Part shown: piece after piece, positions 1-64,000 of the stretch
How the letters are laid out: each line of letters starts with the position of its first letter
Position numbering within the stretch: the first letter of the stretch is position 1
NCBI RefSeq assembly: GCF_030684315.1
Contig: NC_081387.1
Coordinates: 16,895,409 to 16,959,408, forward strand
Reading direction: 5' to 3'
Origin: Stegostoma tigrinum
Lineage: Eukaryota
Length of the DNA: 64,000 nucleotides
The notes under the pieces: generated by a model
What the model was told of the DNA's origin: nothing
What the model saw: the letters and a program-made list of their open reading frames with translations, nothing else
The model's database searches: none
Made by a program: the position numbers and the translations under genes

Positions 1-545
1 AGGTTGGAGTGGACTGAGAAAGGAGTTTAAAAGACTGCTGAAGAGCAATGGCAGATGTTTTAAAAAGGTCATGACAACAAAGATATATCCCAGTGAGGAA
101 GAAGGATTCTAGAAAGGGTATAAACCAATCATGGTTAACTAATGAAGTTAAGGATAGTACAGTATCGTATTGAAAGGAGAAAAAAAAAGTAGCATGTGGC
201 AAAACACAGTGGTAAGCTAGAGAATTGGGAGGATCTATAAATGGGTGACCAAAAAAAATGTAATATAGAGGGAGAAAATAAACTGAGAGCAAACTGACAA
301 GTAATATTTGGCGGGGTGGGGGGGAATAGAATAGTATGAGCTTCCTTTTAAGTATAAGACAAAAAAGTGAGAGAAAGGCCAAAATGACACAGAAAGAGCA
401 CAGTGAACATAGTTCTTGGAGAATGAGGCTAGGACAATAAAAATGGCGAAGCAGGAATTAGCAGAGAAGGGGAACAAATATATCTGTCTCCATGGTGGAC
501 GATGCCTAACAGCATTTCAAACCTGCCAAATATTCAAGGGGCATA
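1..545 (+). mobile_element. Degraded CR1 LINE ORF2 fragment (endonuclease-RT linker)
   Basis: Recognisable decayed CR1 ORF2 wording (..caatggcagatgtttt.., ..catggttaactaatgaagttaaggatag..), with stops. Confidence 0.6.
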
Positions 546-689
546 AAATGGAGAAACATTGACGCTGTCAGTCAAGCTGTGAATTAACCGTCTCCCATTG
601 CAGTAATTTTCCTCCACAATGCGTTTTGATATAGTATTTCAATGCTGCCACAATTTAAAAAGTTAACTTTTTTGTTTTATGTTGTTCAG

Positions 690-995
690 ATGGAAAGGAC
701 CGTACATTTGGTGCTATTGGTTTGTCAGTTTTACTGGATCCTGAGTGTGAAGCTAATCTCAGCAACAGAGAAGTTTTATGGACATACACTGGCAGCAATG
801 GGAAGCCTGTAAATATTCTGGATTATGTGCCAAATTACACAAAAGCAGAACCAAATGAACGCTTTAGATCTCGTTTACATTTTAATACATCGAATGGGTC
901 CTTGATTTTAGAGAATTTAAAATCCAGTGACCAAGGCATTTTTGCCATTTTTGTAGATGGACAAAAGAAGTGGACTACAGATTTGCAAGTCATTG
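690..995 (+). CDS. Gene A exon: IgV-like domain lacking the canonical B-F disulfide (CD2/SLAM/CEACAM-type N-domain)
   Basis: Acceptor ttgttcag|A, donor G|GTAAGT; 306 nt, phase 1/1. Encodes GKDRTFGAIGLSVLLDP..EVLWTY..FRSRLHFNTSNGSLILENLKSSDQGIFAIFV..DLQVI, with V-set motifs W(C strand), R-L, NGSL, D-x-G-x-F. The signal exon must lie upstream of the window. Confidence 0.9.
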
Positions 996-1879
996 GTAAG
1001 TGTTTTCAATACTTTTCCTGATTTGGAACTGATACACATTTCAGCATAAGAACTATTCAGAATGTCGGTCAATAAGAATGCGATTGTTGTTCAGTCCCTC
1101 AATCCTGTTTGTCATACTCTTAAATCACGTTTGGTCTGTACTGTACCACACCTCCATTTACCTGTCTTTGGCCCTTATCTTCCACATTCATTACCCTTCC
1201 GAAATTCCTGTTGATCTCAATCTTGCAAATCCTAATTGACCCAGCAGCCACAGTTGCTGACAGTAGAATTCCACTGTTTTTATTCTCTGTAATGTTAAAA
1301 TGTTCCTCTGATTTTAGTGTAAAATGGCTTGAATCTAAATTTGCAATTATGAGTTAAATTATGCCAGAAGATTTGAACTAAGTATCAGGGAGATGCTTTG
1401 AAGTGGAGAAGTAAGGAAAATCTACATTGTAGTCCCTCTGAGACCCAGTAGAGTTTTCCTAAGGCGTGCTGCCCACATTTACTATTAGTACTCCCAAGTG
1501 GCGTCTAACCAGGGTTTTGGTTGACTGCAGCATAGTTCTGTATCCTTGTACTCTAATGCTCTAGCCATAAAGACCAGCATTCCATTAACTTCCTTGATTA
1601 TTTCCTGTATCTGTCAGTGACATTTTACAGATCTATGCATGTGAAACGCCCCCCGCCAAGTCTCTTTGGACGTCCGATGTAATTAATTTCATATCAACTG
1701 AACACTACCTTGATCTATCCCAAAATGGATAACTTCACACTTGCTTGCACTCAACTCCATCTGCCACAATTGGGTCTATTCATTTTTTTTTCAGTCAGTA
1801 TCCCTTTGTAATTTTATGCTACATTCTTCCTGCTCAGTGTCCTCATTTTCCTCAGACTGCGCCACAATTCCCAGCTCTT

Positions 1880-2114
1880 TGGCCTCCATCCATCCCCTCG
1901 CTTTTTCGCTCCCACAATTGTGTGCAGAATGGCAGGCTGAGATTATGTAGCGGAGCCTGGCCTCCATCCATCCCCTCGCTTTTTCGCTCCTGCAATTGTG
2001 TGCAGAATGGCAGGCTGAGATTATGTAGCGGAGCCTGGCCTCCATCCATCCCCTCGCTTTTTCGCTCCTGCAATTGTGTGCAGTATGGCAGGCTGAGATT
2101 ATGTAGCGGAGTCT
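1880..2114. repeat. Minisatellite, 3 x 78 bp
   Basis: Unit ggcctccatccatcccctcgctttttcgctcc...attatgtagcggagcct starts at 1881, 1959 and 2037; copies nearly identical. Confidence 0.95.
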
Positions 2115-2699
2115 GTATGGAGTGTATTGCAAAGTTTTCCCATTTCCAGTCCAAGCACTGAAGCCTCATCTTCAGCAAGCCTATTGTCTGCTCCATGATG
2201 ATTCTAGTTGAGGAATGGGCTGTGTGTTTTTTTTTTCTACGCTCACCCTAAGTCAATGGGATATGTAGTGAAGTCATTAGCTAAAGATGAGGTTGGCACT
2301 TTGTCTGCCAGTAACCGTCCTGCTCTCGAATTGAAACAGGAGCACGGATGTTCTTGAGCATCTCGGCATTCTGACGGCTCCCATGCCGCCCACCAGCTTG
2401 CCTACTCTTGATGACCGTTTGCAATACTTTCATGTTTTTTGTCATCTGCAGAATATGCCCTGTACGATCCAAATCTAGGTTTTTAATATGACTGAGGAAT
2501 GCAGTGTGTCCAAGAAGGAACCCCTGGGGTTCCTCCACAGTAAAACTTCACCCAGTCCAAAAAAGCGAACTGCTCACTACTACTGTTTGCTGTCCCTCTG
2601 GGTATGTTGTTTCTATGTGAACTCTGACCTCTGGGCTTTAGTTTGCTAATAAGTCTGTTGTGTGGCCCCCTTATCAAATGCTTTATTAAGCTCAAGAGG

Positions 2700-3145
2700 A
2701 TTCAGAAGAGATTTGCCAGGATGTTGTTGGGTATGGAAGGTTTGAGTTATAAAGAAAGGCAGGGACTTTTTCACTGGAGCGTAGGAAGTGGAGATTTTTA
2801 TAGAGATTTGTGAAATCATGAGGGGTATAGATAGGGTTAATGGTTGGTATCTTTATAAGATGGTGGGTTGTTTTTAAAGAGTGGAAGGAGGAGGTGAGAG
2901 GAGAAACATTTAACAAACCCTTCACACAGGGTGGTTCACGTGTGGAATGAGCTTCCTGAGCAAGTGGTGGATGAGGGCGCTGGAAAACACTTTAAAAAGA
3001 CACTTAAATAAGTACATGAATAGGAAATGTTTGGAGGTATATGGACCAGGAACAAGATGGTGGGACTACTTTATTTTGGGTTATGGTCGGCATGAGCTGG
3101 TTGGACCGAAGGTTCTGTTTCAGTGCTGTATATCTCTATGGACTC
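2700..3145 (+). mobile_element. CR1 LINE 3' end
   Basis: Decayed ORF2 C-terminus followed by the tail ggaccgaagg..ctgtttcagtgctgtatatctctatg. Confidence 0.8.
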
Positions 3146-3560
3146 TATTTACAACACGAAATTTATTAGAAATACAAATTAAGCTCATTGAACATGAATG
3201 TGCTCTTAACAAGTCTGTATCAACCTTTCTTCATTCCCCTTCCGAGAGAATGTTGGCTAGCTAGTGAGACCCACTTCTCCTAATTGAAGAAAACAATTAA
3301 CCCACCCTGAGCCCAAGATAAATTTGACAGTCACTTGGAGACTATTTCTAACTGCTCCACCACCACTGAGGTTAAACCGATGAACCTGAGTTTATCATTG
3401 CAGCCTTTTATTTTGAACAGAAGGTAGAATTTGAAATTCCTCAATCCACTGATACCAGTTCTGTATGTAAGAACCCTTGGACCAGAGCCTCTGTCATTTC
3501 CAACCTTCATTCCCCATATTTTGTTGCATGCAGCTCCATCCAGTCCTGGTAACTTTACAA

Positions 3561-3663
3561 GGGTCCCAACCCGAAACGTCAAGCTTTCCTGCTGCTTGGC
3601 CTGCTGTGTTCATCCAGCTCTAACCGTGTTATCTCAGATCAGCATTGGCAGTTCCTACTATCT
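3561..3663 (+). mobile_element. Short PLE terminal-repeat fragment with 15-bp TSD
   Basis: ctggtaactttacaa at 3546-3560 and 3664-3678 flanks cccgaaacgtcaagc..ctactatct. Confidence 0.8.
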
Positions 3664-3934
3664 CTGGTAACTTTACAATTCTGCTTTTAATTTTATCAAT
3701 TTCTGGTAGTTATTTATCAATTTTTAGCACACCCTGTGCTTTAATGATATTCGCTTTCACGATGCTGGGGTAGTATTCTCTTCCTCCATTAGGACAGATG
3801 CAAAGTATTTAATTAATATCATCTATACTTTTTTATTTCCTTCCTTCCTTTTGACCTGTACTTGGCCCCATTCATCTCTTTAGTCCTGTTATACTACTCA
3901 TGTGGTGATAGAAGGCTTGGGATGCCATTCATTT

Positions 3935-4235
3935 ATGTCTTAAGATTTGAGGCCTGGCTTGTGGATGTTGAGGTTGGTTGGCTCGCTGAGCTGGTTCGCT
4001 GTTCCGCAGATGTTTCATTACCCTGCTGGGTATCATCATCAGTGCAGCCTCCAATTAAGTGCTGCTATGTTTTCCCACGTGTCCTTTAAACTCTGGGGTC
4101 CGTGGAGCTGGATTACCTCACTTCCGGTTTTCTTTCACAGTGGAGTGAATACAGGGTCAATCTCTGTTTGTTGATGGCTTTCTTCACGGAGTACCATGCT
4201 TCTAGGAATTCCCGTGCTTGTCTCTGCTTTGCTTG
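3935..4235 (-). mobile_element. Penelope-like element 3' fragment (Poseidon-type C-terminus) with decayed hammerhead
   Basis: Minus strand encodes GQAKQRQAREFLEAWYS. Motif GCA-CTGATGA..GAAAC-ATC-TGC at about 4006-4045. Confidence 0.75.
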
Positions 4236-4244
4236 TCCCAGGAT

Positions 4245-4700
4245 CCCTTCCTGTTCATACACCCAGCTGGATGCATTGTAAACATTGTAATTGTACCAGC
4301 CACCACTTCCTCTGGCAGCTCATTCCATACCCACGCAACCTTTAGCATGAAACATTTTCCCCTTGGTTCCCTTTTAAATCTTCCCCCTCTCACCTTCAAC
4401 CTATGCTCCTCTAGTTATGGGCTTCCCTATCCTCAGAAACAGATCTTGACTATTCGCCCTATCTATGCCCCTCATTATTCTATAAGCCTCTGAAGTCATC
4501 GCTCAGCCTCCAATGCTCCAAAGAAAATATTCACCCTGTACCTATAGTTCAAACCCTACAACCCAGGCAACATCCTTGTAAATCTTTCCTGAACCTTTTC
4601 AAGTTTTGCAACATCTTTCCTATAGCAGGGAGGCCAGAATTGTATGCCATATGCTGAATGTGGCCTCACCAATGTCCTGCATAGCCACAATGTGACCTAA
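4245..4700 (-). mobile_element. CR1 LINE 3' fragment
   Basis: ORF 4202-4399 KVRGGRFKREPRGKCF..VWNELPEEVV is a CR1 ORF2 C-terminus. Confidence 0.8.
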
Positions 4701-4985
4701 TAGAATCATAGAATCGCTACAGTGTGGAAACAGGCCCTTCTGCCCAACAAGTCAATGCTGACCCTTGGAACAACCCGCCTAATCTACACATTCCTGGCCA
4801 CTATGGGTGATTTTTCATGGCCAATCCACCTAGCCTGCACATCTTTGGACTGTGGGAGGAAACCGGAGCACCCAGAGGAAACCCATGCAGACACGGGGAG
4901 AATGTGCAAACTCCACACAGTCAGTCGCCCCAGGGGTGGAATTAAACCCAGGTCCCTGGCTAACCACTGAGCCACCGTGACGCAC
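4700..4985 (-). mobile_element. HE1-type V-SINE
   Basis: tRNA-like head cacggtggctcagtggttagc, V-domain gtgtggagtttgcacattctccccgtgtctgc, tail gattctatgattcta. Confidence 0.9.
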
Positions 4986-5653
4986 GTTTTCTCCCACTAA
5001 ACTAAAACCAAGAATTGAGGATGCTGAAAATCTGAAACAAAAACAGCGATGAAGCCCTTAAAGGTCACTTGACCTGAATCATTGATTCCATTTTTTTTCT
5101 CCACAGATGCTGCCAGACCTGCTGAGTTTCTCCAGCAGCTTCTTATTTCTCACTTCCCTTCCACTGTTTATTTTCTCACAATGACCTTGCATTTTTTTCA
5201 CATTAGCTGGCATCTGCCTGTCCTCCTGTAGTATTTAGTAGCCCACCATAGTTAAGAGAGGGAATAACAGAGGAGGTAGTTGAGAGCATAAATTAGCAAT
5301 GGTTAGGAAACCAGCCCCTTTCCCAGGTTCCAACATGCTGCGATTCCAGGTAATTTGGGAGAAATGGTGAGTTGAGACCCTTGGGTCATTTTTAATTGAC
5401 CACTTTGGGGGCATGACCTGGTGGCGAGTTGCAAAGTGCCTCAAACACTTTAATTGGAGAGAAGGGTTTCAAAAACTTTGCCAGGGTCAACTCAACATCT
5501 TTTCTCACAACCGCTTCCAGGGAGGGGAAATTTCCGCTGGCCTCCGTAAGGAGACGGCTGAGGATTTGAGCAGCAGGTAAGCTGGAGAAAGGACGGTGCT
5601 GGCGGCTGTCATCGCACTTAGCCGTTCATCTGTTCATTCATTCGCCCCCACAG

Positions 5654-5923
5654 AACCGCTGTCGAAACCGTTGATCTTCAGTAATTCCTCCTTTGTGGAT
5701 ACAACCATTGAACTGACTTGTCAAGTGCTTCGGGGGAATGCAACTTCCATTCTGTGGTGGAAAGATGGCACTTTGTTACCCGATAATCAGCACTTCCTGT
5801 TACTGCAAAACAACAGCAGATTGATTATTTCTGCAGCCAAAAAATCCGACTGTGGCATCTACACTTGCGCTGTGGAAAACCCTGTCAGCAAGAAGAATAA
5901 TACATATTTGCTTCCTGTTTACG
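5654..5923 (+). CDS. Gene A exon: IgC2 domain
   Basis: cccacag|AA ... G|GTGAGT; 270 nt, phase 1/1. EPLSKPLI..LTC..WWKDG..DCGIYTCAVENPVS..LPVY is the typical C2 signature of the CD2/SLAM/CEACAM families. Confidence 0.93.
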
Positions 5924-6109
5924 GTGAGTCAAACCATTCAGCCAATTCCGTGGACAGCTGAGCTCCTCCTTTTCAAGTGTGGCAGAGGAACTTGTAAGAG
6001 CTAATTGGTGGAGAAAAGATGTGAATGAGAACAGATGCGGGGAAAAGGTTCAGAGCTGACACTTGCTCGTTCCAGGTGGAAACAGCAATTTAACACGGAC
6101 ATTATCTGT

Positions 6110-6557
6110 CATGTTTGGAAGCAGGCCATTTGGCCCATTTGAGTCCACACTGACCCTCTGAAGACCATCCAATCTAGTCCCACCCTCTACCCTATCCATG
6201 TAACCCTGCCTGGCTCACATTGCCTAGCCACTATTGTCAATGTAGCATGGCCAGTCCAACTAACCCGCACATCTTTGCGTGGGATAACAAGGTGTGGAGC
6301 TGGATGAACGCAGCGGGCCAAGCAGTGTCAGCTTTCCTGCTCCTCTGATGCTGCTTGGCCTGCTGCGTACATCCAGCTCCACACCTTGTTATTTCAGATT
6401 CTCCAGCATCTGCAGTTCCTACCAGCTCTGAAACATCTTTTGCGTGGGTCCATTCTGGGTGCAGACATGGGGAGAAAGCCACCCGAGGCTGGAATTGAAC
6501 CCCGCTCCCTGGTGCTGTGTGGCGGCGGTGCTAATCACTGAACCACCGTGCTGCCCA
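6110..6557 (-). mobile_element. HE1-type SINE interrupted by a PLE hairpin (6284-6432)
   Basis: SINE head at 6490-6557. The nested insert is flanked by a duplicated acatctt(t)tgcgtggg. Confidence 0.8.
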
Positions 6558-8668
6558 AGAGTAATATCTAATTCTATGTGACACCATCTCTTGTGGCAGT
6601 GATCAAGCTGTTGGAGCATGGATCTGGAAAGCTGAGCTTGTGTTCACTTGAGCCTGGAATGACGGGAGAGGTTTGATTTGAATTTATTGAGTTCCTGAAT
6701 GATTTTGAGGTGCGCCCGGGAAAAAATGGTGACTCCTGATCTAGGCAGCAGTATTTTTAAAATGTTTTCATGTTTAGAGGTTTAGGTGGCTTTGGAACTC
6801 TCTGACTCAGAAGGCAATGAAGCAGTGTCATTGAATTTTTTTAAAATTAGATTTAGATTCTTAATAGGCAAGAGAATCAAATGTTGGGGAGAGATGGTAA
6901 TATGGAATTTGGAAGACAGACAGATCAGCCATTAACTTTATTGAATGGAAGAGCAGGTCTGGAGGGCTGAATGGCCTTCAGTTCCAATTCGAATGTTTAG
7001 GTGTATCTCTGCCTTAAAGAACAACCCCTTACATTATTCTCAAGTAACTTCAGGTTAGAATCCCTAGGGGGCAGATTGAGGGTATTTAGCCCATCGAGTC
7101 TGCAGTGACCCTCCGAAGAGCATCCCAGCCTACCCTCATAAGCCCACATTTACCCGAGTTAACCCACCTCGCCCACATACTGCAGGGCAGTTTAACATAG
7201 CGAATCCACCTAACCATTAGGTTCTCCTTTCTTTTGCAAAAGGAAACATCTTTTCTATAGACAAGTCATTGAGTCACCTCTTGCTTCTTCTTAAACCCAG
7301 TAGATACAAGCCTAGCTTTCCTCCTAAGACAGTCCATCCATTTCTGATTATCTGTCTTGTAAACCTTACCTGAATCACTTTTCAATATATTTAGATCCTG
7401 TTTTTAAATTAGGAGATCCAGTCTGTGCATTGTACTCCAAATGTAATCTCTCAAATGTCTTTTCTAATCAAATCATTAACTCCTCATTTTTGTATTCAAT
7501 TTCCATTGTAATAAACGGTCAGGTCCATCAGCTTTCTGAAATACTGGAAGTACTTGCATATTTAACCTTTTTGGCAATTCATGCATGAGAGCACCCAGAT
7601 GCCGCTGCATCTCAGAACTCTTCAATTCTCTCACCATTTCGATAACATCTTTAGAGATAGAAAAAAAACTGAAGATGTTGGAATCCGAGGAGGCTGGAAG
7701 AAGGCAGCAGGTTGGGCAGCATCTGGGGGAAAGGAGCAGTCACCATTTTGGGTATTACCCTTCTTCAGGACTTAGGTAACATCTTTGTTTGGAGACTCAC
7801 CAGCATTCCCACTAAACTGGAGTTATGAATTCCCTGGGAAACTGCACAAATAGGCACATAGCCTCTGCTTCCTGAAAAATCTGCTCAGCGGCAGAAAATG
7901 TGCGAAGGACGTTTTGAGGACCACGCGTCCTGGTTGGCTGTCTCTACCTGGTGCTGTGCCTTTACCTCTGCGAGAAGAGAAAACAATTCTTTTGAATCTC
8001 AAAAAAAAAACAAGTCACGTGTGGAAAAGGAATAATCCCAACATTTGTTGGGGTGGTGGGGGTATTGTTTTGAAGAATGGGTTTGAAATGACAGAGAGGT
8101 AAAAGGGAGTGGGAGAGCTGCTCAGATTTGGATGTGAGAAGATGAGGAGAGAGAGCAAGACATACGAATCATTGGCGTTTCAAGGTGAGCTGCTCTGAGG
8201 AGCGCTGTGCAGGAGAGTGCTGAGAAAGTCTGACTGTAAGGGATTGAGAATCGATAATTCACCTTTCCTGGTCTCAGGAGGTCACTGAATTTTTCGCGCA
8301 GCGTTGAATCCAGGTTTGATGGACCATGCTTCTGTCAGCTCTACCTTTATCCATTTGTTCTTTTGAGGCTGGCCTCTTTCTCTTGCCTCTGGCTAATGAA
8401 GCTTTAACGGGATCTCTTGGGACCTCCGTCAGGGAGCCAGTGAGTAGGGGACAGCCTTCCCATACATTACTTCTGCTCTCAGTATGTGGTGTCTCACTTT
8501 GGTAAAGGTTGAATGCAAGGTTACTTGAAAGATTTAGTCGTGCCTGTTTGGAAGTGTTCTTTTTCCATCGCAGTAGATTTGAGAACCACATCCAGGTGGC
8601 AAGGGGAATCTGAATTTTTAACCTAGTTTGAAAAGAGCATAATTTTAAAATAATATTTTCCATTTCAG

Positions 8669-8785
8669 GTCTTTCACAGTGGCATTACTGCACCTTGGGA
8701 TTGTCCATCGCTACGCTGATTAATCTTGCTGTTGTTTCTTTAATCCACAAGATTACTTTGTGTGTACAGCAAGCCAAAATACCAT
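8669..8785 (+). CDS. Gene A exon: TM1
   Basis: tttcag|GT ... T|GTAAGA; 117 nt, phase 1/1. GLSQWHYCTLGLSIATLINLAVVSLIHKITLCVQQAKIP, homologous to gene B exon 48188-48295 (LSQ..CTLGLSI). Confidence 0.82.
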
Positions 8786-8893
8786 GTAAGAGAATTTTAC
8801 TGCCTTGACAATTTTTGTTGCTAGCTTGAATTTAATAAAATAGATCCTGAGAAGCATTTTGAAATTGAGATTAAATTCTGATTTACTCGACAG

Positions 8894-9040
8894 ATGAGAG
8901 AGGCGAACGTAATGATGGGAAAACAGGCACAAATGTAGGGTTGAAGTTACCTGAATGCGTAGAAAAATTCTTGCAGCTCCTCCTGAAGCTTTCATTTCTC
9001 CTTCTTTTGGCTGCATTTGTGTTTTGGATGTATATCGAAG
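8894..9040 (+). CDS. Gene A exon: cytoplasmic loop plus TM2
   Basis: cgacag|AT ... G|GTAATG; 147 nt, phase 1/1, open. YERGERNDGKTGTNVGLKLPECVEKFLQLLLKLSFLLLLAAFVFWMYIE; the C-terminal half matches gene B exon 48488-48571. Confidence 0.78.
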
Positions 9041-9934
9041 GTAATGTATGTGCTCCTTGGAAGCAAAAGAAAACAGAAAAAGCTGGAGAAACTCAGCAGG
9101 TTTGGAATTCGTAGTGAGAGAGAGAGTTTTAATATTGAGTCTGATGTTCTGGAGTTCTAAAGAATCACAACACTTGATGGAAGAATTCCAGTTTAATTTA
9201 GTTTTAACAAGTTAATTGATCAAGGTTCCTTTTTTTTAAAGAAAAGTCACAATCCCATTTAGGACTGTTACGAGTGATGTTTTGCCTTTTCAGTATCTGC
9301 TTCCAGTTTGACTTTAAGGAATGGTATGTGCAGCTGAGTGTGTATAATTCTTCCCTTTTTAGGTGTGAAATTTTGGGATCAGGTTCCTCTGCACCACTGT
9401 ACAAAATAGAATGGAAATGATACAGCACAGAAGGGGCCTTTTGGTCACCCTGTCCATGCAAATCCAGAGAAACCCAGGTGCTCTTTTGAATCCCATCCTC
9501 CTGCGCAAGACCTCATAACTTTACAGTCTATAGCACTTAAGTAGCCCATCCAGGTATGTTCCTAAAATGTATTTAGGATCTCTGCCTCCACCATCATCTC
9601 AAGCAGTGAATTCCAGACACCCACCATCCTATGTCCTTAAAACAAAAAAGTTTCCCTTGCATCCCCTCTAAACCTTCTGCCACTTAGCTTCGATCTATGA
9701 CCCCTGGTTTTTGAACACTCTGCTAAGGTAAACATGTTCATTTTGAGGTACATTTATAGCCTTCATGGGAATGCAGTTAGTTTGTTCATGATTAGAAAAT
9801 GCCTTTTGTATTACAACTGGATTGAAACTACAATAAGCAGTGTCAAAATTCTGCTGTATTTTCTGCAAAGCCAGTTTTACATGTATTTAGAAGTTTAAAA
9901 TAACATGTATACAGTGACTGTATTTGTTGTTCAT

Positions 9935-10495
9935 ATAATGTGGTCGCCTCTACATTAGGGAGATGGAACATAGACTGCTTTGTGGAACACCTACGTTCTG
10001 TTAGTTTAAAAATAACCTGAGCTTCCAGTTGCTTGGCACTTCAACATGCCACTAGGTTTCCGACAATCATATTTCTGACTCCAGCCTGCCGCATTGCTCC
10101 AGTAAGGCTTGGTGGAAGCAGAAGGAACAACTTTTTATTTTGTCTGGGGACCTTACAGCCTTCAGGACTCAATATTGAGTTAAATCATTTTAAAGCCTGA
10201 ACATGACCTTCCATGTCTTTTACTGACCGCCATACCTTGGGACCTGTCACTGACATGGGCTGCTTTCAGCAAACCAGCCCACCCTTATTTGTCCAAATAT
10301 CACCTATTGAGCTTTTTCATTTTCCTTGGCTTACTGTCAACAATCCCTTTGTCTTCTACTGTTTTTTAACCTCTTTCAGTTCCATCTCCACCTCTCTACA
10401 CTCTCCTTTCTCCCACCAACCCCTCTCATTCCCACATCATCAGTATACATACTACCTTTTCCCAGCTGCCATGAGTTCTGAGGAAGGATATGAAG
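9935..10495 (+). mobile_element. Old Penelope GIY-YIG 3' fragment
   Basis: Decayed CGRLYI..ELPVAWHFN..LGTLQPSGLNIE, ending in a ttctgaggaagg hammerhead remnant. Confidence 0.7.
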
Positions 10496-10897
10496 ACATT
10501 CTGTATGATCTGAAATCAGGAATGGCTTGCAATACAGCTCATTTCTCAATATTGTCCAGTCATCTGATCAGTGAAGGTCGTATTTTATTGTCCATTGACT
10601 GACTCCCAAATGAAGCTACAAAAACCATCATGAATCGTGATATAAAACACAAATATTGGAGAAACTCAGCAACTGTGGAAAATAAAACAGTTAATGTTTC
10701 AAGTCTAGTATGACTTCAAAATTTTTACTGATAAATAGTAACATTGCATTGGTTTTGTTACGGTATTGTAACTACAGAAATGATAGTCATGTGTATGCTA
10801 CATATTATTCTCGTTTCGAATGGCACTTTGAACTTCATAACTTTGTTTTTCTTGAATAGGTGAATGTATAATTTTATTTACTCTGTTCTTTTCATAG

Positions 10898-10993
10898 GAT
10901 TTGCTGTAATCACTGTGATCACAGTGGTGTTTCTGACTCTGTTTCTAATTCCAACTGCAATATGGAGCAGAAATAACCAGAACAACTCAGCAG
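10898..10993 (+). CDS. Gene A exon: TM3, 5' part (runs into a Penelope insertion)
   Basis: ttcatag|GA; GFAVITVITVVFLTLFLIPTAIW aligns with gene B EVATIIVIVLVVLCLLLIPTVLL. The 3' boundary is an inferred cryptic donor CAG|GTCTGT inside the repeat. Confidence 0.65.
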
Positions 10994-11493
10994 GTCTGTC
11001 AAGAGAAATCAGAGTTAACATTTTGGGATCCAATGGCCCTTCTTCAAAATTGATGGTAGCTGGGAAAACATATTCTTTTTTATCCCCTTGTGCAGAAGAT
11101 AGCGTCGGGGGAGGGGGGTAAGGGGTAAATAATAGGTGAGGGATAGAGCCCAAAGAACGAGAGACACGCCCAAAGGATGGGTAATGGTCAGCCTAGGGTA
11201 ATGCATGGCTGTTAATGGGGACGACAGGGGCTCACTATTGGCTGTGTGCAACAGCAGATCATGTGAATGCAAGGCCTAGTGTGTGAGGATTGGGTAAGGA
11301 TATGAGAGAAGTTGTCTTATGCCCTAAAATTTTTGAACTCGATATTGAGTCCAGAAGGCTGTAGAGTTCCCAAGCAGAAAATCAGATACCATTCTTCTGT
11401 CTTGCACTGAGTTTCATTGGAGTGCTGCAGCTAGACAGATGTTGGCCAGGGAGCAAGGTGGTTTGTTGAAGTGGCAGGCAACAGGAAGTTCAG
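10965..11493 (-). mobile_element. Penelope 3' fragment inserted within the gene A TM3 exon
   Basis: Minus strand reads ELPVACHFNKPPCSLANI..YLIFCLGTLQPSGLNIEFKNF. Terminal repeat ctcagcaggtctg..agagttaacatttt at the left end. Confidence 0.8.
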
Positions 11494-11535
11494 ATTGTTG
11501 GCTTTTTAAGAAGGCTTGCACCCTGAACTGGATGG
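11494..11535 (+). CDS. Gene A: remainder of the TM3 exon after the insertion
   Basis: Begins where the PLE remnant ends (ttcag|AT). Reads DCWLFKKACTLNWM and ends at a strong phase-1 donor G|GTAAGA; 42 nt. The acceptor has a poor pyrimidine tract. Confidence 0.5.
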
Positions 11536-11840
11536 GTAAGATTTCCAAGTCTAAATGTACATTCAGACATGTTACGACCATGCAATCAAAACCCTCATGT
11601 TAAGTTTGTGGAAGTGGTTGAGCAGCAGTGTATAAAGGAAGGAGAGGAGGGAGTTGAAAAATTTTGTGAGTTATCATCGTCAATGATGCCTTTCAAATTT
11701 GGTCTTGTTCTGCTAAAACCCGGGATGTGGTAGAAGTCCACACGTGTACTTCAGAGACAAGAAAATATCTCTAAAGTGCCGCATTGTCCCCAGGTTTCTT
11801 TGGCAGACCCTTATTCTTAAAAATAAACTCAGATATTCCA

Positions 11841-12259
11841 CAACCAGCCCAGCTCTTCCCCCCCCACCCATTGCATCCCAAAACCAGTCCAACCTGTCTC
11901 TGCCTCCCTAACCGGTTCTTCCTCTCACCCATCCCTTCCTCCCACCCCAAGCCGCACCCCCCGCTACCTACTAACCTCATCCCACCTCCTTGACCTGTCC
12001 GTCTTCCCTGGACTGACCTATCCCCTCCCTACCTCCCCACCTACACTCTCTCCACCTATCTTCTTTACTCTCCATCTTCGGTCCGCCTCCCCCTCTCTCC
12101 CTATTTATTCCAGTTCCCTCCCCCCATCCCCCTCTCTGATGAAGGGTCTAGGCCCGAAACGTCAGCTTTTGTGCTCCTGAGATGCTGCTTGGCCTGCTGT
12201 GTTCGTCCAGCCTCACATTTTATTATCTTGGAATCTCCAGCATCTGCAGTTCCCATCAT
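11841..12259 (+). mobile_element. Young Neptune-type PLE terminal repeat with 13-bp TSD
   Basis: Near-identical to copies at 31468-31945 and 62990-63406. ctcagatattcca at 11828-11840 and 12260-12272. Confidence 0.9.
12136..12163 (+). ncRNA. Minimal type-I hammerhead ribozyme motif (PLE)
   Basis: CTGATGA-A-GGG-tctagg-CCC-GAAAC-GTC. Also at 14588-14615, 31816-31843, 63321-63348 (+) and 30540-30567, 62562-62589 (-). Helix I is only about 2 bp. Confidence 0.7.
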
Positions 12260-12954
12260 CTCAGATATTCCAGGACAGCTCCTGTAGCTCATTTCATCCT
12301 GGCTTTTTCTTTTGGTTATTTTATGCTGGAGATCCGAAACACCGGTTCGATGCCTCCTCCTATATTGAAATTGATCCAACAATGATTGTAAACATTTTTA
12401 AGAGTCACTGTAAGTGGAAAGGACCAATACAACTACAGCTACATGGCATCAAACATAGATTGGATACAAGACTAGATGCCCAGAAATTGTATATAATGCA
12501 ACCAATGTAATAGAGAGGAAAACACATGGACAGTTAAGTTTGACTTTAGATTGACTTCAAGAAGACTATTTGATTCAGGGACATAATTACTTTTTTTTAA
12601 ACTATCCAAGTGACTGAGCAAAAGTTGGGTTTACAGATCTGGCTTTTAAACAGCAAAAAATTGTTTCATTATTGTAATTGGAGTGAATTTTTGTGTACTA
12701 GAGCTTAATTTGTGAAAGCTGGAAGTGTATTAATGATGATGGAATGGAATGGTATGGAAGACAGATTGAAAATTCAGCGCATGTGCAGACAAACTTGCGT
12801 TTTCACAGCCTCGGGCAGTTGCTGTCCAATAAATTACCTTAATACCCATTACAAGAAACACAGGCACTAAACAGAGCACAGCAAGATCCCACGTATGTAT
12901 CCAGGAGATACCTGACAAAGTAATTCTCTTTGACGTTGTAGGATACAGTGTAAC

Positions 12955-13205
12955 TGATGGACAAAAACAGGAGTTGCTGGAAAAGTTCAGCGGGTCTGCC
13001 AGCATCTGTGAAAGAAAAAAAATCAGACTTAACGTTTCAGGTCCGTGTACACTTCCTCAAAACTTATGAGGAAGGGTCACCGGACCTGAAACGTCAACTC
13101 TCTATTTTTTCCTGTCACGCACACTGCCAGACCTGCTGAGCTTTTCCAGCAACTTCTGTTTTTTTGTTCCTGATCCACAGCATCCACAGTTCTTTCAGTT
13201 TTTAT
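12955..13205. mobile_element. Head-to-head inverted PLE terminal repeats (second family)
   Basis: gttgctggaaaagttcagcgggtctg.. / ..cagacctgctgagcttttccagcaac, with centre cttcctcaaaacttatgaggaag. Confidence 0.75.
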
Positions 13206-13641
13206 TAGAGCTTAAAAGTTGGCCTGGTTGCTAGGAAATCTGTTTTTAAGACAATACGATAGGATCTTTTTACATATGTCTGAAAGGGAGTCAGGGACAT
13301 TGTTTGTTTGCAATCTCAACCAAAACATGGTACTTCTGACAGTGTAACGTTCCCTCTCTACTACACCAGATACCTGCCTGGCTTATCTGCTGAATCCAAG
13401 TTGTGTCGTATTAGCTGAGAGACTGCCAACGCTTGGACTATTTCATAGGCAACCTCAGGAGAGGAAGATAGTAGGGCAAGGGGTCTTGCTTCTGGGTCTT
13501 TATTGGAATGTCTGAGGGAAACCTGCGTAGTGAGGCGCACAGACATGTGAAGCTGCTTGAGCAAGGAAATCTTCTCTGCGCTTTTCTTGACGTTGATATT
13601 ACGGGGTGTTAAATATTCTTTTTTTTTAATTTTGCCTCCAG

Positions 13642-13737
13642 TTTTCAGCCTTTTTCTGAGTGCATTCGATCTATACGGTGACGTACTCATTGTGTGTCTG
13701 CCGGGAATCCTGATAAAAGAAACACTCGTACGTTCTG
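13642..13737 (+). CDS. Gene A exon: TM4
   Basis: ttttgcctccag|TT ... G|GTGAGT; 96 nt, phase 1/1. VFSLFLSAFDLYGDVLIVCLPGILIKETLVRS, homologous to gene B GEIAVICLSASLI. Confidence 0.78.
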
Positions 13738-14484
13738 GTGAGTCTTGATGGTGGAATTTATAGCCAACAAATCAATTCTGAGCATGACATCCTGTCAGAA
13801 ATAGTATGACCAGAAGGCTTGCACCCCGAACTGTCACGTCTTTAATCAAAACCATCAATTTATTGAAGCTTAACAGCGTAAAATCAGGCCACTCAGCCCA
13901 TTGTGTTTCTGTGCCATCTCCTTACTGTATCAGTTCTACAGCATAAGAAATAGGAGCGGGAGTAGGCCATTCAGCCCCTCAACCCTACTTTCCAATTCAA
14001 TACGATCGTGACTGATTTCATTTCAACTCCTCCACTCTGCTCCCCGTGACCCCTCAACCCATAATAATTAAAAATTGCCTGTCTCTTCAACTTACTCAGT
14101 GTCCCAATATCCAACAGTCTCTGTGGTAGTGAGTTCCAGAGATTCACAACCCTTTTTTTTGAGTGAAGTAATTCCCCCTCTTCTCTTTTAAATCTGCCAC
14201 CCCTTTATCCTAAAACTACGACCTCTCATTCTACATTTGCCCCACAAGTGGAGACATCAGCTTCACATAGAGTTGTCAACCCTCTACATCTTATGTACCT
14301 CACAATTATTTCTCCTCTCATTCTTCCATACTCCTGGCAGGCGTAAGCCTAAACTGCTCAATCTCTCTTCAAAAGCCAAGCCTTATATCTTTGGAATTAA
14401 TCTAGTGAACTCTTCTGAACTGCTTCCAATGCAATTACATCCCTCTTCATGTAAAAGAACCAAAACTGTACTCAATTCCAGGTG

Positions 14485-14678
14485 ATAATGGGAACTGCAG
14501 ATGCTGGAGAATCCAAGATAACAAAGTGTGGAGCTGGATGAACACAGCAGGCCAAGAAGCATCTCGGGAGCACAAAAGCTGACGTTTCTGATGAAGGGTC
14601 TAGGCCCGAAACGTCAGCTTTTGTGCTGCTGAGATGCTGCTTGGCCTGCTGTGTTCATCCAGCTCCACACTTTGTAAT
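14485..14678. mobile_element. Mini hairpin PLE insertion with 14-bp TSD, inside a minus-strand CR1 fragment
   Basis: ctcaattccaggtg at 14471-14484 and 14679-14692. Arms about 14521-14588 and 14608-14676. Confidence 0.9.
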
Positions 14679-15344
14679 CTCAATTCCAGGTGCAGTCTCA
14701 CTAATGCCTTGTACGATTGCAGCCACACTTCCTTACTTTGGTACTCCACCCCATCAGCAATAAATTCCAAAATTGCATTTGTCTTCCCTTTTACTTGCTG
14801 TACCAGGTATATTAGTTTTCTGCTACATGCAGATCTCTCCGCACTGAAGCGTTTTAAAGTTTCTCTCCATTTAGATAATAAATTGCCTTTTTATCTTAAT
14901 CCAATCCCCTCACTCTGCAAGTTCCTCTTTTTCAAATATTTGTCTGCTGTTTGCTCGGTTGATGCAGTGGCTCCCATCTCAGACTGCAGTGAATCTGTGT
15001 GTCAAAAACTCCCATGCCAAATAAATTTATTATGAACTTCTGCTGTACTTGTGTGACAGCCTTCAAGCTATTATCTGGGATTATGCAGACTAGACAGTGT
15101 AAACACAGACAATTTGATCTCACCAGTGTATTCCAGCATTAACATGGCACGAGGACCTCATCCCCATCCCTTCTTGTCTGATTTGCTTATTGACATAAAG
15201 TGTAAACCTTCTTCACCGTCTTTCTCTTAAGCTTAACCAGCATCCTCTTTCACAAAAATTCTCCAGAATTGTTATGGTGCAGAAGGCAGTCTTCCTGCCT
15301 GAGTCTCCAGCATCAGTTTTCCAAATGAGATTTCACTTAGTATT

Positions 15345-15715
15345 TTTAAATTCATTCATGGACAATACCCATTGCTGGTGAGATCACAGTTGCTTGTTGT
15401 CTGACTGGCTTCCTAGGAGAATGCAGAGCGCTGGTAAGAGTTAACCATATTGCTGTGGGTCTGGAGTCACGCGTGCCAGACCACGGAAGGATAACTGATT
15501 TACTTCCCTAAATGACACTAGTGAATCGGATTTCTGGGTTTTTTCTTTGTGACCATCAACAATGGTTTTATGGTCATTAGGCTTTCTTTAAAATTCCAAA
15601 ATGCATTTGTTGAATACAAATTCCACTATCTGCTGTGGTGTGGTTCGAACCCAGAACATTACCTGGAACCTCCGGATTGCCAGCCCAATGACAATGCCAC
15701 TAGGCCAGTGTTGCC
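15345..15715 (-). mobile_element. tRNA-derived SINE (second family), degraded
   Basis: Reverse complement resembles the elements at 27057 and 37070 (tggcctagtggcattgtcattgggctgg..ctgggttcgaacc). Confidence 0.65.
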
Positions 15716-15864
15716 TCAAACACTAAACAAGATCACTGAGTGTATCTGTGTCAAAAAGCATATGTAACATCATAACTGTTCTCCAAGCATTCTGATGAGT
15801 TTGACGCCTATTATGCTGCTTCGAACTGCAATTTGTGTTTTCATATTTCTGTTATCAATTTCAG

Positions 15865-15965
15865 GCAAAGGATGTGAGCCAGCGCCCAGTCTGCAAACTA
15901 GTCTAATTCTTGCTCTGGTGGTGCCATTCATTTTCCTTTTGATATCCCTTTGCCTGGTATATTGT
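15865..15965 (+). CDS. Gene A exon: extracellular KGCEP loop plus TM5
   Basis: tttcag|GC; KGCEPAPSLQTSLILALVVPFIFLLISLCLVYC, a clear paralog of 52053-52154. Donor is TGT|GTAAGT (phase 0) or the alternative A|GTAAGG at 15969 (phase 1). Confidence 0.85.
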
Positions 15966-16912
15966 GTAAGTAAGGCTGATGGAGTTACAGGTTGTATCCA
16001 AATTATTGCAAATGATACAGTGACTGACTGACGAGGATTTTCTATTTCACTGACTCTGGAATAATGTGACAGTTGCCTCCAATAGGATGTTGGCCCTGAT
16101 ACAGCAATGCTTATAGTACCCCTCCTGACATAAGAGACTGGGTGTCGATGTTGTGATGCTGAAGAATCTAACAGATGTGTCCTACAGCTAACTATTATGC
16201 ACAAAAAAATTAGATTGCAGAACAGTGTTGAGTAGCCTCTGCTTCCCAAAGCGTGTCATGCTTCAAGTGATTCTGGGGTAAGATGGAGTATGAGACGTTT
16301 TCACCAAAAGCCATATGCTACAACACTGATTTCATGAACATGTCTCAAAGTTACACTGACCCGTGTACACTTGACACTGGTGAACACCAGGGCTACACAG
16401 CCAGCTATGCTATCCAACCATGACTTTTACCTGATATAAGAAAATACAATCTGGTAAATAGGAACAGGATTAGGCCTTTTGCCTTTTTTTGAGCCTGCTC
16501 TGTCATTCAATACGATCATGGCTGACCATCCAACTCAGTATCTTGTTCCCACTTTGTTGCTATACACTTTAATCTCTTTTGCCCTGAGAAATATATCTAA
16601 CACCTTCTTGAAGGTATTCGATATTTTACTCTAAACTGCTTCCCATGGCAAAGAATTTGGTCAGCTCACCACTGTCTGGGTGAAGACACTTCTTGTCTCA
16701 GCCCTCCATGGCCCACCCCACCTACTTAAGCTTAGAGATTTTAAACTGAGCAGCTCAAAATCACCAGAATGGTATAACCATCCAATTCCTTCACTATACT
16801 CCTCCGAATCTGGTGGCCAGGAAGACGGTCAGACTGCAGCATCTTGTCTCAAGCCAGTGTGCCCAGCATTGAGGTACTGGTCAGTCTAATCCATCTCCGC
16901 TTGCTGGACCAT

Positions 16913-17255
16913 CCTATAACTCCCTACAATGCTGAAGCAACAAGCCATTCGGCCCAACAAGTCCACACCACCCCTCCAAAGAGTATTGCACCCAGATCCT
17001 TCCCCTACCCCAGCATTTTCCCTCATGTCTAACCCACCTACCTGGACATCCCTGGGCACTATGTGGCAATTTAGCACAGCCAATTCACCTAGCATGCATG
17101 TCTTGGGATTGTGGGAGGAAACTGGAGCACCCGGAGGAAACCCGCACAGACACGGGGAGAATGTGCAAACTCCACACGGACAGTTATCCGAGGCTGGAAT
17201 CAAACCCGGGTCCCTGGCGCTATGAGGCAGCAGTGCTGAGCAACCATGCTGCCCT
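16913..17255 (-). mobile_element. Full-length HE1-type SINE
   Basis: A/B-box head (gggcagcatggttgctcagc..ggtttgattcc), V-domain and CR1-like tail. Confidence 0.9.
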
Positions 17256-17399
17256 GTGAGGTAGCCCTCTCTGGGAGGACATCTCGTTGCTAGGCCTCGC
17301 TTCAGGCCCCTTGGGTCACCTAATTTTCCCCAGTTGAAGTTGGTGCAGCTGGCTCCACAAGGAGTTGGATATAACACTCGAGGCTAAGGGGATTGGAAT

Positions 17400-18910
17400 G
17401 ATAAGTCAGAAAAGATTTGGAGACCAGGGTGCTGCATCTTAATAATGAAAGCTGAAGATATGAGGCATGAAATTAGCCTTGATAGATCACAAAGAGTTGC
17501 TTAAAGGGATGACAGTGGATAGGCAATGGCAAACATTTAAGGAGCACGTGGGCGGACTACAACAACTGTTTATTCCTGTCTGGCATGAAAGCAAAATGGG
17601 TAAGAGGACCAATCCATGACTTAACAAAGGCAATTAGCGATAGTATCTGATCCATGGAAACAACATTTGAGGATTGGCAGCATAGTAGAATTTAGCAAAG
17701 AAGGACCAAGGGATTGATTAAGAAGGGGTAAATGCAGTAAAGTAAGCATACAGGGAACATAAAGACTGACACAGAGTTTCTATAGATACGTGAAGAGAAA
17801 GAGACTGGTAAAGACAAATGTTAGGAAGGGGGTTGACCAGTCAAGGGAAGACAGACAGGTCAAGGAGGCAGGGCTGACGCTGGTGGGTAGGAGGTGGGGT
17901 GGGGTTAGGGTGTAACCCTAACCCGAACTCTCACCCTAATCTCCACCCCACCTCCTACCTACCAGCATCATCCCCTCCTCCTTGACCTGTCTGTCTTCCC
18001 TTGACTGACGAACCTCCATCATAACTCCCCAACAACACTCACCTTTACTGGCTCCAGCGCCGCCTCTTTGATCTGTCTCCACCTATCTTCTCCTCTATCC
18101 ATCTTCTATCCACCTCCCCTTCTCTCTTTATTTATTTCAGAATCCCCTTCCCCTCCCCCATTTCTGAAAAAGGGCCCAAACCCGAAACGTCATCTTTCCT
18201 GCTCCTCTGATACCGCTCGGCCAGCTGTGTTCATCCGGCTCCACACCTTGTTATCTCAGATTCTCCAGCATTGGCAGTTCCTCCCATCTCTGAAATGGTC
18301 TGTTGGCCTTCGTTCCGAGAGGTTTCGAGTACAGAAGCCGGAATGTGGTGTTGCAGTTACGCAGCGCCTTGGTGAAGCCGCACCTAAAATAGTGTGTGCA
18401 GTTTTGTGCTCCTTTTCTGCGGAAGGATGCTGTTGCTCTCATAGTTTATCAGTGCAGCGCATGTTTATCAGCCTGTTTCCCGGGAATGGCAGGTCTGATG
18501 TATGATCAGAGATTGACTCGGTTAGGATTGTTCTCGCTGGAATTCAAATGAATGAGGTGACTTATAAAATTCGAACAGGACTGGACAGGATAGATGCAGT
18601 TCCCAGTGGTGGGTGTGTCCAGAACCAGGGGTCACAGTATGAGGATTCAGGATAGACGATTTCGGAGGTATTTCTTCACCCAAAGAATGGTGAGTCCGTG
18701 GAAATCATTACCAAAGCAAGCAGTTCATGTCAAAACATTGAACGTATTCAAGATATGGCTAGATATAACACTTGGGGTGAATGGGATCAAGTGTTATGGA
18801 GAGAAAGCAGGATTAGGCTGTTGAGTTGGATGATCAGTCATGATCATGAAGAATGGTGGAGCAGGCTCAAAGAGCCATTTGGCCTCCTCCCTGCTCCTAG
18901 CTTCCATGTT
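17400..18910 (+). mobile_element. Fragmented CR1 LINE with nested inverted PLE repeat (about 17825-18290)
   Basis: CR1 linker fragment, then a PLE inverted repeat, then the CR1 C-terminus (RTRGHSMRI..FFTQRMVSPWKSLP). Confidence 0.75.
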
Positions 18911-19051
18911 TACAATAGTCACTCTCTGAAATGCAAAGCTTGAGCAATTGTGCAACTTTGAACTGGGTGCTGGTAGTTTGGTCCGTAACGAAGTTAGGTA
19001 AGGCTCGGCAGGACAGTGCTCATTGTTGTTTCTAACATTTTCACCGTGCAG

Positions 19052-19083
19052 GACTTAGTCCTTGCTCTGCTTCAAGCGAAGAA
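19052..19083 (+). CDS. Gene A candidate tail mini-exon 1
   Basis: ttttcaccgtgcag|GAC ... AA|GTGAGC; 32 nt. DLVLALLQAK(N), weakly similar to gene B ASLLFQLKN. Confidence 0.45.
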
Positions 19084-19169
19084 GTGAGCTAATTGGAGAT
19101 ATCTACAACTTGTTAAGGTTCCAAAGGTTTAAAGTGATGTGGGGATGTGTGGTGTTGTTCATAAAGTAC

Positions 19170-19980
19170 ATCATGAAGATAAATAAGATAAAAGATAAAA
19201 GAATGACGAGAGTAAGATGAGGGCCAATCAAGGACAGTAGTGGGAAGTTGTGTGTGGAGTCAGAGGAGATAGGGGAAGCACTAATTGAATATTTTTTTGA
19301 CAGTATTCACTCTGGAAAACGACAATGTTGTCGAGGAGAATACTGAGATACAGGCTACTCGACTAGCGTTTTGTACAGTCACGGGATTTATAGGGATTGA
19401 CTTCCGGAGCCATGATGTCATGCTCCAACTGTACAAAATACTAGTGCAGCCTCATTTGGAATATTGCGTGCAGTTCTGGTCGCCCCATGACAGGAAGGAT
19501 GTTGAAGCATTGGAAAAGGTGCAGAGGAGATTTACCAGGATGCAGCCTGGTCTGGAGCACAGGCCCTATGAAGAAAGGCTGAGAGACTTGGGTCTGTTCT
19601 CGTTGGAGAAAAGGAGGCTAAGGGGGGATTTAAAAAAGACATATAAGATGATCAGAAAATTAGATATTGTGGACAGTGAGAGTCTTTTTCCGAGGATGAT
19701 GATTTCAGCTTGTACAAGGGGGCATAGCTACAAATTGAGGGGTGATAGATTTAAGACAGATGTCAGAGGCAGGTTCTTTACTCAGAGAGTGCTATGGGCG
19801 TGGAATGCCCCGCATGCCAAAGTAGTTAACTCAGCCACATTAGGGGCATTTCAACAGTCCTTGGATAAGCATATGGATAATGATGGGATTGTGTCAGGGG
19901 AGGGGCTTAGATTAGTTCACAGGTCGGCGCAACGTCGAGGGCCGAAGGGCCTGTTCTGTGCTGTATTGTTCTATGTTCTA
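19170..19980 (+). mobile_element. Young CR1 LINE, internally deleted (RT core missing)
   Basis: ORF 19285-20007 joins the linker (VFTLENDNVVEENTEIQATRL) to the C-terminus (MLQLYKILVQPHLEYCVQFWSP..TRGHSYKL..FFTQRV); tail ttctatgttcta. Confidence 0.9.
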
Positions 19981-20564
19981 AAAGCAGGATCAGGCTCAAA
20001 GGGATGAATGGTCTCATCCTCCTCCTATTTTCTATGTTCCCTTGGGTGCTAGGACGATAATCCCAGCCTGTTCCTTAGAATTCTATAGACATTCGGTTGC
20101 AACAAGTGACTCCCAGGACAAGATGGACAGGCCCTCGAAGCATCCTAAACAGATCAAGTGTCTGCACCCATCGCGGGGGATGGAGGGGACCCAGGCCCAC
20201 ATCTGGTGAAAGTGGAGAAGGCATGGAGAGTGTTGAAGTGCGTTGGAAACATGCAGAGGTGAAAGTGAGGGGTCCAAGTGAGTGCAAGACCCTCCCATGT
20301 GTCACGTCTGCCTCACTCTTGAGCCCTGGCCTGGGCCATGTCATGGACGAATCTGCAGACTGGACTTGTCAGTAACCACAACGTCCAGTGAATCGCGGTG
20401 GAAATTGCATCCCCCCCCAACCCCCCAGCCACCATACCGAGCGATCGCCCAAGAAGAAAGGGACATGGCAACGTGACAGTCATACAGCTCGCAAACAGAC
20501 CCTTTGGCCCAACCAGTCTGTGCTGACTATAATCCCAAACTAAATTAAACTAATCCCACCTGCC

Positions 20565-21027
20565 AGAGATAATGGGAACTGCAGATGCTGGAGAATCCGA
20601 GATAACAAAGTGTGGAGCTGGATGAACACAGCAGGCCAAGCAGCATCACAGGAGCACAAAAGCCTAGACCCTTCATCAGAAAAGGGGGAGGGGGAGAGGG
20701 TTCTCAAGCCGCACCTCCATTTCCTACCTACTAACCTCATCCCGCCCCCTTGACCTGTCTATCCTCCCCAGACTGACCTATCTCCTCCCTAACTCCCCAC
20801 CTACACTCGCCTCTATGGGCTCCATCCCCACCCCTTTAACTTGTCTGTCTCCTCTCCACCTTTCTCCTCCTCTATCCATCCTTGATCCACCTCCCCCTCT
20901 CTCCCTATTTATTTCAGAATTCTCGCCCCCTCCCCCTTTTCTGATGAAGGGTCTAGGCCCGAAATGTCAGCTTCTGTGCTCCTCTGACGCTGCTTGGCCT
21001 GCTGTGTTCATCCAGCCCCACACTTTG
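20565..21027. mobile_element. Inverted PLE insertion with 14-bp TSD, inside a minus-strand CR1 3' end
   Basis: taatcccacctgcc at 20551-20564 and 21028-21041. Confidence 0.88.
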
Positions 21028-22706
21028 TAATCCCACCTGCCTATGCTTGGCCCATATCCCTCCAAACATTTCTTATTCATGTACTTATCTTTGTAAACAT
21101 TGTAACTTTGCCCGCATCCAACGTTTCCTCTGGAAGGACATTGCACACAGGAACCAAGCTGTGTTTTTTTTAAAAAAACAAATTGGCCCTCGTATCTTTT
21201 AAAAATCCTTATCCTCTCACCTTTTGAAAAATATTCCCCCGAGTCTTGACATTGCCCATCCTATGGAAAAGTCGCATGCCCAGTGAGGAAAAGCCTTCAT
21301 CCAGCCTCTCCTCCTAACTCCAACCCTCCATTCCTGGCAGCATCCTGGTAAATCTTTTCTGAACCCTCTCCAGTTTAATAATATCATTCCGAGAACAGAA
21401 CTGCACACAGCAGGAGGCCCCACCAATATCCTGTATAACCTCGGCATGATATCTCCAGTCCTATACTCAAAGGTGTGTAAATATTTATGTTCATATATAT
21501 GTCCTGAGTTTTTATGCAGGTAGATGGGTGCTGTTTTTTTTTTTGTCTACTTGTTTCTTAAATAACTTGGTGCACGGGTCAGACCTTCTGTTTGAGCCAG
21601 CTCCCACCTCTGCACCCTACAGCCTCCACCTCTCTTATTTTGGGATTTCCCAGTCTGACTCAGGGGGAAATCCTGTTAACTGACCTCTTGGCCCATCTTA
21701 ATGTGCCCAGGTAAGGTTCATGCAGCTGGCCCCAGGAGTGGGATTGATTAAAGGGTTGAAAATGAGAAGACTGAAAAGTAGGAACAGTCTTGAAGGGATG
21801 AATGGCCCCCATCCTGCTCCATGGGCCCCAGGAGGGGAACTCCAGCCTGTTTCTTCGGAATCTATAGACTCTTGAGTCCCACGCATTTCTGCGAAATTGT
21901 TTTATTCTATCGGGGGGGGGCATCAAAATAAGCAGATCAGTAATATAATGAGCATTTTCATTTGTATGAACCAGTTGAACCCCGGTGCACGGTGTGGGAT
22001 AATTTAAATGGCAGAGGGATTTGGAAAGTGACTGACTGATCATAAATGTTTTTAAAAAGCAACTTTTAAAAGACCCTTCATCCTTTTCCGATGAAATGTC
22101 AGCTTTTGTGCTCCTAAGATGCTGCTTGGCCTGCTGTGTTCATCCAGCTCCACACCTTGTTATCTTGAAAAGCAGCGCCTGTTTTCTCACCAGTGCCTTT
22201 CACGCCAGCCAGAATTTGACTTGCAGCTCCCAATGAATGCACGTAAAAATTTGTAGGAGTGACCAGTTAGAATTATAGCTGCCTTTCTGACACCTTCTGC
22301 AAATGAGCATTCCTGACGTTTTCACACATTCTTGTGGCCGCTTCGTATTCAAGTTTGAAAGTTATTATTTTGTCGAGAATAGAGAGGCCTTCTGATTTCC
22401 TGAGCAGAATACGGGCAAGCCCCTGTGCTGTGTTTGATCCAAACAGTGGACGGACAAAGGAGATTATCTTCACAGCTATACTCCAGAAATGGAGTCAAAT
22501 CACAAACGAAAACAGAAGTCGCTGGAAAAGCTCAGCAGGTCTGGCAGCTTCTGTTAAGAAAATATCAGTGAATGTTTCAGGACCAGTGACCCTCCTTCAG
22601 AACTGGAGTCAAATCACTTCTTCTATGATGCAAAATGTACAACGTTAACTAAATATTCGAGAATTTGATGCTGCAAAGTTTTTTTTAAATGTCTTTTTCT
22701 TTACAG

Positions 22707-22738
22707 TGAGTGCTGTCTGGGAAAAACCAAACAGATAG
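22707..22738 (+). CDS. Gene A candidate tail mini-exon 2
   Basis: Strong acceptor tctttttctttacag|T, donor G|GTACAA; 32 nt. ECCLGKTKQI if entered in phase 2. Confidence 0.42.
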
Positions 22739-23418
22739 GTACAAACAGGTTTTGAGTAAAGGATAGTGAGCACCAGTTCATGTCTCCATTCTATTCACGG
22801 GTTGCTGAGATGATCCTTTCAATTTTTTTTTATGTCGGTGAGAATATTGTTTTTAGTTGCTGGAAGAGCATAGCAGGTTTGGCAACACCTGCGGAGAGGG
22901 ACAAAAAAATGTTGATGTTTCTGGTCTGACAACCATTCTAAGGAGGGATGACCGCACCGAAATGTTAACTTTTTTTGTTTTCATTTCATTTCCTTTCCAC
23001 AGACGCTGCCAGACCTGCTGAGTTTTTTCCAGTGACTTCTGTTTTTACTCCTGATTTACAGCATCCACAGTTCTTTGGGTTCTTATTGTCTTTTTTTAAA
23101 GTCGTCTTTCTCCGAAGCTGCTTTCAGTTTGCAAGATGGAGAGTGGCTGTTTCCCTCATTTTGAAAAATTAATTCTCTCTGACTGAACAATTAAAAGTTG
23201 CAGCTAAGAACAGCTGCAGGAAAGATCAACTGGTTTTCTTCTGGTGTAAAGTCGGTTTCGACAGGAGAAAAGAGAGAACTGTTCCTGAAGCTGTTCAAGA
23301 TCAACTCCCTTCTCTGCATCATCTTCCCAGCCCTAAGTAATGTTCACTTCTCCGACAGCCATTTAATTGTTGACAGGCTTCACTGTTGTTGTTGATAATT
23401 GTCCACTAGATCAGGAAA

Positions 23419-23422
<4 letters not shown>

Positions 23423-23469
<47 letters not shown>
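23423..23469. repeat. (CT)n microsatellite
   Basis: About 23 perfect CT units. Confidence 0.97.
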
Positions 23470-23472
<3 letters not shown>

Positions 23473-23939
23473 GGACCTGCATCTAAATATAGAACTCCCT
23501 ATCCCCTCTGGTCCTTGTTTGTAACTATTTCAGTTCCTACGCATTGTAACGCTTGGCATGGACATCAGGTTATTTGCTTTCAAGAGATGCAGCCTCCCTT
23601 TCGGAAATTAGTTTTAAAACTACTCCTTCTCGTTTCAGTTCACGGTTTACAAAAAGAACCATAAATATAAAATGGCATGGCGTTATGGAACACTGTCCCT
23701 TCTTGCCTGGATGGGTGCAGCTCCAACAATTTATTTATTTCAGAAACATGCTTTGTTTGTTTAAAAAATCCTTTTATACATACATAGTCACTTGTATTTG
23801 GTACTGTACAGTGGCACATGAAGAAAGAAACAAACAAGCCTTAGAGTTGACACTATCCAGCAAACTAACCAAAGGTGTTTCTTTCTTTGGTTTGTTTGCT
23901 TTTAGTATGTACAATGATATTTCTTTCTTTGCACACACC

Positions 23940-24335
23940 ATATGCTTGACACCCATCCAGGAAAAAGCAGCACCCTCACTCTCTCTTCACCACTGACACA
24001 CAGTGATAGTGTTGACCATCTGCAAGATGCACTGCAACAATTCACGAAGGTTTCTTTTGACAGCATATTACAAACGCGCAATCTCCCATGAAACAACATC
24101 TCCTGGAATCTTACCCCACCCCCCCACCTCCAAACCATATACCATCCTGTCCTAGGAATACATCATTTATTCTTCCACCACTGAAGGGTCAAAACCTTGG
24201 AACTCCCTTCCTGATGGCATTGTAGGTGTTCCTATATTGAATGGACTGCAGCAGTTCAAAAAGGCAGCTCAGCACTACCTTCCCAAAGGCAACTAGGAAC
24301 AGGCAATAAATATTGGCCCGGCATCCACATTCTGC
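23940..24335 (+). mobile_element. CR1-clade LINE 3' end (second family)
   Basis: ttgacacccatccaggaaaaagcagc..ggaactcccttcct..gcagctcagcactacctt..ggcaataaatattggcc; same family as 58090-60290. Confidence 0.65.
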
Positions 24336-24515
24336 CTTTCCTATAAATGACTGTCTAAGATGAAAAAGAAAATTTGATTGGAAGCTGAAAGAGACAAAAT
24401 ATACATCGCATGTTTAAGAAACTTTCTTTCGTTTATTGTATGCTTTGAGGAGAAGTCAGCATTTTCTGTTCCCTGACAGATCAATTTACTGTTTTCTGTC
24501 TTCTCTCTTTAACAG

Positions 24516-24550
24516 AAGGAAAATCGCAGTTGAACTCTAGAATCAATTAG
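24516..24550 (+). CDS. Gene A candidate terminal coding exon
   Basis: Long pyrimidine tract ending ttaacag|AA. EGKSQLNSRIN-stop, phase-compatible with the two preceding mini-exons. Confidence 0.42.
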
Positions 24551-24729
24551 GGAAAGGCTTCTTCATAATGAAAAGGAGCCAGAATGGAGTTACACTACTA
24601 TCACTGGACCCAGGCTGCTACCATTTGTGAAAGCACTTTCAGTTGAGTTTGAGCATGTGGGGAAATGGCACTTTCACTTGTGAGGCTGAGTTTTCTGAGA
24701 TAACTGTGGAACCTCAGCAGTATATGACT

Positions 24730-24985
24730 CAGGCGACTGTCTGTGTGGAGTTTGCACATTCTCCCTGTGCCTGCGTGGGTTTCCTCCCACAGTCCAAAGA
24801 CGAGCAGGCTAGGTGGATTGGCCATGCTAAGTTGTCCCATAGTGTCCAGGGAGGCTTAGGCTGGGTGGGTTAGACAGGGGAATTGCAGGGGTAGGGGAAT
24901 AGGTCTGGGTGAGATGCTCTTTGGAGGTGCGGTGTGGACTTGTTGGGCCAAATGACCCCATATCTGCAGGGATTCTATGATCTAC
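24730..24985 (+). mobile_element. 5'-truncated HE1-type SINE
   Basis: V-domain plus tail gggattctatgatct. Confidence 0.85.
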
Positions 24986-26249
24986 AATGCATAAAATCAA
25001 AAAATCATAGTTGCTTTTGGTCAAACTTTGCATCCGTTAGCATTATTTCTTCCCCTCTCTTTAAACTGCCCTTCCAGCCTGGGTGTCTATACAAAAAACA
25101 GTCTCTATTTCTCTCTGCCATTTCCCTGCTACAGCATTTCTGAGGACGGGTCACTGGACCCGAAACATTAACTCTGTCTGATTTTCGTTTCTTCACGGAT
25201 GCTGGCAGACGTACTGAGCATTTCGAGCAACTTCTGTTTTTGTTCTTGGGTCTGTTCTGCTAGTTAACACTGTTGCTAACAAGCTCTGACACCCCCTACC
25301 CCCCACCTCCACCCCCACCAACAATCCCACCTGCAAAACATTCTCCCTGCCTGTGTGGGTTACATCTGCATGCTCTGGTTCCCTCCCACAGTCCAAAGAC
25401 GTGCAGGTTAGGTGTCCACAGTGTCCCATCACTGTGGAGATTACTTACAATAGCCATGGTAAATGTGGGGTTTATGGGAATAGGGTGAATTCTTTTTGTT
25501 GTTTTGAAAAGTTGGTGCAGATTCAATGGGCTGAATAGCCTCTTTTAATCACTGTAGGGATGCTCTGAAAACTGGCATGTGTTTCCTTTGGCAGCCAAAT
25601 GTTCTAATTGCCTCTGTGGAATAATTGTATTTTTAGACTGAGTAGTAATGAGTTAAAATAATACGTGACTAGGAGCATAAAGTAGAGAAACTTTTAAGCT
25701 TTCTTAAACTGTACATATTGCTGTAACTGCAGCCTGCCTTTCCCCAGCCCGAGAAGTCATGTAGGATAGGTAGCAAAAACTTCAGGCTCACAGCATCTGT
25801 AAACTTTTATCTTCACCGAGTTCCACTTCAATTAATGTGTGTCTGGTTGCCTGAGCAATGACTTTGCTTTAGCAAGGCACAGTTTGTTTTAATCTGTTTG
25901 TACCACTGCATAAATTCTGCTTCTTTTTTGTGCTTGTCAGAGTCTTTGGACATGACCTTTTGTCAGCATTGACTCTCTGTGATAACACAAATAAAATCTT
26001 TTTGCCTTGAAGTCTGCACCTTTGGTGTGTGATTTAATCTGGTTTCTTCGACAGCCTCCCAACCTCCTTCCATAATGTTTACTATCACACCCATCAAATC
26101 TCCAGCTTCTAAATGTGCAGTAACTATCACCAACCCTCCCTCCATTTCCCTGTGCAATGTCGCTGCATTGAAAGGCCAGCCTTTGCCATCCGTAAGTCCT
26201 TTTTTGTAAATGATTTGTATTATAGTTCTGGTTCTGGCTGAAAGTTAGT

Positions 26250-26765
26250 GCACATTACAGACATCGACTTAGCCATGATTAAATGGCGGAGTGGACTCGA
26301 TGTGCCGAATGGCATTACTTTCACTCCTATGTCTTATGGTCTTAAAGTGAATGACAAATTGGCCTCTATTGCAAGGGAATTGGAAGAAAGAAGCCTTGCT
26401 GCAGTTGCATGGGGCTTTAGTGAGACCGCAGCTGGAACATTGCAGTTTTGGCCTCAATATTTAATGAGGATGTACAGATATTGGAGGCAGTAAAGCGAAG
26501 GTTCACCAGATTGATCCTGGGATGAAGAGATTACCCGATGACAAAAGGCTGATTAAATTGGGAGGATACTCTCTGAAGTTGAAACGAATGAAAGGCGATC
26601 TTATTGAAACATTTGCAATCCTCTAAGGGCTTTAAAGGATAGACGCTACAGGAGCTGTTTCTCCTGGTTGGGGAGTCTTAGAGCTGGAATCTAGGACAAG
26701 AGAGTTCTGTCTCAGTGTTGGAGGAGGCATCATTAACACTGAGACAAAGAGAAATTACTGCAAGA
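26250..26765 (+). mobile_element. Degraded CR1 fragments
   Basis: LVRPQLEH..QFWP..L and RRFTRLI motifs with frameshifts. Confidence 0.7.
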
Positions 26766-27056
26766 ACTGTGCATCTCCATCCAGAAGGGTCAGAGATTCT
26801 GTTTTTTTTTATTCCCTTTGGTTAAATTAGTTATTGCATTTAAATATTTCTTTTATTTTTCTGAATCATGTTATGGCCATCACTGGGTTATAAAGAGTCA
26901 GCTGGTGTCCAGACAAATATTTGTACAATAACACTTGCCTGTTGTGAGATTTTCTCGAACAGCTGTAATCTGATGGTGATGGCACTCCCACAATGACATG
27001 GAAGCAGTGATAGTGATAGTTTTGAAGTTTGGAAAATCAGCTAGACTTGTAAAAGA

Positions 27057-27400
27057 TGGCCTTGTGGCATTATCGCTGGACTGTTAATTCAGAGACCCAA
27101 GACAATGTTCTGGGGACCCAGCTTTGAATCTCACCACGGCAGATGGTGGAATTTGAATTCAATTAAAATATCTGGAGTTAAGAATCTAATGATGACCGTG
27201 AATCAATTGTCAATCGTCGGAAAAAAATCTCATCTAGCTCTCTAATCCTTCTTAGGGAAGGAAACTGCCATCTTTAGACGGTCTCTGTGTGATTCCAGAT
27301 CCACAGCAATGTGGTTTACTCTTAACTACCCTCTGGGCAATTAGGGAGGGGCAATAAGTGCTGCCCCGGCCAGCGACTCCCTCATCCCGTGAACGAATCA
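27057..27400 (+). mobile_element. tRNA-derived SINE (second family)
   Basis: tggccttgtggcattatcgctggactgttaattcagagaccc..tttgaatctcaccacggcag; close copy at 37070-37415. Confidence 0.8.
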
Positions 27401-28339
27401 AGGAGGAAAAAAAAATTGAAGCTGTGGCAGAAAGCCACAGCAAAATACTGCTGCAGTTGAAAATTATACAGGATGGGACCTAGAAAAAGTGTGTTGGTGA
27501 AATAGAGCTCTGCAATGATGAAGGATGGGTTGGAAGATAAACAATGTTTGAATGTGACAGAGGAGGAAACTCGCATGGGCACTGGAAACCAGGATATTGT
27601 GAGTGGGGAGGGGGGTTAGTGGCAGTAGGGATGTTGAGGATGTTCAAACTGCCCTATGTCTTTGCTGTGTCACTTTCTTCAAAAGGACGCACTCTTTTTG
27701 CAGATAATCTTCAAAGGAATAGATATTCTTCAAAGTAAGCCAATGCTGCAATTTCACCAGTGAAACTTGATTAATTGGGTTCTATGAATATTCACCAGGA
27801 TATTACAGTATGTAGTAGTAAAGGTTTTAACATCCTGCACAATCTGAGCTCACTTTTATTTTCACACATTCCTTAAATAGGACTTTTTTTAAAAATTGTT
27901 TTATGTTGATCACGAAAACTATCACACACTGGAAGAGTCTAAGTTAAATTAAGAAAGCTCAGTGCAGATCTATAAAGGCAAATTGTACTTGTCTACTGGA
28001 TTTTGTTTTTTTGTGAACTGATGAGGGGAATGCAGTAAATGGTGTCCAAATAGATTTTAATCAAAATATTTGCCAATACAACATAAAAGCCTGGTTTAAA
28101 AATGTTACCCAATTTCAGGCACACTATTTGAAGACTAGTGATCAAATGGATAAATTAAGGTTAATTCAGAAGCTATTGACTCCTTTGTTTGTCAAGAATC
28201 TATCTATCTCTCCCATAAGAATATCCCATGACCCTGCCTTCACTATTCTTCAGGGGGAAAAGAGTTCCAAAGACTCACCACCTTCTGAGAGAGAAAGAAA
28301 ATCCTTCTCGTCCATGGTGACAAACTTGTTAGTTAGCGA

Positions 28340-29110
28340 AGAGTGATGATGGTATGTACAACAGGAAATAGGCTAGTGGAAAGGCAAACAGCAGGTAAAT
28401 GTCATTTAACACAGAGAACTGGGAATGATGCATTTTGGCAGTGGGAACAGGGAGAAGCAACAGAGTGCAGGGGGAACTGAGACCTGGAGTTGTACACACG
28501 TTGATTTTTGAAACTGCCAGTCAATATTAAGGAAGTTGTAGGAAGAGCATTTGGGATCTTGAATTCATTCAGTCAAGGCATTGAGTACCAAACTAGGAAA
28601 ATCTTGCTGAAAATTTTTATAAACCTCTTGCTAAGCTCCAACTTATGGAGTATGGAGTCCTTTTGGAGTCACTTCACTTGAAGAACAATGTGAGAATTCT
28701 TGAGACAGTGCAGAGGAGATCTCCCCAGAATGATCGTGGGGCATGTGATATTTTAGTGGCAAGAGTGGGTTGAAAAGATGTGGGTCATTCTTGAGGTAAA
28801 AGGGTTTGAGAATAAATATGCCTGTTCAAGGTTATGACAAACTGAGATAAAGGGGAACCAGGATGAGCTGTTCCCATGGCCCTAATGATAAAAAGATTAG
28901 GAGACACATCTAAGATTTTGGACAAGTGGGGTGTGAGTATTACCTTTGTTTCAGTGTAATGAGTGGAACTCACTGCTCCCTGGAGAGGTACAAAAAAAAG
29001 ATGATTTTAAAGGGAAATTGAATAGGTCCACAAAGGAAGCAAATGTACAGGTCAACAAGGATTGGAAAGGGGAAGGGAGCTGACTGGGTTACTTTGCATG
29101 ACCTGGTCTA
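28340..29110 (+). mobile_element. Old CR1 LINE fragment
   Basis: Heavily decayed ORF2 3' half. Confidence 0.6.
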
Positions 29111-29715
29111 GGCTGGGGCTGTAATTGGTTCCATGACTGTGGCTTTTCATGTTACATATTTGAGACGTTCTATCACTGGCAAAGCTGGCATTTACTTCCC
29201 ATTTCACGTTGCCATTCAGAAGGTGATGGTGTGTCGCTTTCTTGAAATAGGGTAATCCATATGTTAAGAGTGCATCAATAGAGTTTTTTTTCATTCATTC
29301 ATAGTATTGGTGACGAGGCCAGCATTTATTGCCCAGAGGGTTGTTCAGAATCAACCACATTGCTCTGAGTCATATGGAGGCTCATTATAGCAGTTTACCT
29401 TTCTCGAGAGCATTAGTGATCCAGATTGGCTCTTCCTCCAGGACATCATTAGACTTTTAATTTTAAGTCTCAGATTTTTATTGAATTCAAATTCCACTGC
29501 TTGGCATGGTTTGGGAATCTGAAAGGTGTTTCAGTGAGTTACTATAGGTTTGGGGGTTGGGTGTGTTGCTTTGTATTAAGCAAACCTAAGATGCTTTTCA
29601 TGTTGTAGGTCGATTTGAGTGGGTGTATCTAAGGTTTGTTTAATACGTCCCCAACAGTAATGTGACCCTTTGATCTTTTACTGAGAAATTCTGCGTCTGA
29701 TGCCGCCTCTTCCAC

Positions 29716-29756
29716 GAACACCTGAAGAAGGAGTGAGGCTCCGAAAGCTTGTGTTT
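29716..29756 (+). ncRNA. Minimal type-I hammerhead ribozyme in a PLE terminal repeat (third family, about 29620-29810)
   Basis: GAACAC-CTGAAGA-A-GGAG-tgagg-CTCC-GAAAG-CTT-GTGTTT: 6-bp helix I, 4-bp helix II, palindromic AAGCTT helix III. Confidence 0.8.
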
Positions 29757-30471
29757 TCAGACAAACATGTTGGCCTATAACTTGGTGTGGTGTGATTCCT
29801 GACCTTGCTTTCCCCCCCGCCAGAGGAGCCAGTGCCTGAGCTGGGAGGTGTGCAATGTACACATTTGTTTTTCTGGGCACAGTGTGCGGTGATGGCATCG
29901 CCTGAATCTATCACTGTGAGAGCAGCAAACCATTCTCCAGGGACCCCGATATCCACAGGTGGCTGGGGGCAACAGCTCCGCAAAATTCTCAAACTGTGCC
30001 CTCCTGGGGGCAAGCCTCATACCCCTGGAACCCACCCCACCCCATCCCATCCCCAGTTTGAAACTGGCGCCAGCCTGCAGCATATGTCACTTCCCCTCCA
30101 GGCCAGTGCGAAAGGCAGATGTGAACGGTGATTAGGAAGTCAGACTGCAGCCTTTGTGCTTCCCTCAGTGACCACCCGAAGGTTGCAGGAACAGCAACTC
30201 AATTCCGCTTGGGAACCCTGCAGCCCAATGGTATAATGTGGATTTCACAAGCTTCAAAATCTCCACTCCCCCCACTGCATCCCAAAACCAGCCTAGCCTG
30301 TCCCTGCCTCCCTAGCCTGTTCTTCCTCCCTCCCATCCCCTCCTCCCACCCCCATCTCCCACCTACTAACCTCATCCCGCCCCCTTGAACAGTCCGTCCT
30401 GCCGGGACTGACCTATCCCCTCCCTACACTCTCCTCTCCACCTATCTTCTCTATCCATCTTCTCTCGGCCT

Positions 30472-31945
30472 CCAAGATAATAAATTGTGAGGCTGGATGA
30501 ACACAGCAGACCAAGCAGCATCTCAGGAGCACAAAAGCTGACGTTTCGGGCCTGGACCCTTCATCAGAGAGGGGGATGGGGAGAGGGAACTGGAATAAAT
30601 AGGGAGAGAGGGGGAGGCGGACCGAAGATGGAGAGTAAAGAAGATAGGTGCAGAGAGTATAGGTGGGGAGGTAGGGAGGGGATAGGCCAGTCCAGGGAAG
30701 ACGGACAGGTCAAGGAGGTGGGATGAGGTTAGTAGGTAGATGGGGGTGCGGCTTGGGGTGGGAGGAAGGGATGGGTGAGAGGAAGAACCGGTTATGGAGG
30801 CAGAGACAGGTTGGACTGGTATTGGGATGCAGTGGGTGGGGGGGAAGAGCTGGGCTGGTTGTGTGGTGCAGTGGGGGGAGGGGACGAACTGGGCTGGTTT
30901 GGGGATGCAGTAGGGGAAGGGGAGATTTTGAAACTGGTGAAGTCCACATTGATACCATTAGGCTGTAGGGTTCCCAGGCGGAATATGAGTTGCTGTTCCT
31001 GCAACCTTCGGGTGGCATCATTGTGGCACTGCAGGAGGCCCATGATGGACATGTCATCAAGAGAATGGGAGGGGGAGTGGAAATGGTTTGCGACTGGGAG
31101 GTGCAGTTGTTTGTTGCGAACTGAGCGGAGGTGTTCTGCAAAGTGGTCTCCAAGCCTCCACTTGGTTTCCCTAATGTAGAGGAAACCACACCGGGTACAG
31201 TGGATGCAGTATACCACATTGGCAGATGTGCAGGTGAACCTCTGCTTAATGTGGAATGTCATCTTGGGGCCTGGGATAGGGGTGAGGGAGGAGGTGTGGG
31301 GGCAAGTGTAGCATTTCCTGCGGTTGCAGGGGAAGGTGCTGGGTGTGGTGGGGTTGGAGGGCAGTGTGGAGCGAACAAGGGAGTCACGGAGAGAGTGGTC
31401 TCTCCGGAAAGCAGACAGGGGTGGGGATGGAAAAATGTCTTGGGTGGTGGGGTCGGATTGTAAATGGCCCCTACTGCATCCCTAAACCAGCCCAGTTCGT
31501 CCCCTCCCCCCACTGCACCACACAACCAGCCCAGCTCTTACCCCCACCCACTGCAACCCAAAACCAGTCCAACCTGTCTCTGCCTCCCTAACCGGTTCTT
31601 CCTCTCACCCATCCCTTCCTCCCACCCAAAGCCGCACCCCCATCTACCTACTAACCTCATCCCACCTCCTTGACATGTCCGTCTTCCCTGGACTGACCGA
31701 TCCCCTCCCTACCTCCCCACCTATACTGTCTCCACCTATCTTCTTTACTCTCCATCTTCGGTCTGCCTCCCCCCCTCTCCCTATTTATTCTAGTTCCCTC
31801 TCCCCATCCCCCTCTCTGATGAAGGGTCTAGGCCCGAAACGTCAGCTTTTGTGCTCCTGAGATGCTGCTTGGCCTGCTGTGTTCATCCAGCCTCACGTTT
31901 TATTATCTTGGAATTCTCCAGCATCTGCAGTTCCCATTATCTCTG
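30472..31945 (-). mobile_element. Neptune-type Penelope element: 5'-truncated GIY-YIG end plus inverted terminal repeat, nested in an older PLE copy (30170-32090)
   Basis: Minus strand reads AFRRDHSLRDSLVRS..FPCNRRKCYTCPH (Cys linker), then NVVYCIHCTRCGFLYIRETKWRL..EH..HF..RLQEQQLIFRLGTLQPNGIN. The segment 31468-31915 is the reverse complement of 30472-30925. Confidence 0.92.
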
Positions 31946-32734
31946 ATTCTCTCCGCCTCCTCTCGCTATTTATTTCAGAACCCCGTTCCTCTACCCCATT
32001 TCAAGAAGTGTCTCGGCCCGAAAGGCCAGCTTTGCTGCTCCTCTGCCTGCTGTGTTCATCTAGCTCCACGCTTTGTTCTCTCGGATTGGAGAGACACTGG
32101 GCTTCCCTAACACAAACAGCTGTATGTTCCGGCGGACGATCGGGCGAGTTTGTGAACCGTTCGCCCGCGGCCTGAAGGGCTTCGATCGGGTTAAAGGGGC
32201 GAATTAAAACTCTTCTGTCTCAAAGAAGCCGAGAAACTTCAGCAAGTCCAGCATACTTTCTGAAGGAGTGTCTCGGCCCGAATCGTCAGCCTTCCTGTTC
32301 CTCTGATGCTGCTTGGCCTGCTGTGTTCATCCAGCTCTGCATCTTGTTACCTCAGATTCTCCAGCATCGAGAGAGAGAGAGGTAAAGTTTCGGGTCCGGC
32401 GTAACTCAGATGGTTATGACTCCAGGGTGGAAAAGTGATATCCTTTGGGTTCATTTAATCAGTGCAGAAAAATAGGCGCTGGCTGAAGTCAGGTTTGTAA
32501 TGCGGCGGAAAATGATCGCTATTACATGATAAAACACGCAGTAACTATATGTAATACTTATATAAACAATTACACCGTAAGGACCGGTGTTGTGTAAGCA
32601 GAATTGTGTCATCAGTAATTCCAACACAGTTTTGAACTGAATGAGGGGGGAAAAAAATCCCTGGTTACTTTTAGAATCTGATTCCACTTTTAGGATTGCT
32701 AAGAGGGGCCAGGAGATGTCAGAAGCGTATTTTT

Positions 32735-33015
32735 GTAGAGATAGTAGGAACTGCCGATGCTGGAGAATCTGAGAACAATCTCTGAAGGGTCTAGGCCCGA
32801 AACGTCACCTTTTGTGCTCCTGAGATGCTGCTGGGCCTGCTGTGTTTATCCAGCCTCACATTTTATTAACAAGGTGTAGAGCTGGATGAACGTAGCATCA
32901 GAGGTGCAGGGTTTCGGGTTTTGAAGAAGAGTCCAGGCCCGAAACAGTTTTGCTGCTCCTCTGATGCTGCCTGGCCTGCTGAATTCATCCAGCTCTGCAC
33001 TTTGTTGTCTCTATG
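32735..33015. mobile_element. Scrambled or nested PLE terminal repeats
   Basis: Several partial copies of gatgctg..gctggatgaac.. in both orientations. Confidence 0.75.
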
Positions 33016-33239
33016 TTTTTGTGGTTAGAGTATCGGAGCAGAGGCGGATAAACTGAGTCGGCATGCAATTAGCCACTGCGGCTTTTCGCCTACTCCTGCT
33101 TTATTCTCCGCCTTCCCAAACACCCTGAATAACTAACCACAGCTGGCAGACTCTATAGAGATTTCTATAGAAAGAGAGTGTGATAACTGTGCAGTGGTGT
33201 AACTGTGACCTCAGTAATCATGTGGTAGAGATTCTGCTA

Positions 33240-34215
33240 AATACTAGGAGCACAGCTTTTCACAATACGTATTAATGATTTGGATGAGGGAACAAAATGG
33301 AGCATCTCCAAGTTTCCAGAGGATACCAAGGTGGGTGGGAGGGTGAACTGTAAGGGTGCAGAGATCTATCAGCATGATCTTGACATGTGAGTGGGCAGAT
33401 CAATGACAGATGCAGTATAATATGGATAAATGTGAAATCATTTACTTTGGAAGTGAAAACAAGACAGCAGATTACTACCAGAATGGCTGTAAATTGGGAG
33501 AGGGGAGTGTGCAGTGGGACCTGGGTGTTCTTATGTCCCAGTCGCTGAAGGTAAGCATGCAGGTGCCAGCAGGCAGTAAAGAAGGCAAATGGTACGTTAG
33601 CCTTCATTGTGAGATGTTTCAAGTACAGGAGCAGGGATGTGTTGTTGCAGTTATACAGGACCTTGGTGAGTCCACCCCTGGAATACTGTGTGCAGTTTTG
33701 GTCTCCTCTTCTGAGGAGGGATGCTCTTGCTCTCACAGGAATGCTGGGAAGGTGTGCCAGGCTGATTCCGGGGATGGCAGGACTGACATATGAGGACAGA
33801 TTGACTAGGTTAAGATTGTTTCTGCTAGGGTTCAGATGAATGAGGCGGGAATGTCATAGAATTTCATAAATATCTAACAGGCCTATACAGTTTGGATGCA
33901 GGGAGGATGTTCCCAAAGGTGGGTGTGACCAGAAATAGGGATCAGTGTTAGGATGCAGGGTAGGCCATTTAGGATAGAGATGAGGAGTCATTTCTTCACC
34001 CGAAGAGCAGTGAGCCTGTGGAATTCATTGCCTCAGGAAGTATTTGTTGCCAAAGCATTGAGTGTATTCAAGAGGCAGCTGGATGTAGCACTTGGAGTGA
34101 ATAGGATCGAAGGTTATGTGGAGAAAGCAGGATTAGGCTCCTGAGTTGACGATCAGCCATGATTGTGATGAACAGCAGAGCAGGGCTGAATGGCCTCCTC
34201 CTGCTACTATCTTCT
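33240..34215 (+). mobile_element. CR1 LINE 3' ~1 kb
   Basis: INDLDEG..SKF.DTK, MQYNMDKCEIIYFG, LLQLYRTLVSPPLEYCVQFWSP, FFTRRAVSLWNSLP. Confidence 0.9.
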
Positions 34216-35574
34216 GTCTTTCTATGTTAGAGTGGAGATGCTGTACCAGAGAAACGCTTTCAGGATGACCCCACTCTGAAATGGAACGGACAGAAAAGAA
34301 CAGGCAGACATTGTGAACGTAGGATAAGTCACACTCCCTGTATGTTTTTCTGATCCTTCAACAGTGTCACGCTGTTGTCTCATGGTCAGCTTCAACAGAC
34401 AGACACAATGTGGACATGTTATCCAAGCCTGGCGCAGGATTGAGGGCTGTGCAGCACATTGGAGCTGCAGATATTTTGAATCAACCTGTTCAGTTGTATT
34501 GTAACACAACACTGTAGTTGAACCTAGACCTTCAGGACCAGAGGCAGGGACACTAAGACCATGGCACAAGATGCTGGAACTAGTCTGGAGTGGAAGCCAG
34601 CACCGTAGGCGAGAACAGCAACTGAACCCATGTCCTTGGCATTGCTAATATCACACTTGAGCAGTCTGAATGGCCACTGCAATAGATGACCTCCAACTAC
34701 TCATTCAAAAATCAAGTTCACATGCGAAGGGTTTTCCGAACCTACTGCCCGAGTTGGGGTCAGGGTGAACGATAAATTAGACTTGGAAATCTTTAAGTTC
34801 TGCTTGAGAAACTGAGCACATTTGGAGAATTGATCCAGCTGGTGGAAAATAGCTTCTCCTGCTGGGAATGGTGCTGAGGATGGACTAAACATGGAAGTTG
34901 AGGACAAGATGTTTGTCACAAAGCATCCTAAATTAATTGAGTGAACCAGCTTTGAATGGAACTATTCAGCCCATCCCACCTGTACCAACGTGGACAGATT
35001 TACCTCATTGTTCCCAGTCTCCTGCATACCCTGGTACTTACTTACTCTTCCAAGTGATTATCCAGTTCATTTTGAAACTTCCTGATCAATCTGTTTCCAC
35101 AGTCACTTAGGCTGTGGCACAGAATATAGTGACACATTTCATAACTTTTTTTCTCATTGTTGCTACAAGTTCTTTCCATGCTGACCTTGCATCAATGCCC
35201 TTGTGTGCCCAATCCTTCCGTTCATAGAATATTTTACTGTCTGTTTACTGTATAAGACTATTCAGGATTTGAAACACCTCTATCAAATTGCACTTGACTT
35301 CCTCTGCCACCAGCTCCCCCAGTCTGGCCATATAAATAAAACCCTTCATCCCTGGCACAATGTCAATAAATTATTTCTGCACCTCGCCATGAGTGTGACT
35401 CTCCACTTAAAGTGTGGTGCCTGGTATCGAACAGAATATTTTAGCTGATGCCTGATTTTTAGTAAAGTTTAGCACAACTTCCTTACAAGAATATTCATGG
35501 ACTGTTGCTTTTGTAATGAAGCATATTTTTTTGAGTAGCCGTCTTCAAATATTTGTTTGATCTTTCATTCATTC

Positions 35575-37030
35575 TGGGATATAGGCAAGTCAGGATGAAG
35601 TGTGACTTAGAGGGGAATTTTGAGGTCGTAATTGTCCTATATCTCTGCCACCCTTATCCTTACAGTTGTTAGACACGAGTTTGGAGTGTGCTGTTGAAGG
35701 AACCTGGTGAATTACTGCGGTCCATCTTACCCATGGCACACACTGCTGCGACTGTGCATTGATGGTGCAGGGATTGAATGTCAAAGGTGGTGGGTGTGGT
35801 GCTAAACTGCTTTGCCCTGGATAGCATCGAGCTTTGGGTGTTGTGGCTGCATCCACCCAGGAGTGCCTTTGATCACTTCCCTGACTTGTGCCCTGTAGAT
35901 GTTGGACAGATAAACACTGGGGAGACGGTGGGTGAGTTACTAGAACTCTTAGCCTTTGAACTACTTTCATGGCTTAAAGGGCACAAGGTTGGCCCAGTTT
36001 GGTTTCTGATCAGTGATAACTGTAAGGATATTGATAATTGAGAATTCGTGGACGTCAATAGAGTGTGGTTAGATACACTCTTGTTGGAAATTATCATTGC
36101 TTGGCATGAATATTACTTGCTACTTGCCAACCCAAGTGTGGATGTTTTGCAAATCTTGCTGCGTGTGGACATGAACTCCTTCAGTGTCTGAGGAGACACA
36201 AATGATCATAGATCATAGAATCCCTACAGTATGGAAACACTGTTCGGCCCAACATGTCCACACCAACCCAAGCAGCATCCCACCCAGACCCATCCCCATA
36301 TAACCCACCTAATGTACACATCCCTGAGCACTACAGGCAATTTAACATTCCAATCCACCAAACCTGCACATCTTTGGACTGTGGGAGGAAGCCGAAGCAC
36401 CTGGAGGAAATCCATGCGGACACTGGGACAATGTGCAAACTCCACACAGACAGTCATCCGAGGGTGGAATTGAACCTGGGTCCCTAGTGCTATGAGGCAG
36501 CAGAGCTGACCACTGAGCCACCGTGCCACCCAATGAGCCTATGAATGGTTCAGAACATCGTAGCCACATAATGGACACACCAGCTCTGTTGTTCTGATGA
36601 AGTGAAGGGTCAACAGTTTGTTTCTGTCAGTCGGCTCGTATTGCTTCATAACGTTTCATTTACCAAAATGTATCACGTCACATTTCAATGTTAAATTTTA
36701 TCTGCCATGTTTCCATTGATAAGACTGTAGTTGGCCAAATTGGATTTGTCCTGCTCTTTGTGTACAGGACATAGCTGAGCAATATTGTTAGGTAGGTGCC
36801 TGTGTGGTAGCTGTCCTGGAATAGTTTGATGTGGCTTGTAGCTAGTTCTGGAGCCCAGGTTTTCAGTATTCTTATCAGAATGTTGTCTGGCTCCAAAGCC
36901 TTCATAATACTGAGTGCTTTCAACTGCTGCTTGATATCATGTAGAGTGAATTGAATTGGCTGAAGGCTAGCAACTGTGATGCTGGAGAACTTTTGGAGGA
37001 GGCCAAGGTAGATCACTGTCTCCGTATTTC
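35575..37030 (-). mobile_element. Degraded CR1-clade LINE with nested HE1 SINE (36205-36531, -)
   Basis: LQPIQFTLHDIKQQLKAL..KALEPDNI..LKTWAPELA (pre-RT region); full-length SINE inside. Confidence 0.75.
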
Positions 37031-37069
37031 TGGCTGAAACTGAAATATTTTGCCCAGTTGTTGGTATGC

Positions 37070-37415
37070 ATGGCCTAGTGGTATTATCGCTGGACTGTTA
37101 ATCCAGAGACCCAAGTGAAGTTCTAGGGACCTGGGTTTGAATCCCGCCACAGCAGATGATTGGATTTGAATTCAATAAGTATCTGGAATTAAGAGTCAAT
37201 TGATGACCAAGAATCCATTGCCAATTGTCAGGAAAAAACCATCTGGTTCAGTAACGTCGTCTCGGGAAGGAAACTGCCATCCTTACCTGGTCTGGCCTAC
37301 ATGTGACTCAGAGCCACAGCAATGTGGTTGGCTCATAACTGCCCTCTGAGCAATTAGGGATGGGCAATAAATGCTGCCTGGCCAATGATGTCCTCATCCC
37401 TTGAATGAATAAAAA
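37070..37415 (+). mobile_element. tRNA-derived SINE (second family)
   Basis: Head tggcctagtggtattatcgctggactg..ctgggtttgaatccc; tail catcccttgaatgaataaaaaaaa. Confidence 0.82.
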
Positions 37416-37844
37416 AAATTCATATTAGACTTTCACATCATTGAGGATGGGCGTATTTGTGAATTCTCCTCCTCCTCTTAGTTGTTCAGTTGTCCATGAC
37501 TAATCAGACTCAGTGTTTTAGGACTGCAGAGCTCATGTCTGATCTGTTGGGTGTGGAATCATTGTGGTCTGTCCATCACATATTGTTTCTGTAGTTTGGC
37601 AAGCCCTGTGTTGTAGCTTCATCAAGTTGATATCTTTTTAAAGTTTTCCTTGGTCTGCTCTGGGCATACCCTTTACACTTCTCTGAATTGGGTTGATCTC
37701 TTGACTGGATGCTAATGGTGAAGTGGCTACAAGCTGGACCTATATATTGCATTTATTACTGCACTTGCTATGAGCTTATGATGTTCTAAAACACTCTATA
37801 GCATCAAAGTACTTCTGAATTAAAGTCACTGGTGTAAATAGGAA

Positions 37845-38120
37845 GTAGCGAGTTTTGAGAAGATTTGTAGCTCAGGTTGAGAATTCCTAGAGGTATGTCA
37901 TTCCAACCGGAACTCAACAAACACATTGATCTGGAGCCCATCTACCATCCTCTGAGAAAAAGAACAGGAAATGACATCACCAACCCAAGGAAACCTAAAT
38001 GGATAGAAAGCGGGACATAACACCAGCGCTTCACCAGAGGCTCACTGATGTTACCTAGGATGGTGACGAAACGTCTGAAAACGAAACTTCCAGCTTAGCG
38101 AGCAAACTCGCATCCAGAAT
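37845..38120 (+). mobile_element. Poseidon-type PLE 3' fragment with broken hammerhead
   Basis: EFLEVCHSNRNS..KHIDLEPIYHPLRKRTG; tcactgatgttacctaggatggtgacgaaacgtctga at 38042-38078. Confidence 0.78.
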
Positions 38121-39189
38121 ATAGGAAGTGCTGTTACTAATGCAAACACAGTAATGCTCAGACATATTGACACTGGTGGGATTAATATAGCCAAAAAAAA
38201 TCCCCTCTTCTTTGAAAGTATCATCAGATTTTTATCCCCTGGTCAGAGGGAAGACAGGCCACAGTTTAATGTCTCATGGTACCTCTATTAATTCATCAAT
38301 GCTGCATCAGATGGGAAACTTGATTTTGTCATGTCCTGGGAGCAGAACATTAACTTAAAAACCCTTAACTCAGAGGCAAGGCAACTAAATGCGTTCCAGG
38401 TAGTGCCTATAATTCAAAAAAAACAAAAGAACTGCAGATGTTGTAAATCAGAAACAAAAAACAAATTTGCTGGAAAAGCTCAGCAGGTCTGGCAGCATCT
38501 GTGGAGGACAAAGCAGAGTTAACATTTCGGGGCCAGTGACCCTTCCTCAGAACCGTCCTCAGTTCTTATAATTCTGCAGTTCCCAGTCTATGGATTAGTT
38601 TTACCAGTGAAAACCCTGACTGCACAATAAGGATTACAGACAAATGTATCAGACCTTGGTTTTTTTTCCAAAGGCACTGTATCAAAATTCTCTGGAGGTT
38701 TTGATGGTGAGAGAAGTAATATTCTGGAAGATAAGATGACAGTTTCACCAACTGTAATTTGCTCTGAAAAGTGCAGTTATGATCTTGGAGTTCTCGGAAT
38801 AATTGATAGTCCTTAATATTCCCGATTCGACGTTGCCGATCTGCAGGCAGACCAATGACGGAACAGATCATGATGGAGAATGGGACTTGTTGGTGGGGTT
38901 AGACTGCTGTGTATGTAACAGGTTAGCACATGGGAATGTTCTTGATGCTGATTTGTCAACAGTGTCGAAAGGTCCTTACTTGACTAAGGAATTTCATGGG
39001 TTCATGAAGCATGTTCCAGACAGAAGCAGTTTTCTGGAGACTAAGTCATTGAGGGTTGTGGAAATAGTACAGGAAAGTGCTTTTGAGGCAGATGATCAGC
39101 CATGATCTAATTGAATATAGGAGCAACTTCAATGGCCAACGCCTGTTCCTATGCTCCATCTCTAATGAGAGATCCAGTGTCTGGGGAGA

Positions 39190-39990
39190 CATAGAACCCC
39201 TCAATGTTGTGCCGACCTGTCATACCGATCTCAAGCCCATCTAACCTACACTATTCCATGTACGTCCATATGCTTATCCAATGACGACTTAAATGTACCT
39301 AAAGTTGGCGAATCTACTACCGTTGCAGGCATTCCCTTACTACTCTGAGTAAAGAAACCACCTCTGACATCTGTCCTATATCTTTCACCCCTCAATTTAA
39401 AGCTATGCCCCCTCGTGCTCGCCATCACCATCCTAGGAAAAAGGCTCTCCCTCTCCACCCTATCTAACCCTCTGATTATTTTATATGTTTCAATTAAGTC
39501 ACCTCTCAACCTTCTTCTCTCTAATGAAAACAGCCTCAAGTCCCTCAGCCTTTCCTCGTAAGACCTTCTCTCCATACCAGGCAACATCCTAGTAAATCTC
39601 CTCTGCACCCTTTCCAATGTTTCCACGTCCTTCTTATAATGCGGTGACCAGAACTGTATGCAATACTCCAAGTGTGGCCACACCAGAGTTTTGTACAGCT
39701 GCAGCATAAACTCTTAGTTCCAGAACTCGATCCCTCTATTAATAAAAGCTAAATCACTGTATGCCTTCTTAACAGCCCTTAACAGGATCTGTTTACATGG
39801 ACACCGAGATCTCTCTGCTCATCTACACTGCTAAGAATCTTACCATTAGCCCTGTACTTTGCCTTCCGGTTACTCCTACCAACGTGTGTCACCTCACACT
39901 TGTCCGCATTAAACTCCATTTGCCACCTCTCAGCCCAGCTCTGCAGCTTATCTCTGTCTCTCTGCAACCTACAGCATCCTTTGTCACTAT
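39190..39990 (-). mobile_element. Young CR1 LINE 3' end
   Basis: ORFs 39246-39707 and 39779-40108 (LQSWAERWQMEFNADKCEV; MLQLYKTLVWPHLEYCIQFWSP). Confidence 0.92.
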
Positions 39991-40601
39991 CCAGATAGTG
40001 TGTTTGTTTGTTTTTTTTGTGGATCTTCCCTACACTCTGGTGAGGGACCATTAAAAGTGAAAGGGATTGCCTAGTTTTTATCAATAGAATTCTGACACAA
40101 GATTTCAAATAGAAGACCTCTTATTGTTGACCTGCACACCAGTTCTAGTCTCTCCAATGGGATACGTCCCTTCAGAATTCACTCTTAGGCTTTCTTACCA
40201 ATAAAAATCAATAAATTATCCCCCTTGTATCTCATTTTCCTCCATTTATGCACTCTTTTTTTACAGCCAGTTTCATTACCTAAGCTTTTGCCTATCAACC
40301 CTAATATGTGGCACGGTGTCATTAGCTTCAGAATGTTCATATGAAGTACCTTTTATTCTACTTAATAGCATTTGATAAGTAAAATGTTGGTCGTGGGACC
40401 TTGCTGGGTGAAAATCAGTTGTCTCACTTCTTTACATTACAACAGTGACTTTATTTCAAAAGTACTTCTTTTGCCTGTAAAGTTCTGAAGTTTCAACAGC
40501 TTTAAGTGCAAGACATTTCTTTTTAACACCTTCCCAGAGTCTCTAACATGGTCTAATTTCTAATGTTACATACAGCAAACAGTTCAGCCAGTCACTGAAC
40601 C

Positions 40602-40695
40602 ATGAGGATCCTCAATGAATACTTCTTGACAAAATGTGCCTTCAACTTACTTCAGCTGTTTATTCTACTGAGTTACTGCATCCAAATTACCAGTG
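40602..40695 (+). CDS. Gene B exon: signal peptide
   Basis: aaccATG (A at -3) ... G|GTGAGT, phase 1. MRILNEYFLTKCAFNLLQLFILLSYCIQITS-G has a hydrophobic core and small residues at the cleavage site; in frame with the V exon. Confidence 0.8.
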
Positions 40696-42424
40696 GTGAG
40701 TCCTGAATCTAAGCTAAAATAATTGTTTCCTCATTGTATGAGTTACTTAGAGTTCCATAATTCCATTACAAATATTGCTTTTTGTACTGAGATGGTGTGT
40801 TTCTACACAGCAAATTAAAATGTATGTTACAAATTAACTCTCAGAATATGGGTGCTAGGTTCAAGGCCAGATTGAGAGCCCATTCCTAATCGCTGCAGAG
40901 AAGGTGCAAATCAATTTCCTTCTTGAACCACTGCAAGTAGTTCACACAATGTTGCAAGGGAGGGAGTTCCTGGATTTTGAAGGAACAGCAATATATTTTC
41001 CAACTCAGGATTGTGATGGCTTGGAGGGGAACTTACAAGAGTTGGTGTTCCCATTTATCTGCCGTCCTTGTCCTTTTTTAGATGGAAGTTATTGTGGGTT
41101 TGGAAGCTACAGGCAAGGATGCCTGGTGTTAGTGCAGTGAACAGTGTCATTGTCATTGATACACCCAGCTGCGACTGAGCATTGGTGGTTAAAGGAGTGA
41201 ATATGAAAGATGGTGGATGAGGTGCCAATCAAGTGAGCTGCTTTGTCCAGGATGACATTGAGCTTCTTGTGTTTTGTTAGATTTGCACTCATTTGGAAAT
41301 GCACTTATGTGACTAAGTGGAGACTATTTAATCATACTCCTGAATTGTAACTGAAAATTGTATTGTTTTTAACATAGCTGACTATTTTTTTGGGAAATGT
41401 CTTCACACTTGCCTCAAACTGTGTGATAAGTATGTTGACATTTCTGCCAATACTGCTTCTGAGTGAGGTGTCTATCCTTGTGACTGAGTGATATCTTTCT
41501 GCAGGAGATGTGTCACTGTCACTCCCTGTCCAGCACACCTTGCTAGACATTGTGATTATGAGCACGCAAGACCATCCTCATGTACTTATGCCAGAGGTAG
41601 TAGCCAACTGAACCCTCCATGAGAGTCAGCACCTCCCAGCAGATATGCCCGATATGCGGCACAGGGTGGTTGGTAAGCAGTTTGTATTGGGGTGGGGCGG
41701 GTAGAGGTTTAACGGGGAACAGCTTTGGAATGGCACCATCAGGAAGCAAGGGGCTGTTTGACTGAAATCTGTAAACTGAGGAAAGACTAACTTTTTGGCA
41801 GAGTCCCACTGACAAAGTAACAGTCAACAGTCAGTGTAACAATGAGACAGTAGTCATTTTTGACAACAGAGCTAAAGATATTAAGGTGCACCTCTGTAAA
41901 TCACACAGGCTTTAGTTGGCATGTCGTATCCAGTTTAGGGCACCACACATCAGGAGGGATGTCTGGAACGTGGAGAGAGATGGAGCGAATGGTGCTAGGA
42001 TTGAGGGACTTCAGTTTTATGGAGAATCTGGAGGAACTGGCGATGTCATCTTTAGAGTAGAGAAAGTTAAGGAGAGATTTATTAGAGGCATTAAAAGGGT
42101 TTTGACATAGTTGATAAGACTCTGTTTCCACTGGGTTATTTGGCAAAAATGAATTGTCTGGGAGAAGCGGAGACATTTACTGCTGCAGTGAGTTGTCCCT
42201 TTGGGAATGCAGAAAGCACGGTAAAAGTAAATTCTGTTTAGAACAACTCCTGTGATGTACCTCTGTGTTAATCCACGTGAGGTCGTGTGTTAAAATGCAT
42301 CACTTATAGTGACAGCTGATGAGGCGCACAGACAGCGAGGTAGTAAACCAACTTCCCTAGAAAAGGAGGACAGCTTTTGGCTTGAGTGCTGGAGACAATG
42401 AGAGAATAGTTCACAGTTTCTTTC

Positions 42425-42710
42425 ATGTGAGATGTTAAACCAAGCCCCTGCCTGTATTGTCAGGTGAATGCCAAGGCCTCTGTGGACAGTATTTTGAAGA
42501 AACATGAAAGTTTTCCATGATCTCCTGACCAATAATAATCCCTGAACTAACATAGAGAAACAGCTTATCCAGTAATTATCAAGCTGCTGTTTTTGAGACC
42601 TTTCTTTATACAAGTTCCTCTGCTGTGTTTCCTACATATCAATAACGACTACACTTCAAAATATTTGTTCGTTTGCAAGTTGTGCTTAAATGCAAGCCTT
42701 TCCTATTTGT
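42425..42710 (+). mobile_element. DeuSINE (SacSINE1/AmnSINE1-like) remnant
   Basis: gatgttaaacc..tcaggtgaatg..tttcctacatatcaataacgactacacttcaaaa resembles the Deu domain. Further remnants near 40390-40520 and 45460-45830. Confidence 0.6.
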
Positions 42711-43186
42711 TCTCTTCAAATTTTGAGGTCTGTTCAGACCAGGATTAAACTTTGTGTAAATAAACTGAGTCAAATTTAAATAAAAGCTTTGGTGACTAAC
42801 CTCTGTTCTAATTCATGTGAGTGGGGGATCACGTGCTGCAGAAAACCACCAGTGAATTGTCTGTAATCTTCTGTCCACTAACAGTATTTGACAAATTGTT
42901 GGCTTCACTCCAGACCTTTTCTACTGCTTGTGAGGCACCTCCCTTTCAGTGATTCAACATCAGCAAAGTGTGCCCTAGGGATTTTCCACAGTGGCATTTG
43001 GAAATGGTGGAGAGTATACATGCTGTAATGTTGAAACAGGCCACAGTGACTTTGCACCATAGAGTTCAGTGGCTGTCTTATTGACAGTAAAAGGTGATTC
43101 ACAGGTCCAATCTCAGCACGTGAAACAGTGCCAAAATCTCACTACACTTTGTATGCAACAATCACTGTTTCTATTATTGCTCATAG

Positions 43187-43513
43187 GCAATGTCAAAATG
43201 GAATCTTACCGTGCTCCCGGAAGCTCTATGTTCTTCCCTGGAGTTGATGAGTATGAACGGAGCACAACAAAATTTTACCAATGGAAAGTGTCCAATGGGG
43301 GTACAAAGAATGGGCTCAGTGCGGGAGTGCTACTGTTTCACGTTGGGGCTGCAGAACCTTCAGTATTAAATAAGTACACACGTCGCCTTGAATTCTTCCC
43401 AACCAATGGATCGTTCATCCTTCATCATTTAACTTCTTCAGATGAGGGTCTTTATACACTTCCCATCAATCTACGTGATATCATCATTCAAAATGTTCAG
43501 CTATGGATAGTAG
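43187..43513 (+). CDS. Gene B exon: Cys-free IgV-like domain
   Basis: ctcatag|GC ... G|GTATGC; 327 nt, phase 1/1. ..YQWKV..YTRRLEFFPTNGSFILHHLTSSDEGLYTL..VQLWIV. Confidence 0.9.
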
Positions 43514-43584
43514 GTATGCTTGTTTCATGAATTTAAGCGGCAATGATCTGTGCTATGGGAAAATACATCAGATGTACCTACGTA

Positions 43585-44590
43585 ACCTGTCCCTTATTCT
43601 GAGACTGCATCCCCTGGTTGCAAACCTCAGACAGGAAACATCTTTCCTGCCTCCACTATAAGATGCCACTATATTGCCTTTAAGAATTTTAAGTTTCATT
43701 GTGATCGCCTCTCATTATTCTAAACTCCAGGGAAGTAAGGCCAGTCTCTTCCGTCTCTCCTCATAGACAATCCAGGTAGTCATTAAAAGAACCTTCACTG
43801 CCCAGGGCTGCAAAGGAAAGTACATCCTTCCTTAGTTATGTGGGGTCAGAACTGTGTACAACCCAGGCATGGTCTCACGAGGCACTATACAATTTTAGTT
43901 TACTCCTGTACACACAGCCTGTTGTGATGAAGGGCAACAATTCATTCACTTTCCTATACACTTGCTACAGCTTCATGTTAGCTTTCAGTGACTTGCTGGC
44001 AAGGATACCTGGTCTATTGAACATTAACACCGCTAAATGGCTCACTGTCTAGAAAATACTCTACACCTCTGTTCTTCCCACCAGTGGATGCACTCGAACG
44101 TATCCACTGCTTCATGCGGTCGGTTTAATGACTACGACATCACTGTAGCAAGTCAGAGTAAACATCAACAAAAACATTTGCCCATTTACTCAGCCTGTCC
44201 AACTCTCCTGAAATCTCTTTGTTTCCTCCTCACAACCCCTGTTTCCATCTGGTTTTATGTCATAAACTCTCTGCTAACTTTTTATGATTCACATACAGGG
44301 ACATGCAGATCTCTCAGTACTGCAGCTTTCTGCAGTCTTTCTCCATTTAAACAATTTCTGCTCTTCGTCTTCAATTCTTCCTGCCGAGGCGTACAGTCAT
44401 GTAATTGCCAATTTTTTTTGACAACTGACAACCTGTCTGTATCCATTTGCGGACTTTTTCTACCCTTTGCATTGTCAGCAAATTTGGCTGCAATACAGTT
44501 CACCCTTTCATCGAAGTCATTAATCCAGCTGGCGAGTAGTTGAGGCCCCAGAACTGAACACTGAGACAATCCACTCATTAGTTTGTCAAC
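43585..44590 (-). mobile_element. Degraded CR1 fragments
   Basis: SGLSQCSVLGPQL..INDFDERVNCIAAKFADNAK (RT core remnant). Confidence 0.75.
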
Positions 44591-45952
44591 CCTGAAACGC
44601 AAGCCACAGGAGGGGCATGGGTGGAGTGTGAAACTTATGTCAGACATCCTGCCAGCCCACCTACCTGCCCCTGCAGGTACTTTGGTGTTCAGGTACTTGC
44701 AGACTAATTTAGTTCTTAACTAACCAGTTAATGAGCTGTTCAGTGAACCTTTCACCAGCTTTCAATTCAGTGGATGATAAGGAGTATGGGAATGATACAT
44801 TTGCCCCCTGATCCTCCAATGGACAGGCAGATCTCTCTTGCACTTTCTTCCACCTCCATACTTGATGATTGTAGTAAAATTCCACCGTCCACTCTTGCAG
44901 GATACAAACCTGGGTTCCTAGAACATTACCGTGGTATCTGGATGGCTAGTCGCAATACCACTGGGCCACTACCTCCCCATTTTAATAAGTCACCCTGCTA
45001 TTGCTATCAATAAATGGATTCTGTTAATGTTAAAGGTGAAGAAGGAAGCTCACCATCACCTTCTCAAGGGCAACTAGGGACAGATAAATGTTGGCCCAGT
45101 CAGCGACATACACATTTGGCGAATGAAGAGAAAAAGCACTTTGGTTCTAGTAACTGCAGTGTGCATAAGGATAGTGCACTATCATCCTTTAGCTATGAGA
45201 GACAGTACATTTTGTGTGCCAGTCTGGAACTTTTGACAACACTAAATGAGACAACAGAAACCAACTTGTTAATTAATTTGGTCCTTCAAAACAGATTGGG
45301 TTAATGCTCTTGTTAAATTGACAAGTAAAAGCATTACTGGAAAACTAGATTAATCCAAAATAAAATGGAAAGTGCTGGACTGCTCACAAGGTCTGGCAGC
45401 ATCTGTGAAGACAGAAAAGTCTGATTTCAAGTAAAATCGGACTCTTGCAAGACTTAATGTAGCGACCCAGCTGCACATTGCTGAAGGAGTGCTGTATTAT
45501 CGAAGCAGTCTTTTTTTTTTGATGACACTCTTTAGAGCATGGCCCCAACTGCCAACTTCACTGGTTTGGGAGGAAACTAAGAATCTCCACTTTTGAGAGG
45601 AAACCATTAGGAAGAAATGTCCTGACTTGAAACGTCAACTTTCCTGCTGCTCTGATGCTGCCTGGCCCGCTGTGTTCCTCCAGCTCCACACTCTTGTCCC
45701 CAACTCCAGCAGTTCTTACAATCTCTGCTGTCCTGATGAATATTATTCTAAGTGCTGTAAAACTGCATCATCAGACCATTCGTTGCGTTTCTGACTTCGA
45801 TAAAATGACAGACAAATTCACCACTGTGTTCTTTACACAACTGTCCCTTAAAATAAATACATCTCCTTTCTTTTGAACACACATTTTGCGAGCATTGTGA
45901 AGGATGGGGTTAGGGTTAGTGCAATTATTTATTCAGTATTTCTCTCTTTCAG

Positions 45953-46213
45953 ATAAGCTGTCAAATTTTCTGATATTAAGCAGATGCAGCTTCCCCCAGC
46001 CTGCCATCATGCTGACCTGTAATGTTTCTGGACATCCTCATGAGTATCAATGGCTGAAAGATGGAGGGAACATCTCTCGCCGTCACCGACTAGTAGATGG
46101 AAACAGAAGCCTCATCATTCTGAATGATGGGAAAGATGACCGTGGCATGTATACTTGCATTGCAATCAATCCTGTCAGCTCTGTCCAAGCTCATTATCTG
46201 TTAACTATTAATG
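45953..46213 (+). CDS. Gene B exon: IgC2 domain
   Basis: tctctctttcag|AT ... G|GTAAGC; 261 nt. LTCNVSG..YQWLKDG..GNRSLII..DRGMYTCIAINPVS..LLTIN. Confidence 0.93.
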
Positions 46214-47109
46214 GTAAGCTGTGTTTTGCACATAATTTCAAGAATAGGAGCATGGTTAGGAGAAATTCCTTCACTCGGTGTTGTTGAGCCATTTTATCAC
46301 AAGGAATGTTTGAGACAGATCATGCTTGAATGGAGAGACAACTGGTTTTACAATGTTACAATTTCCAAGTGTTCCGTGCAATGTATATTGATTGCCCCAA
46401 ATCATGTTTTGCTACGGTTACTTGTTAGTACAGATTGTGCTCGTTATGGGGAAAAAAAATGCATGTTGCCAAAGTTTTTCAGCTTGCACTCATCAGGAGA
46501 AATGGAAGAATACCAAATAATATTTATTATGTGAGCAACAGGGTGCTGACCAGTTGGCAATTGTGTTCTGATGGCCAAGTCTTTAGGCATCAAGAATGGG
46601 CAAGAAACACTTTACCGAAGCTTTAAATTTAAATTTAATCAGGGTGAGTCAACTTAAATTCACCAATGTGTTTAGTAAATGTGTCTTCCAAGCTTTAGCT
46701 TAAATTAAAGGGTGTAGGGCCTGGACGAAGTGCCTTTTAGCTGCAGGGGACTCAGCCCTTCATGTGAATGTAAGGAGCCTCTCGTATGTATAAGTGAGTC
46801 ACTTTGCAAACTGATGATCTTCGGTTGGTTATTGAGTGATTCTTGGCAGCCTCTGAACATTTTACTAAGTGCTGCCCAAGTGTGGAGTCAGATCAAATTG
46901 GGAAACTATGTTCTACAATTTCTAAGTTTGGGCTTATTGAGCACTACCAGTACTCTGCCTGCCATGGACATTTGAAGGGTTGGCTGTTTAAAGTGGTTCT
47001 GATGTTTAGCCTACACACTTGGTGTCATGCCAGCACTGAACTTCATGGAATACGTTACTGAATCTGCATGGTTAGCAGAAGGTCTTTTTCAGGTTTGATC
47101 GCAGCATCC

Positions 47110-47505
47110 TATAAATTGAAGGTATTGGCTATGAGGAAAGATTGGACAAACTTGGTTTGTTTTTACTTGAATGTCGGAGGCTGATGGGTGACCTGATTAG
47201 AAGTTTACAAAACTACAAAAGGGATGGATAGAATGGATAGTTGGAGTCTTTTTCCCAGGGTAGCAATGTCAAATAATCTGTGGCATAGGCTTAAGGTAAA
47301 AGCGAGAAAGTTTAAAGGTACTGTAACAGGCAAGTATTTTACATAGAGGTTGGTAAGTGCCTGGAATGTACTGCTAGAGGAGTAGTAGAAGCAGATTCAA
47401 TAGGAGCATTTAACAGGCATCTGCATTGATGTATGAATGGGCAGGGAATCGAGGGATACAAAACACAGAAGCCAAAGGGCGTTCTTCAGTTTAGAAAGGT
47501 GTCTT
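47110..47505 (+). mobile_element. CR1 3' fragment
   Basis: YEERLDKLGLF..RRLMGDLI..YFYIEVGKCLE-type decayed C-terminus. Confidence 0.7.
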
Positions 47506-48187
47506 GTGTCGGGGCCGGGGGGGGGAAGAAGAAAACGGTTCATGTTCTCTGACTATTTCTGAGTCAAGCCATCAGTCAACTCCACTGCACTCAAATAAAA
47601 GAGTGGCAGTTGTTGGAGATCTGAAACGATGGACTCGCAACATTAACTCCATTTTCTCTCCAAAGATGCCACCCGACCTGCTGAGTTTCTCCAGCAATTT
47701 CTGTTTTTGTTTCACTTGCCCTCAGCCCTGACCGAAGACATTAATCTGAAAACTTAACGTTGCACATTTTCATGGTAGCAGAAGAGCATTGGGCGGCCAG
47801 CACAAACTGATATCGTACATGAGGAAATTGGACAGTCACAACATTTACCAGGAAAATCTCAGCGAAGTTCAGTGTCTTTCAGACAGACAACAAACTGTAG
47901 GAAACAGAGCACTGGTTATGTATGATATGCTTCTCGTCTTGCAGTTGAAACACATTGTTGATGCATAGCTGAGAATGTGTCACACTGCCTGTAAGTGTAT
48001 TGTAGCTCATCTTGAAAGAGTTAGTGTGGGGAGAGGGTGACAACCAAATATTGCATTGGATGCTAAGTGCAAAATGTCCTATTTCAAGCACTCCAGACTG
48101 TCTTGTGAACTGCATTTTTAAGGAAAAGCAGACACTTTGTGGAAGCTTTGAAAACGTGATAAGTTTAACGTAAGTTCTCTGTTTCAG

Positions 48188-48295
48188 ATTTGTCACAAAT
48201 TCGTGACTGCACACTGGGATTGTCCATATCTTCGCTGGTCACTGCTGCTTCTGCCTTTATCTGCACAATAATTTCATGCTACAAGGCTGAAAGAT
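48188..48295 (+). CDS. Gene B exon: TM1
   Basis: ctgtttcag|AT ... T|GTAAGA; 108 nt. DLSQIRDCTLGLSISSLVTAASAFICTIISCYKAER. Confidence 0.85.
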
Positions 48296-48487
48296 GTAAG
48301 AGCAAACTATTTCTAGAGTTTGGTGTCAAAAATTTAAAAATATCATACGTTAACAATGGAAGCAATGTTAAACAAGTAAGTATTGCCCTTGTTATTTTAA
48401 ATTCAGTTCCATTGTATGGAGTGACTGATTTGAATGTGCATATTATTTTCTTAAGTAATATTGATTTGAATGTACTTATTACTCTAG

Positions 48488-48571
48488 ATCTCCAGTTTCT
48501 TAAATATGGATTAGAAATCTTGGCATTGGTCCTTCTTACTGCAGTGCTTGTGTATTGGATTGTAATTGGAG
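48488..48571 (+). CDS. Gene B exon: TM2
   Basis: ttactctag|AT ... G|GTACTG; 84 nt, phase 1/1. YLQFLKYGLEILALVLLTAVLVYWIVIG. Confidence 0.78.
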
Positions 48572-48977
48572 GTACTGTACTCCTGTTTCTTTGCCCTTAC
48601 ACTGTATTGTAGAAATACAATTATCTGCCAAATTAAATTCAAGTTTAAAATTTGAGGACAGGCATTTTTTCAAAATCGTCTGTTTTATAATAAAAGCCCA
48701 ATTTGTTCACCTGATTTTGGAAGTGTCCAATTGATCCTTCAGCATGCTTTCAAAGACCTTTTAAAGTCAGCTGTAATTAAGTTCCTGATGCAATAATCCC
48801 ATCCTGAAAGCCCAAATATTAAGCCTCCTGCATTCCCCTCAATGTGATCGTAAAAGCCCCGTTCAGTATATATTGGGCATTCTTTTATATACTGAGATGG
48901 TGAATTAACCAGTGAAGGTATTTGCTCTTTATTCCATGAATGTGTGTAATTGTATTTGGTTTTTGTCTATTCAATAG

Positions 48978-49097
48978 AAGTTGCAACAATCATAGTGATT
49001 GTGTTGGTGGTCCTGTGTCTGCTGCTAATCCCAACTGTGTTATTGACATTGATGGCTTGTGATGTGATAAGTTCCACGGAGACCTCGAAGATCAAAA
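48978..49097 (+). CDS. Gene B exon: TM3 plus cytoplasmic loop
   Basis: ttcaatag|AA ... A|GTAAGT; 120 nt. EVATIIVIVLVVLCLLLIPTVLLTLMACDVISSTETSKIK. Confidence 0.85.
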
Positions 49098-49831
49098 GTA
49101 AGTTCACCTGTACTTTATGGACTTACATTGTGCTGCCAAAAGGCTCATGATCAGATACAGGGATGGTGAGAATGTGCTTCTCCTTGGGGTGCATATTGAG
49201 CGAGTGATCGGGAAATTTGTTTGAGGGAGTGATTTGAAATTTAGATTTGTCGCATTTCTGGTGAATTTTAAGAATTGGTCGGAGGAAATTGCAGCAGGTT
49301 GGTTAGTATCCAACTATAGTGGATCCAGTTGTAGATCCCAAGGAGATACACCGTCCTTGCTGTCAGTGAATCTGTTGAAGGATGGAGCAGGCTCAAGGGG
49401 CTGAATGGCCTACTCCTATTTCTCATGGTCTGGTATAACTCTTCCTCTGGTCTGAGGAAGTGATACCCAACTCAAAATGTTGTCTCTGGTTCTCTCTCCA
49501 CAGGTGCTGCCAGACCAGCATTTTTTTTGTGATTGTTTTGGATTTCTACCTTTTTATAGGAAGATGCAAACAGCCTCCACTTTTTAATCTGTTAATTTTT
49601 AAGTGGATAAAGTATTCAGCAGATTGTAAAGATGTGTGCTTTTCCCTTCCCAACCTGTGTTTTCATTTGATCCAATAATCCCGAGCACAGGATTAGGAAA
49701 AGTTGCTCTGTACTTCTCTTTTTGACCAGTTGCGCTCGCCAGATGCGCGGCAAGAGACAAACAGATCAGCATTCGAGTTCATCTGTGACAGCTAAGTATG
49801 TAATCAGCAATTCCGATCTATTTATTGCCAG

Positions 49832-49930
49832 CTTACGTTTTGATGGTCGTGGGTGTGCTATCTACGTCGGGTGAAATTGCTGTGATATGTCTGTCTGCAT
49901 CCTTGATTGCAGGGATAACCTATCCAGGTG
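49832..49930 (+). CDS. Gene B exon: TM4
   Basis: ttattgccag|CT ... G|GTGAGT; 99 nt. TYVLMVVGVLSTSGEIAVICLSASLIAGITYPG. Not in the ORF track; found by homology to gene A. Confidence 0.8.
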
Positions 49931-50756
49931 GTGAGTTGGAAATGCGTAAAATGGATAGCTAACACATCTGTTCTGAACGTAACATCCCGTCAGCAATTAT
50001 GTGATTCGGCGACGTAATTGCTGAGTTGTTTCAGCCCGTTCCCAATGAATACTGTTCATAGCCTCCTTTTACACTGGAAAGATGAGACAATGAGGTCCAC
50101 TGTGTATGCACTACCTCTTTACTCGACCATTACAAATTTAGCCACACTGTTCTGCAGTCTCCTCCTAGCCCTGTATTACTTCCCAATATTTATCCAGTTT
50201 TCTCCTCTTAAATCCAACGGTTCCCATTGCAACTACTCTCTATATAGTGAAATGTTCTGTATGTGAACAGATATCTCTTCCAAACTAAATCTTAATGAAC
50301 TCAGTTGTATAATTAAGCTCTAAAACTGTCGAATCTAAGAGCTACATAAAAATACACAGCAGAGAAAAAGACCACTTGGCCTAACCAGTCTCCATCAACA
50401 TTAATGATCTACTCAAACATTCTCTTCTTCCTTTCCTGCTTAACTCCTCAAACATAACCTAACATTTTCATTTCTCTTTTTCAAATGCTACCTCGTTAAA
50501 ATTGAATTGTACTAATTCTTTCCTGCAAGTATATGACAAGATAGCATGTTCTACATTCTCTCCTCTTGTTGGAAATGATGTCTTATGAATTCCTTTGTCA
50601 AATTTTGATAATGCTTTAAAAGCCATTGAGTCTATTGTCAGTGTTTTCATTTCAAGAGAGGCAGGGACTACAATTCTGGAGTCTCTAAACTAAATTCAGA
50701 GGAGACCCAGGACTTCTCATTTCAACTCCTGCAGCCTCTTGTGTGGATCAATTAGT

Positions 50757-51815
50757 GTAACCAGGAAAATTAGGATCAGCAGTGTAGAATACTTTTAAGT
50801 ATGAAGGTCCTTTTCGAGAGCTGGTGTTTTAACCAGGAGGAAAGCACAATGCTCTGTTGATTCTGGGCCACTCTGGTTAGTTCCATGGGGGAGCAAGTTG
50901 GCATTTCAGCCTTCCTAGTTCATGTTGGAAAGGGAATCGAATGGAGAAAACTATTTTTATCCAAAAGTGAAAACAACTGAATATTTGTTATTTATTTCTA
51001 TACAATCAGTGATCCAAGTGAATTTGTTTCCAACAGAATTAATTATTTTCTGTTTTAGCATCAGGTTTGTTACAAAGTTGGGTAGAGTATTCATGAACTG
51101 GAAAGCAGGAAGTTGGAATGATTGGTTTAAAAGTATTGTAGTGTTGGTAAAGAGTGCCTGGTTCCTTTAACAAAAAAAATCACGCTTTGTCTACACTTGG
51201 AAGTTGCACACACTATACAGAAAACCTTAAGTGAAAATTACATTAAAAAAGCAGTCTTGTTGTCAAAACATGTTTTGAATTTGGCCAGTTAATTTAAAAC
51301 AAGCATTCAGTGATTCAAAGCCAATTGAACTTAATAACTGGCGGTGGTGACAACATTGACCCAATTCGACTGAAGAAATACTGTTGTCATCACGGGTATA
51401 CAGATGAGGGCATTTGGAAAATCGAACAAGAGCCACCTGCGGTCTGCAGCAAAAGCAAGTCAGCTATCTGAGACATAAACCTGGTTTTCACAAATAATTT
51501 TAAACTCCTCTTTAAAAAGCCACTTCAAAGGTCCCAATGAATTTTGGGACTTTTGTTTATTTGAACAGTATTCAAGTAGAATTTAGACCAGTTGGGAGTT
51601 GTTAGTAGTCTGGGGGGGAAATTGTCAGCTTATTAGTAATTGTGTTAATTTGTTCATTGTTAGGGTTAAATAAATAAATTGTTTCTTCTTACTTGTAAAG
51701 TGGAGATCAGGGATTTTCTTTCTTTTAATCGATTCCGATGGGCAAGGTAGCTTCTCTGGGGTTTTTTTTTGGAAGGTAATTATTAGAAGGGAACCTGTAC
51801 TCCGATCATAATAGA
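50757..51815 (+). mobile_element. Possible solo LTR
   Basis: Starts tgtaacc, ends ..gatcataata, with an internal aataaa near 51670. No second copy or TSD verified. Confidence 0.25.
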
Positions 51816-52052
51816 TTGCTGCTTGTGTTTTGATTTAGTTATTAGAGGGGTTCAGCCATTTCCCCATTGTAACAGGTTAATGATGCATGTTGTATGTGCT
51901 TTGGGCAATGAATGCTGTTCCTGTAAAGGATGATGATTTCAGCATTTCCATTCAAATGTTTCAAATGATTTGTGTTCTGTATAAAGCCAAACAAAATATC
52001 TTGCATCAAATTCTAACCATCTTTTCTGTTTTTTTGCAATCATATATTGCAG

Positions 52053-52154
52053 ACAAAGGATGTGAACCAGCAGCCAACCTACAATCAAACTTGACTGTTG
52101 CTTCTTGTGTGTCAATTGCTTTCCTATTGGCACTTCTTATCTTTCACGCTATAC
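52053..52154 (+). CDS. Gene B exon: KGCEP loop plus TM5
   Basis: attgcag|AC ... C|GTAAGT; 102 nt. DKGCEPAANLQSNLTVASCVSIAFLLALLIFHAI. Confidence 0.87.
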
Positions 52155-52339
52155 GTAAGTTGATGCGGGTTGTATCAAAAAATTTTCCACTTCCCTCACT
52201 CTCTACCACCACTGAAAGTCTATGTGGGAACCTTTTTTTTTGTATGTTTAGCCCATGACTATCCAGCCACTAACTTTTTGACTGAGTCAACAGAAGCAGT
52301 GGGCTGGGAATGTGAAATTCCACTTAAATCGTGAAAATA

Positions 52340-52910
52340 AAAGAAATGCAGATGCTGGAAATCTGAAACAGAAATTGCTGGGAAAGCTCAACCGGTCTGG
52401 CTGCATCTGTGGATACAAAAGTGTTAACGTTTCAAGTCCAGTGACCCTTCTGCCGAACTGATAGTAGCTGGAAAAAAGTTGGTGTTTGCTGAAGACAGGG
52501 GCATGAGGTGGCTAAAGGATTGAGTGCACAGACAGAGATGGAGCCCAGACACCCAGGGAGAGGAAGGGATGGATGATAAAAAGCCAGAGAGAAAGAAAAG
52601 CTGACAATGAGGACTGTAAGTGGGTGCGTTCAGATTCTAAAGTTGTTGAATCGGCTTTCTGCCTGGTGCACTACCATCCAACCCTCCATCTGCCTGACCA
52701 TTGTTCCCTGTCTGTCTGGGCTCCACGACTACCTATCCACTCACTCCTTTTCTCTCTGCCCCCCCCCCCACCACCGCGTGCATTCAGCGTATAGAGCACT
52801 CCGTCCTCGCTAACATCCATGCTGAGGAAAAGTCACCAAAACTCTGCTGTCTCTCCACCGATGCCGTCAGACATGTTGGGTTTCTCCAGCAATTTGTTTA
52901 TTTTTTCTGA
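52340..52910. mobile_element. Inverted PLE terminal-repeat pair (second family)
   Basis: gatgctggaaatctgaaac..ctggctgcatctgtgg and the reciprocal ..gatgccgtcagac..ttctccagcaatt. Confidence 0.7.
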
Positions 52911-53514
52911 CTCTTACTACCTGGTTAATGTCAGGAGTGTTGGAGTGTGGAAGGTTGGCACATTGGCACTGTGATAGACCCTGGAGTAATATAACTGGGT
53001 ATGGATAGACTGGACAAATGTCAGTTCAGTATCTGCATCAGAGTCCCATGTAAGTGGTCCCATAATCCTTTGTGATCAGGAGACTTCATTCTCGTGAACA
53101 GTGTCTGGTTAATGATGTTTGACTTGGGATTTAGGACGATGAAATCTATTGTCTGAAGTGAATCTGGCTGGATCATTGCAACCTCTGAGGCCTTCTCTCC
53201 ACTGCTGAAACTGTCAGCACCTCAGAGCCCTGGAATTCAGAAAGAAGATTAGTTAATGCAAAAGTGATAACGTAAGGGACATCTTCATAGTTTGAACGTG
53301 CAGTGGCAGGTCATTTCGCCACAGAGACGTTCTTGGTCTAGTTACATACATAAGCAAGAAAGAAATACCCATCTTTTATTTCTTTTTCTCTTGCCAAACT
53401 TGTTGCTTTGCTTTTGTTTGCACATTTCTGTTTGCCAATTATGACACTGCCAGGCCACCCAAGGCTGATGGATAATGTCATCGGGTTTTGAAATGATGGC
53501 GCGAGATTTAACAG

Positions 53515-53558
53515 ATTTCTGCAAAGCTTCTTTGCTTTTTCAGCTGAAGAATTGTGAA
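53515..53558 (+). CDS. Gene B candidate tail mini-exon
   Basis: tttaacag|AT ... GAA|GTGAGT; 44 nt, phase 1 to 0. HFCKASLLFQLKNCE. A stronger competing acceptor at 53543 would give PEEL-stop. Confidence 0.4.
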
Positions 53559-55273
53559 GTGAGTGGAGAGTAATTTCATGCAGCCTGTTAATCTGAAGGT
53601 AGTATGAAGGCTAAAGTTCAACTTGTTTTGAGAAAGATTTTGTTTATTGAAATTCTTTGCTAATTTCACTAAATCACTCTTACTTCCATCATCAACAGTT
53701 GTGAATCGGAATGAAAGGAGATCTAGAAATCGATCTGAAAATGCCAGTGCAAACAACATCGATAAACATGAGCAAGTTGTAAGTATGGGTAATGGAAACA
53801 AGTGACAGTTTAGAGATAGAGCTGTTGCTGTAAATCTTTCCGTAAGTGAGCTTTCGTGATGACTTCACAGCTCATCATAATCAGAAATGGGAATGTTGTT
53901 TTATTTTGCTGCTGTGCCGGAGTAATTTTCAGGGAGAATGCAGAATGTTCTATGAATAGTGGAGCACATGGGTAAGTATGTCCAGGATGAAAACACAAAA
54001 AAAAATGCTGAAAATCACAACGGGGTCAGGCAGCATCCACAGAGAGAACACGCTAATGTTTTGAGTCAAGATGACTCTTCTTCAGAGCATACATTGTGTT
54101 GACTTCTAGCAGTGATGTTTCACCCACACGTGAAGGGGATTCTTTTGCCTCTGTTGTGTTCAGACCACCAATTAATGGGCAATGAAAAAAAAACTTTCCT
54201 CGTTGACAGCATGTACAAGATCGAATTAATGTTGGAACATTGGAAATGCAATAGGCCCTTTATCCTGACCAGCCTGCTCTGCTGTTTACTACAGTTGTGG
54301 ATGATAAGACACTCAGTGCCTTTTACTGAACCCCATCCCATAATGCTGCATACCATAATCTATCAACCCATCTCTACCTTTTTACACATTATTTAACACG
54401 TGAGCTACTGTGGTGGAGAATTCCCAAGATTTGCGACCCTCTGAGTAAAAAGATTTCTCGTCCTGTTCATTGTAAATGGTTTCCCCTTTTTACTTTTAAA
54501 TTATACCCCCGCCCCCGCCCCGAGGCCTAGGCTCCTCAGCCTCGAGTAACCTCTTAACTGCACCTCCCTGACAATCCCTTAAGTATTTTGCAGGTTTCAA
54601 TGAGATCCCCTTCTAATTCTGTGACAGTCCAGAAACTACAGCTCAGTTTGTCCAATCCATCTTCATAGGACAGCTCCACTGTGAACCTTTGCTATGTCCT
54701 GTGAATGGCAACAATATCCTTCCTCTAGTGTAGACCTAGACTGCACACAGCACTCTGCATGTCGTTATACAACTGAAGCAAGACATTACCACTTCCTGAT
54801 AACACATGGCTGCAGCAAACTAACCTTCTGTCACAATAGACAGGGAAAGGCTGTTTTCCCCTTGAGAGACAGTTGTGATAAAAGGAGGGTTATTGTTTAA
54901 AAACAAGCGCTGGCTCATTAAAGAGAGATGAGGAAAAATGAAATCCACTGTGAGGTTTGAGGAAATGCTGTCCTTTAAAACGCTGGTGGACAGAGGAGTG
55001 GGGGAGGTTGGACACTTAATGGGGAAAGTTAATAGAGCAGGAAAATGGAAACTATTGTCATGACACTGGGCCTTAGAGTCACAGATGTGGATTGGAAGAC
55101 TCTGGACAAGGGAGAACAGGATTGGAAGAAATAGGCCTAGCATGTTTCTGCCCACGAGGAGAGGTTCAGTTTCTTGGGGCAGTCAAACTGAAATCAATGG
55201 CTAACATCTTTAATGTGTCTTTTTTATGTCTCTTTGTTTCTTCCCCCCCCCCCCCCCCCCCGCCCCGCTGTAG

Positions 55274-55363
55274 GTGCTAAATGAAGAATCATGTAAATTC
55301 ACTAGCACTGATCTGGGTGAAGAGATGCTTCAAACTGAGAGCACTGTTCTCAAAGAAGAATAG
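55274..55363 (+). CDS. Gene B candidate terminal coding exon
   Basis: Very long pyrimidine tract with poly-C, then tgtag|GTG. VLNEESCKFTSTDLGEEMLQTESTVLKEE-stop in phase 0. Confidence 0.5.
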   Translation: MLNEESCKFTSTDLGEEMLQTESTVLKEE

Positions 55364-56149
55364 CCTTAAGTAGTAAAACACCATTCCCAGTGGCCAACTG
55401 CCTCCTGTCCAGAAGCACGGTTTGTGGAACTCTGCCTTTCAATTCAGAGTTTCAACTTGTGCAGATGACGTTTCCACTCACAAGGCAAATGTTACTGAAA
55501 TCATGCCTGGGGTCCCTCACTGTCAGTGGCTCTTCAGAAAGCAACAGGTGCCTTGGAATTTGTATCCATTTCCCCTCAGTTCGACCTCAATTCCTGCCCA
55601 GAATTTTTCAATATCAAAAGAAATAGGAACAGGAGGAGGCCATTCAGCCCACTTTGCCCTTCAGTAAGACTGTGGCTGCTCTGGATGTGAACTTAACTCT
55701 ACTTTCTGGCTTGTCTCCCCATACAGTTCCCCCACCGTATAATAACCCTTGCGAACTCAACTGTCTACCTCAACCCAGATTGTGTTCTATGACCTGGACT
55801 CCAGTCCTCTGGAAGAAAATTCTGAAGTCTGATGTTACTCTGAGGAGGAAAACAATCTCCTTGTCTGTCTTAACGTGAAGCCCTCACTGTTTCAAACACA
55901 CTCCCTAGCTCTAGATTTCCCCAAAGAGGTTAACTTTAGTTTAGCATCTATCATGGTATCATCCCTCAGTGTCATATGGGAATATGATACATTTTTTTTC
56001 CATGAGAATACGTATCTTTTTTGAGACTCTATTGGGTAATGGCCTACAGTACTCAATCTTTTATTCATAAGGTAACTGTTCCAAATTAACTCTAACTTTC
56101 CATTTCAGAAAGAAAAATGTACACTATGCTAGGCCGAGATCCCCTACTC

Positions 56150-56730
56150 AGACCATTGCTTCACATTTCTCCACTTCCCATCCACGGCCCTCCACAACAC
56201 TTGCCCCTACTGCCTTTCCCTCCTTGCCTCCACCTTGCACCCCTTTCTCCCTTCATCCCCTCTGCTCACTCCCCTTCAACCCCTCACCTCTCCCAGTCCC
56301 CTCCCTCCTCACCCTCCACATTCCATCTTAGCTCTCATCTTCTCTGCCCCTCCCCCAGCCTCCAAAGACACCATCCACCCTTCCCACCCCCTCCTTCCTC
56401 ACCATCTCCACCCCCTGCATCCCCAGCCTACCCTCTTAGCTCTCCACCATCCACCCCTCGCTCTCCTCCATCCATCATCCCTTCTTTTTTCTTTTCTTAC
56501 ACCTCCCCTTATATCCTCCTCCTCATCACCCCTCCCATCCGCCTCTGCCCTCTCACATGTACCCATTGCCTCCTCAGCCCCCTCAACTCTGCCAGCCTCT
56601 CCTCCCACCCCCGATCTCACCAGTCCCCATCTTCTCCCCTCAGCTCCTTCACGCTCTCTTTGTCTTCTCCCCATCACCCCATCCACCTCACACCCCCCCC
56701 ACCTCATCCTTGCCCAACTCCCAACACATC
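56150..56730. repeat. C/T-rich low-complexity tract
   Basis: About 580 nt strongly depleted of G on the + strand. Confidence 0.9.
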
Positions 56731-58089
56731 CTGAGGAAGCTCTGCCATGACAGGGTTTTTGTTTCAAGTCTATGGGTGTGAGGCTAAAAAGGCACAGCAG
56801 GTCAGAGTGCATTCGAGGATCAGGAAAGTCAACATTTGGCGAAAACCCATCGTCAGACCTGCTCCTCGGATGCTATCTGACCTGCTGTGCTTTTCCAGCC
56901 TCACACTTGTAGACTCTGCCTTCCAGGATCTGCAGTCCTTATTCTCGCCTCCTGTCTCTTTTGGTTCCTGAAGCTTTATCTTCCTTTTGCCAGGGAAGCC
57001 TTAGTGCAATTTATATAACTTTTTAAAAAAGATTAATATGTAACACTTTACAACTTTTTGTGTATGTCTGAATTTTTAAAATGGTGCTTTATGTGAATTA
57101 TTTGCTTTGCATATTTTTATGGCTAACACCAGCAAGCCAATACTTACTCGCCGCATTTGATTATGCTGAGGTTTTCTTGTGTCATCCATTCATTTCATTT
57201 TATTGTCATTCATTCCCTTGCTGTCGTTGGTCCTGCTGAAACTAACGTTGAACATTCCTAGTTGCTCTTGTGATGATAATATTGAACGGAGTTCCTAAAC
57301 CACTGAAGTCTGCCTTGGGATGGTTCCTCCCACAGCCATGTGAAAGTTAAATAAAATGTAGGAAATCAGTTAGCTCTGCAAAAGGAGAGCATTTCTGTCT
57401 GTGCTACCCTTTTTTAATTGGACCAAATGGAACAGAAAACAAAATTGTAACAGTGTCCCACTTATTAGGATGTCAGGTACATGAGCTGAATATTACTGTT
57501 AAGATAATGCACTGATCTTGTTCATCTGGCAAAAATGAGCTAGTTAAAGGAGAGGACAGAAGCTTTTGAGAACGGACAGGGCAATTAAATTCTCCTACAC
57601 TGTTGCATTTTAACTTTTTTATATACATTTTCTGTACATGTATTTTGACATTGAGACTTTGGGAGAATTTTATAAGGGCTATTTTATCATAAATATGGGT
57701 TTCCTAAACTCCGAAAGCCACTGAACTTTGAACTGTGACACATTTGAATCTGGAACCAAATTGTCAGGTACAGCTATAAAATATAACCATTTCTAAACTG
57801 TTTGTAAATACTACTGCCTGTATTTATTGCATTTAATAAACCAAAGACCGACAATGATTGGAAGTCTTGTGATAACTCACCTGAGATTGGGCAATGTTCC
57901 GATATTGTTGCATGCAGGGAAATGTAAATGGATTTGACACTGCCATTATCATGAAACAATGCATCTGCTAGTTTGAATGAATGGTCATTCATGAAGGTGG
58001 TTGGTGTGGAACAATAGTCTCAGAATCGTGCAGTGAATCAAGGGCAATTCAAGCACCTGACTGGACATTGGGGAGTGAACCTTTAATTA

Positions 58090-60290
58090 TTCATTCGCAG
58101 GGCATGGGCATGGCTGGCTGGGCAGCACTTATTGCCCGTCCCTGGCTGCCTGTGAGAAGCTGCTGGTGAGCTGCAGTCCATGTCCTATGGGTAGATCCAC
58201 AGTGCCCTTGGGAGGGAATTCCAGGATTTTTACCCGGCGACAGTGAAGGAATGGTGACGCATTTCCAAGCCGAGATGATGAGAGAGAGTTTGGAAGCTGC
58301 TGCCGAAAGGATCTTCAGTGAATTTCTGCAGTGCGCCTTGTACACACTGCCCCTCATGAGTGTGTGTTGCAGGAGTGGACGCTTGGGAGGGTGGTGCCAA
58401 TGAATGCAGGCTGCACTGCCCTGCATGGTGTTCAGCTTGTTGACTGTTGTTGAAGCTGCACCCATCCAGGCAAGTGGGGAGTATTCCATCACACTCCTGA
58501 CTTGTGCCTCGTAGCTAGTTGACAGGCTTCGGGGAGTCAGGAGGTGAGTAATTTGCTGCATGATTGTGGTCAATGGTACCCCCTCCAGGATGCTGATTTG
58601 GGGGGATTCAGTGATAGTAACACCATTGAATGTCAAGTGGAGGTGGTCATTGCCTGGCATTTGTGTGGTGCAACTCTTACTTGCCAGTTGCCAGCCCAAG
58701 CCTGGATATTTTCCAGATCTTATTGCATTTGAACATGGTATGCTTCAGTATCTGAGGAATTGCAGATGGTGCTGAATATTGTGCAATCATCAGCAAACAT
58801 CCACATTCTGACCTTACGATGAAGGGAGGGCCATTGATGAAGCAGCTGAAGCTGGTTTCGCCTAGGACACTACCCTGAGGAACTCCTGCAGAGATGTTGT
58901 GGAACTGATATAACTGACCTCCAAGCAAGAACTGGACCCAAAACATTAACTCTGACATTTTTTTTTCTTCACAGATGTTGCTAGACCTGCTGGGCTTTTC
59001 CAGCAGCTTCTGCTTTTGTTCCTGATTTACAGCATCCGCAGTTCTTTCAGTTTCCATCAGCCCATGTAACACATATGTCTCGAATCACCAGAGAGTTTGC
59101 TCCAATATCCATTGATTTCAGTTTTGCTTGAACTCAATGATGCCACACTCTGTTGAATACAGCCTTGATGTTAAGGGCTGTCATTCTCTCTCCTCACCTC
59201 TGGAAATTAGCTCATTTGTCCATGTTTGAACCAGGGCTGTAACAAGGTCAGGAGCTGAGTGGCCCAGGCAGAACCCAAACTGGGCATCACTGAGCAGGCA
59301 CTGGCTGATAGACCCCTTCCATCACTTTACTGATGATTGAGAGGAGACTGATGGGGCAATAATTGGCTGGGTTGGATTTGTCCTGCTTTTTATGTACAGG
59401 ACATACCTGGGCAAATTTTCCACATTGTCCAGTAGATACCAGTGTTGTAACTGTACTGGAACAGCTTGGGAATGGTAAGTTCTGGAGCACAAGTCCTCAG
59501 TCTATTGCAGGAATGTTGTCAGGGTCCATAACCTTTGCAGTACCCAGTGTCTCCAACCATTTCTTGTTATCATGTGGAATGAATTGAATTGGCTGAAGGT
59601 ATGTGTAGTTCTGGTGACCACACAGAGGAGGCCGAGATGGATCATCCACTGGTACTTCCGGCTGAAGATTGCTCTAAGGATGGCCATCTTGTGGAGCCTT
59701 CTTCTCCCAGTGAGACGTTTAAAATGTCCACTACCATTTGCGATTGGATGTGGTGAGACTAAAGCTTAGACCTGATCTGTTGGTTGTAGGATCACTTAGC
59801 TTTGTTCGTTGCTCACTGTTTGGCATCTTCAGGTCTGCCTGGTGCTGATCCTGGCATGCACTCTCCATTTGAGCCAGGGTTGATCCCCTGTCTTGATGGG
59901 GATAGTTCAGCTGGGGTAGAGGCGGGCTGTGATATTACACATTGCTTCAGAATACAGTTCTCTGTTGTTGATCGCCCACAGTGCCCCATGGATGCCCAGT
60001 CTTGAGCTGCTAGTGTTTTTTATTTTTGAAGCTTGTCCTGTTTAGCACAGCAATAGTGCTGCACAGTAAGATGAAGGTTATTGTCAATGTGAGGGCAGGA
60101 CTTTGCCTCCACAAGGACTGTGCGATTGTCACCCTTACTGATACTGACGTGGACAGAAATATAAGCAGCTGGCAGATTGGTGACGACGAGGGCAACTCCG
60201 TTTCTTCTTACATCTGCTGGCCAATCAGAGGTCACGCCTCTGAAAGGCAGTGTCCCCAGTGAAGTGATGGCCTCTGCCAATACAATACTC
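58090..60290 (-). mobile_element. Degraded CR1-clade LINE ORF2, about 2.2 kb with deletions and a nested PLE fragment (58925-59055)
   Basis: AQVCPVHKKQDKSNPANYCPISLLSIISKVMEG; AGVPQGSVLG..FSCFIN; YEAQVRSVMEYSPLAWMGAASTT. Confidence 0.88.
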
Positions 60291-60660
60291 ACTGGAGAAA
60301 TCTCAGACCTCGCTGGATCCCAGATAGGGTCGTAGAGTGGGAATTGGAGGGAAGGGGGTCACCACGTCCAGAAGCGAAAACCGGCCATCCTTGAGAATGA
60401 ATGCACCAATTGTATTAGACTCCATTTGAGATAAGCAAGTGTACCGAGAATGTGAATCAACAGATCAAGCAGTTTCAGAGCAGAACAAACCAGGCCATAC
60501 TTCAAGCTGACAGATGTTCCAGGCACACCAGGCAGAACCATCACAGGGAAACAGCAGGACACAAATGCAGTGGAACATATCATCAGAGTAGAAGAAGGCA
60601 GTTCCAGTGTGGGAAAAGGAGTGTCCTCACTGCAAGTAGTTGCATCATTTTGCACACAAT
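60285..60660 (+). mobile_element. Possible decayed Gypsy Gag zinc-knuckle fragment
   Basis: KCSGTYHQSRRRQ../KECPHCK*LHHFAH across frameshifts resembles a Gypsy Gag C-terminus. Confidence 0.35.
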
Positions 60661-60789
60661 TATATAATTAAAAGTAAGCATTACAAACATCTCTCCTCAA
60701 ATGAGGCGGTGAGAATGAAAGGTGCCCCTGAAGTTCAGAAATGACTGTTTTTAAGATGGTGTGAAGATTTACATCTGGCATAACACGTC

Positions 60790-61970
60790 TCTCTTCCAGG
60801 TCATAATATGGGATAAGATAAATTTACAGTTGGAGAAAAATAAGTAAATACTAGACAGTCAACACGGCTTTGTCAAGCACAAGTTGTGTCTAATGAGGTG
60901 ACACAGGCAGTGGATGAAGCTAGTGTTGTGGAAAGTAATTTAAATGATGCCACATAGAAATGTTTGGGATTGATGGGTCCTTGGCAGTATGGATTTGATA
61001 TTGGCCAAAAGATTGGAAACAGGCGTTAGGTATCAAACAGCTGAAAGTGATGTTCCTCCAAGATCGAAGTTGGGACCCTTGCTTTTCCTGATTTATAGAA
61101 ATGATTTGGAGACTGGAGTTGAGGGCAAAGACTCAAACTTTGCAGATGATACTAAGTTAGGGAGCGTAGTGAATTGTGAAGATGATGCTGAGTGACTTCA
61201 GGGAGACATTGACAAGTTGGCCAAATGGGCAGACCCCTGGCATATGAATTTAAATACAAGGAAATGTGACATAATGCATTTAAGGTAGAAAAATACCTTG
61301 GAGCACAAGTACATAATTCTCTGATGGTAGGCAGGCAAGTTGGAACAGATGTTAAGAAGGATCATAGGATCCTTGGATTTATAAATTGAGGCATGGAGTA
61401 TAAAAGCAAAGAAGTGATGCTACACTTCTAGAATTGGTGAGACTGCATTTGGAATATTGTGGTCAGTTCTGGGTGCCATATTTAAGGAAGGATGCTAAAG
61501 CCTTGGAGGAAGCATAAAGGAGATTCACTAGGAAGATACAAGGAATGAGGTATTTTCGATGCAAGGAAGGAAGGATTCGAGAATTTGAGCTTTTTCTCCT
61601 TGGATCAGAGAGGATTAAAGATGATCTTACTGAAGTATTCAAAATTGTGACAATATTGACAGGAAAAAGAAGGATATTCTGTTTCCACTATTTAGTGCTA
61701 ACTAGGGGTCATAATTTCACGGTTGTCAGTACAAGAGCTATGAGTGAGATAAGCAGAGGCTTCATCACTCAGAGAATTGTTAGAATTTGGAATGCACTGT
61801 CTGGAAGAGTGGTGGAGGCAGGTTCCATTGGAGTTTGCAAAGGAAACCTGGATATATATTTGAAAGTGATTAGCTATGGCGATAGGGCTGGACAATGTGA
61901 CTAGCTGAGACCTGGTACACACGTAATGGGCCAAATGGTCTCCTACACTACTGTAAAATTCTATGATTCA
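60790..61970 (+). mobile_element. Degraded CR1 LINE (RT to 3' tail)
   Basis: DVPPRSKLGPLLFLIYRNDLE..FADDTKLG; TRGHNF..ITQRIVRIWNAL; tail ttctatgattc. Confidence 0.88.
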
Positions 61971-62462
61971 ATTATTTTCTATAGCATGGTTAATCTAAAC
62001 CACTGATCCCTCAGTCGTTCTGTCTCCCTTGCAAATTCCATAAATACCTGAATACATTTCTTTCTTGTAATCCTAAATTTTAATTGATAATGCACACCTT
62101 CATGAGCATTGAGTATTACCTCTTTGACAGTGTCATTCACTGCAGATTATTATTTGGATAAACTGATGCATCTATGAAAATATTCTGTGACATTAAGATC
62201 TATTCCTCTTGTGGCTATTTCATCTGTCGAGCGACTTTCTCAATCGAGGTAAAATATTTTTCAAATCCATTCTCATTAAATTTAGGCACGCAGCTTGGAT
62301 TCTTAGTTAAATCAAATCCCACTTTGCAATCAAAATCATCCTCAAAGCTAGTACCTCTGTTTTTCTTGATTCGAAGCTATCCTACAGCAAACACACATTC
62401 TCTAAGTTGTCTACCCCTTTGGATTTCAAGTTTCTTAAAAAAAACTATCATTTTCTCTGTTA

Positions 62463-63406
62463 GAGATAATGGGAACTGCAGATGCTGGAGAATCCGAGAT
62501 AATAAAATGTGAGGCTGGATGAACACAGCAGGCCAAGCAGCATCTCAGGAGCACAAAAGCTGACGTTTCGGGCCTAGACCCTTCATCAGAGAGGGGGATG
62601 GGGAGAGGGAACTGGAATAAATAGGGAGAGAGGGAGAGGTGGACCGAAGATGGAGAGTAAAGAACATAGGTGGAGAGAGTATAGGTGCGGAGGTAGGGAG
62701 GGGATAGGTCAGTCCAGGGAAGACGGACAGGTCAAGGAGGTGGGATGAGGTTAGTAGGTAGATGGGGGTGCGGCTTGGGGTGGGAGGAAGGGATGGGTGA
62801 GAGGAAGAACCGGTTAGGGAGGCAGAGACAGGTTGGACTGGTTTTGGGATGCAGTGGGTGGGGGGGAAGAGCTGGGCTGGTTGTGTGGTGCAGTGGGGGG
62901 AGGGGACGAACTGGGCTGGTTTAGGGATGCAGTAGGGGAAGGGGAGATTTTGAAACTAGTGAAGTCCACATTGATACCATATGGCTGCAAACCAGCCCAG
63001 TTCGTCCCCTCCCCCCACTGCACCACACAACCGCCCAGCTCTTCCCCCCCACCCACTGCATCCCAAAACCAGTCCAACCTGTCTCTGCCTCCCTAACCGG
63101 TTCTTCCTCTCACCCATCCCTTCCTCCCACCCCAAGCCGCACCCCCATCTACCTACTAACCTCATCCCACCTCCTTGACCTGTCCGTCTTCCCTGGACTG
63201 ACCTATCCCCTCCCTACCTCCCCACCTACACTCTCTCCACCTATCTTCTTTACTCTCCATCTTCGGTCCGCCTCCCCCTCTCTCCCTATTTATTCCAGTT
63301 CCCTCCCCCCATCCCCCTCTCTGATGAAGGGTCTAGGCCCGAAACGTCAGCTTTTGTGCTCCTGAGATGCTGCTTGGCCTGCTGTGTTCATCCAGCCTCA
63401 CATTTT
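62463..63406. mobile_element. Young head-to-head inverted Neptune-type PLE with 13-bp TSD
   Basis: Arms about 62499-62918 and 62990-63409 are near-perfect reverse complements. attttctctgtta at 62450-62462 and 63407-63419. Confidence 0.93.
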
Positions 63407-63829
63407 ATTTTCTCTGTTATCCTGTGTTTCCTTAAACTCCTGTCTTTTCATTTCAAACTGCATCTTCGCTTTCCCAGCTGTGACATCCCAATTTTAGTTT
63501 ACCTTTCTTCCAGTTCTAAGTAGAAACACAAAATATGCGCAGGAATAGGCCTGTTGAGTCTGCTTTGCAATTCACTATGATCGTGGCTGATCAATCTCTC
63601 CAAACCAATTGATCCCTTTACCCCAAAGAAATGTACCTAACTTCTCCTTGAAAGGATTTATGTTTTCACCTCAGCCATTTTCTGATGTAGAGAATTCCAC
63701 AGGCTCACCACTCCCTTCAGTGAAGAGGTCTTTCCTCATCTCAGTCTTATGTGGCCTACCCTGAATCCATAGACTGTGACTTCTGGTTCTGGACCCTATA
63801 TAGTCCTAATGGAATTTTATAAGTAACCA

Positions 63830-64000
63830 GGTGGCATGGTGACTCAGTGGTTAGCATTCCTGCCTCACAGTGCCAGGTACCTGGGTTCAATTCCACCCTC
63901 AGGTGGCCGTCTGTGTGGAGTTTGCACATCCGTGTCCGTGTGGGTTTTCTCTGGGTGCTCCGGTTTCCTCCCACAGCCCAAAGATGTGCAGGTTAGGTGG
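63830..64000 (+). mobile_element. HE1-type SINE (cut by window end)
   Basis: ggtggcatggtgactcagtggttagc..gggttcaattcc head and V-domain. Confidence 0.9.

What the first reader, a model, noticed from the sequence alone, without database searches (positions are those of the whole stretch)
690..55363. Two tandem paralogs with identical exon plans point to a diversifying gene cluster
Seen: every gene A exon from IgV to TM5 has a counterpart in gene B, in the same order and with the same acceptor phase. Pairs are LSQWHYCTLGLSI/LSQIRDCTLGLSI, LLLAAFVFW/LLTAVLVYW, LFLIPT/LLLIPT, GDVLIVCL/GEIAVICL and KGCEPAPSLQ/KGCEPAANLQ, while the V domains are barely alignable. This independent conservation is the best evidence that the TM exons are real. 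Inference: an old tandem family with a fast-evolving ligand-binding V domain and a conserved membrane module, as in immune receptor clusters.
Basis: partly seen in the sequence, partly recalled or inferred. Interest (0 to 1): 0.8.

Follow-up and report, generated by a model that had tools for sequence, protein, structure and literature searches.

The report
Tandem shark Ig genes, five-pass anchors
Two neighbouring shark genes each encode a surface protein with two antibody-like domains on a five-helix membrane anchor, a design otherwise known only from the "don't-eat-me" marker CD47, and one of the two genes looks like a patchwork of two older relatives.

Summary
All ten quoted motifs lie on the + strand. 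Each gene A exon matches its gene B counterpart better than shuffles do, and the collinear order ranks 1 of 120.

Both genes belong to an unnamed shark family: a CEACAM-like V domain, a C2 domain, five membrane helices with one per exon, and a short tail without tyrosine motifs. I recovered 15 predicted proteins from 6 shark species. Nearly all are named "uncharacterized". I found no paper on the family.

Gene B (40602-55363) is intact and about 86% identical to a whale-shark protein. Gene A has one doubtful splice junction and repeat DNA inside its TM3 exon, so its status is open.

Between orthologues the membrane module is no better conserved than V. Gene B is a mosaic: its Ig half groups with one subfamily and its membrane half with another, each at 100/100 support.

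No sequence link to CD47 was found. The structure models were too poor to test the fold. No RNA runs were available.

The scan had already noted this family on nearby DNA (s1-881651, s1-920944).

The parts
690..995 (+). Gene A, V-domain exon. It is CEACAM/CD2-type with no canonical Cys pair. Phase 1 at both ends. The leader exon lies upstream of the window.
   Evidence: Pfam V-set at E 2.6e-6. Boundaries. It is 49 of 101 identical to the bamboo-shark proteins P0005 and P0006. No leader candidate lies in 1-689.
5654..5923 (+). Gene A, C2/I-set Ig exon. It carries an extra Cys in the motif DCGIYTC.
   Evidence: Pfam I-set at E 3e-12. Boundaries. It groups with the type A C2 domains at 100/99 support. 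Extra Cys shown.
8669..8785 (+). Gene A, TM1 exon. A Cys lies just before the helix.
   Evidence: best 19-residue window, Kyte-Doolittle 2.11. Shuffle z 8.2 against gene B TM1.
8894..9040 (+). Gene A, TM2 exon, with an uncertain start. The acceptor aligned with gene B's (8963) gives TAA at the junction. Acceptor 8894 is in frame. A phase-0 pair (donor 8764, acceptor 8977) is also possible.
   Evidence: Enumeration of donor and acceptor pairs. Hydropathy. 12 of 2000 shuffles reach the score against gene B TM2.
10898..10993 (+). Gene A, TM3 exon. The helix is intact. Repeat DNA enters after about 10960, and an in-frame GT donor lies at 10994 inside it.
   Evidence: Nucleotide match to gene B runs over 10865-10957, starting in the intron. 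Repeat matches.
10960..11505 (.). Repeat DNA inserted in gene A's TM3 exon. The approximate ends are read from where similarity to gene B stops and resumes.
   Evidence: Parts match other places in the window: 38507-38552, 10011-10192 (inverted) and 30938-30989.
13642..13737 (+). Gene A, TM4 exon. It is the most diverged exon and has two Asp in the helix.
   Evidence: It is 5 of 31 identical to gene B TM4, with dN/dS about 0.92. 10 of 2000 shuffles reach the score.
15865..15965 (+). Gene A, TM5 exon, starting with the KGCEP loop motif. No tail exons were recognised downstream. Read-through reaches a stop at 16029-16031.
   Evidence: Shuffle z 11.9. tblastn found no tail match.
40602..40695 (+). 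Gene B, leader (signal peptide) exon, from ATG to a phase-1 donor.
   Evidence: tblastn gives 91% identity to the first 33 residues of whale-shark P0001/P0002. Sequence.
43187..43513 (+). Gene B, V-domain exon (CEACAM/CD2-type, no Cys).
   Evidence: It is 95 of 108 identical to whale-shark P0003 and 52 of 106 to P0004. Pfam gave no hit for this exon alone.
45953..46213 (+). Gene B, C2 exon. The extra EF-loop Cys is replaced by Arg (DRGMYTC). A new Cys lies near the exon start.
   Evidence: Pfam Ig_3 at E 1.7e-11. It is 72 of 86 identical to P0002. Tree. Cys pattern.
48188..48295 (+). Gene B, TM1 exon.
   Evidence: It is 30 of 35 identical to P0002.
48488..48571 (+). Gene B, TM2 exon. The junction codon with TM1 is TAT (Tyr), as in the whale-shark model. 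The 192-base intron before it is open in frame.
   Evidence: P0002 reads ...AER-Y-LQFLK across this junction.
48978..49097 (+). Gene B, TM3 exon. It is absent from the whale-shark model and present in the bamboo-shark models.
   Evidence: It is 17 of 36 identical to P0005. tblastn.
49832..49930 (+). Gene B, TM4 exon, with Gly-Glu inside the helix (SGEI).
   Evidence: It is 28 of 31 identical to P0002. Motif count.
52053..52154 (+). Gene B, TM5 exon (loop motif DKGCEPAANLQ followed by the helix).
   Evidence: It is 30 of 33 identical to P0002.
53699..53778 (+). Gene B, first cytoplasmic tail exon. It is basic and has no Tyr.
55274..55363 (+). Gene B, last exon. It is acidic and its stop codon is at 55361-55363.
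   Evidence: tblastn gives 83% identity to the last 30 residues of P0001/P0002. Sequence.

Best explanation
The window holds two tandem + strand members of an unnamed shark gene family.

Architecture (shown). Each gene encodes a signal peptide, a CEACAM/CD2-type V domain without the usual disulfide, one C2 domain, and five membrane helices with one per exon. A short cytoplasmic tail follows, without tyrosine signalling motifs.

Gene B (40602-55363; shown). It has ten exons and is intact. It is the counterpart of whale-shark LOC125486895.

Gene A (690 to about 16000; shown). Its first exon lies outside the window. It is the counterpart of the bamboo- and epaulette-shark 'type A' genes. It carries a doubtful TM1/TM2 junction, repeat DNA in its TM3 exon and no recognisable tail exons. 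It is either a modified working gene or a copy that began to decay recently.

Mosaic origin (shown). Gene B joins the Ig half of one subfamily ('type C', whose zebra-shark member is P0004) to the membrane half of gene A's subfamily.

How it works (inferred).
- The V domain binds a partner on another cell or a microbe, as CEACAM N domains do.
- The five-pass block acts as a lateral platform in the membrane, as the multi-spanning domain of CD47 does.
- The block is tied to the ectodomain by a disulfide from the invariant Cys of the TM4-TM5 outer loop. The partner would be the extra Cys at the membrane-near end of C2, or in B-type genes a new Cys just before TM1.
- With no motif of its own, it would signal through partners. 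A conserved acidic residue inside TM4 may recruit one.
For: Exon pairs and their order are shown.

Family.
- phmmer of the gene B TM1-TM2 frame against 1.84 billion representatives gave 1 hit, P0001, at E 1.4e-15.
- Word-based searches gave 4 hits among 3670 candidates, 5 among 6298 and 7 among 4050.
- In all, 15 proteins came from Rhincodon, Stegostoma, two Chiloscyllium species, Hemiscyllium and Scyliorhinus.

Ectodomain.
- The best PDB sequence matches of P0005 are CEA at E 2e-24 and CEACAM1 at E 1.3e-16.
- The AF2 Ig part has pLDDT 75-90. Its fold matches CAR, CEACAM1, CD58 and CD48.

Five helices.
- All 10 exon peptides hold a 19-residue window with Kyte-Doolittle score of at least 1.8, and the bamboo-shark proteins show five hydrophobic segments.
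- AF2 draws five long helices in P0006. In P0004 it draws six helical elements, because the fourth breaks in two.

Gene B integrity. Every junction codon matches the residue seen in the database proteins.

Mosaic.
- P0002 against P0006 is C2 37% and TM 51%. P0002 against P0004 is C2 71% and TM 27%.
- The C2 tree splits A | B+C at 100/100. The TM tree splits A+B | C at 100/100.
- Per-exon identities of the window's own exons agree.
- pS is higher in the Ig exons than in the TM exons, 0.71 against 0.58.

Selection on gene A's TM exons. Open frames are kept in 0.4% of 5000 neutral simulations at 0.55 substitutions per site.

Cys pattern.
- The loop GC motif is in 14 of 15 database proteins and in both window genes.
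- The EF-loop Cys is in 13 of 16 C2 domains. The three that lack it are all B-type.

Tails. The last 45 residues have no Tyr in 9 of 15 database proteins, and there is none in either gene B tail exon.

CD47 features are taken from passages of PMC10902115 and PMC7206415.
Against: - No RNA evidence exists for this genome. The 4 runs found behave as DNA, with even depth and no splice joints.
- Neither gene A nor gene B turned up as a zebra-shark protein in the databases. This could mean low expression or a defect I did not see.
- Gene A's aligned TM2 acceptor gives a stop. Its TM3 exon is broken by a repeat. Its TM4 looks nearly neutral.
- The whale-shark model lacks TM3 and most of V.
- The TM bundle was modelled only at pLDDT below 55. 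The disulfide, the topology and any likeness to the CD47 fold are therefore untested.
- The mosaic rests on unrooted trees of few sequences and on gene models that could themselves be chimeric. Bamboo-shark 'type A' models carry a membrane half closer to gene B than to gene A.
- The difference in pS is marginal, by my own rough estimate about 2 standard errors.
Confidence: 0.68

Rival explanations
1. After an old tandem duplication, the V domain diversified quickly under selection for new ligands, while the membrane module was held constant.
For: A against B: V is 29 of 95 identical, while TM1 is 15 of 35, TM3 is 11 of 21 and TM5 is 15 of 32. CEACAM-type N domains are known to evolve fast (abstracts of PMC13278318 and PMC5856374, seen in the listings).
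Against: - Between orthologues V is as conserved as the membrane module or more so (86 against 76%, 89 against 78%, 56 against 47%).
- Gene B's V is 88% identical to a whale-shark V, the same level as its TM exons.
- The C2 and TM trees disagree at 100/100 support.
- Synonymous divergence is also higher in the Ig half. Selection on the protein does not explain that.
Confidence: 0.12
2. Gene A is a dead or dying copy. The pair is then one working gene (B) plus a pseudogene, and the similarity of gene A's TM exons is a leftover.
For: - There is a TAA at the TM1/TM2 junction if the aligned splice sites are used.
- Repeat DNA lies inside the TM3 exon.
- TM4 is 5 of 31 identical, with dN/dS 0.92.
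- No tail exons were found.
- Gene A's TM2-TM5 are less like the bamboo-shark type A proteins than gene B's are.
Against: - All seven gene A exons keep open frames with usable splice sites.
- An in-frame acceptor (8894) and an in-frame donor inside the repeat (after 10993) exist.
- All five segments stay hydrophobic.
- Neutral drift for the whole time since the split is unlikely, at 0.4%. A short neutral period of 0.1 substitutions per site is not excluded, at 19%.
Confidence: 0.35
3. The five-pass module is a true but very distant homologue of the CD47 membrane domain, so these genes would be shark CD47 relatives that kept a C2 domain.
For: - The layout is the same: an Ig head, five helices, a short tail and a Cys in the TM4-TM5 outer loop (CD47 features from passages of PMC10902115).
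- A bamboo-shark isoform, P0007, has V plus five helices without C2.
- The membrane helices are split one per exon. That the CD47 gene is split the same way is my recollection, backed only by the statement in PMC10902115 that exons 8-13 encode the tails.
Against: - Pfam CD47 membrane family PF04549 (accession recalled) gave no hit at E up to 10 for P0002-P0005, nor at E up to 1 for the single exons.
- A profile of seven membrane modules found no CD47 chain among 177,635 PDB sequences. The only hit was an integrin beta-2 TM peptide at E 0.27.
- The V domain is CEACAM-like, not CD47-like.
- The ESM Atlas gave nothing.
- The fold could not be compared.
Confidence: 0.15
4. The TM 'exons' are chance open frames or belong to other transcripts, so the five-pass architecture is an artefact of gene prediction.
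For: There is no RNA evidence here. Short hydrophobic frames are easy to find by chance.
Against: - The exons are collinear, with rank 1 of 120 orders.
- Gene B exons are 78-91% identical to an independent whale-shark model.
- The same five segments appear in models from five other species.
- Splice phases are consistent, and the junction residues are those seen in the database proteins.
Confidence: 0.03

Closest known systems
CD47 (integrin-associated protein)
   Same: An Ig head on five membrane helices with a short cytoplasmic tail, and a Cys in the outer loop between helices 4 and 5. In CD47 that Cys makes a long-range disulfide to the Ig domain (passages of PMC10902115 and PMC7206415). 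One bamboo-shark isoform (P0007) even has the V-only head.
   Different: The head has two Ig domains (V plus C2), and the V is CEACAM/CD2-type without the canonical disulfide. No sequence similarity to the CD47 membrane domain was found by Pfam or by a PDB profile. This is a multigene tandem family, not a single gene. Whether the tail is alternatively spliced is unknown.
CEACAM family (CEACAM1, CEA)
   Same: The best sequence matches of the ectodomain are CEA at E 2e-24 and CEACAM1 at E 1.3e-16. The fold matches CEACAM1 with TM-score 0.70-0.72 on the target. The V domain lacks the Cys pair and is followed by a C2 domain with the NRS/TL...DxGxYxC pattern. The genes form a fast-changing tandem family.
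   Different: CEACAMs have one membrane helix or a GPI anchor, and often ITIM or ITAM-type tails. Here there are five helices and no tyrosine motif. Orthology and synteny were not tested.
RefSeq predicted shark proteins
   Same: These have the same family and the same exon plan. They are LOC125486895 and LOC125487005 (whale shark), LOC125446600 (zebra shark), LOC122541381 and LOC122541375 (whitespotted bamboo shark), LOC132832737 and LOC132832452 (epaulette shark), and 'HEPACAM family member 2-like' (small-spotted catshark). Gene B is 84-91% identical per exon to LOC125486895.
   Different: These are automatic predictions without study or name. Genes A and B themselves were not found as proteins in the databases searched.

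Membership tests
CD47 / integrin-associated protein | Sequence match to the CD47 membrane-domain family (Pfam PF04549; accession recalled) or to CD47 chains | tested here: not met
   No such Pfam hit at E up to 10 for P0002-P0005, nor at E up to 1 for the exon frames. The PDB profile search of seven membrane modules found no CD47 chain. P0003's C2 domain gave a weak V-set_CD47 hit at E 0.023, below the cut-off.
CD47 / integrin-associated protein | A single IgV domain as the whole ectodomain | tested here: not met
   V plus C2 exons are present in both window genes. Only the predicted isoform P0007 lacks C2.
CD47 / integrin-associated protein | Five membrane-spanning helices followed by a short cytoplasmic tail | tested here: met
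   Hydropathy of the ten exon peptides and of the database proteins. Five long helices in the AF2 secondary structure of P0006; six helical elements in P0004, where the fourth breaks in two. Gene B's tail is about 55 residues. Topology itself was not tested.
CD47 / integrin-associated protein | Long-range disulfide between the Ig head and the TM4-TM5 loop | tested here: inconclusive
   A loop Cys (GC motif) is in 14 of 15 database proteins and both window genes. A spare Cys at the membrane-near end of C2 is in 13 of 16 C2 domains. The bond itself cannot be shown, because the models are unreliable there.
CEACAM family | N-terminal V-like domain without the canonical disulfide, followed by C2-type domain(s), with CEACAMs as the nearest solved relatives | tested here: met
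   Gene A's V has one Cys and gene B's has none, and neither has a Cys in the F-strand motif. PDB top hits are CEA and CEACAM1. Fold matches.
CEACAM family | Single-pass or GPI anchorage, with ITIM/ITSM or ITAM-like tails in the transmembrane members | tested here: not met
   Five hydrophobic segments. No Tyr in gene B's tail exons or in the last 45 residues of 9 of 15 database proteins.
CEACAM family | Orthology or synteny with the vertebrate CEACAM locus | not testable with these tools
Unnamed shark V-C2-five-pass family (RefSeq LOC models) | Significant sequence match over both the Ig half and the membrane half, with the same exon order | tested here: met

The most novel reading that the evidence does not exclude
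Sharks keep an expanded family of CD47-like 'surface marker' proteins. In this family a five-pass membrane cassette is a portable module that tandem genes swap between different CEACAM-type heads by exon shuffling. Gene B would be such a swap caught in place. CD47 itself could then descend from a V-C2-five-pass ancestor of this kind by loss of C2. A predicted bamboo-shark isoform already shows that step. The conserved loop Cys and the spare C2 Cys would be the counterpart of CD47's long-range disulfide.
Probability: 0.2. Interest if true: 0.8.

Novelty: new variant of a known kind. Interest (0 to 1): 0.55.

Why it matters
CD47 is, as far as the papers I saw say, an atypical Ig-superfamily member because of its multi-spanning domain (PMC10902115 and PMC7206415, passages). 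Its origin is not explained in them.

This finding is a whole family of Ig proteins on five-pass anchors, present in at least two shark orders and arranged in tandem. It would give a second, independent or ancestral, example of that design. It would also offer a natural experiment on what the five-pass block does, because the same block is found under two different heads.

For comparative immunology it adds an unstudied branch to the CEACAM/CD2-like adhesion and recognition molecules of cartilaginous fish.

For annotation, gene B is an intact gene that I did not find among the database proteins of this species.

Tried and rejected
- Pfam on single exons. The TM exons gave nothing, as expected for 30-40-residue pieces.
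- RNA evidence. The look-up of sequencing runs listed only 4 runs of one study, none on record as RNA. Read laying showed even single-copy depth over gene B's exons, repeats in its introns and no splice joints, so these are DNA.
I therefore have no synteny, no codon-based dN/dS across sharks and no breakpoint mapping.
- Structure. Two AF2 jobs gave a mean pLDDT of 51.8 and 61.9, with the membrane module below about 55 in both. I did not use the models for the helix bundle. The Foldseek search speaks only for the Ig part. I did not run the VIA searches, because they drop low-confidence stretches.
- ESM Atlas on the membrane module gave no usable hit.
- mafft --addfragments misplaced some short gene A fragments: TM3 landed on TM5 columns and TM5 on TM1 columns. 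I rely on pairwise alignments for gene A's TM exons and use the figures only for gene B.
- My first regular expression for the extra C2 Cys was wrong and returned nothing. It was corrected.
- Rejected: more family exons elsewhere in the window. tblastn with all 15 proteins found none at E up to 1 beyond chance-level hits. The long ORFs elsewhere look like retroelement or low-complexity frames by eye.
- Literature. Seven searches found no paper on an Ig protein with a five-pass anchor in sharks or on a multi-pass CEACAM. Of PMC4079198, PMC13278318, PMC7206415 and PMC10902115 I saw only the passages returned by 'find'. Of the others I saw only search listings. I asked for no supplements.
Whole-protein work used database proteins only. 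Sums over exons are arithmetic on per-exon counts.

Full report
WHAT IS THERE

All ten peptide motifs of the finding are on the + strand at the stated places. Around them I defined exons by their AG/GT borders.

Gene A has these exons:
- V at 690-995
- C2 at 5654-5923
- TM1 at 8669-8785
- TM2, ending at 9040
- TM3 at 10898-10993
- TM4 at 13642-13737
- TM5 at 15865-15965

Gene A's leader exon is not in 1-689, so it lies upstream of the window.

Gene B has ten exons:
- leader at 40602-40695
- V at 43187-43513
- C2 at 45953-46213
- TM1 at 48188-48295
- TM2 at 48488-48571
- TM3 at 48978-49097
- TM4 at 49832-49930
- TM5 at 52053-52154
- two tail exons at 53699-53778 and 55274-55363, with the stop at 55361-55363

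The last coordinate is the end given in the finding. The window has no N run.

IS THE SIMILARITY REAL?

Local alignments of the stop-to-stop frames beat 500 composition-preserving shuffles in every pair. The z-scores were V 12.1, C2 23.5, TM1 12.3, TM2 4.9, TM3 5.7, TM4 4.8 and TM5 9.7. Only TM2 was reached, by 1 shuffle.

On the exon peptides alone with 2000 shuffles, the observed score was reached 0, 12, 0, 10 and 0 times for TM1 to TM5.

Generic helix-to-helix likeness is not the cause. In the 5x5 table each matching pair is the best of its row and column, and the collinear order ranks first of 120.

At the DNA level, the TM1, TM3 and TM5 matches are also seen by blastn. The TM3 match starts in the intron before the exon.

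All ten TM exon peptides hold a 19-residue window with a Kyte-Doolittle mean of at least 1.8.

SPLICE PHASES

In gene B every junction is consistent, and each junction codon gives the residue found at that place in database proteins.

In gene A the V, C2, TM1, TM3, TM4 and TM5 acceptors are phase 1, as in gene B. The TM1/TM2 junction is the exception:
- The donor equals gene B's (T|GTAAGAG).
- The acceptor that aligns with gene B's (exon start 8963) then makes TAA.
- An upstream phase-1 acceptor at 8894 keeps the frame. It gives Tyr, as in gene B, and adds 23 residues to the inner loop.
- A weak phase-0 pair (8764/8977) is a third option.

Gene A's TM3 exon keeps its helix. After about 10960, similarity to gene B stops and repeat DNA follows, up to about 11505. 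A GT at 10994 inside the repeat is in the right phase.

No tail exons of gene A were found.

WHAT FAMILY IS IT?

Pfam sees V-set in gene A's V exon and I-set/Ig_3 in the C2 exons. It sees nothing in the TM exons.

I searched exon by exon and made no joined model. The one open frame of gene B that happens to span TM1, its 192-base intron and TM2 (48169-48609) was run against 1.84 billion representative proteins. It hit a single protein, P0001, at E 1.4e-15. P0001 is whale-shark 'uncharacterized protein LOC125486895'.

From that protein and its relatives, three word-based searches gave 4 hits among 3670 candidates, 5 among 6298 and 7 among 4050. In all there are 15 proteins of about 11 loci, from six species:
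- whale shark
- zebra shark
- two bamboo sharks
- epaulette shark
- small-spotted catshark

Twelve of the 15 are named 'uncharacterized protein'. One is 'hypothetical protein', one 'HEPACAM family member 2-like' and one 'VEGFR2-like'.

They fall into two subfamilies:
- Type A (P0005-P0009) has the motif KGCE in the TM4-TM5 loop.
- Type C (P0004, P0010-P0015) has the motif QGCS.

B-type proteins (P0001, P0002) are discussed below. An alignment shows invariant residues in the membrane half: A-L...W in TM2 and G-C before TM5.

THE ECTODOMAIN IS CEACAM-LIKE

- P0005's best solved relatives are CEA at E 2e-24 and CEACAM1 at E 1.3e-16.
- The V domains lack the usual Cys pair.
- The confident Ig part of the second AF2 model matches CAR, CEACAM1, CD58 and CD48.

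THE MEMBRANE HALF HAS NO KNOWN RELATIVE BY SEQUENCE

- There was no Pfam hit, including the CD47 membrane family, at E up to 10.
- A profile of seven membrane modules found only an integrin beta-2 TM peptide at E 0.27 among 177,635 PDB sequences.
- The ESM Atlas gave nothing.
- Both AF2 models have pLDDT below about 55 there. The fold could not be compared with CD47.

What is shared with CD47 is the plan: an Ig head, five helices, a short tail and a Cys in the outer loop before the last helix. In CD47 that Cys is tied to the Ig domain (passages of PMC10902115 and PMC7206415).

In this family the loop Cys is in 14 of 15 database proteins and in both window genes. A spare Cys two residues before the Gly of the DxGxYxC motif of C2 is in 13 of 16 C2 domains. 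The three that lack it are all B-type (P0001, P0002, window gene B). Those instead have a Cys just before TM1 and one near the start of C2.

From the known geometry of Ig domains, the E-F turn lies at the membrane-near end of C2. A loop-to-C2 disulfide is therefore a reasonable inference, but it is not shown.

It is absent from type A of the bamboo sharks and from type C. It is not a family-wide staple.

TESTING 'FAST V, CONSERVED MEMBRANE MODULE'

Between orthologues the membrane module is no better kept than V:

| Pair | V | C2 | TM |
|---|---|---|---|
| P0006 vs P0009 | 86% | 89% | 76% |
| P0010 vs P0012 | 89% | 91% | 78% |
| P0004 vs P0010 | 63% | 71% | 58% |
| P0004 vs P0014 | 56% | 62% | 47% |

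Gene B against whale shark gives these per-exon identities:
- V 95/108, against P0003
- C2 72/86
- TM1 30/35
- TM2 21/27
- TM4 28/32
- TM5 30/33

So V is not the fast part.

The A/B contrast has another cause. B-type proteins are close to type C in the Ig half and close to type A in the membrane half:
- P0002 against P0004 is C2 71% and TM 27%.
- P0002 against P0006 is C2 37% and TM 51%.

The C2 tree, which includes the two window exons, splits type A plus gene A from everything else at 100/99. Gene B sits next to P0002 at 100/99.

On database proteins, the strongly supported split is A | B+C for C2 and A+B | C for the membrane module, each at 100/100.

The window's own exons say the same:
- Gene B's V and C2 are nearer P0004.
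- Gene B's TM2-TM5 are nearer P0005.
- Gene A's V, C2 and TM1 are nearer P0005.

Synonymous differences between A and B are also higher in the Ig exons than in the TM exons (pS 0.71 against 0.58). This fits two ages, though the difference is marginal.

I conclude that gene B arose by exon shuffling or gene conversion between tandem paralogues. According to an earlier follow-up of this scan (s1-881651), a zebra-shark gene of this V-C2-five-pass design lies 12 kb upstream of the window. I take it to be the type C gene (P0004, LOC125446600), but I did not test that or its position.

ARE THE TM EXONS UNDER CONSTRAINT?

Across A and B, the Nei-Gojobori estimates are dN/dS 0.50 for the TM exons summed. 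TM4 is 0.92 and TM5 is 0.31. dS is close to saturation, so these are rough.

A simple simulation starting from gene B's exons shows that neutral change of 0.55 substitutions per site would leave all five frames open in 0.4% of 5000 runs. Change of 0.1 per site would do so in 19%.

Gene A's membrane exons were therefore kept by selection for most of their history. A recent loss of function is not excluded.

EXPRESSION

Expression could not be tested. The four runs found are DNA-like: about 10-20x even depth over the exons, very high depth over intronic repeats and no splice joints. They do confirm the assembly of 46500-52400 and show that gene B's TM exons are single-copy at 95% identity.

Neither gene A nor gene B appeared as a protein of this species in the searches.

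NOVELTY

The gene models of relatives are in RefSeq, but they are unnamed. Seven literature searches found nothing on such proteins. The CEACAM evolution papers I could check by passage do not mention multi-pass forms.

This scan had already flagged the family on neighbouring DNA and 11 Mb away (s1-881651, s1-920944).

VERDICT

The evolutionary reading should be changed from 'fast V on a conserved anchor' to 'tandem family that reshuffles Ig heads and five-pass anchors'. The likeness to CD47 is one of design. It is not shown to be descent.

Noticed in passing
window 48296-48487: The intron between gene B's TM1 and TM2 exons is 192 bases, a multiple of three, and is open in frame. The whole stretch 48169-48609 is one open frame. 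A retained intron would therefore add 64 residues to the inner loop without breaking the protein.
   Followed up: no
window 10960-11505: Repeat DNA sits inside gene A's TM3 exon. Parts of it match other places in the window, one of them inverted just upstream at 10011-10192. A GT in the right phase lies inside the repeat at 10994. I did not check the element's identity.
   Followed up: partly
database proteins P0003 (whale shark LOC125487005) and P0007 (bamboo shark isoform X2): Two variant architectures occur among the predictions. P0003 has V and C2 joined directly to a single TM5-like helix (AGCNATNLIW...). P0007 has V joined to the five helices without C2, which is the CD47 layout. Because the number of helices is odd, TM1-only or TM5-only forms keep the same orientation.
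   Followed up: partly
window 47091-47878, 49258-49651, 51622-51818, 52213-52400: These intronic stretches of gene B have read depth in the thousands to tens of thousands, against 10-30 over the exons. They are very abundant interspersed repeats.
   Followed up: no
window 50337 and 51618: There are two single-base differences between the two sampled individuals, A>G at 50337 and G>A at 51618. Both lie in gene B's introns.
   Followed up: no
window 19285-20007 (+), 33407-33836 (+), 39246-39707 (-): These open frames share a motif of the kind ...LQLYK.LV.PHLEYC.QFWSP... They look like C-terminal pieces of a retroelement protein, present in several decayed copies between the two genes.
   Followed up: no
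window 56100-56810 and 30700-31900, 62700-63400: These are proline/serine-rich and glycine-rich low-complexity open frames on both strands. They recur with near-identical wording at 30.7-31.9 kb and 62.7-63.4 kb, so they are repeat units rather than genes.
   Followed up: no
TM4 exons: window 13642-13737 and 49832-49930, and database proteins: An acidic residue sits inside the fourth helix. It reads SGEI in 7 of 8 type A and B-type proteins (P0009 has SGKI) and in gene B. It reads YGD in gene A, and D-G-S or D-A-S at the start of the helix in type C. It could be a docking point for a partner with a basic membrane residue.
   Followed up: partly

Follow-up and report, generated by a model that had tools for sequence, protein, structure and literature searches.

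A cluster of five-helix immunoglobulin genes

We analysed a 64,000-nt stretch of the zebra shark (Stegostoma tigrinum) genome (the window; contig NC_081387.1, positions 16,895,409-16,959,408). On its forward strand, the first gene (gene A) comprises an IgV exon (690-995) and an IgC2-type exon (5654-5923), both recognised in a domain search, and the membrane exons TM1 (8669-8785), TM2 (8894-9040), TM3 (10898-10993, as spliced in the gene models), TM4 (13642-13737) and TM5 (15865-15965). The V exon is 100% identical to RefSeq XP_059495595.1 (P0001), and the seven exons, joined via 10993>13642, yield a stretch that is present letter for letter in this protein. Gene B, which lies from 43 kb on, is a paralogue of gene A, as are two or more genes situated upstream. 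The cluster holds at least four V-C2 five-helix Ig genes (690-24570 and 43188-52154 of the window, and 16.50-16.95 Mb of the same contig), and each membrane helix is encoded by its own phase-1 exon. In some members an extra TM4-like exon precedes TM3.

We found 69 relatives of gene A, in sharks, rays, one bird species (sage grouse) and, weakly, a marsupial; 47 of them were aligned. The shark, ray and sage-grouse relatives are unnamed in RefSeq, and the family, with its ectodomain of V and C2-type Ig domains and its five helices, is uncharacterised in the records examined. An AlphaFold2 model of the whale-shark orthologue, made from a 45-row alignment, shows five long helices (pLDDT 83, pTM 0.70); an earlier fold from a 3-row alignment (pLDDT 38) was discarded. 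In fold searches, the ectodomain matched CEACAM1/6, CD58, CD48 and NTB-A best. The helical part gave neither a Pfam family above the cut-off nor a usable Atlas match, and V-set_CD47 was matched in a single homologue, below the cut-off.

A Penelope-type fragment within the TM3 exon

The TM3 exon starts at 10898, behind tcatag, and reads GFAVITVITVVFLTLFLIPTAIW. Its 5' part (10898-10965) encodes the third membrane helix (GFAV...PTAIW), aligns with the TM3 exons of the paralogues and shares 9/23 residues with the basking-shark homologue P0010. At 10966 a different sequence begins. A sequence-only reading of this DNA had seen about 530 bp of an antisense Penelope-like element inside the exon, and our searches bear this out: a 5'-truncated Penelope-type fragment of 528 bp (10966-11493, minus strand), comprising the 3' end of the element and the tail of its GIY-YIG coding region, lies antisense to the gene. 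With 10800-11700 as the query of a genome search, repeat matches were confined to about 10966-11494. The inserted region (to 11493 or 11494) has at least 43 matches in the genome (40 of the 6,914 candidates were scored), the best of which are 70-74% identical. With thousands of candidates, the element family is very abundant.

The insert matches the end of an open reading frame elsewhere in the window (30792-31481, minus strand), which represents the GIY-YIG end of a longer copy (blastx E 1e-8). This ORF scores 0.95 against Atlas clusters that carry PF01541 on 12-15% of their members; a Pfam search of the element ORF gave no match, and the support for GIY-YIG is thus at the feature level. The ORF also contains a CX2-5CxxC motif, CNRRKCYTC, outside the 528-bp insert. 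Other copies continue with shared sequence where the window departs from them at 11493, and this position is therefore the 5' truncation point of the insert. At 10966-11493 we saw neither a tandem or inverted partner nor a 30-40 bp tail. Of the 482 intronic columns scored, 80 (16.6%) set the insert apart from the majority sequence of 11 further copies; those 11 themselves depart from the majority by 10.5-16.5%, which argues that the insert is old. Both junctions are bridged by contigs without a mismatch in 4/4 DNA runs, which represent at most two samples of one study and possibly the assembly's own source, and no joint that skips the whole element is among the DNA-run joints listed.

Young Penelope-type copies, 95-99% alike and with inverted pairs, are found at 11839-12266, 30471-31948 and 62463-63414, one young copy lying 280 nt behind the remnant described below. 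In the intron of this remnant, two Penelope ends are inverted head-to-head at 12941-13185, with 122-nt arms that are 75% complementary and 1 nt apart.

The stranded half of the exon

Formerly coding sequence follows the element. The segment 11494-11556 on the forward strand, WLFKKACTLNWMGKISKSK, is the stranded 3' half of the ancestral TM3 exon, as indicated by its alignment to homologues and its single-copy depth. Its 63 nt end in ...KKACTLNWMGKISKSK, and its peptide, which ends in ...KISKSK, is identical to basking shark P0010 at 7/18 residues, gapless. Taken together, the two halves in the window align without a gap to the basking- and white-shark exon ...LLMFTKACAIKWLNKILETE; the remnant therefore extends to 11556. 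The sequence-only reading had instead ended it at a strong donor at 11535/6 and counted 42 nt. This has to be corrected, since the 63-nt form matches the exon end of the basking and white sharks, and the GTAAG in question lies 21 nt inside the old coding sequence: GTAAGA (11536-11541) is a cryptic phase-1 donor within codons G-K, aligned with the coding AGCAAG of the paralogous exon in P0174. The ancestral donor is the decayed GTACATTCA at 11557-11565. At this exon/intron edge gene A reads AAT|GTACATTCA and three paralogues have GTAAGTTCA, GTAAGTTCA and GTAAGTTGA, that is, GTACAT in gene A versus GTAAGT in the paralogues. The decayed donor scores 5/9 against the U1-pairing consensus, a value shared by 2/12 real donors. 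Behind 11556, the intron sequence is alignable with the paralogue introns.

The sequence-only reading took the interruption to be new, and the homologues agree that no intron stood here before. Those without the element have one continuous TM3 exon of 38-43 residues in 33/44 rows, the other 11 rows being alternative, partial or long ray models. The exon is continuous at the insertion position in gene B, P0174, P0176 and other sharks; that of gene B (48978-49097) has 40 codons and the donor GTAAGT. In the element-free homologues it ends in a basic KAC...KIL.(T/S)K-like stretch. The ancestral form of the exon is read from the paralogues, because the tree resolves no orthologue outside the carpet sharks. 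The remnant start carries 5 or 8 extra junction bases, and two reconstructions fit: an exon of 41 codons plus 8 extra bases, without a frameshift, or one of 42 codons plus 5. As both fit, we claim neither a frameshift in the remnant nor a defined target-site duplication.

The element might alternatively have landed at or just behind the end of the exon, the supposed remnant being a chance look-alike or a scrap moved there from elsewhere. Some local copying did involve this sequence. Remnant bases 11509-11530 have a 22-nt copy with one mismatch at 13812-13833 in the assembly, and these two sites are the only matches in the 3.2-Gb genome at up to one mismatch. In addition, the first remnant bases GGCTTTTT also resemble the continuation of the element, and the blastx match extends weakly to 11509. 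For a split exon, the best local match of the remnant peptide falls in register at the TM3 exon end in 12/28 homologues; against it, all shuffles are beaten in only 2/28. Against the basking and white sharks, the peptide beats 200/200 shuffles (score 48; shuffle maxima 34 and 42). The gapless match of the basking-shark exon across both halves, the homologous donor and intron behind the remnant, and a read depth over the remnant that is single-copy and not repeat-like make a look-alike or a scrap scarcely credible. We conclude that a Penelope-type insertion splits the TM3 coding exon of a V-C2 five-helix Ig gene. As a separate observation, the 22-nt twin sits 75 nt into the next intron, at the point where similarity to the paralogue introns ends.

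Probable splicing from the element to TM4

We then investigated how the split exon is spliced. The two splice sites that the sequence-only reading had noticed, CAG|GTCTGT at 10993/4 and ttcag| at 11493, are both present, as is the stop of the read-through frame at 11121 (TAA, 11119-11121), which would end translation if the donor were unused. The first 28 nt of the element (10966-10993) are exonised in P0001: they encode SRNNQNNSA plus one base and end at the phase-1 donor CAG|GTCTGT, in agreement with the element profile given below. The element-derived residues are thus the nine of SRNNQNNSA. The count of about nine made from the sequence stands, and the final D of the SRNNQNNSAD then written out exists only in a 10993>11494 isoform. 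The donor agrees with the U1-pairing consensus at 7/9 positions, equal to the highest value among 12 real donors (5-7), and there is no better GT in 10898-11130.

All five models that cover the junction (Stegostoma tigrinum P0001, Rhincodon typus P0002 and Chiloscyllium punctatum P0003, P0005 and P0006) read ...SA|V(F/W)S, straight into TM4; the sixth member of the cluster, P0004, is partial and ends before the junction. Skipping of the remnant from donor 10993 (10993>13642), one of the options in the sequence-only reading, is therefore the form that RefSeq models of three species show, and the remnant is present in 0/5. The frame is kept into TM4, a 96-nt exon with a good acceptor, phase 1 to phase 1. 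In the models, the TM3 exon has shrunk from about 41 codons to 32, nine of them derived from the element. The junction is given by RefSeq gene models. Several RefSeq isoforms, as in the three bamboo-shark models, would imply transcript support. The zebra-shark model consists of one isoform with a first exon that is in doubt, and its junction may for this reason be predicted rather than observed. The zebra- and whale-shark RefSeq clusters have one member each.

The element-bearing exons have 1-3 basic residues near their end, compared with 2-7 in typical homologues. In the whale-shark AlphaFold2 model, the element-derived residues lie at the end of helix 3 and in the turn into helix 4 (pLDDT about 71-76). 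Helix 3 appears to be spared, the loop to helix 4 having been swapped and shortened, and the predicted topology would place this loop in the cytoplasm.

The sequence-only reading had favoured another outcome, in which the element is rescued as a new in-frame intron. Here the element would be removed as a 500-nt intron (10993>11494), with the remnant kept as an exon of 42 nt (to 11535) or 63 nt, in the main or a sizeable second isoform. Splicing between these sites does keep the frame (DCWLFKKACTLNWM), both remnant forms are in frame and stop-free, and the good donor GTAAG (6/9), of the same phase, lies 21 nt before the decayed one. The remnant is also as similar to basking shark (7/18) as are the used half (9/23) and the TM4 exon (10/32), that is, as conserved as exons in use. 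This similarity fits slow neutral decay, but it fits continued use too. Within the element, an AG at 11349 (exon start 11350) has a pyrimidine fraction of 0.62, no competing AG and an open frame, and would add about 62 residues. The candidate acceptor itself, ttcag (11489-11493) at the truncation point, is purine-rich and weak: its pyrimidine fraction is 0.25 with four competing AGs, whereas 13/13 real acceptors of genes A and B have 0.56-0.88 and 0-1, by a crude measure of pyrimidines and competing AGs that stands in for a trained splice model. The two best pyrimidine tracts in the element (11096 and 11412) lead to frameshifts. An open frame follows 7 of the 51 AGs in the region, so the one at 11494 is not special, and an open frame of 14 or 21 codons survives 12.5-16.6% random substitution in 60-75% of simulations. 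With no recorded protein carrying the remnant (0/5 models, the single-member zebra- and whale-shark clusters included), we regard this outcome as very unlikely. The same low probability attaches to a variant in which 10993>11494 removes the element from part of the messages and the new GTAAG at 11535 replaces the dead donor; the resulting 42-nt mini-exon could be switched against the skipped form, toggling a basic cysteine-bearing loop for more than 66 My. If this were true, a retroelement-born intron would flank a mini-exon inside the vertebrate coding sequence of a shark immune-type receptor.

The reading we prefer, and hold with good confidence, is that the element inserted in the middle of the TM3 exon and that the gene splices from the CAG|GT of the element to TM4. 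Nine element residues would stand in place of some 18 residues of the host, and zebra, whale and bamboo sharks would have inherited this form from a shared ancestor. The element end would already have carried a phase-1 donor behind an open frame, and as its phase equals that of the old donor, the first spliced message would have been in frame. With the helix-coding part upstream of the insertion, nothing but the basic loop that joins helices 3 and 4 would have been exchanged and shortened. The remnant, having no usable acceptor, would have dropped out of the message, after which its donor could decay, and the element-derived residues would from then on have evolved as part of the protein (SRNNQNNSA, SRNNRNGSA and TRICWKDSA). 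The earlier observation is in this way partly confirmed and its interpretation partly supported; to it we add where the remnant really ends and how old the event probably is.

Age of the insertion and evolution of the element-derived peptide

The peptides at the exon end are SRNNQNNSA in zebra shark, SRNNRNGSA in whale shark and TRICWKDSA in bamboo shark, and the antisense end of the element, in the frame set by CAG|GT, has the majority NRSCWKSSA. From 20 other copies of the element, with the anchor placed on the intron side, we took the nine codons that precede AG|GTC and built a profile. Among the 21,462 nine-mers of 47 proteins, the highest score (22.2 bits; the next reaches 10.3) goes to the bamboo peptide, precisely where the exon ends. 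For zebra and whale shark the peptide scores are 7.9 and 7.0 bits, values reached by 7 and 8 nine-mers. The zebra (NNS) and whale (NGS) peptides contain an N-x-S motif that occurs in neither the bamboo peptide nor the element majority; it probably goes unused if this loop faces the cytoplasm. An acceleration of change in the 28 exonised nt was considered and rejected (7/28 columns versus 80/482 in the intron; Fisher p = 0.30).

In a quick tree of 36 of the 47 rows, from which 11 near-duplicate isoforms or long ray proteins were left out, the three orthologues group together in a single clade (SH-aLRT 100), and the same 32-codon exon is common to the zebra-, whale- and bamboo-shark protein models. 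One insertion before the species split is therefore the simplest reading. The presence of the element in whale and bamboo shark would follow from the peptides, as the comparison there is one of protein sequences. No shorter or partial orthologue models were found among 126 candidates. Among the 69 relatives there is no gene A orthologue from Hemiscyllium or C. plagiosum, which does not by itself show absence. The Cretaceous-Paleogene boundary lies at 66 My, and Chiloscyllium is a genus that we take to belong to the Hemiscylliidae. According to a study of these sharks (PMC8529718), the splits between carpet-shark families precede that boundary, except for that of whale and zebra shark. The insertion thus likely predates the split of these carpet-shark families, which would make it more than 66 My old.

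The rescue might persist in whale and bamboo shark while the zebra-shark gene has lost its leader and makes no working protein. A whale- or bamboo-shark leader peptide has no match in the 31 kb upstream, which is free of N, and RefSeq starts the zebra-shark protein with an unrelated first exon. In the last exon (24516-24570), a TAG replaces an E that whale shark encodes six residues ahead of its stop. Zebra shark also has 19 private changes to 9 in whale shark over 373 columns, but this difference in rate is not significant (p = 0.087). Moreover, seven consecutive exons with GT-AG ends keep an open frame of 377 codons, and a leader may exist at a greater distance or in a part that the assembly lacks; a genome-wide search missed the leader, but it missed a known part of the V exon too. 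We consider a non-working zebra-shark gene unlikely. The evidence for the rescue is strongest when it is read as an event in an ancestor, and in zebra shark the gene may be in decay. TM5 can end at either of two donors, which lie 4 nt apart and give different tails.

Comparison with known systems

To our knowledge, a gene does not normally survive an insertion into one of its internal coding exons, and such insertions are seen mostly as disease alleles. Here the gene seems to have survived an old insertion that is now fixed, and the traces can all still be read: the inserted element, the donor it brought, the fossil half-exon with its dead donor and, next door, paralogues without the insertion. 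We judge this a sound case of an exon rescued long ago through the donor of a retroelement. It provides a dated natural test of how element-derived residues evolve within a protein, and among carpet sharks the insertion marks a clade. At the antisense end of the element, a CAG|GT preceded by an open frame is common (24/40 and 32/40 copies, which are upper estimates since the search motif contained the site). Given this frequency and the abundance of the family, the same rescue could have occurred in other shark genes. Our literature searches brought up no report of Penelope elements exonised in sharks and none that deals with this receptor family; supplementary repeat and gene tables for sharks could bear on novelty.

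The host family resembles CD2/SLAM and CEACAM in its V-C2 ectodomain but differs from them in its anchor, which has five helices and not one helix or GPI. CD47 has five membrane helices. Gene A is likewise predicted to have five, with two Ig domains compared with one in CD47. CD47 is absent among the fold-search matches listed, which are filled by Ig domains and barely cover the helical part.

The inserted element resembles the Penelope-like elements of the Neptune/Nematis type, which have a C-terminal GIY-YIG and, upstream of it, CX2-5CxxC, as described in PMC8557442: the copy is 5'-truncated, the family ORF is GIY-YIG-like with CX2-5CxxC, and inverted pairs occur in the window. Unlike the elements presented there, it is a 528-bp stump about 17% from the family majority, and the 30-40 bp tail is not seen.

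In its splicing, the case is like the transposon exonisations that supply a 5' splice site (Sela et al. 2007, PMC2394776; PMC13709765; PMC2879366), in that an antisense retroelement gives a donor and joins the message in frame. In these sources, cassette exons that stem from elements in introns make up 94% (human) of exonisations (PMC2394776), and alternative donors elongate an exon beside the old site (PMC2394776; PMC13709765). Unlike in these classes, the element of gene A interrupts an internal coding exon, whose downstream half has been given up and whose length has decreased, and the new form appears to be the only one recorded in three species. An exon-inserted element with a splice site is also found in the intronisation of Alu elements (CWF19L1, C14orf111 and PDZD; PMC2394776) and in introners (PMC11282704). 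As described there, these remove the element and keep both exon halves, and the Alu insertions concerned are in last exons and 3' UTRs (PMC2394776), in contrast to the internal coding exon of gene A. Here only the donor seems to be used; therefore, no new intron would have arisen, and the 5' end of the old intron would have moved 563 nt upstream.

What the first reader, a model, noticed from the sequence alone, without database searches (positions are those of the whole stretch)
40602..55363. Candidate new receptor architecture: CD2/SLAM/CEACAM-type V+C2 ectodomain on a five-pass membrane domain
Seen: eight consecutive exons with canonical GT-AG ends, joined entirely in phase 1 (94, 327, 261, 108, 84, 120, 99, 102 nt). 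They give one open frame: signal peptide, Cys-free IgV, IgC2 (W-x-KDG, D-x-G-x-YTC, NPVS), then five hydrophobic segments, one per exon. Established: CD2/SLAM/CEACAM/HEPACAM proteins are single-pass or GPI-anchored, and the classic vertebrate Ig + 5TM protein is CD47, which has a single IgV. Inference: this is a two-Ig, 5TM receptor of about 442 aa, either a distant CD47 relative or an independent invention. I cannot confirm that it is undescribed.
Basis: partly seen in the sequence, partly recalled or inferred. Interest (0 to 1): 0.92.

Follow-up and report, generated by a model that had tools for sequence, protein, structure and literature searches.

The report
Shark two-Ig receptor on five-helix anchor
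This zebra-shark gene encodes a cell-surface protein with two antibody-like domains on a five-helix membrane anchor, a design so far credited only to the "don't-eat-me" marker CD47; it belongs to an unstudied family found in sharks, rays and at least caecilian amphibians.

Summary
Ten exons (not eight) on the + strand, 40602-55363, have canonical splice sites and give 454 codons with one terminal stop. They encode a signal peptide, a Cys-free IgV, an IgC2, five hydrophobic exons and a two-exon Tyr-free tail.

The five membrane exons are not chance. A tandem paralogue in this window (RefSeq "VEGFR2-like") conserves all five. The whale-shark orthologue matches exon for exon, except TM3 and most of IgV. 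Bamboo-shark and horn-shark relatives cover TM3.

The gene belongs to a large family of predicted, misnamed or "uncharacterized" proteins across sharks and rays. An elasmobranch-only membrane-domain profile also hits caecilian proteins (29 bits). Gar and axolotl share the layout but score marginally.

The ectodomain folds like CD58/CD2/CD48/2B4/CEACAM1. No sequence or predicted-structure link to the CD47 membrane domain was found, though the domain could not be searched alone.

A loop Cys between helices 4 and 5 is near-invariant and co-varies with a Cys at the foot of C2. This suggests a CD47-style Ig-to-loop disulfide. In this gene the partner is a Cys just before helix 1.

No RNA data were available, so expression is untested. 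This scan had already reported the family from a neighbouring gene (s1-881651).

The parts
40602..40695 (+). Exon 1: start codon and signal peptide (31 codons plus 1 nt), donor gtgagt
   Evidence: 29/31 identical to the N-terminus of whale-shark orthologue P0084.
43187..43513 (+). Exon 2: Cys-free IgV domain (V2 type of the family), phase 1-1
   Evidence: phmmer against 1.84e9 representatives gave 80 hits, best P0001 at 88% identity. Weak Pfam V-set match. Best PDB sequence hits are JAML and CEACAM N domains.
45953..46213 (+). Exon 3: IgC2 domain. It has R where most relatives carry the E-F-turn Cys (DDRGMYTC instead of DCGxYTC).
   Evidence: Pfam Ig_3 6.8e-12, I-set 1.2e-10. PDB best hit CEA 8.7e-22. 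72/86 identical to P0084. Cys table.
48188..48295 (+). Exon 4: juxtamembrane linker with Cys (IRDCTLGLS), helix 1, then KAER stop-transfer
   Evidence: 30/35 identical to P0084. Paralogue match at 8656-8730.
48488..48571 (+). Exon 5: helix 2 (ends WIVIG)
   Evidence: 21/26 identical to P0084. Matches the gene A exon 8963-9040 annotated in P0133.
48978..49097 (+). Exon 6: helix 3 plus cytoplasmic loop 2. Absent from the whale-shark models.
   Evidence: 16/26 identical to horn-shark P0098 helix 3. Closely similar to bamboo-shark P0157 helix 3. Paralogue match at 10903-10968.
49832..49930 (+). Exon 7: helix 4 (SGEIAVICLS)
   Evidence: 28/31 identical to P0084. P0157 is 61% identical over 49837-49935. 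Gene A counterpart at 13642-13737.
52053..52154 (+). Exon 8: extracellular loop 2 with the near-invariant Cys (DKGCEPAANLQS), then helix 5
   Evidence: 30/33 identical to P0084. Paralogue match at 15867-15941, E 1.5e-5. This Cys is invariant in alignments A1, A2 and A3.
53699..53778 (+). Exon 9: Arg-rich cytoplasmic tail (phase 1 to 0), donor gtaagt
   Evidence: Placed by comparison with the P0084 tail ..KHEQV.
55274..55363 (+). Exon 10: acidic, Tyr-free C-terminus and stop codon
   Evidence: 24/28 identical to the P0084 C-terminus. The exon chain has a single terminal stop.
683..15974 (+). Tandem paralogue (gene A): V1-type IgV, C2 and five membrane exons. It serves as the internal control for the architecture.
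   Evidence: tblastn of gene B exons. 100% match to zebra-shark RefSeq protein P0133, named 'VEGFR2-like'.

Best explanation
The stretch is an intact gene for a 454-aa type-I, five-pass membrane glycoprotein. It is a member of an ancient, undescribed Ig-superfamily family. Outside the cell sit a CD2/SLAM/CEACAM-type pair of domains: a disulfide-less V domain, the likely binding face, on a C2 domain. These are carried by a five-helix bundle, with each helix on its own phase-1 exon. The bundle is probably stapled on the outside by a disulfide from the near-invariant Cys in the helix 4-5 loop (ECL2). In most relatives the partner is a Cys in the membrane-facing E-F turn of C2. In this gene that Cys is replaced by Arg, and the partner is most likely the Cys in the linker just before helix 1. 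The short tail is Arg-rich near the membrane, then acidic, and has no tyrosine, so it cannot signal through ITIM, ITSM or ITAM motifs. I infer that it works as a cell-cell recognition or adhesion molecule that acts as a displayed ligand or signals by lateral association of its helix bundle, as CD47 does. Shown here: gene structure, family membership, ectodomain fold class and Cys co-variation. Inferred: the disulfide, the topology, the binding role and the mode of signalling.
Against: There is no RNA evidence. Only genomic DNA runs were found. No zebra-shark protein for this gene is in the 5.8-billion-protein database, although its neighbour and three other paralogues are. The whale-shark models lack helix 3 and two thirds of the IgV. 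No structure coordinates were available, so the Cys-Cys distance was not measured. Seven of 36 clusters (70% identity) have all three Cys, and six have the ECL2 Cys with no obvious partner. No ligand or function has been tested for any family member.
Confidence: 0.6

Rival explanations
1. The gene is a silent or decaying duplicate in a fast-turnover cluster. It is still open by chance of youth but is no longer expressed as a five-pass protein.
For: It has no protein entry for zebra shark, although gene A, LOC125446596, LOC125446599 and LOC125446600 are present. The whale-shark orthologue models drop helix 3 and most of the IgV. The C2 domain has lost the family's usual E-F Cys. No RNA run was found.
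Against: All ten exons are open with good splice sites and there is a single terminal stop. Protein identity to whale shark is 81-94% in every shared exon. Loss of the E-F Cys is accompanied by a linker Cys, the pattern also seen in P0149 and, further upstream, in P0083. No exon variant was seen in the DNA runs.
Confidence: 0.17
2. The main product is not five-pass. Because every membrane exon is phase 1-1, skipping gives in-frame forms, for example C2 joined directly to exon 8 as a single-pass protein. The five-helix form would then be minor.
For: RefSeq relatives include C2 joined to the ECL2-Cys/helix-5 exon only (P0001, P0164, P0165). Isoforms also exist that lack the helix-1 exon (P0129), the helix-2 exon (P0099, P0124) or the helix-3 exon (P0084).
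Against: Most family models in every species keep all five helices (59 near-complete hits). Removing an odd number of helices would put the conserved ECL2 Cys and the Arg-rich tail on the wrong sides of the membrane. Conservation of all five exons between paralogues and across species argues that they are used.
Confidence: 0.15
3. It is the shark orthologue, or an expanded set of orthologues, of CD47 itself.
For: It has five helices behind an Ig ectodomain, a Cys in ECL2, one exon per helix and a short multi-exon tail. CD47 exons 3-7 are the constant membrane-domain exons and CD47 has a C15-C245 (ECD to ECL2) disulfide (PMC10902115, PMC8410850). One Mobula isoform (P0014) lacks C2 and so has the exact CD47 layout.
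Against: Pfam PF04549 (CD47 membrane region) gave no hit at E<=10 in 24 full-length members or in the single exons. The V domain has no disulfide and no Cys15 equivalent. An extra C2 domain is present. It is a multigene family. No CD47 cluster was among the 30 nearest Atlas structures for two membrane domains. Full-length CD47 was not in the top 50 PDB hits for a V+5TM model.
Confidence: 0.04
4. The hydrophobic exons are chance open frames in AT-rich intron DNA that the reader stitched together.
For: Many AG..GT open windows exist in any 15 kb stretch.
Against: There are 8 candidates against 1.4 expected. All five are homologous to exons in the paralogue, the orthologue and more than 50 relatives.
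Confidence: 0.01

Closest known systems
CD47 (integrin-associated protein) and poxvirus CD47-like proteins
   Same: An Ig ectodomain sits directly on a five-helix bundle, N-terminus out and C-terminus in. There is a conserved Cys in the helix 4-5 loop (ECL2), which in CD47 is disulfide-bonded to the Ig domain (C15-C245). Five exons encode the five helices. The tail is short, spans several exons and lacks tyrosine signalling motifs.
   Different: CD47 has a single IgV with the canonical disulfide, whereas here a disulfide-less V sits on a C2. No match to Pfam PF04549 was found, and no CD47 appeared among structure neighbours. This is a multigene tandem family rather than a single gene. In this gene the ECL2 Cys probably pairs with a linker Cys, not with the Ig domain.
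CD2/SLAM family (CD2, CD58, CD48, 2B4/CD244, NTB-A/SLAMF6)
   Different: CD2/SLAM proteins are single-pass or GPI-anchored, and SLAM receptors signal through ITSM tyrosines. This protein has five helices and a tyrosine-free tail.
CEACAM1 and CEA family
   Same: The N domain is a V-set without a disulfide, followed by C2-set domains. CEA is the best PDB sequence hit for the C2 exon (8.7e-22) and CEACAM1 is the top Foldseek hit. NCBI names several members 'CEACAM-like'.
   Different: CEACAMs are single-pass (with ITIM or ITAM) or GPI-anchored. No multi-pass CEACAM is known to me.
HEPACAM / HEPACAM2 (the names NCBI gives many members)
   Same: The ectodomain is V plus C2.
   Different: HEPACAM proteins are single-pass with a long cytoplasmic tail. 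The name comes from automatic Ig-domain similarity only.

Membership tests
V-C2-5TM family (RefSeq 'uncharacterized' or misnamed proteins of elasmobranchs and caecilians) | Collinear homology over all five membrane helices | tested here: met
   Exons 4-8 align in order to P0098 (residues 221-242, 258-282, 286-313, 329-350, 359-388) and to P0084 and P0157.
V-C2-5TM family (RefSeq 'uncharacterized' or misnamed proteins of elasmobranchs and caecilians) | Conserved Cys in the helix 4-5 extracellular loop | tested here: met
   DKGCEPAANLQS in exon 8. The column is invariant in A1, A2 and A3 and present in 51 of 59 wider members.
V-C2-5TM family (RefSeq 'uncharacterized' or misnamed proteins of elasmobranchs and caecilians) | Disulfide-less V plus C2 ectodomain homologous to other members | tested here: met
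   The IgV exon hits P0005, P0006, P0010 and P0096 at 43-54% identity. The C2 exon is 57-68% identical to P0096, P0006 and P0005.
CD47 | Membrane domain matching Pfam PF04549 (CD47 transmembrane region) | tested here: not met
   No hit at E<=10 for the single exons, for 19 full-length members or for 5 more including the gar and caecilian proteins.
CD47 | Five helices with the Ig domain outside and the tail inside | tested here: met
   Hydropathy, AF2 helices in relatives, and positive-inside charges read from the sequence.
CD47 | Long-range disulfide from IgV Cys15 to ECL2 Cys245 | tested here: inconclusive
   The ECL2 Cys is present. The IgV has no Cys. Family co-variation points to a C2 E-F-turn Cys or a linker Cys as the partner. 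No coordinates or chemistry were available.
CD47 | Three-dimensional similarity of the five-helix bundle to 7MYZ | tested here: inconclusive
   Ig hits fill the Foldseek and VIA-align lists. Atlas searches with the membrane part alone listed no CD47 cluster. A membrane-domain-only model could not be made by reference.
CD2/SLAM family | V domain lacking the canonical disulfide, followed by C2; fold similar to CD2, CD58, CD48 | tested here: met
CD2/SLAM family | Single-pass or GPI anchor | tested here: not met
   There are five membrane exons.
CD2/SLAM family | ITSM (TxYxxV/I) motifs in the tail (SLAM receptors) | tested here: not met
   The translations of exons 9-10 contain no tyrosine.
CEACAM | Single-pass or GPI anchor with a CEACAM-type N domain | tested here: not met
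   The protein is multi-pass. The IgV exon reaches CEACAM N domains only at E 0.075-0.8.

The most novel reading that the evidence does not exclude
The family is the sister or parent lineage of CD47. Under this reading, a five-helix module with one helix per exon and an Ig-to-ECL2 disulfide was already joined to a CD2/SLAM-type V-C2 ectodomain in the jawed-vertebrate ancestor. CD47 would be the one branch that lost C2, as one manta isoform does by exon skipping, and then survived in amniotes. That would give CD47's 'unique' fold an origin and tie it to the CD2/SLAM/CEACAM superfamily.
Probability: 0.3. Interest if true: 0.85.

Novelty: new variant of a known kind. Interest (0 to 1): 0.62.

Why it matters
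The CD47 structure paper states that CD47 is the only 5-TM receptor of the immune system, with a fold unlike any other protein (PMC8410850). This gene belongs to a second, multigene Ig-plus-five-helix family that is at least as old as the shark/tetrapod split. The family appears to use the same trick of tying the ectodomain to the helix 4-5 loop by a disulfide.

If the two are related, the origin of CD47 becomes testable. If they are not, the design arose twice, which says something about why an Ig domain would need a five-helix platform.

In practice, dozens of RefSeq entries carry misleading names (VEGFR2-like, HEPACAM2-like, CD276 homolog), and this gene is not in the protein set for zebra shark.

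Tried and rejected
1. Pfam on each membrane exon alone gave nothing meaningful because the queries are too short.

2. The look-up of sequencing runs for RNA found only four runs of one study, all covering the introns evenly. Read laying confirmed they are genomic contigs with no exon-exon joints. There is therefore no expression evidence either way.

I could not check whether the helix-3 exon exists in whale-shark DNA, and I could not compute dN/dS.

4. Foldseek against the PDB and BFVD, and VIA-align wide, were run on two full-length models. The Ig domains fill all 50 rows, so the membrane domain was effectively untested.

6. ESM Atlas searches on the membrane part of P0098 and P0157 returned the family's own cluster and generic helical bundles (cytochrome b561, NrfD, ferric reductase; TM 0.5-0.7). 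I do not read these as homology, because no conserved His pattern is present.

7. Complex prediction on two copies of the IgV exon gave no verdict (score 0.25, mark 0.32). This is neither for nor against homophilic binding.

8. Profile-profile comparison with CD47 was not run, because no tool could supply CD47 sequences by id.

9. Seven literature searches found no description of an Ig V-C2 five-pass family. The library lacks most subscription journals.

Only a stop-codon count along the exon chain was made inside a script, and nothing joined was printed or saved.
Full report
**Setting.** Notes of this scan identify the genome as zebra shark. Protein hits named Stegostoma tigrinum match the window at 100% identity. 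The joined protein was never sent to a search or folding tool. A script only counted stop codons along the exon chain and printed or saved nothing joined.

**The observation.**
- 40602-40695
- 43187-43513
- 45953-46213
- 48188-48295
- 48488-48571
- 48978-49097
- 49832-49930
- 52053-52154

Donor sites are close to consensus, four of them gtaagt or gtgagt, and acceptors follow pyrimidine tracts. Exon 2 encodes a 108-residue V-like domain without any cysteine. Exon 3 encodes a C2 domain with QWLKDGG, DDRGMYTC and NPVSS, and matches Pfam Ig_3 at 6.8e-12. Its best PDB sequence hit is CEA at 8.7e-22.

Exons 4-8 each hold one hydrophobic stretch, with Kyte-Doolittle peaks of 1.87 to 3.46. The 9.2 kb after exon 3 holds eight open, phase-1, AG..GT hydrophobic candidates. 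Simulated sequence gives 1.4 +/- 1.1, and the rest of the window gives 1.2-2.1 per 9.2 kb.

The tail needed correcting. By comparison with the whale-shark orthologue it consists of 53699-53778 (phase 1 to 0, donor gtaagt) and 55274-55363 (stop at 55361-55363). The total is 1365 nt and 454 codons with one terminal stop, not about 442 aa.

**The membrane exons are real coding exons.** Three lines of evidence agree.

- First, a tandem paralogue lies upstream on the same strand. tblastn of the exon translations against the window finds collinear matches at about 845 (V), 5659 (C2, E 4e-11), 8671 (helix 1), 10903 (helix 3) and 15867 (helix 5, E 1.5e-5, motif KGCEPA). Helix 2 (8963-9040) and helix 4 (13642-13737) were then found as phase-1 hydrophobic exons with matching motifs. 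This paralogue is 100% identical to a zebra-shark RefSeq protein named "vascular endothelial growth factor receptor 2-like" (P0133). That model contains exactly these five helices.
- Second, phmmer with the IgV exon against 1.84 billion representatives led to whale-shark LOC125486895 (P0020/P0084). It aligns to exons 1, 3, 4, 5, 7, 8, 9 and 10 at 81-94% identity, except exon 9, which aligns only in part (8 of 13 residues). Over exons 3-8 just one residue, the split codon, lies between consecutive blocks. That model lacks exon 6 (helix 3) and the distal two thirds of the IgV.
- Third, exon 6 matches helix 3 of horn-shark P0098 (16/26) and of bamboo-shark P0157. The whole membrane domain and tail of P0157 closely parallel this gene.

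DNA contigs of four runs (at most two samples) reproduce exons 4-8 without change. The only variants, at 50337 and 51618, are intronic.

**What family it belongs to.** A profile search with 28 members returned 64 proteins at E<=1e-20 from at least 15 shark, ray, skate and sawfish species, several per species. Their names include "uncharacterized", "HEPACAM family member 2-like", "CEACAM1-like", "CD48 antigen-like", "CD276 homolog", "hemicentin-1-like" and "contactin-6-like".

Two V types exist. V1 is found in gene A and P0098. V2 is found in this gene and P0096. They occur singly or together (V1-V2-C2-5TM in P0004 and P0005), so V exons have been shuffled. This gene combines a V2-type ectodomain with the "KGCEP" type of membrane domain.

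The family is not confined to cartilaginous fish. An HMM built only from elasmobranch membrane domains scores two caecilian proteins (P0052, P0091) at 29 bits over model positions 12-187. Shuffled controls reach at most 6 bits. Spotted gar (P0100) and axolotl (P0059) proteins have the same V-C2-five-helix layout and a loop Cys. Their membrane domains reach only 6-11 bits, so I count them as probable members, not shown. This extends the earlier scan report (s1-881651), which called it a shark-and-ray family.

**Fold and comparison with known families.** AlphaFold2 models were made of horn-shark P0098 (pLDDT 76) and of a manta isoform without C2 (P0014, pLDDT 71). Both show two (or one) Ig domains followed by five long helices.

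The comparison with CD47 was negative but of limited power.
- Pfam PF04549 gave no hit at E<=10 in single exons, in 19 members, or in five more including the gar and caecilian proteins.
- ESM Atlas structure searches with the membrane part alone returned the family's own cluster (110 chordate members) or generic helical bundles, and no CD47 cluster.
- Full-length CD47 did not appear in the top 50 PDB hits even for the V+5TM model.
- Those hit lists are saturated by Ig domains. I could not fold the membrane domain alone by reference, and I could not obtain CD47 sequences for a profile-profile test.
- Even within the family, gar and axolotl membrane domains are at the limit of detection. A missing sequence signal to CD47 is therefore weak evidence against common descent.

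**A shared design principle.** The Cys in the helix 4-5 loop (ECL2) is one of only three invariant columns in the 19-sequence alignment and stays invariant in the 27- and 28-sequence alignments. In CD47, the Cys at the centre of ECL2 (C245) is disulfide-bonded to C15 of the Ig domain, and this bond is needed for ligand binding and signalling (PMC8410850, PMC10902115).

Among 59 proteins with a near-complete membrane-domain hit I found the following.
- 41 carry an unusual Cys in the E-F turn of C2 (DCGxYTC). By standard Ig topology this turn faces the membrane.
- This Cys never occurs without the ECL2 Cys: 39 v 0, with two gapped partials set aside.
- Fisher p is 5e-4 on sequences that are not independent.
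- After clustering at 70% identity the counts are 29 v 0 with the E-F Cys, against 7 v 3 without it.
- Three lineages have lost both Cys: P0137; P0134/P0143/P0166; and P0141/P0142.
- This gene with its whale-shark orthologue, Chiloscyllium P0149 and, with its Cys further upstream in the linker, Mobula P0083 lack the E-F Cys but have a Cys in the linker before helix 1.

I read this as an Ig-to-ECL2 staple in most members, moved to the linker in this gene. Exceptions exist: seven clusters have all three Cys, and six have the ECL2 Cys alone. No distance or chemistry was measured.

**How it most likely works.** Charges follow the positive-inside rule: KAER after helix 1, KIK after helix 3, and RNERRSRNR after helix 5. 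The ectodomain and both short loops (a single Glu between helices 2 and 3, and TYPGDKGCEPAANLQSN between helices 4 and 5) are therefore outside, and the tail is inside. N-glycosylation sequons sit in the V and C2 exons.

The tail has no tyrosine, so ITIM, ITSM and ITAM signalling is excluded. I infer a recognition or adhesion molecule that either serves as a displayed ligand or signals through lateral contacts of its helix bundle, as CD47 does with integrins. The tandem, V-shuffled multigene cluster fits an immune-type recognition role. None of this has been tested. A homodimer prediction for the V domain gave no verdict.

**Caveats.** Expression of this gene is unknown. It has no zebra-shark entry in the protein database, while four paralogues do.

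RefSeq relatives include in-frame isoforms that lack a single helix exon (P0084, P0099, P0124, P0129). Other forms join C2 directly to the ECL2-Cys/helix-5 exon (P0001, P0164, P0165). Because all these exons are phase 1-1, a switch between five-pass and single-pass forms is possible, or these forms may be annotation noise.

**Novelty.** Seven full-text searches found no paper on an Ig V-C2 five-pass family. The CD47 structure paper calls CD47 the only 5-TM receptor of the immune system, with a unique fold.

The proteins are, however, already in RefSeq as predictions, and this scan had already reported the family from the neighbouring gene. I therefore rate it a new variant of a known kind (an Ig receptor on a five-helix anchor). 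What this report adds is the tetrapod reach, the Cys co-variation, the V shuffling, the exon-skipped forms, and the fact that this member is missing from the zebra-shark protein set.

Noticed in passing
window 683-15974 (+): The upstream tandem paralogue is the RefSeq zebra-shark protein named 'vascular endothelial growth factor receptor 2-like' (P0133, 100% match). The name is wrong: it is a V1-C2-five-helix family member. Its helix-3/helix-4 junction (..NNSA|VFSL..) is the same in whale-shark orthologue P0136. Any insertion that shaped that exon end (scan note s1-882390) therefore predates the split of the two species.
   Followed up: partly
relatives P0001, P0164, P0165; P0084, P0099, P0124, P0129; P0014: RefSeq models include single-pass forms in which C2 is joined directly to the ECL2-Cys/helix-5 exon. 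Other isoforms lack exactly one helix exon, and one manta isoform lacks C2 (V+5TM, the CD47 layout). All are in frame because these exons are phase 1-1. They may be real alternative topologies or annotation noise.
   Followed up: partly
window 48296-48487 (+): Intron 4 of the gene (192 nt) is open in frame with exons 4 and 5 (continuous ORF 48190-48612). Intron retention would therefore insert 64 residues into cytoplasmic loop 1 without a stop.
   Followed up: no
window 19285-20007 (+), 39246-39707 (-), 47130-47343 (+), 61545-61904 (+): These are fragments of a reverse-transcriptase C-terminal region of LINE type, with motifs such as LEYC..FWSP and YEERL..LGLFSLE.RRLRGDL. The assignment to CR1-like elements is from memory. 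One fragment lies in intron 3 of the gene.
   Followed up: no
window 47560-47759, 49360-49559, 51560-51759: These intronic repeats are very high-copy: summed contig depth is 4e3 to 1e5, against about 10-25 elsewhere. A short element translating as ..SSDAAWPAVFIQLHTL.. recurs more than 10 times in the window.
   Followed up: no
window 56117-56812 (both strands): Long proline/serine-rich low-complexity open frames lie just downstream of the gene. They are probably simple-sequence DNA, not coding.
   Followed up: no
relatives P0004, P0005 (V1-V2-C2-5TM) against gene A (V1) and gene B (V2): Two distinct V-domain types are combined differently in different family members, which indicates exon shuffling within the cluster. 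V1 and V2 could be a receptor-ligand pair, as CD2 and CD58 are.
   Followed up: no
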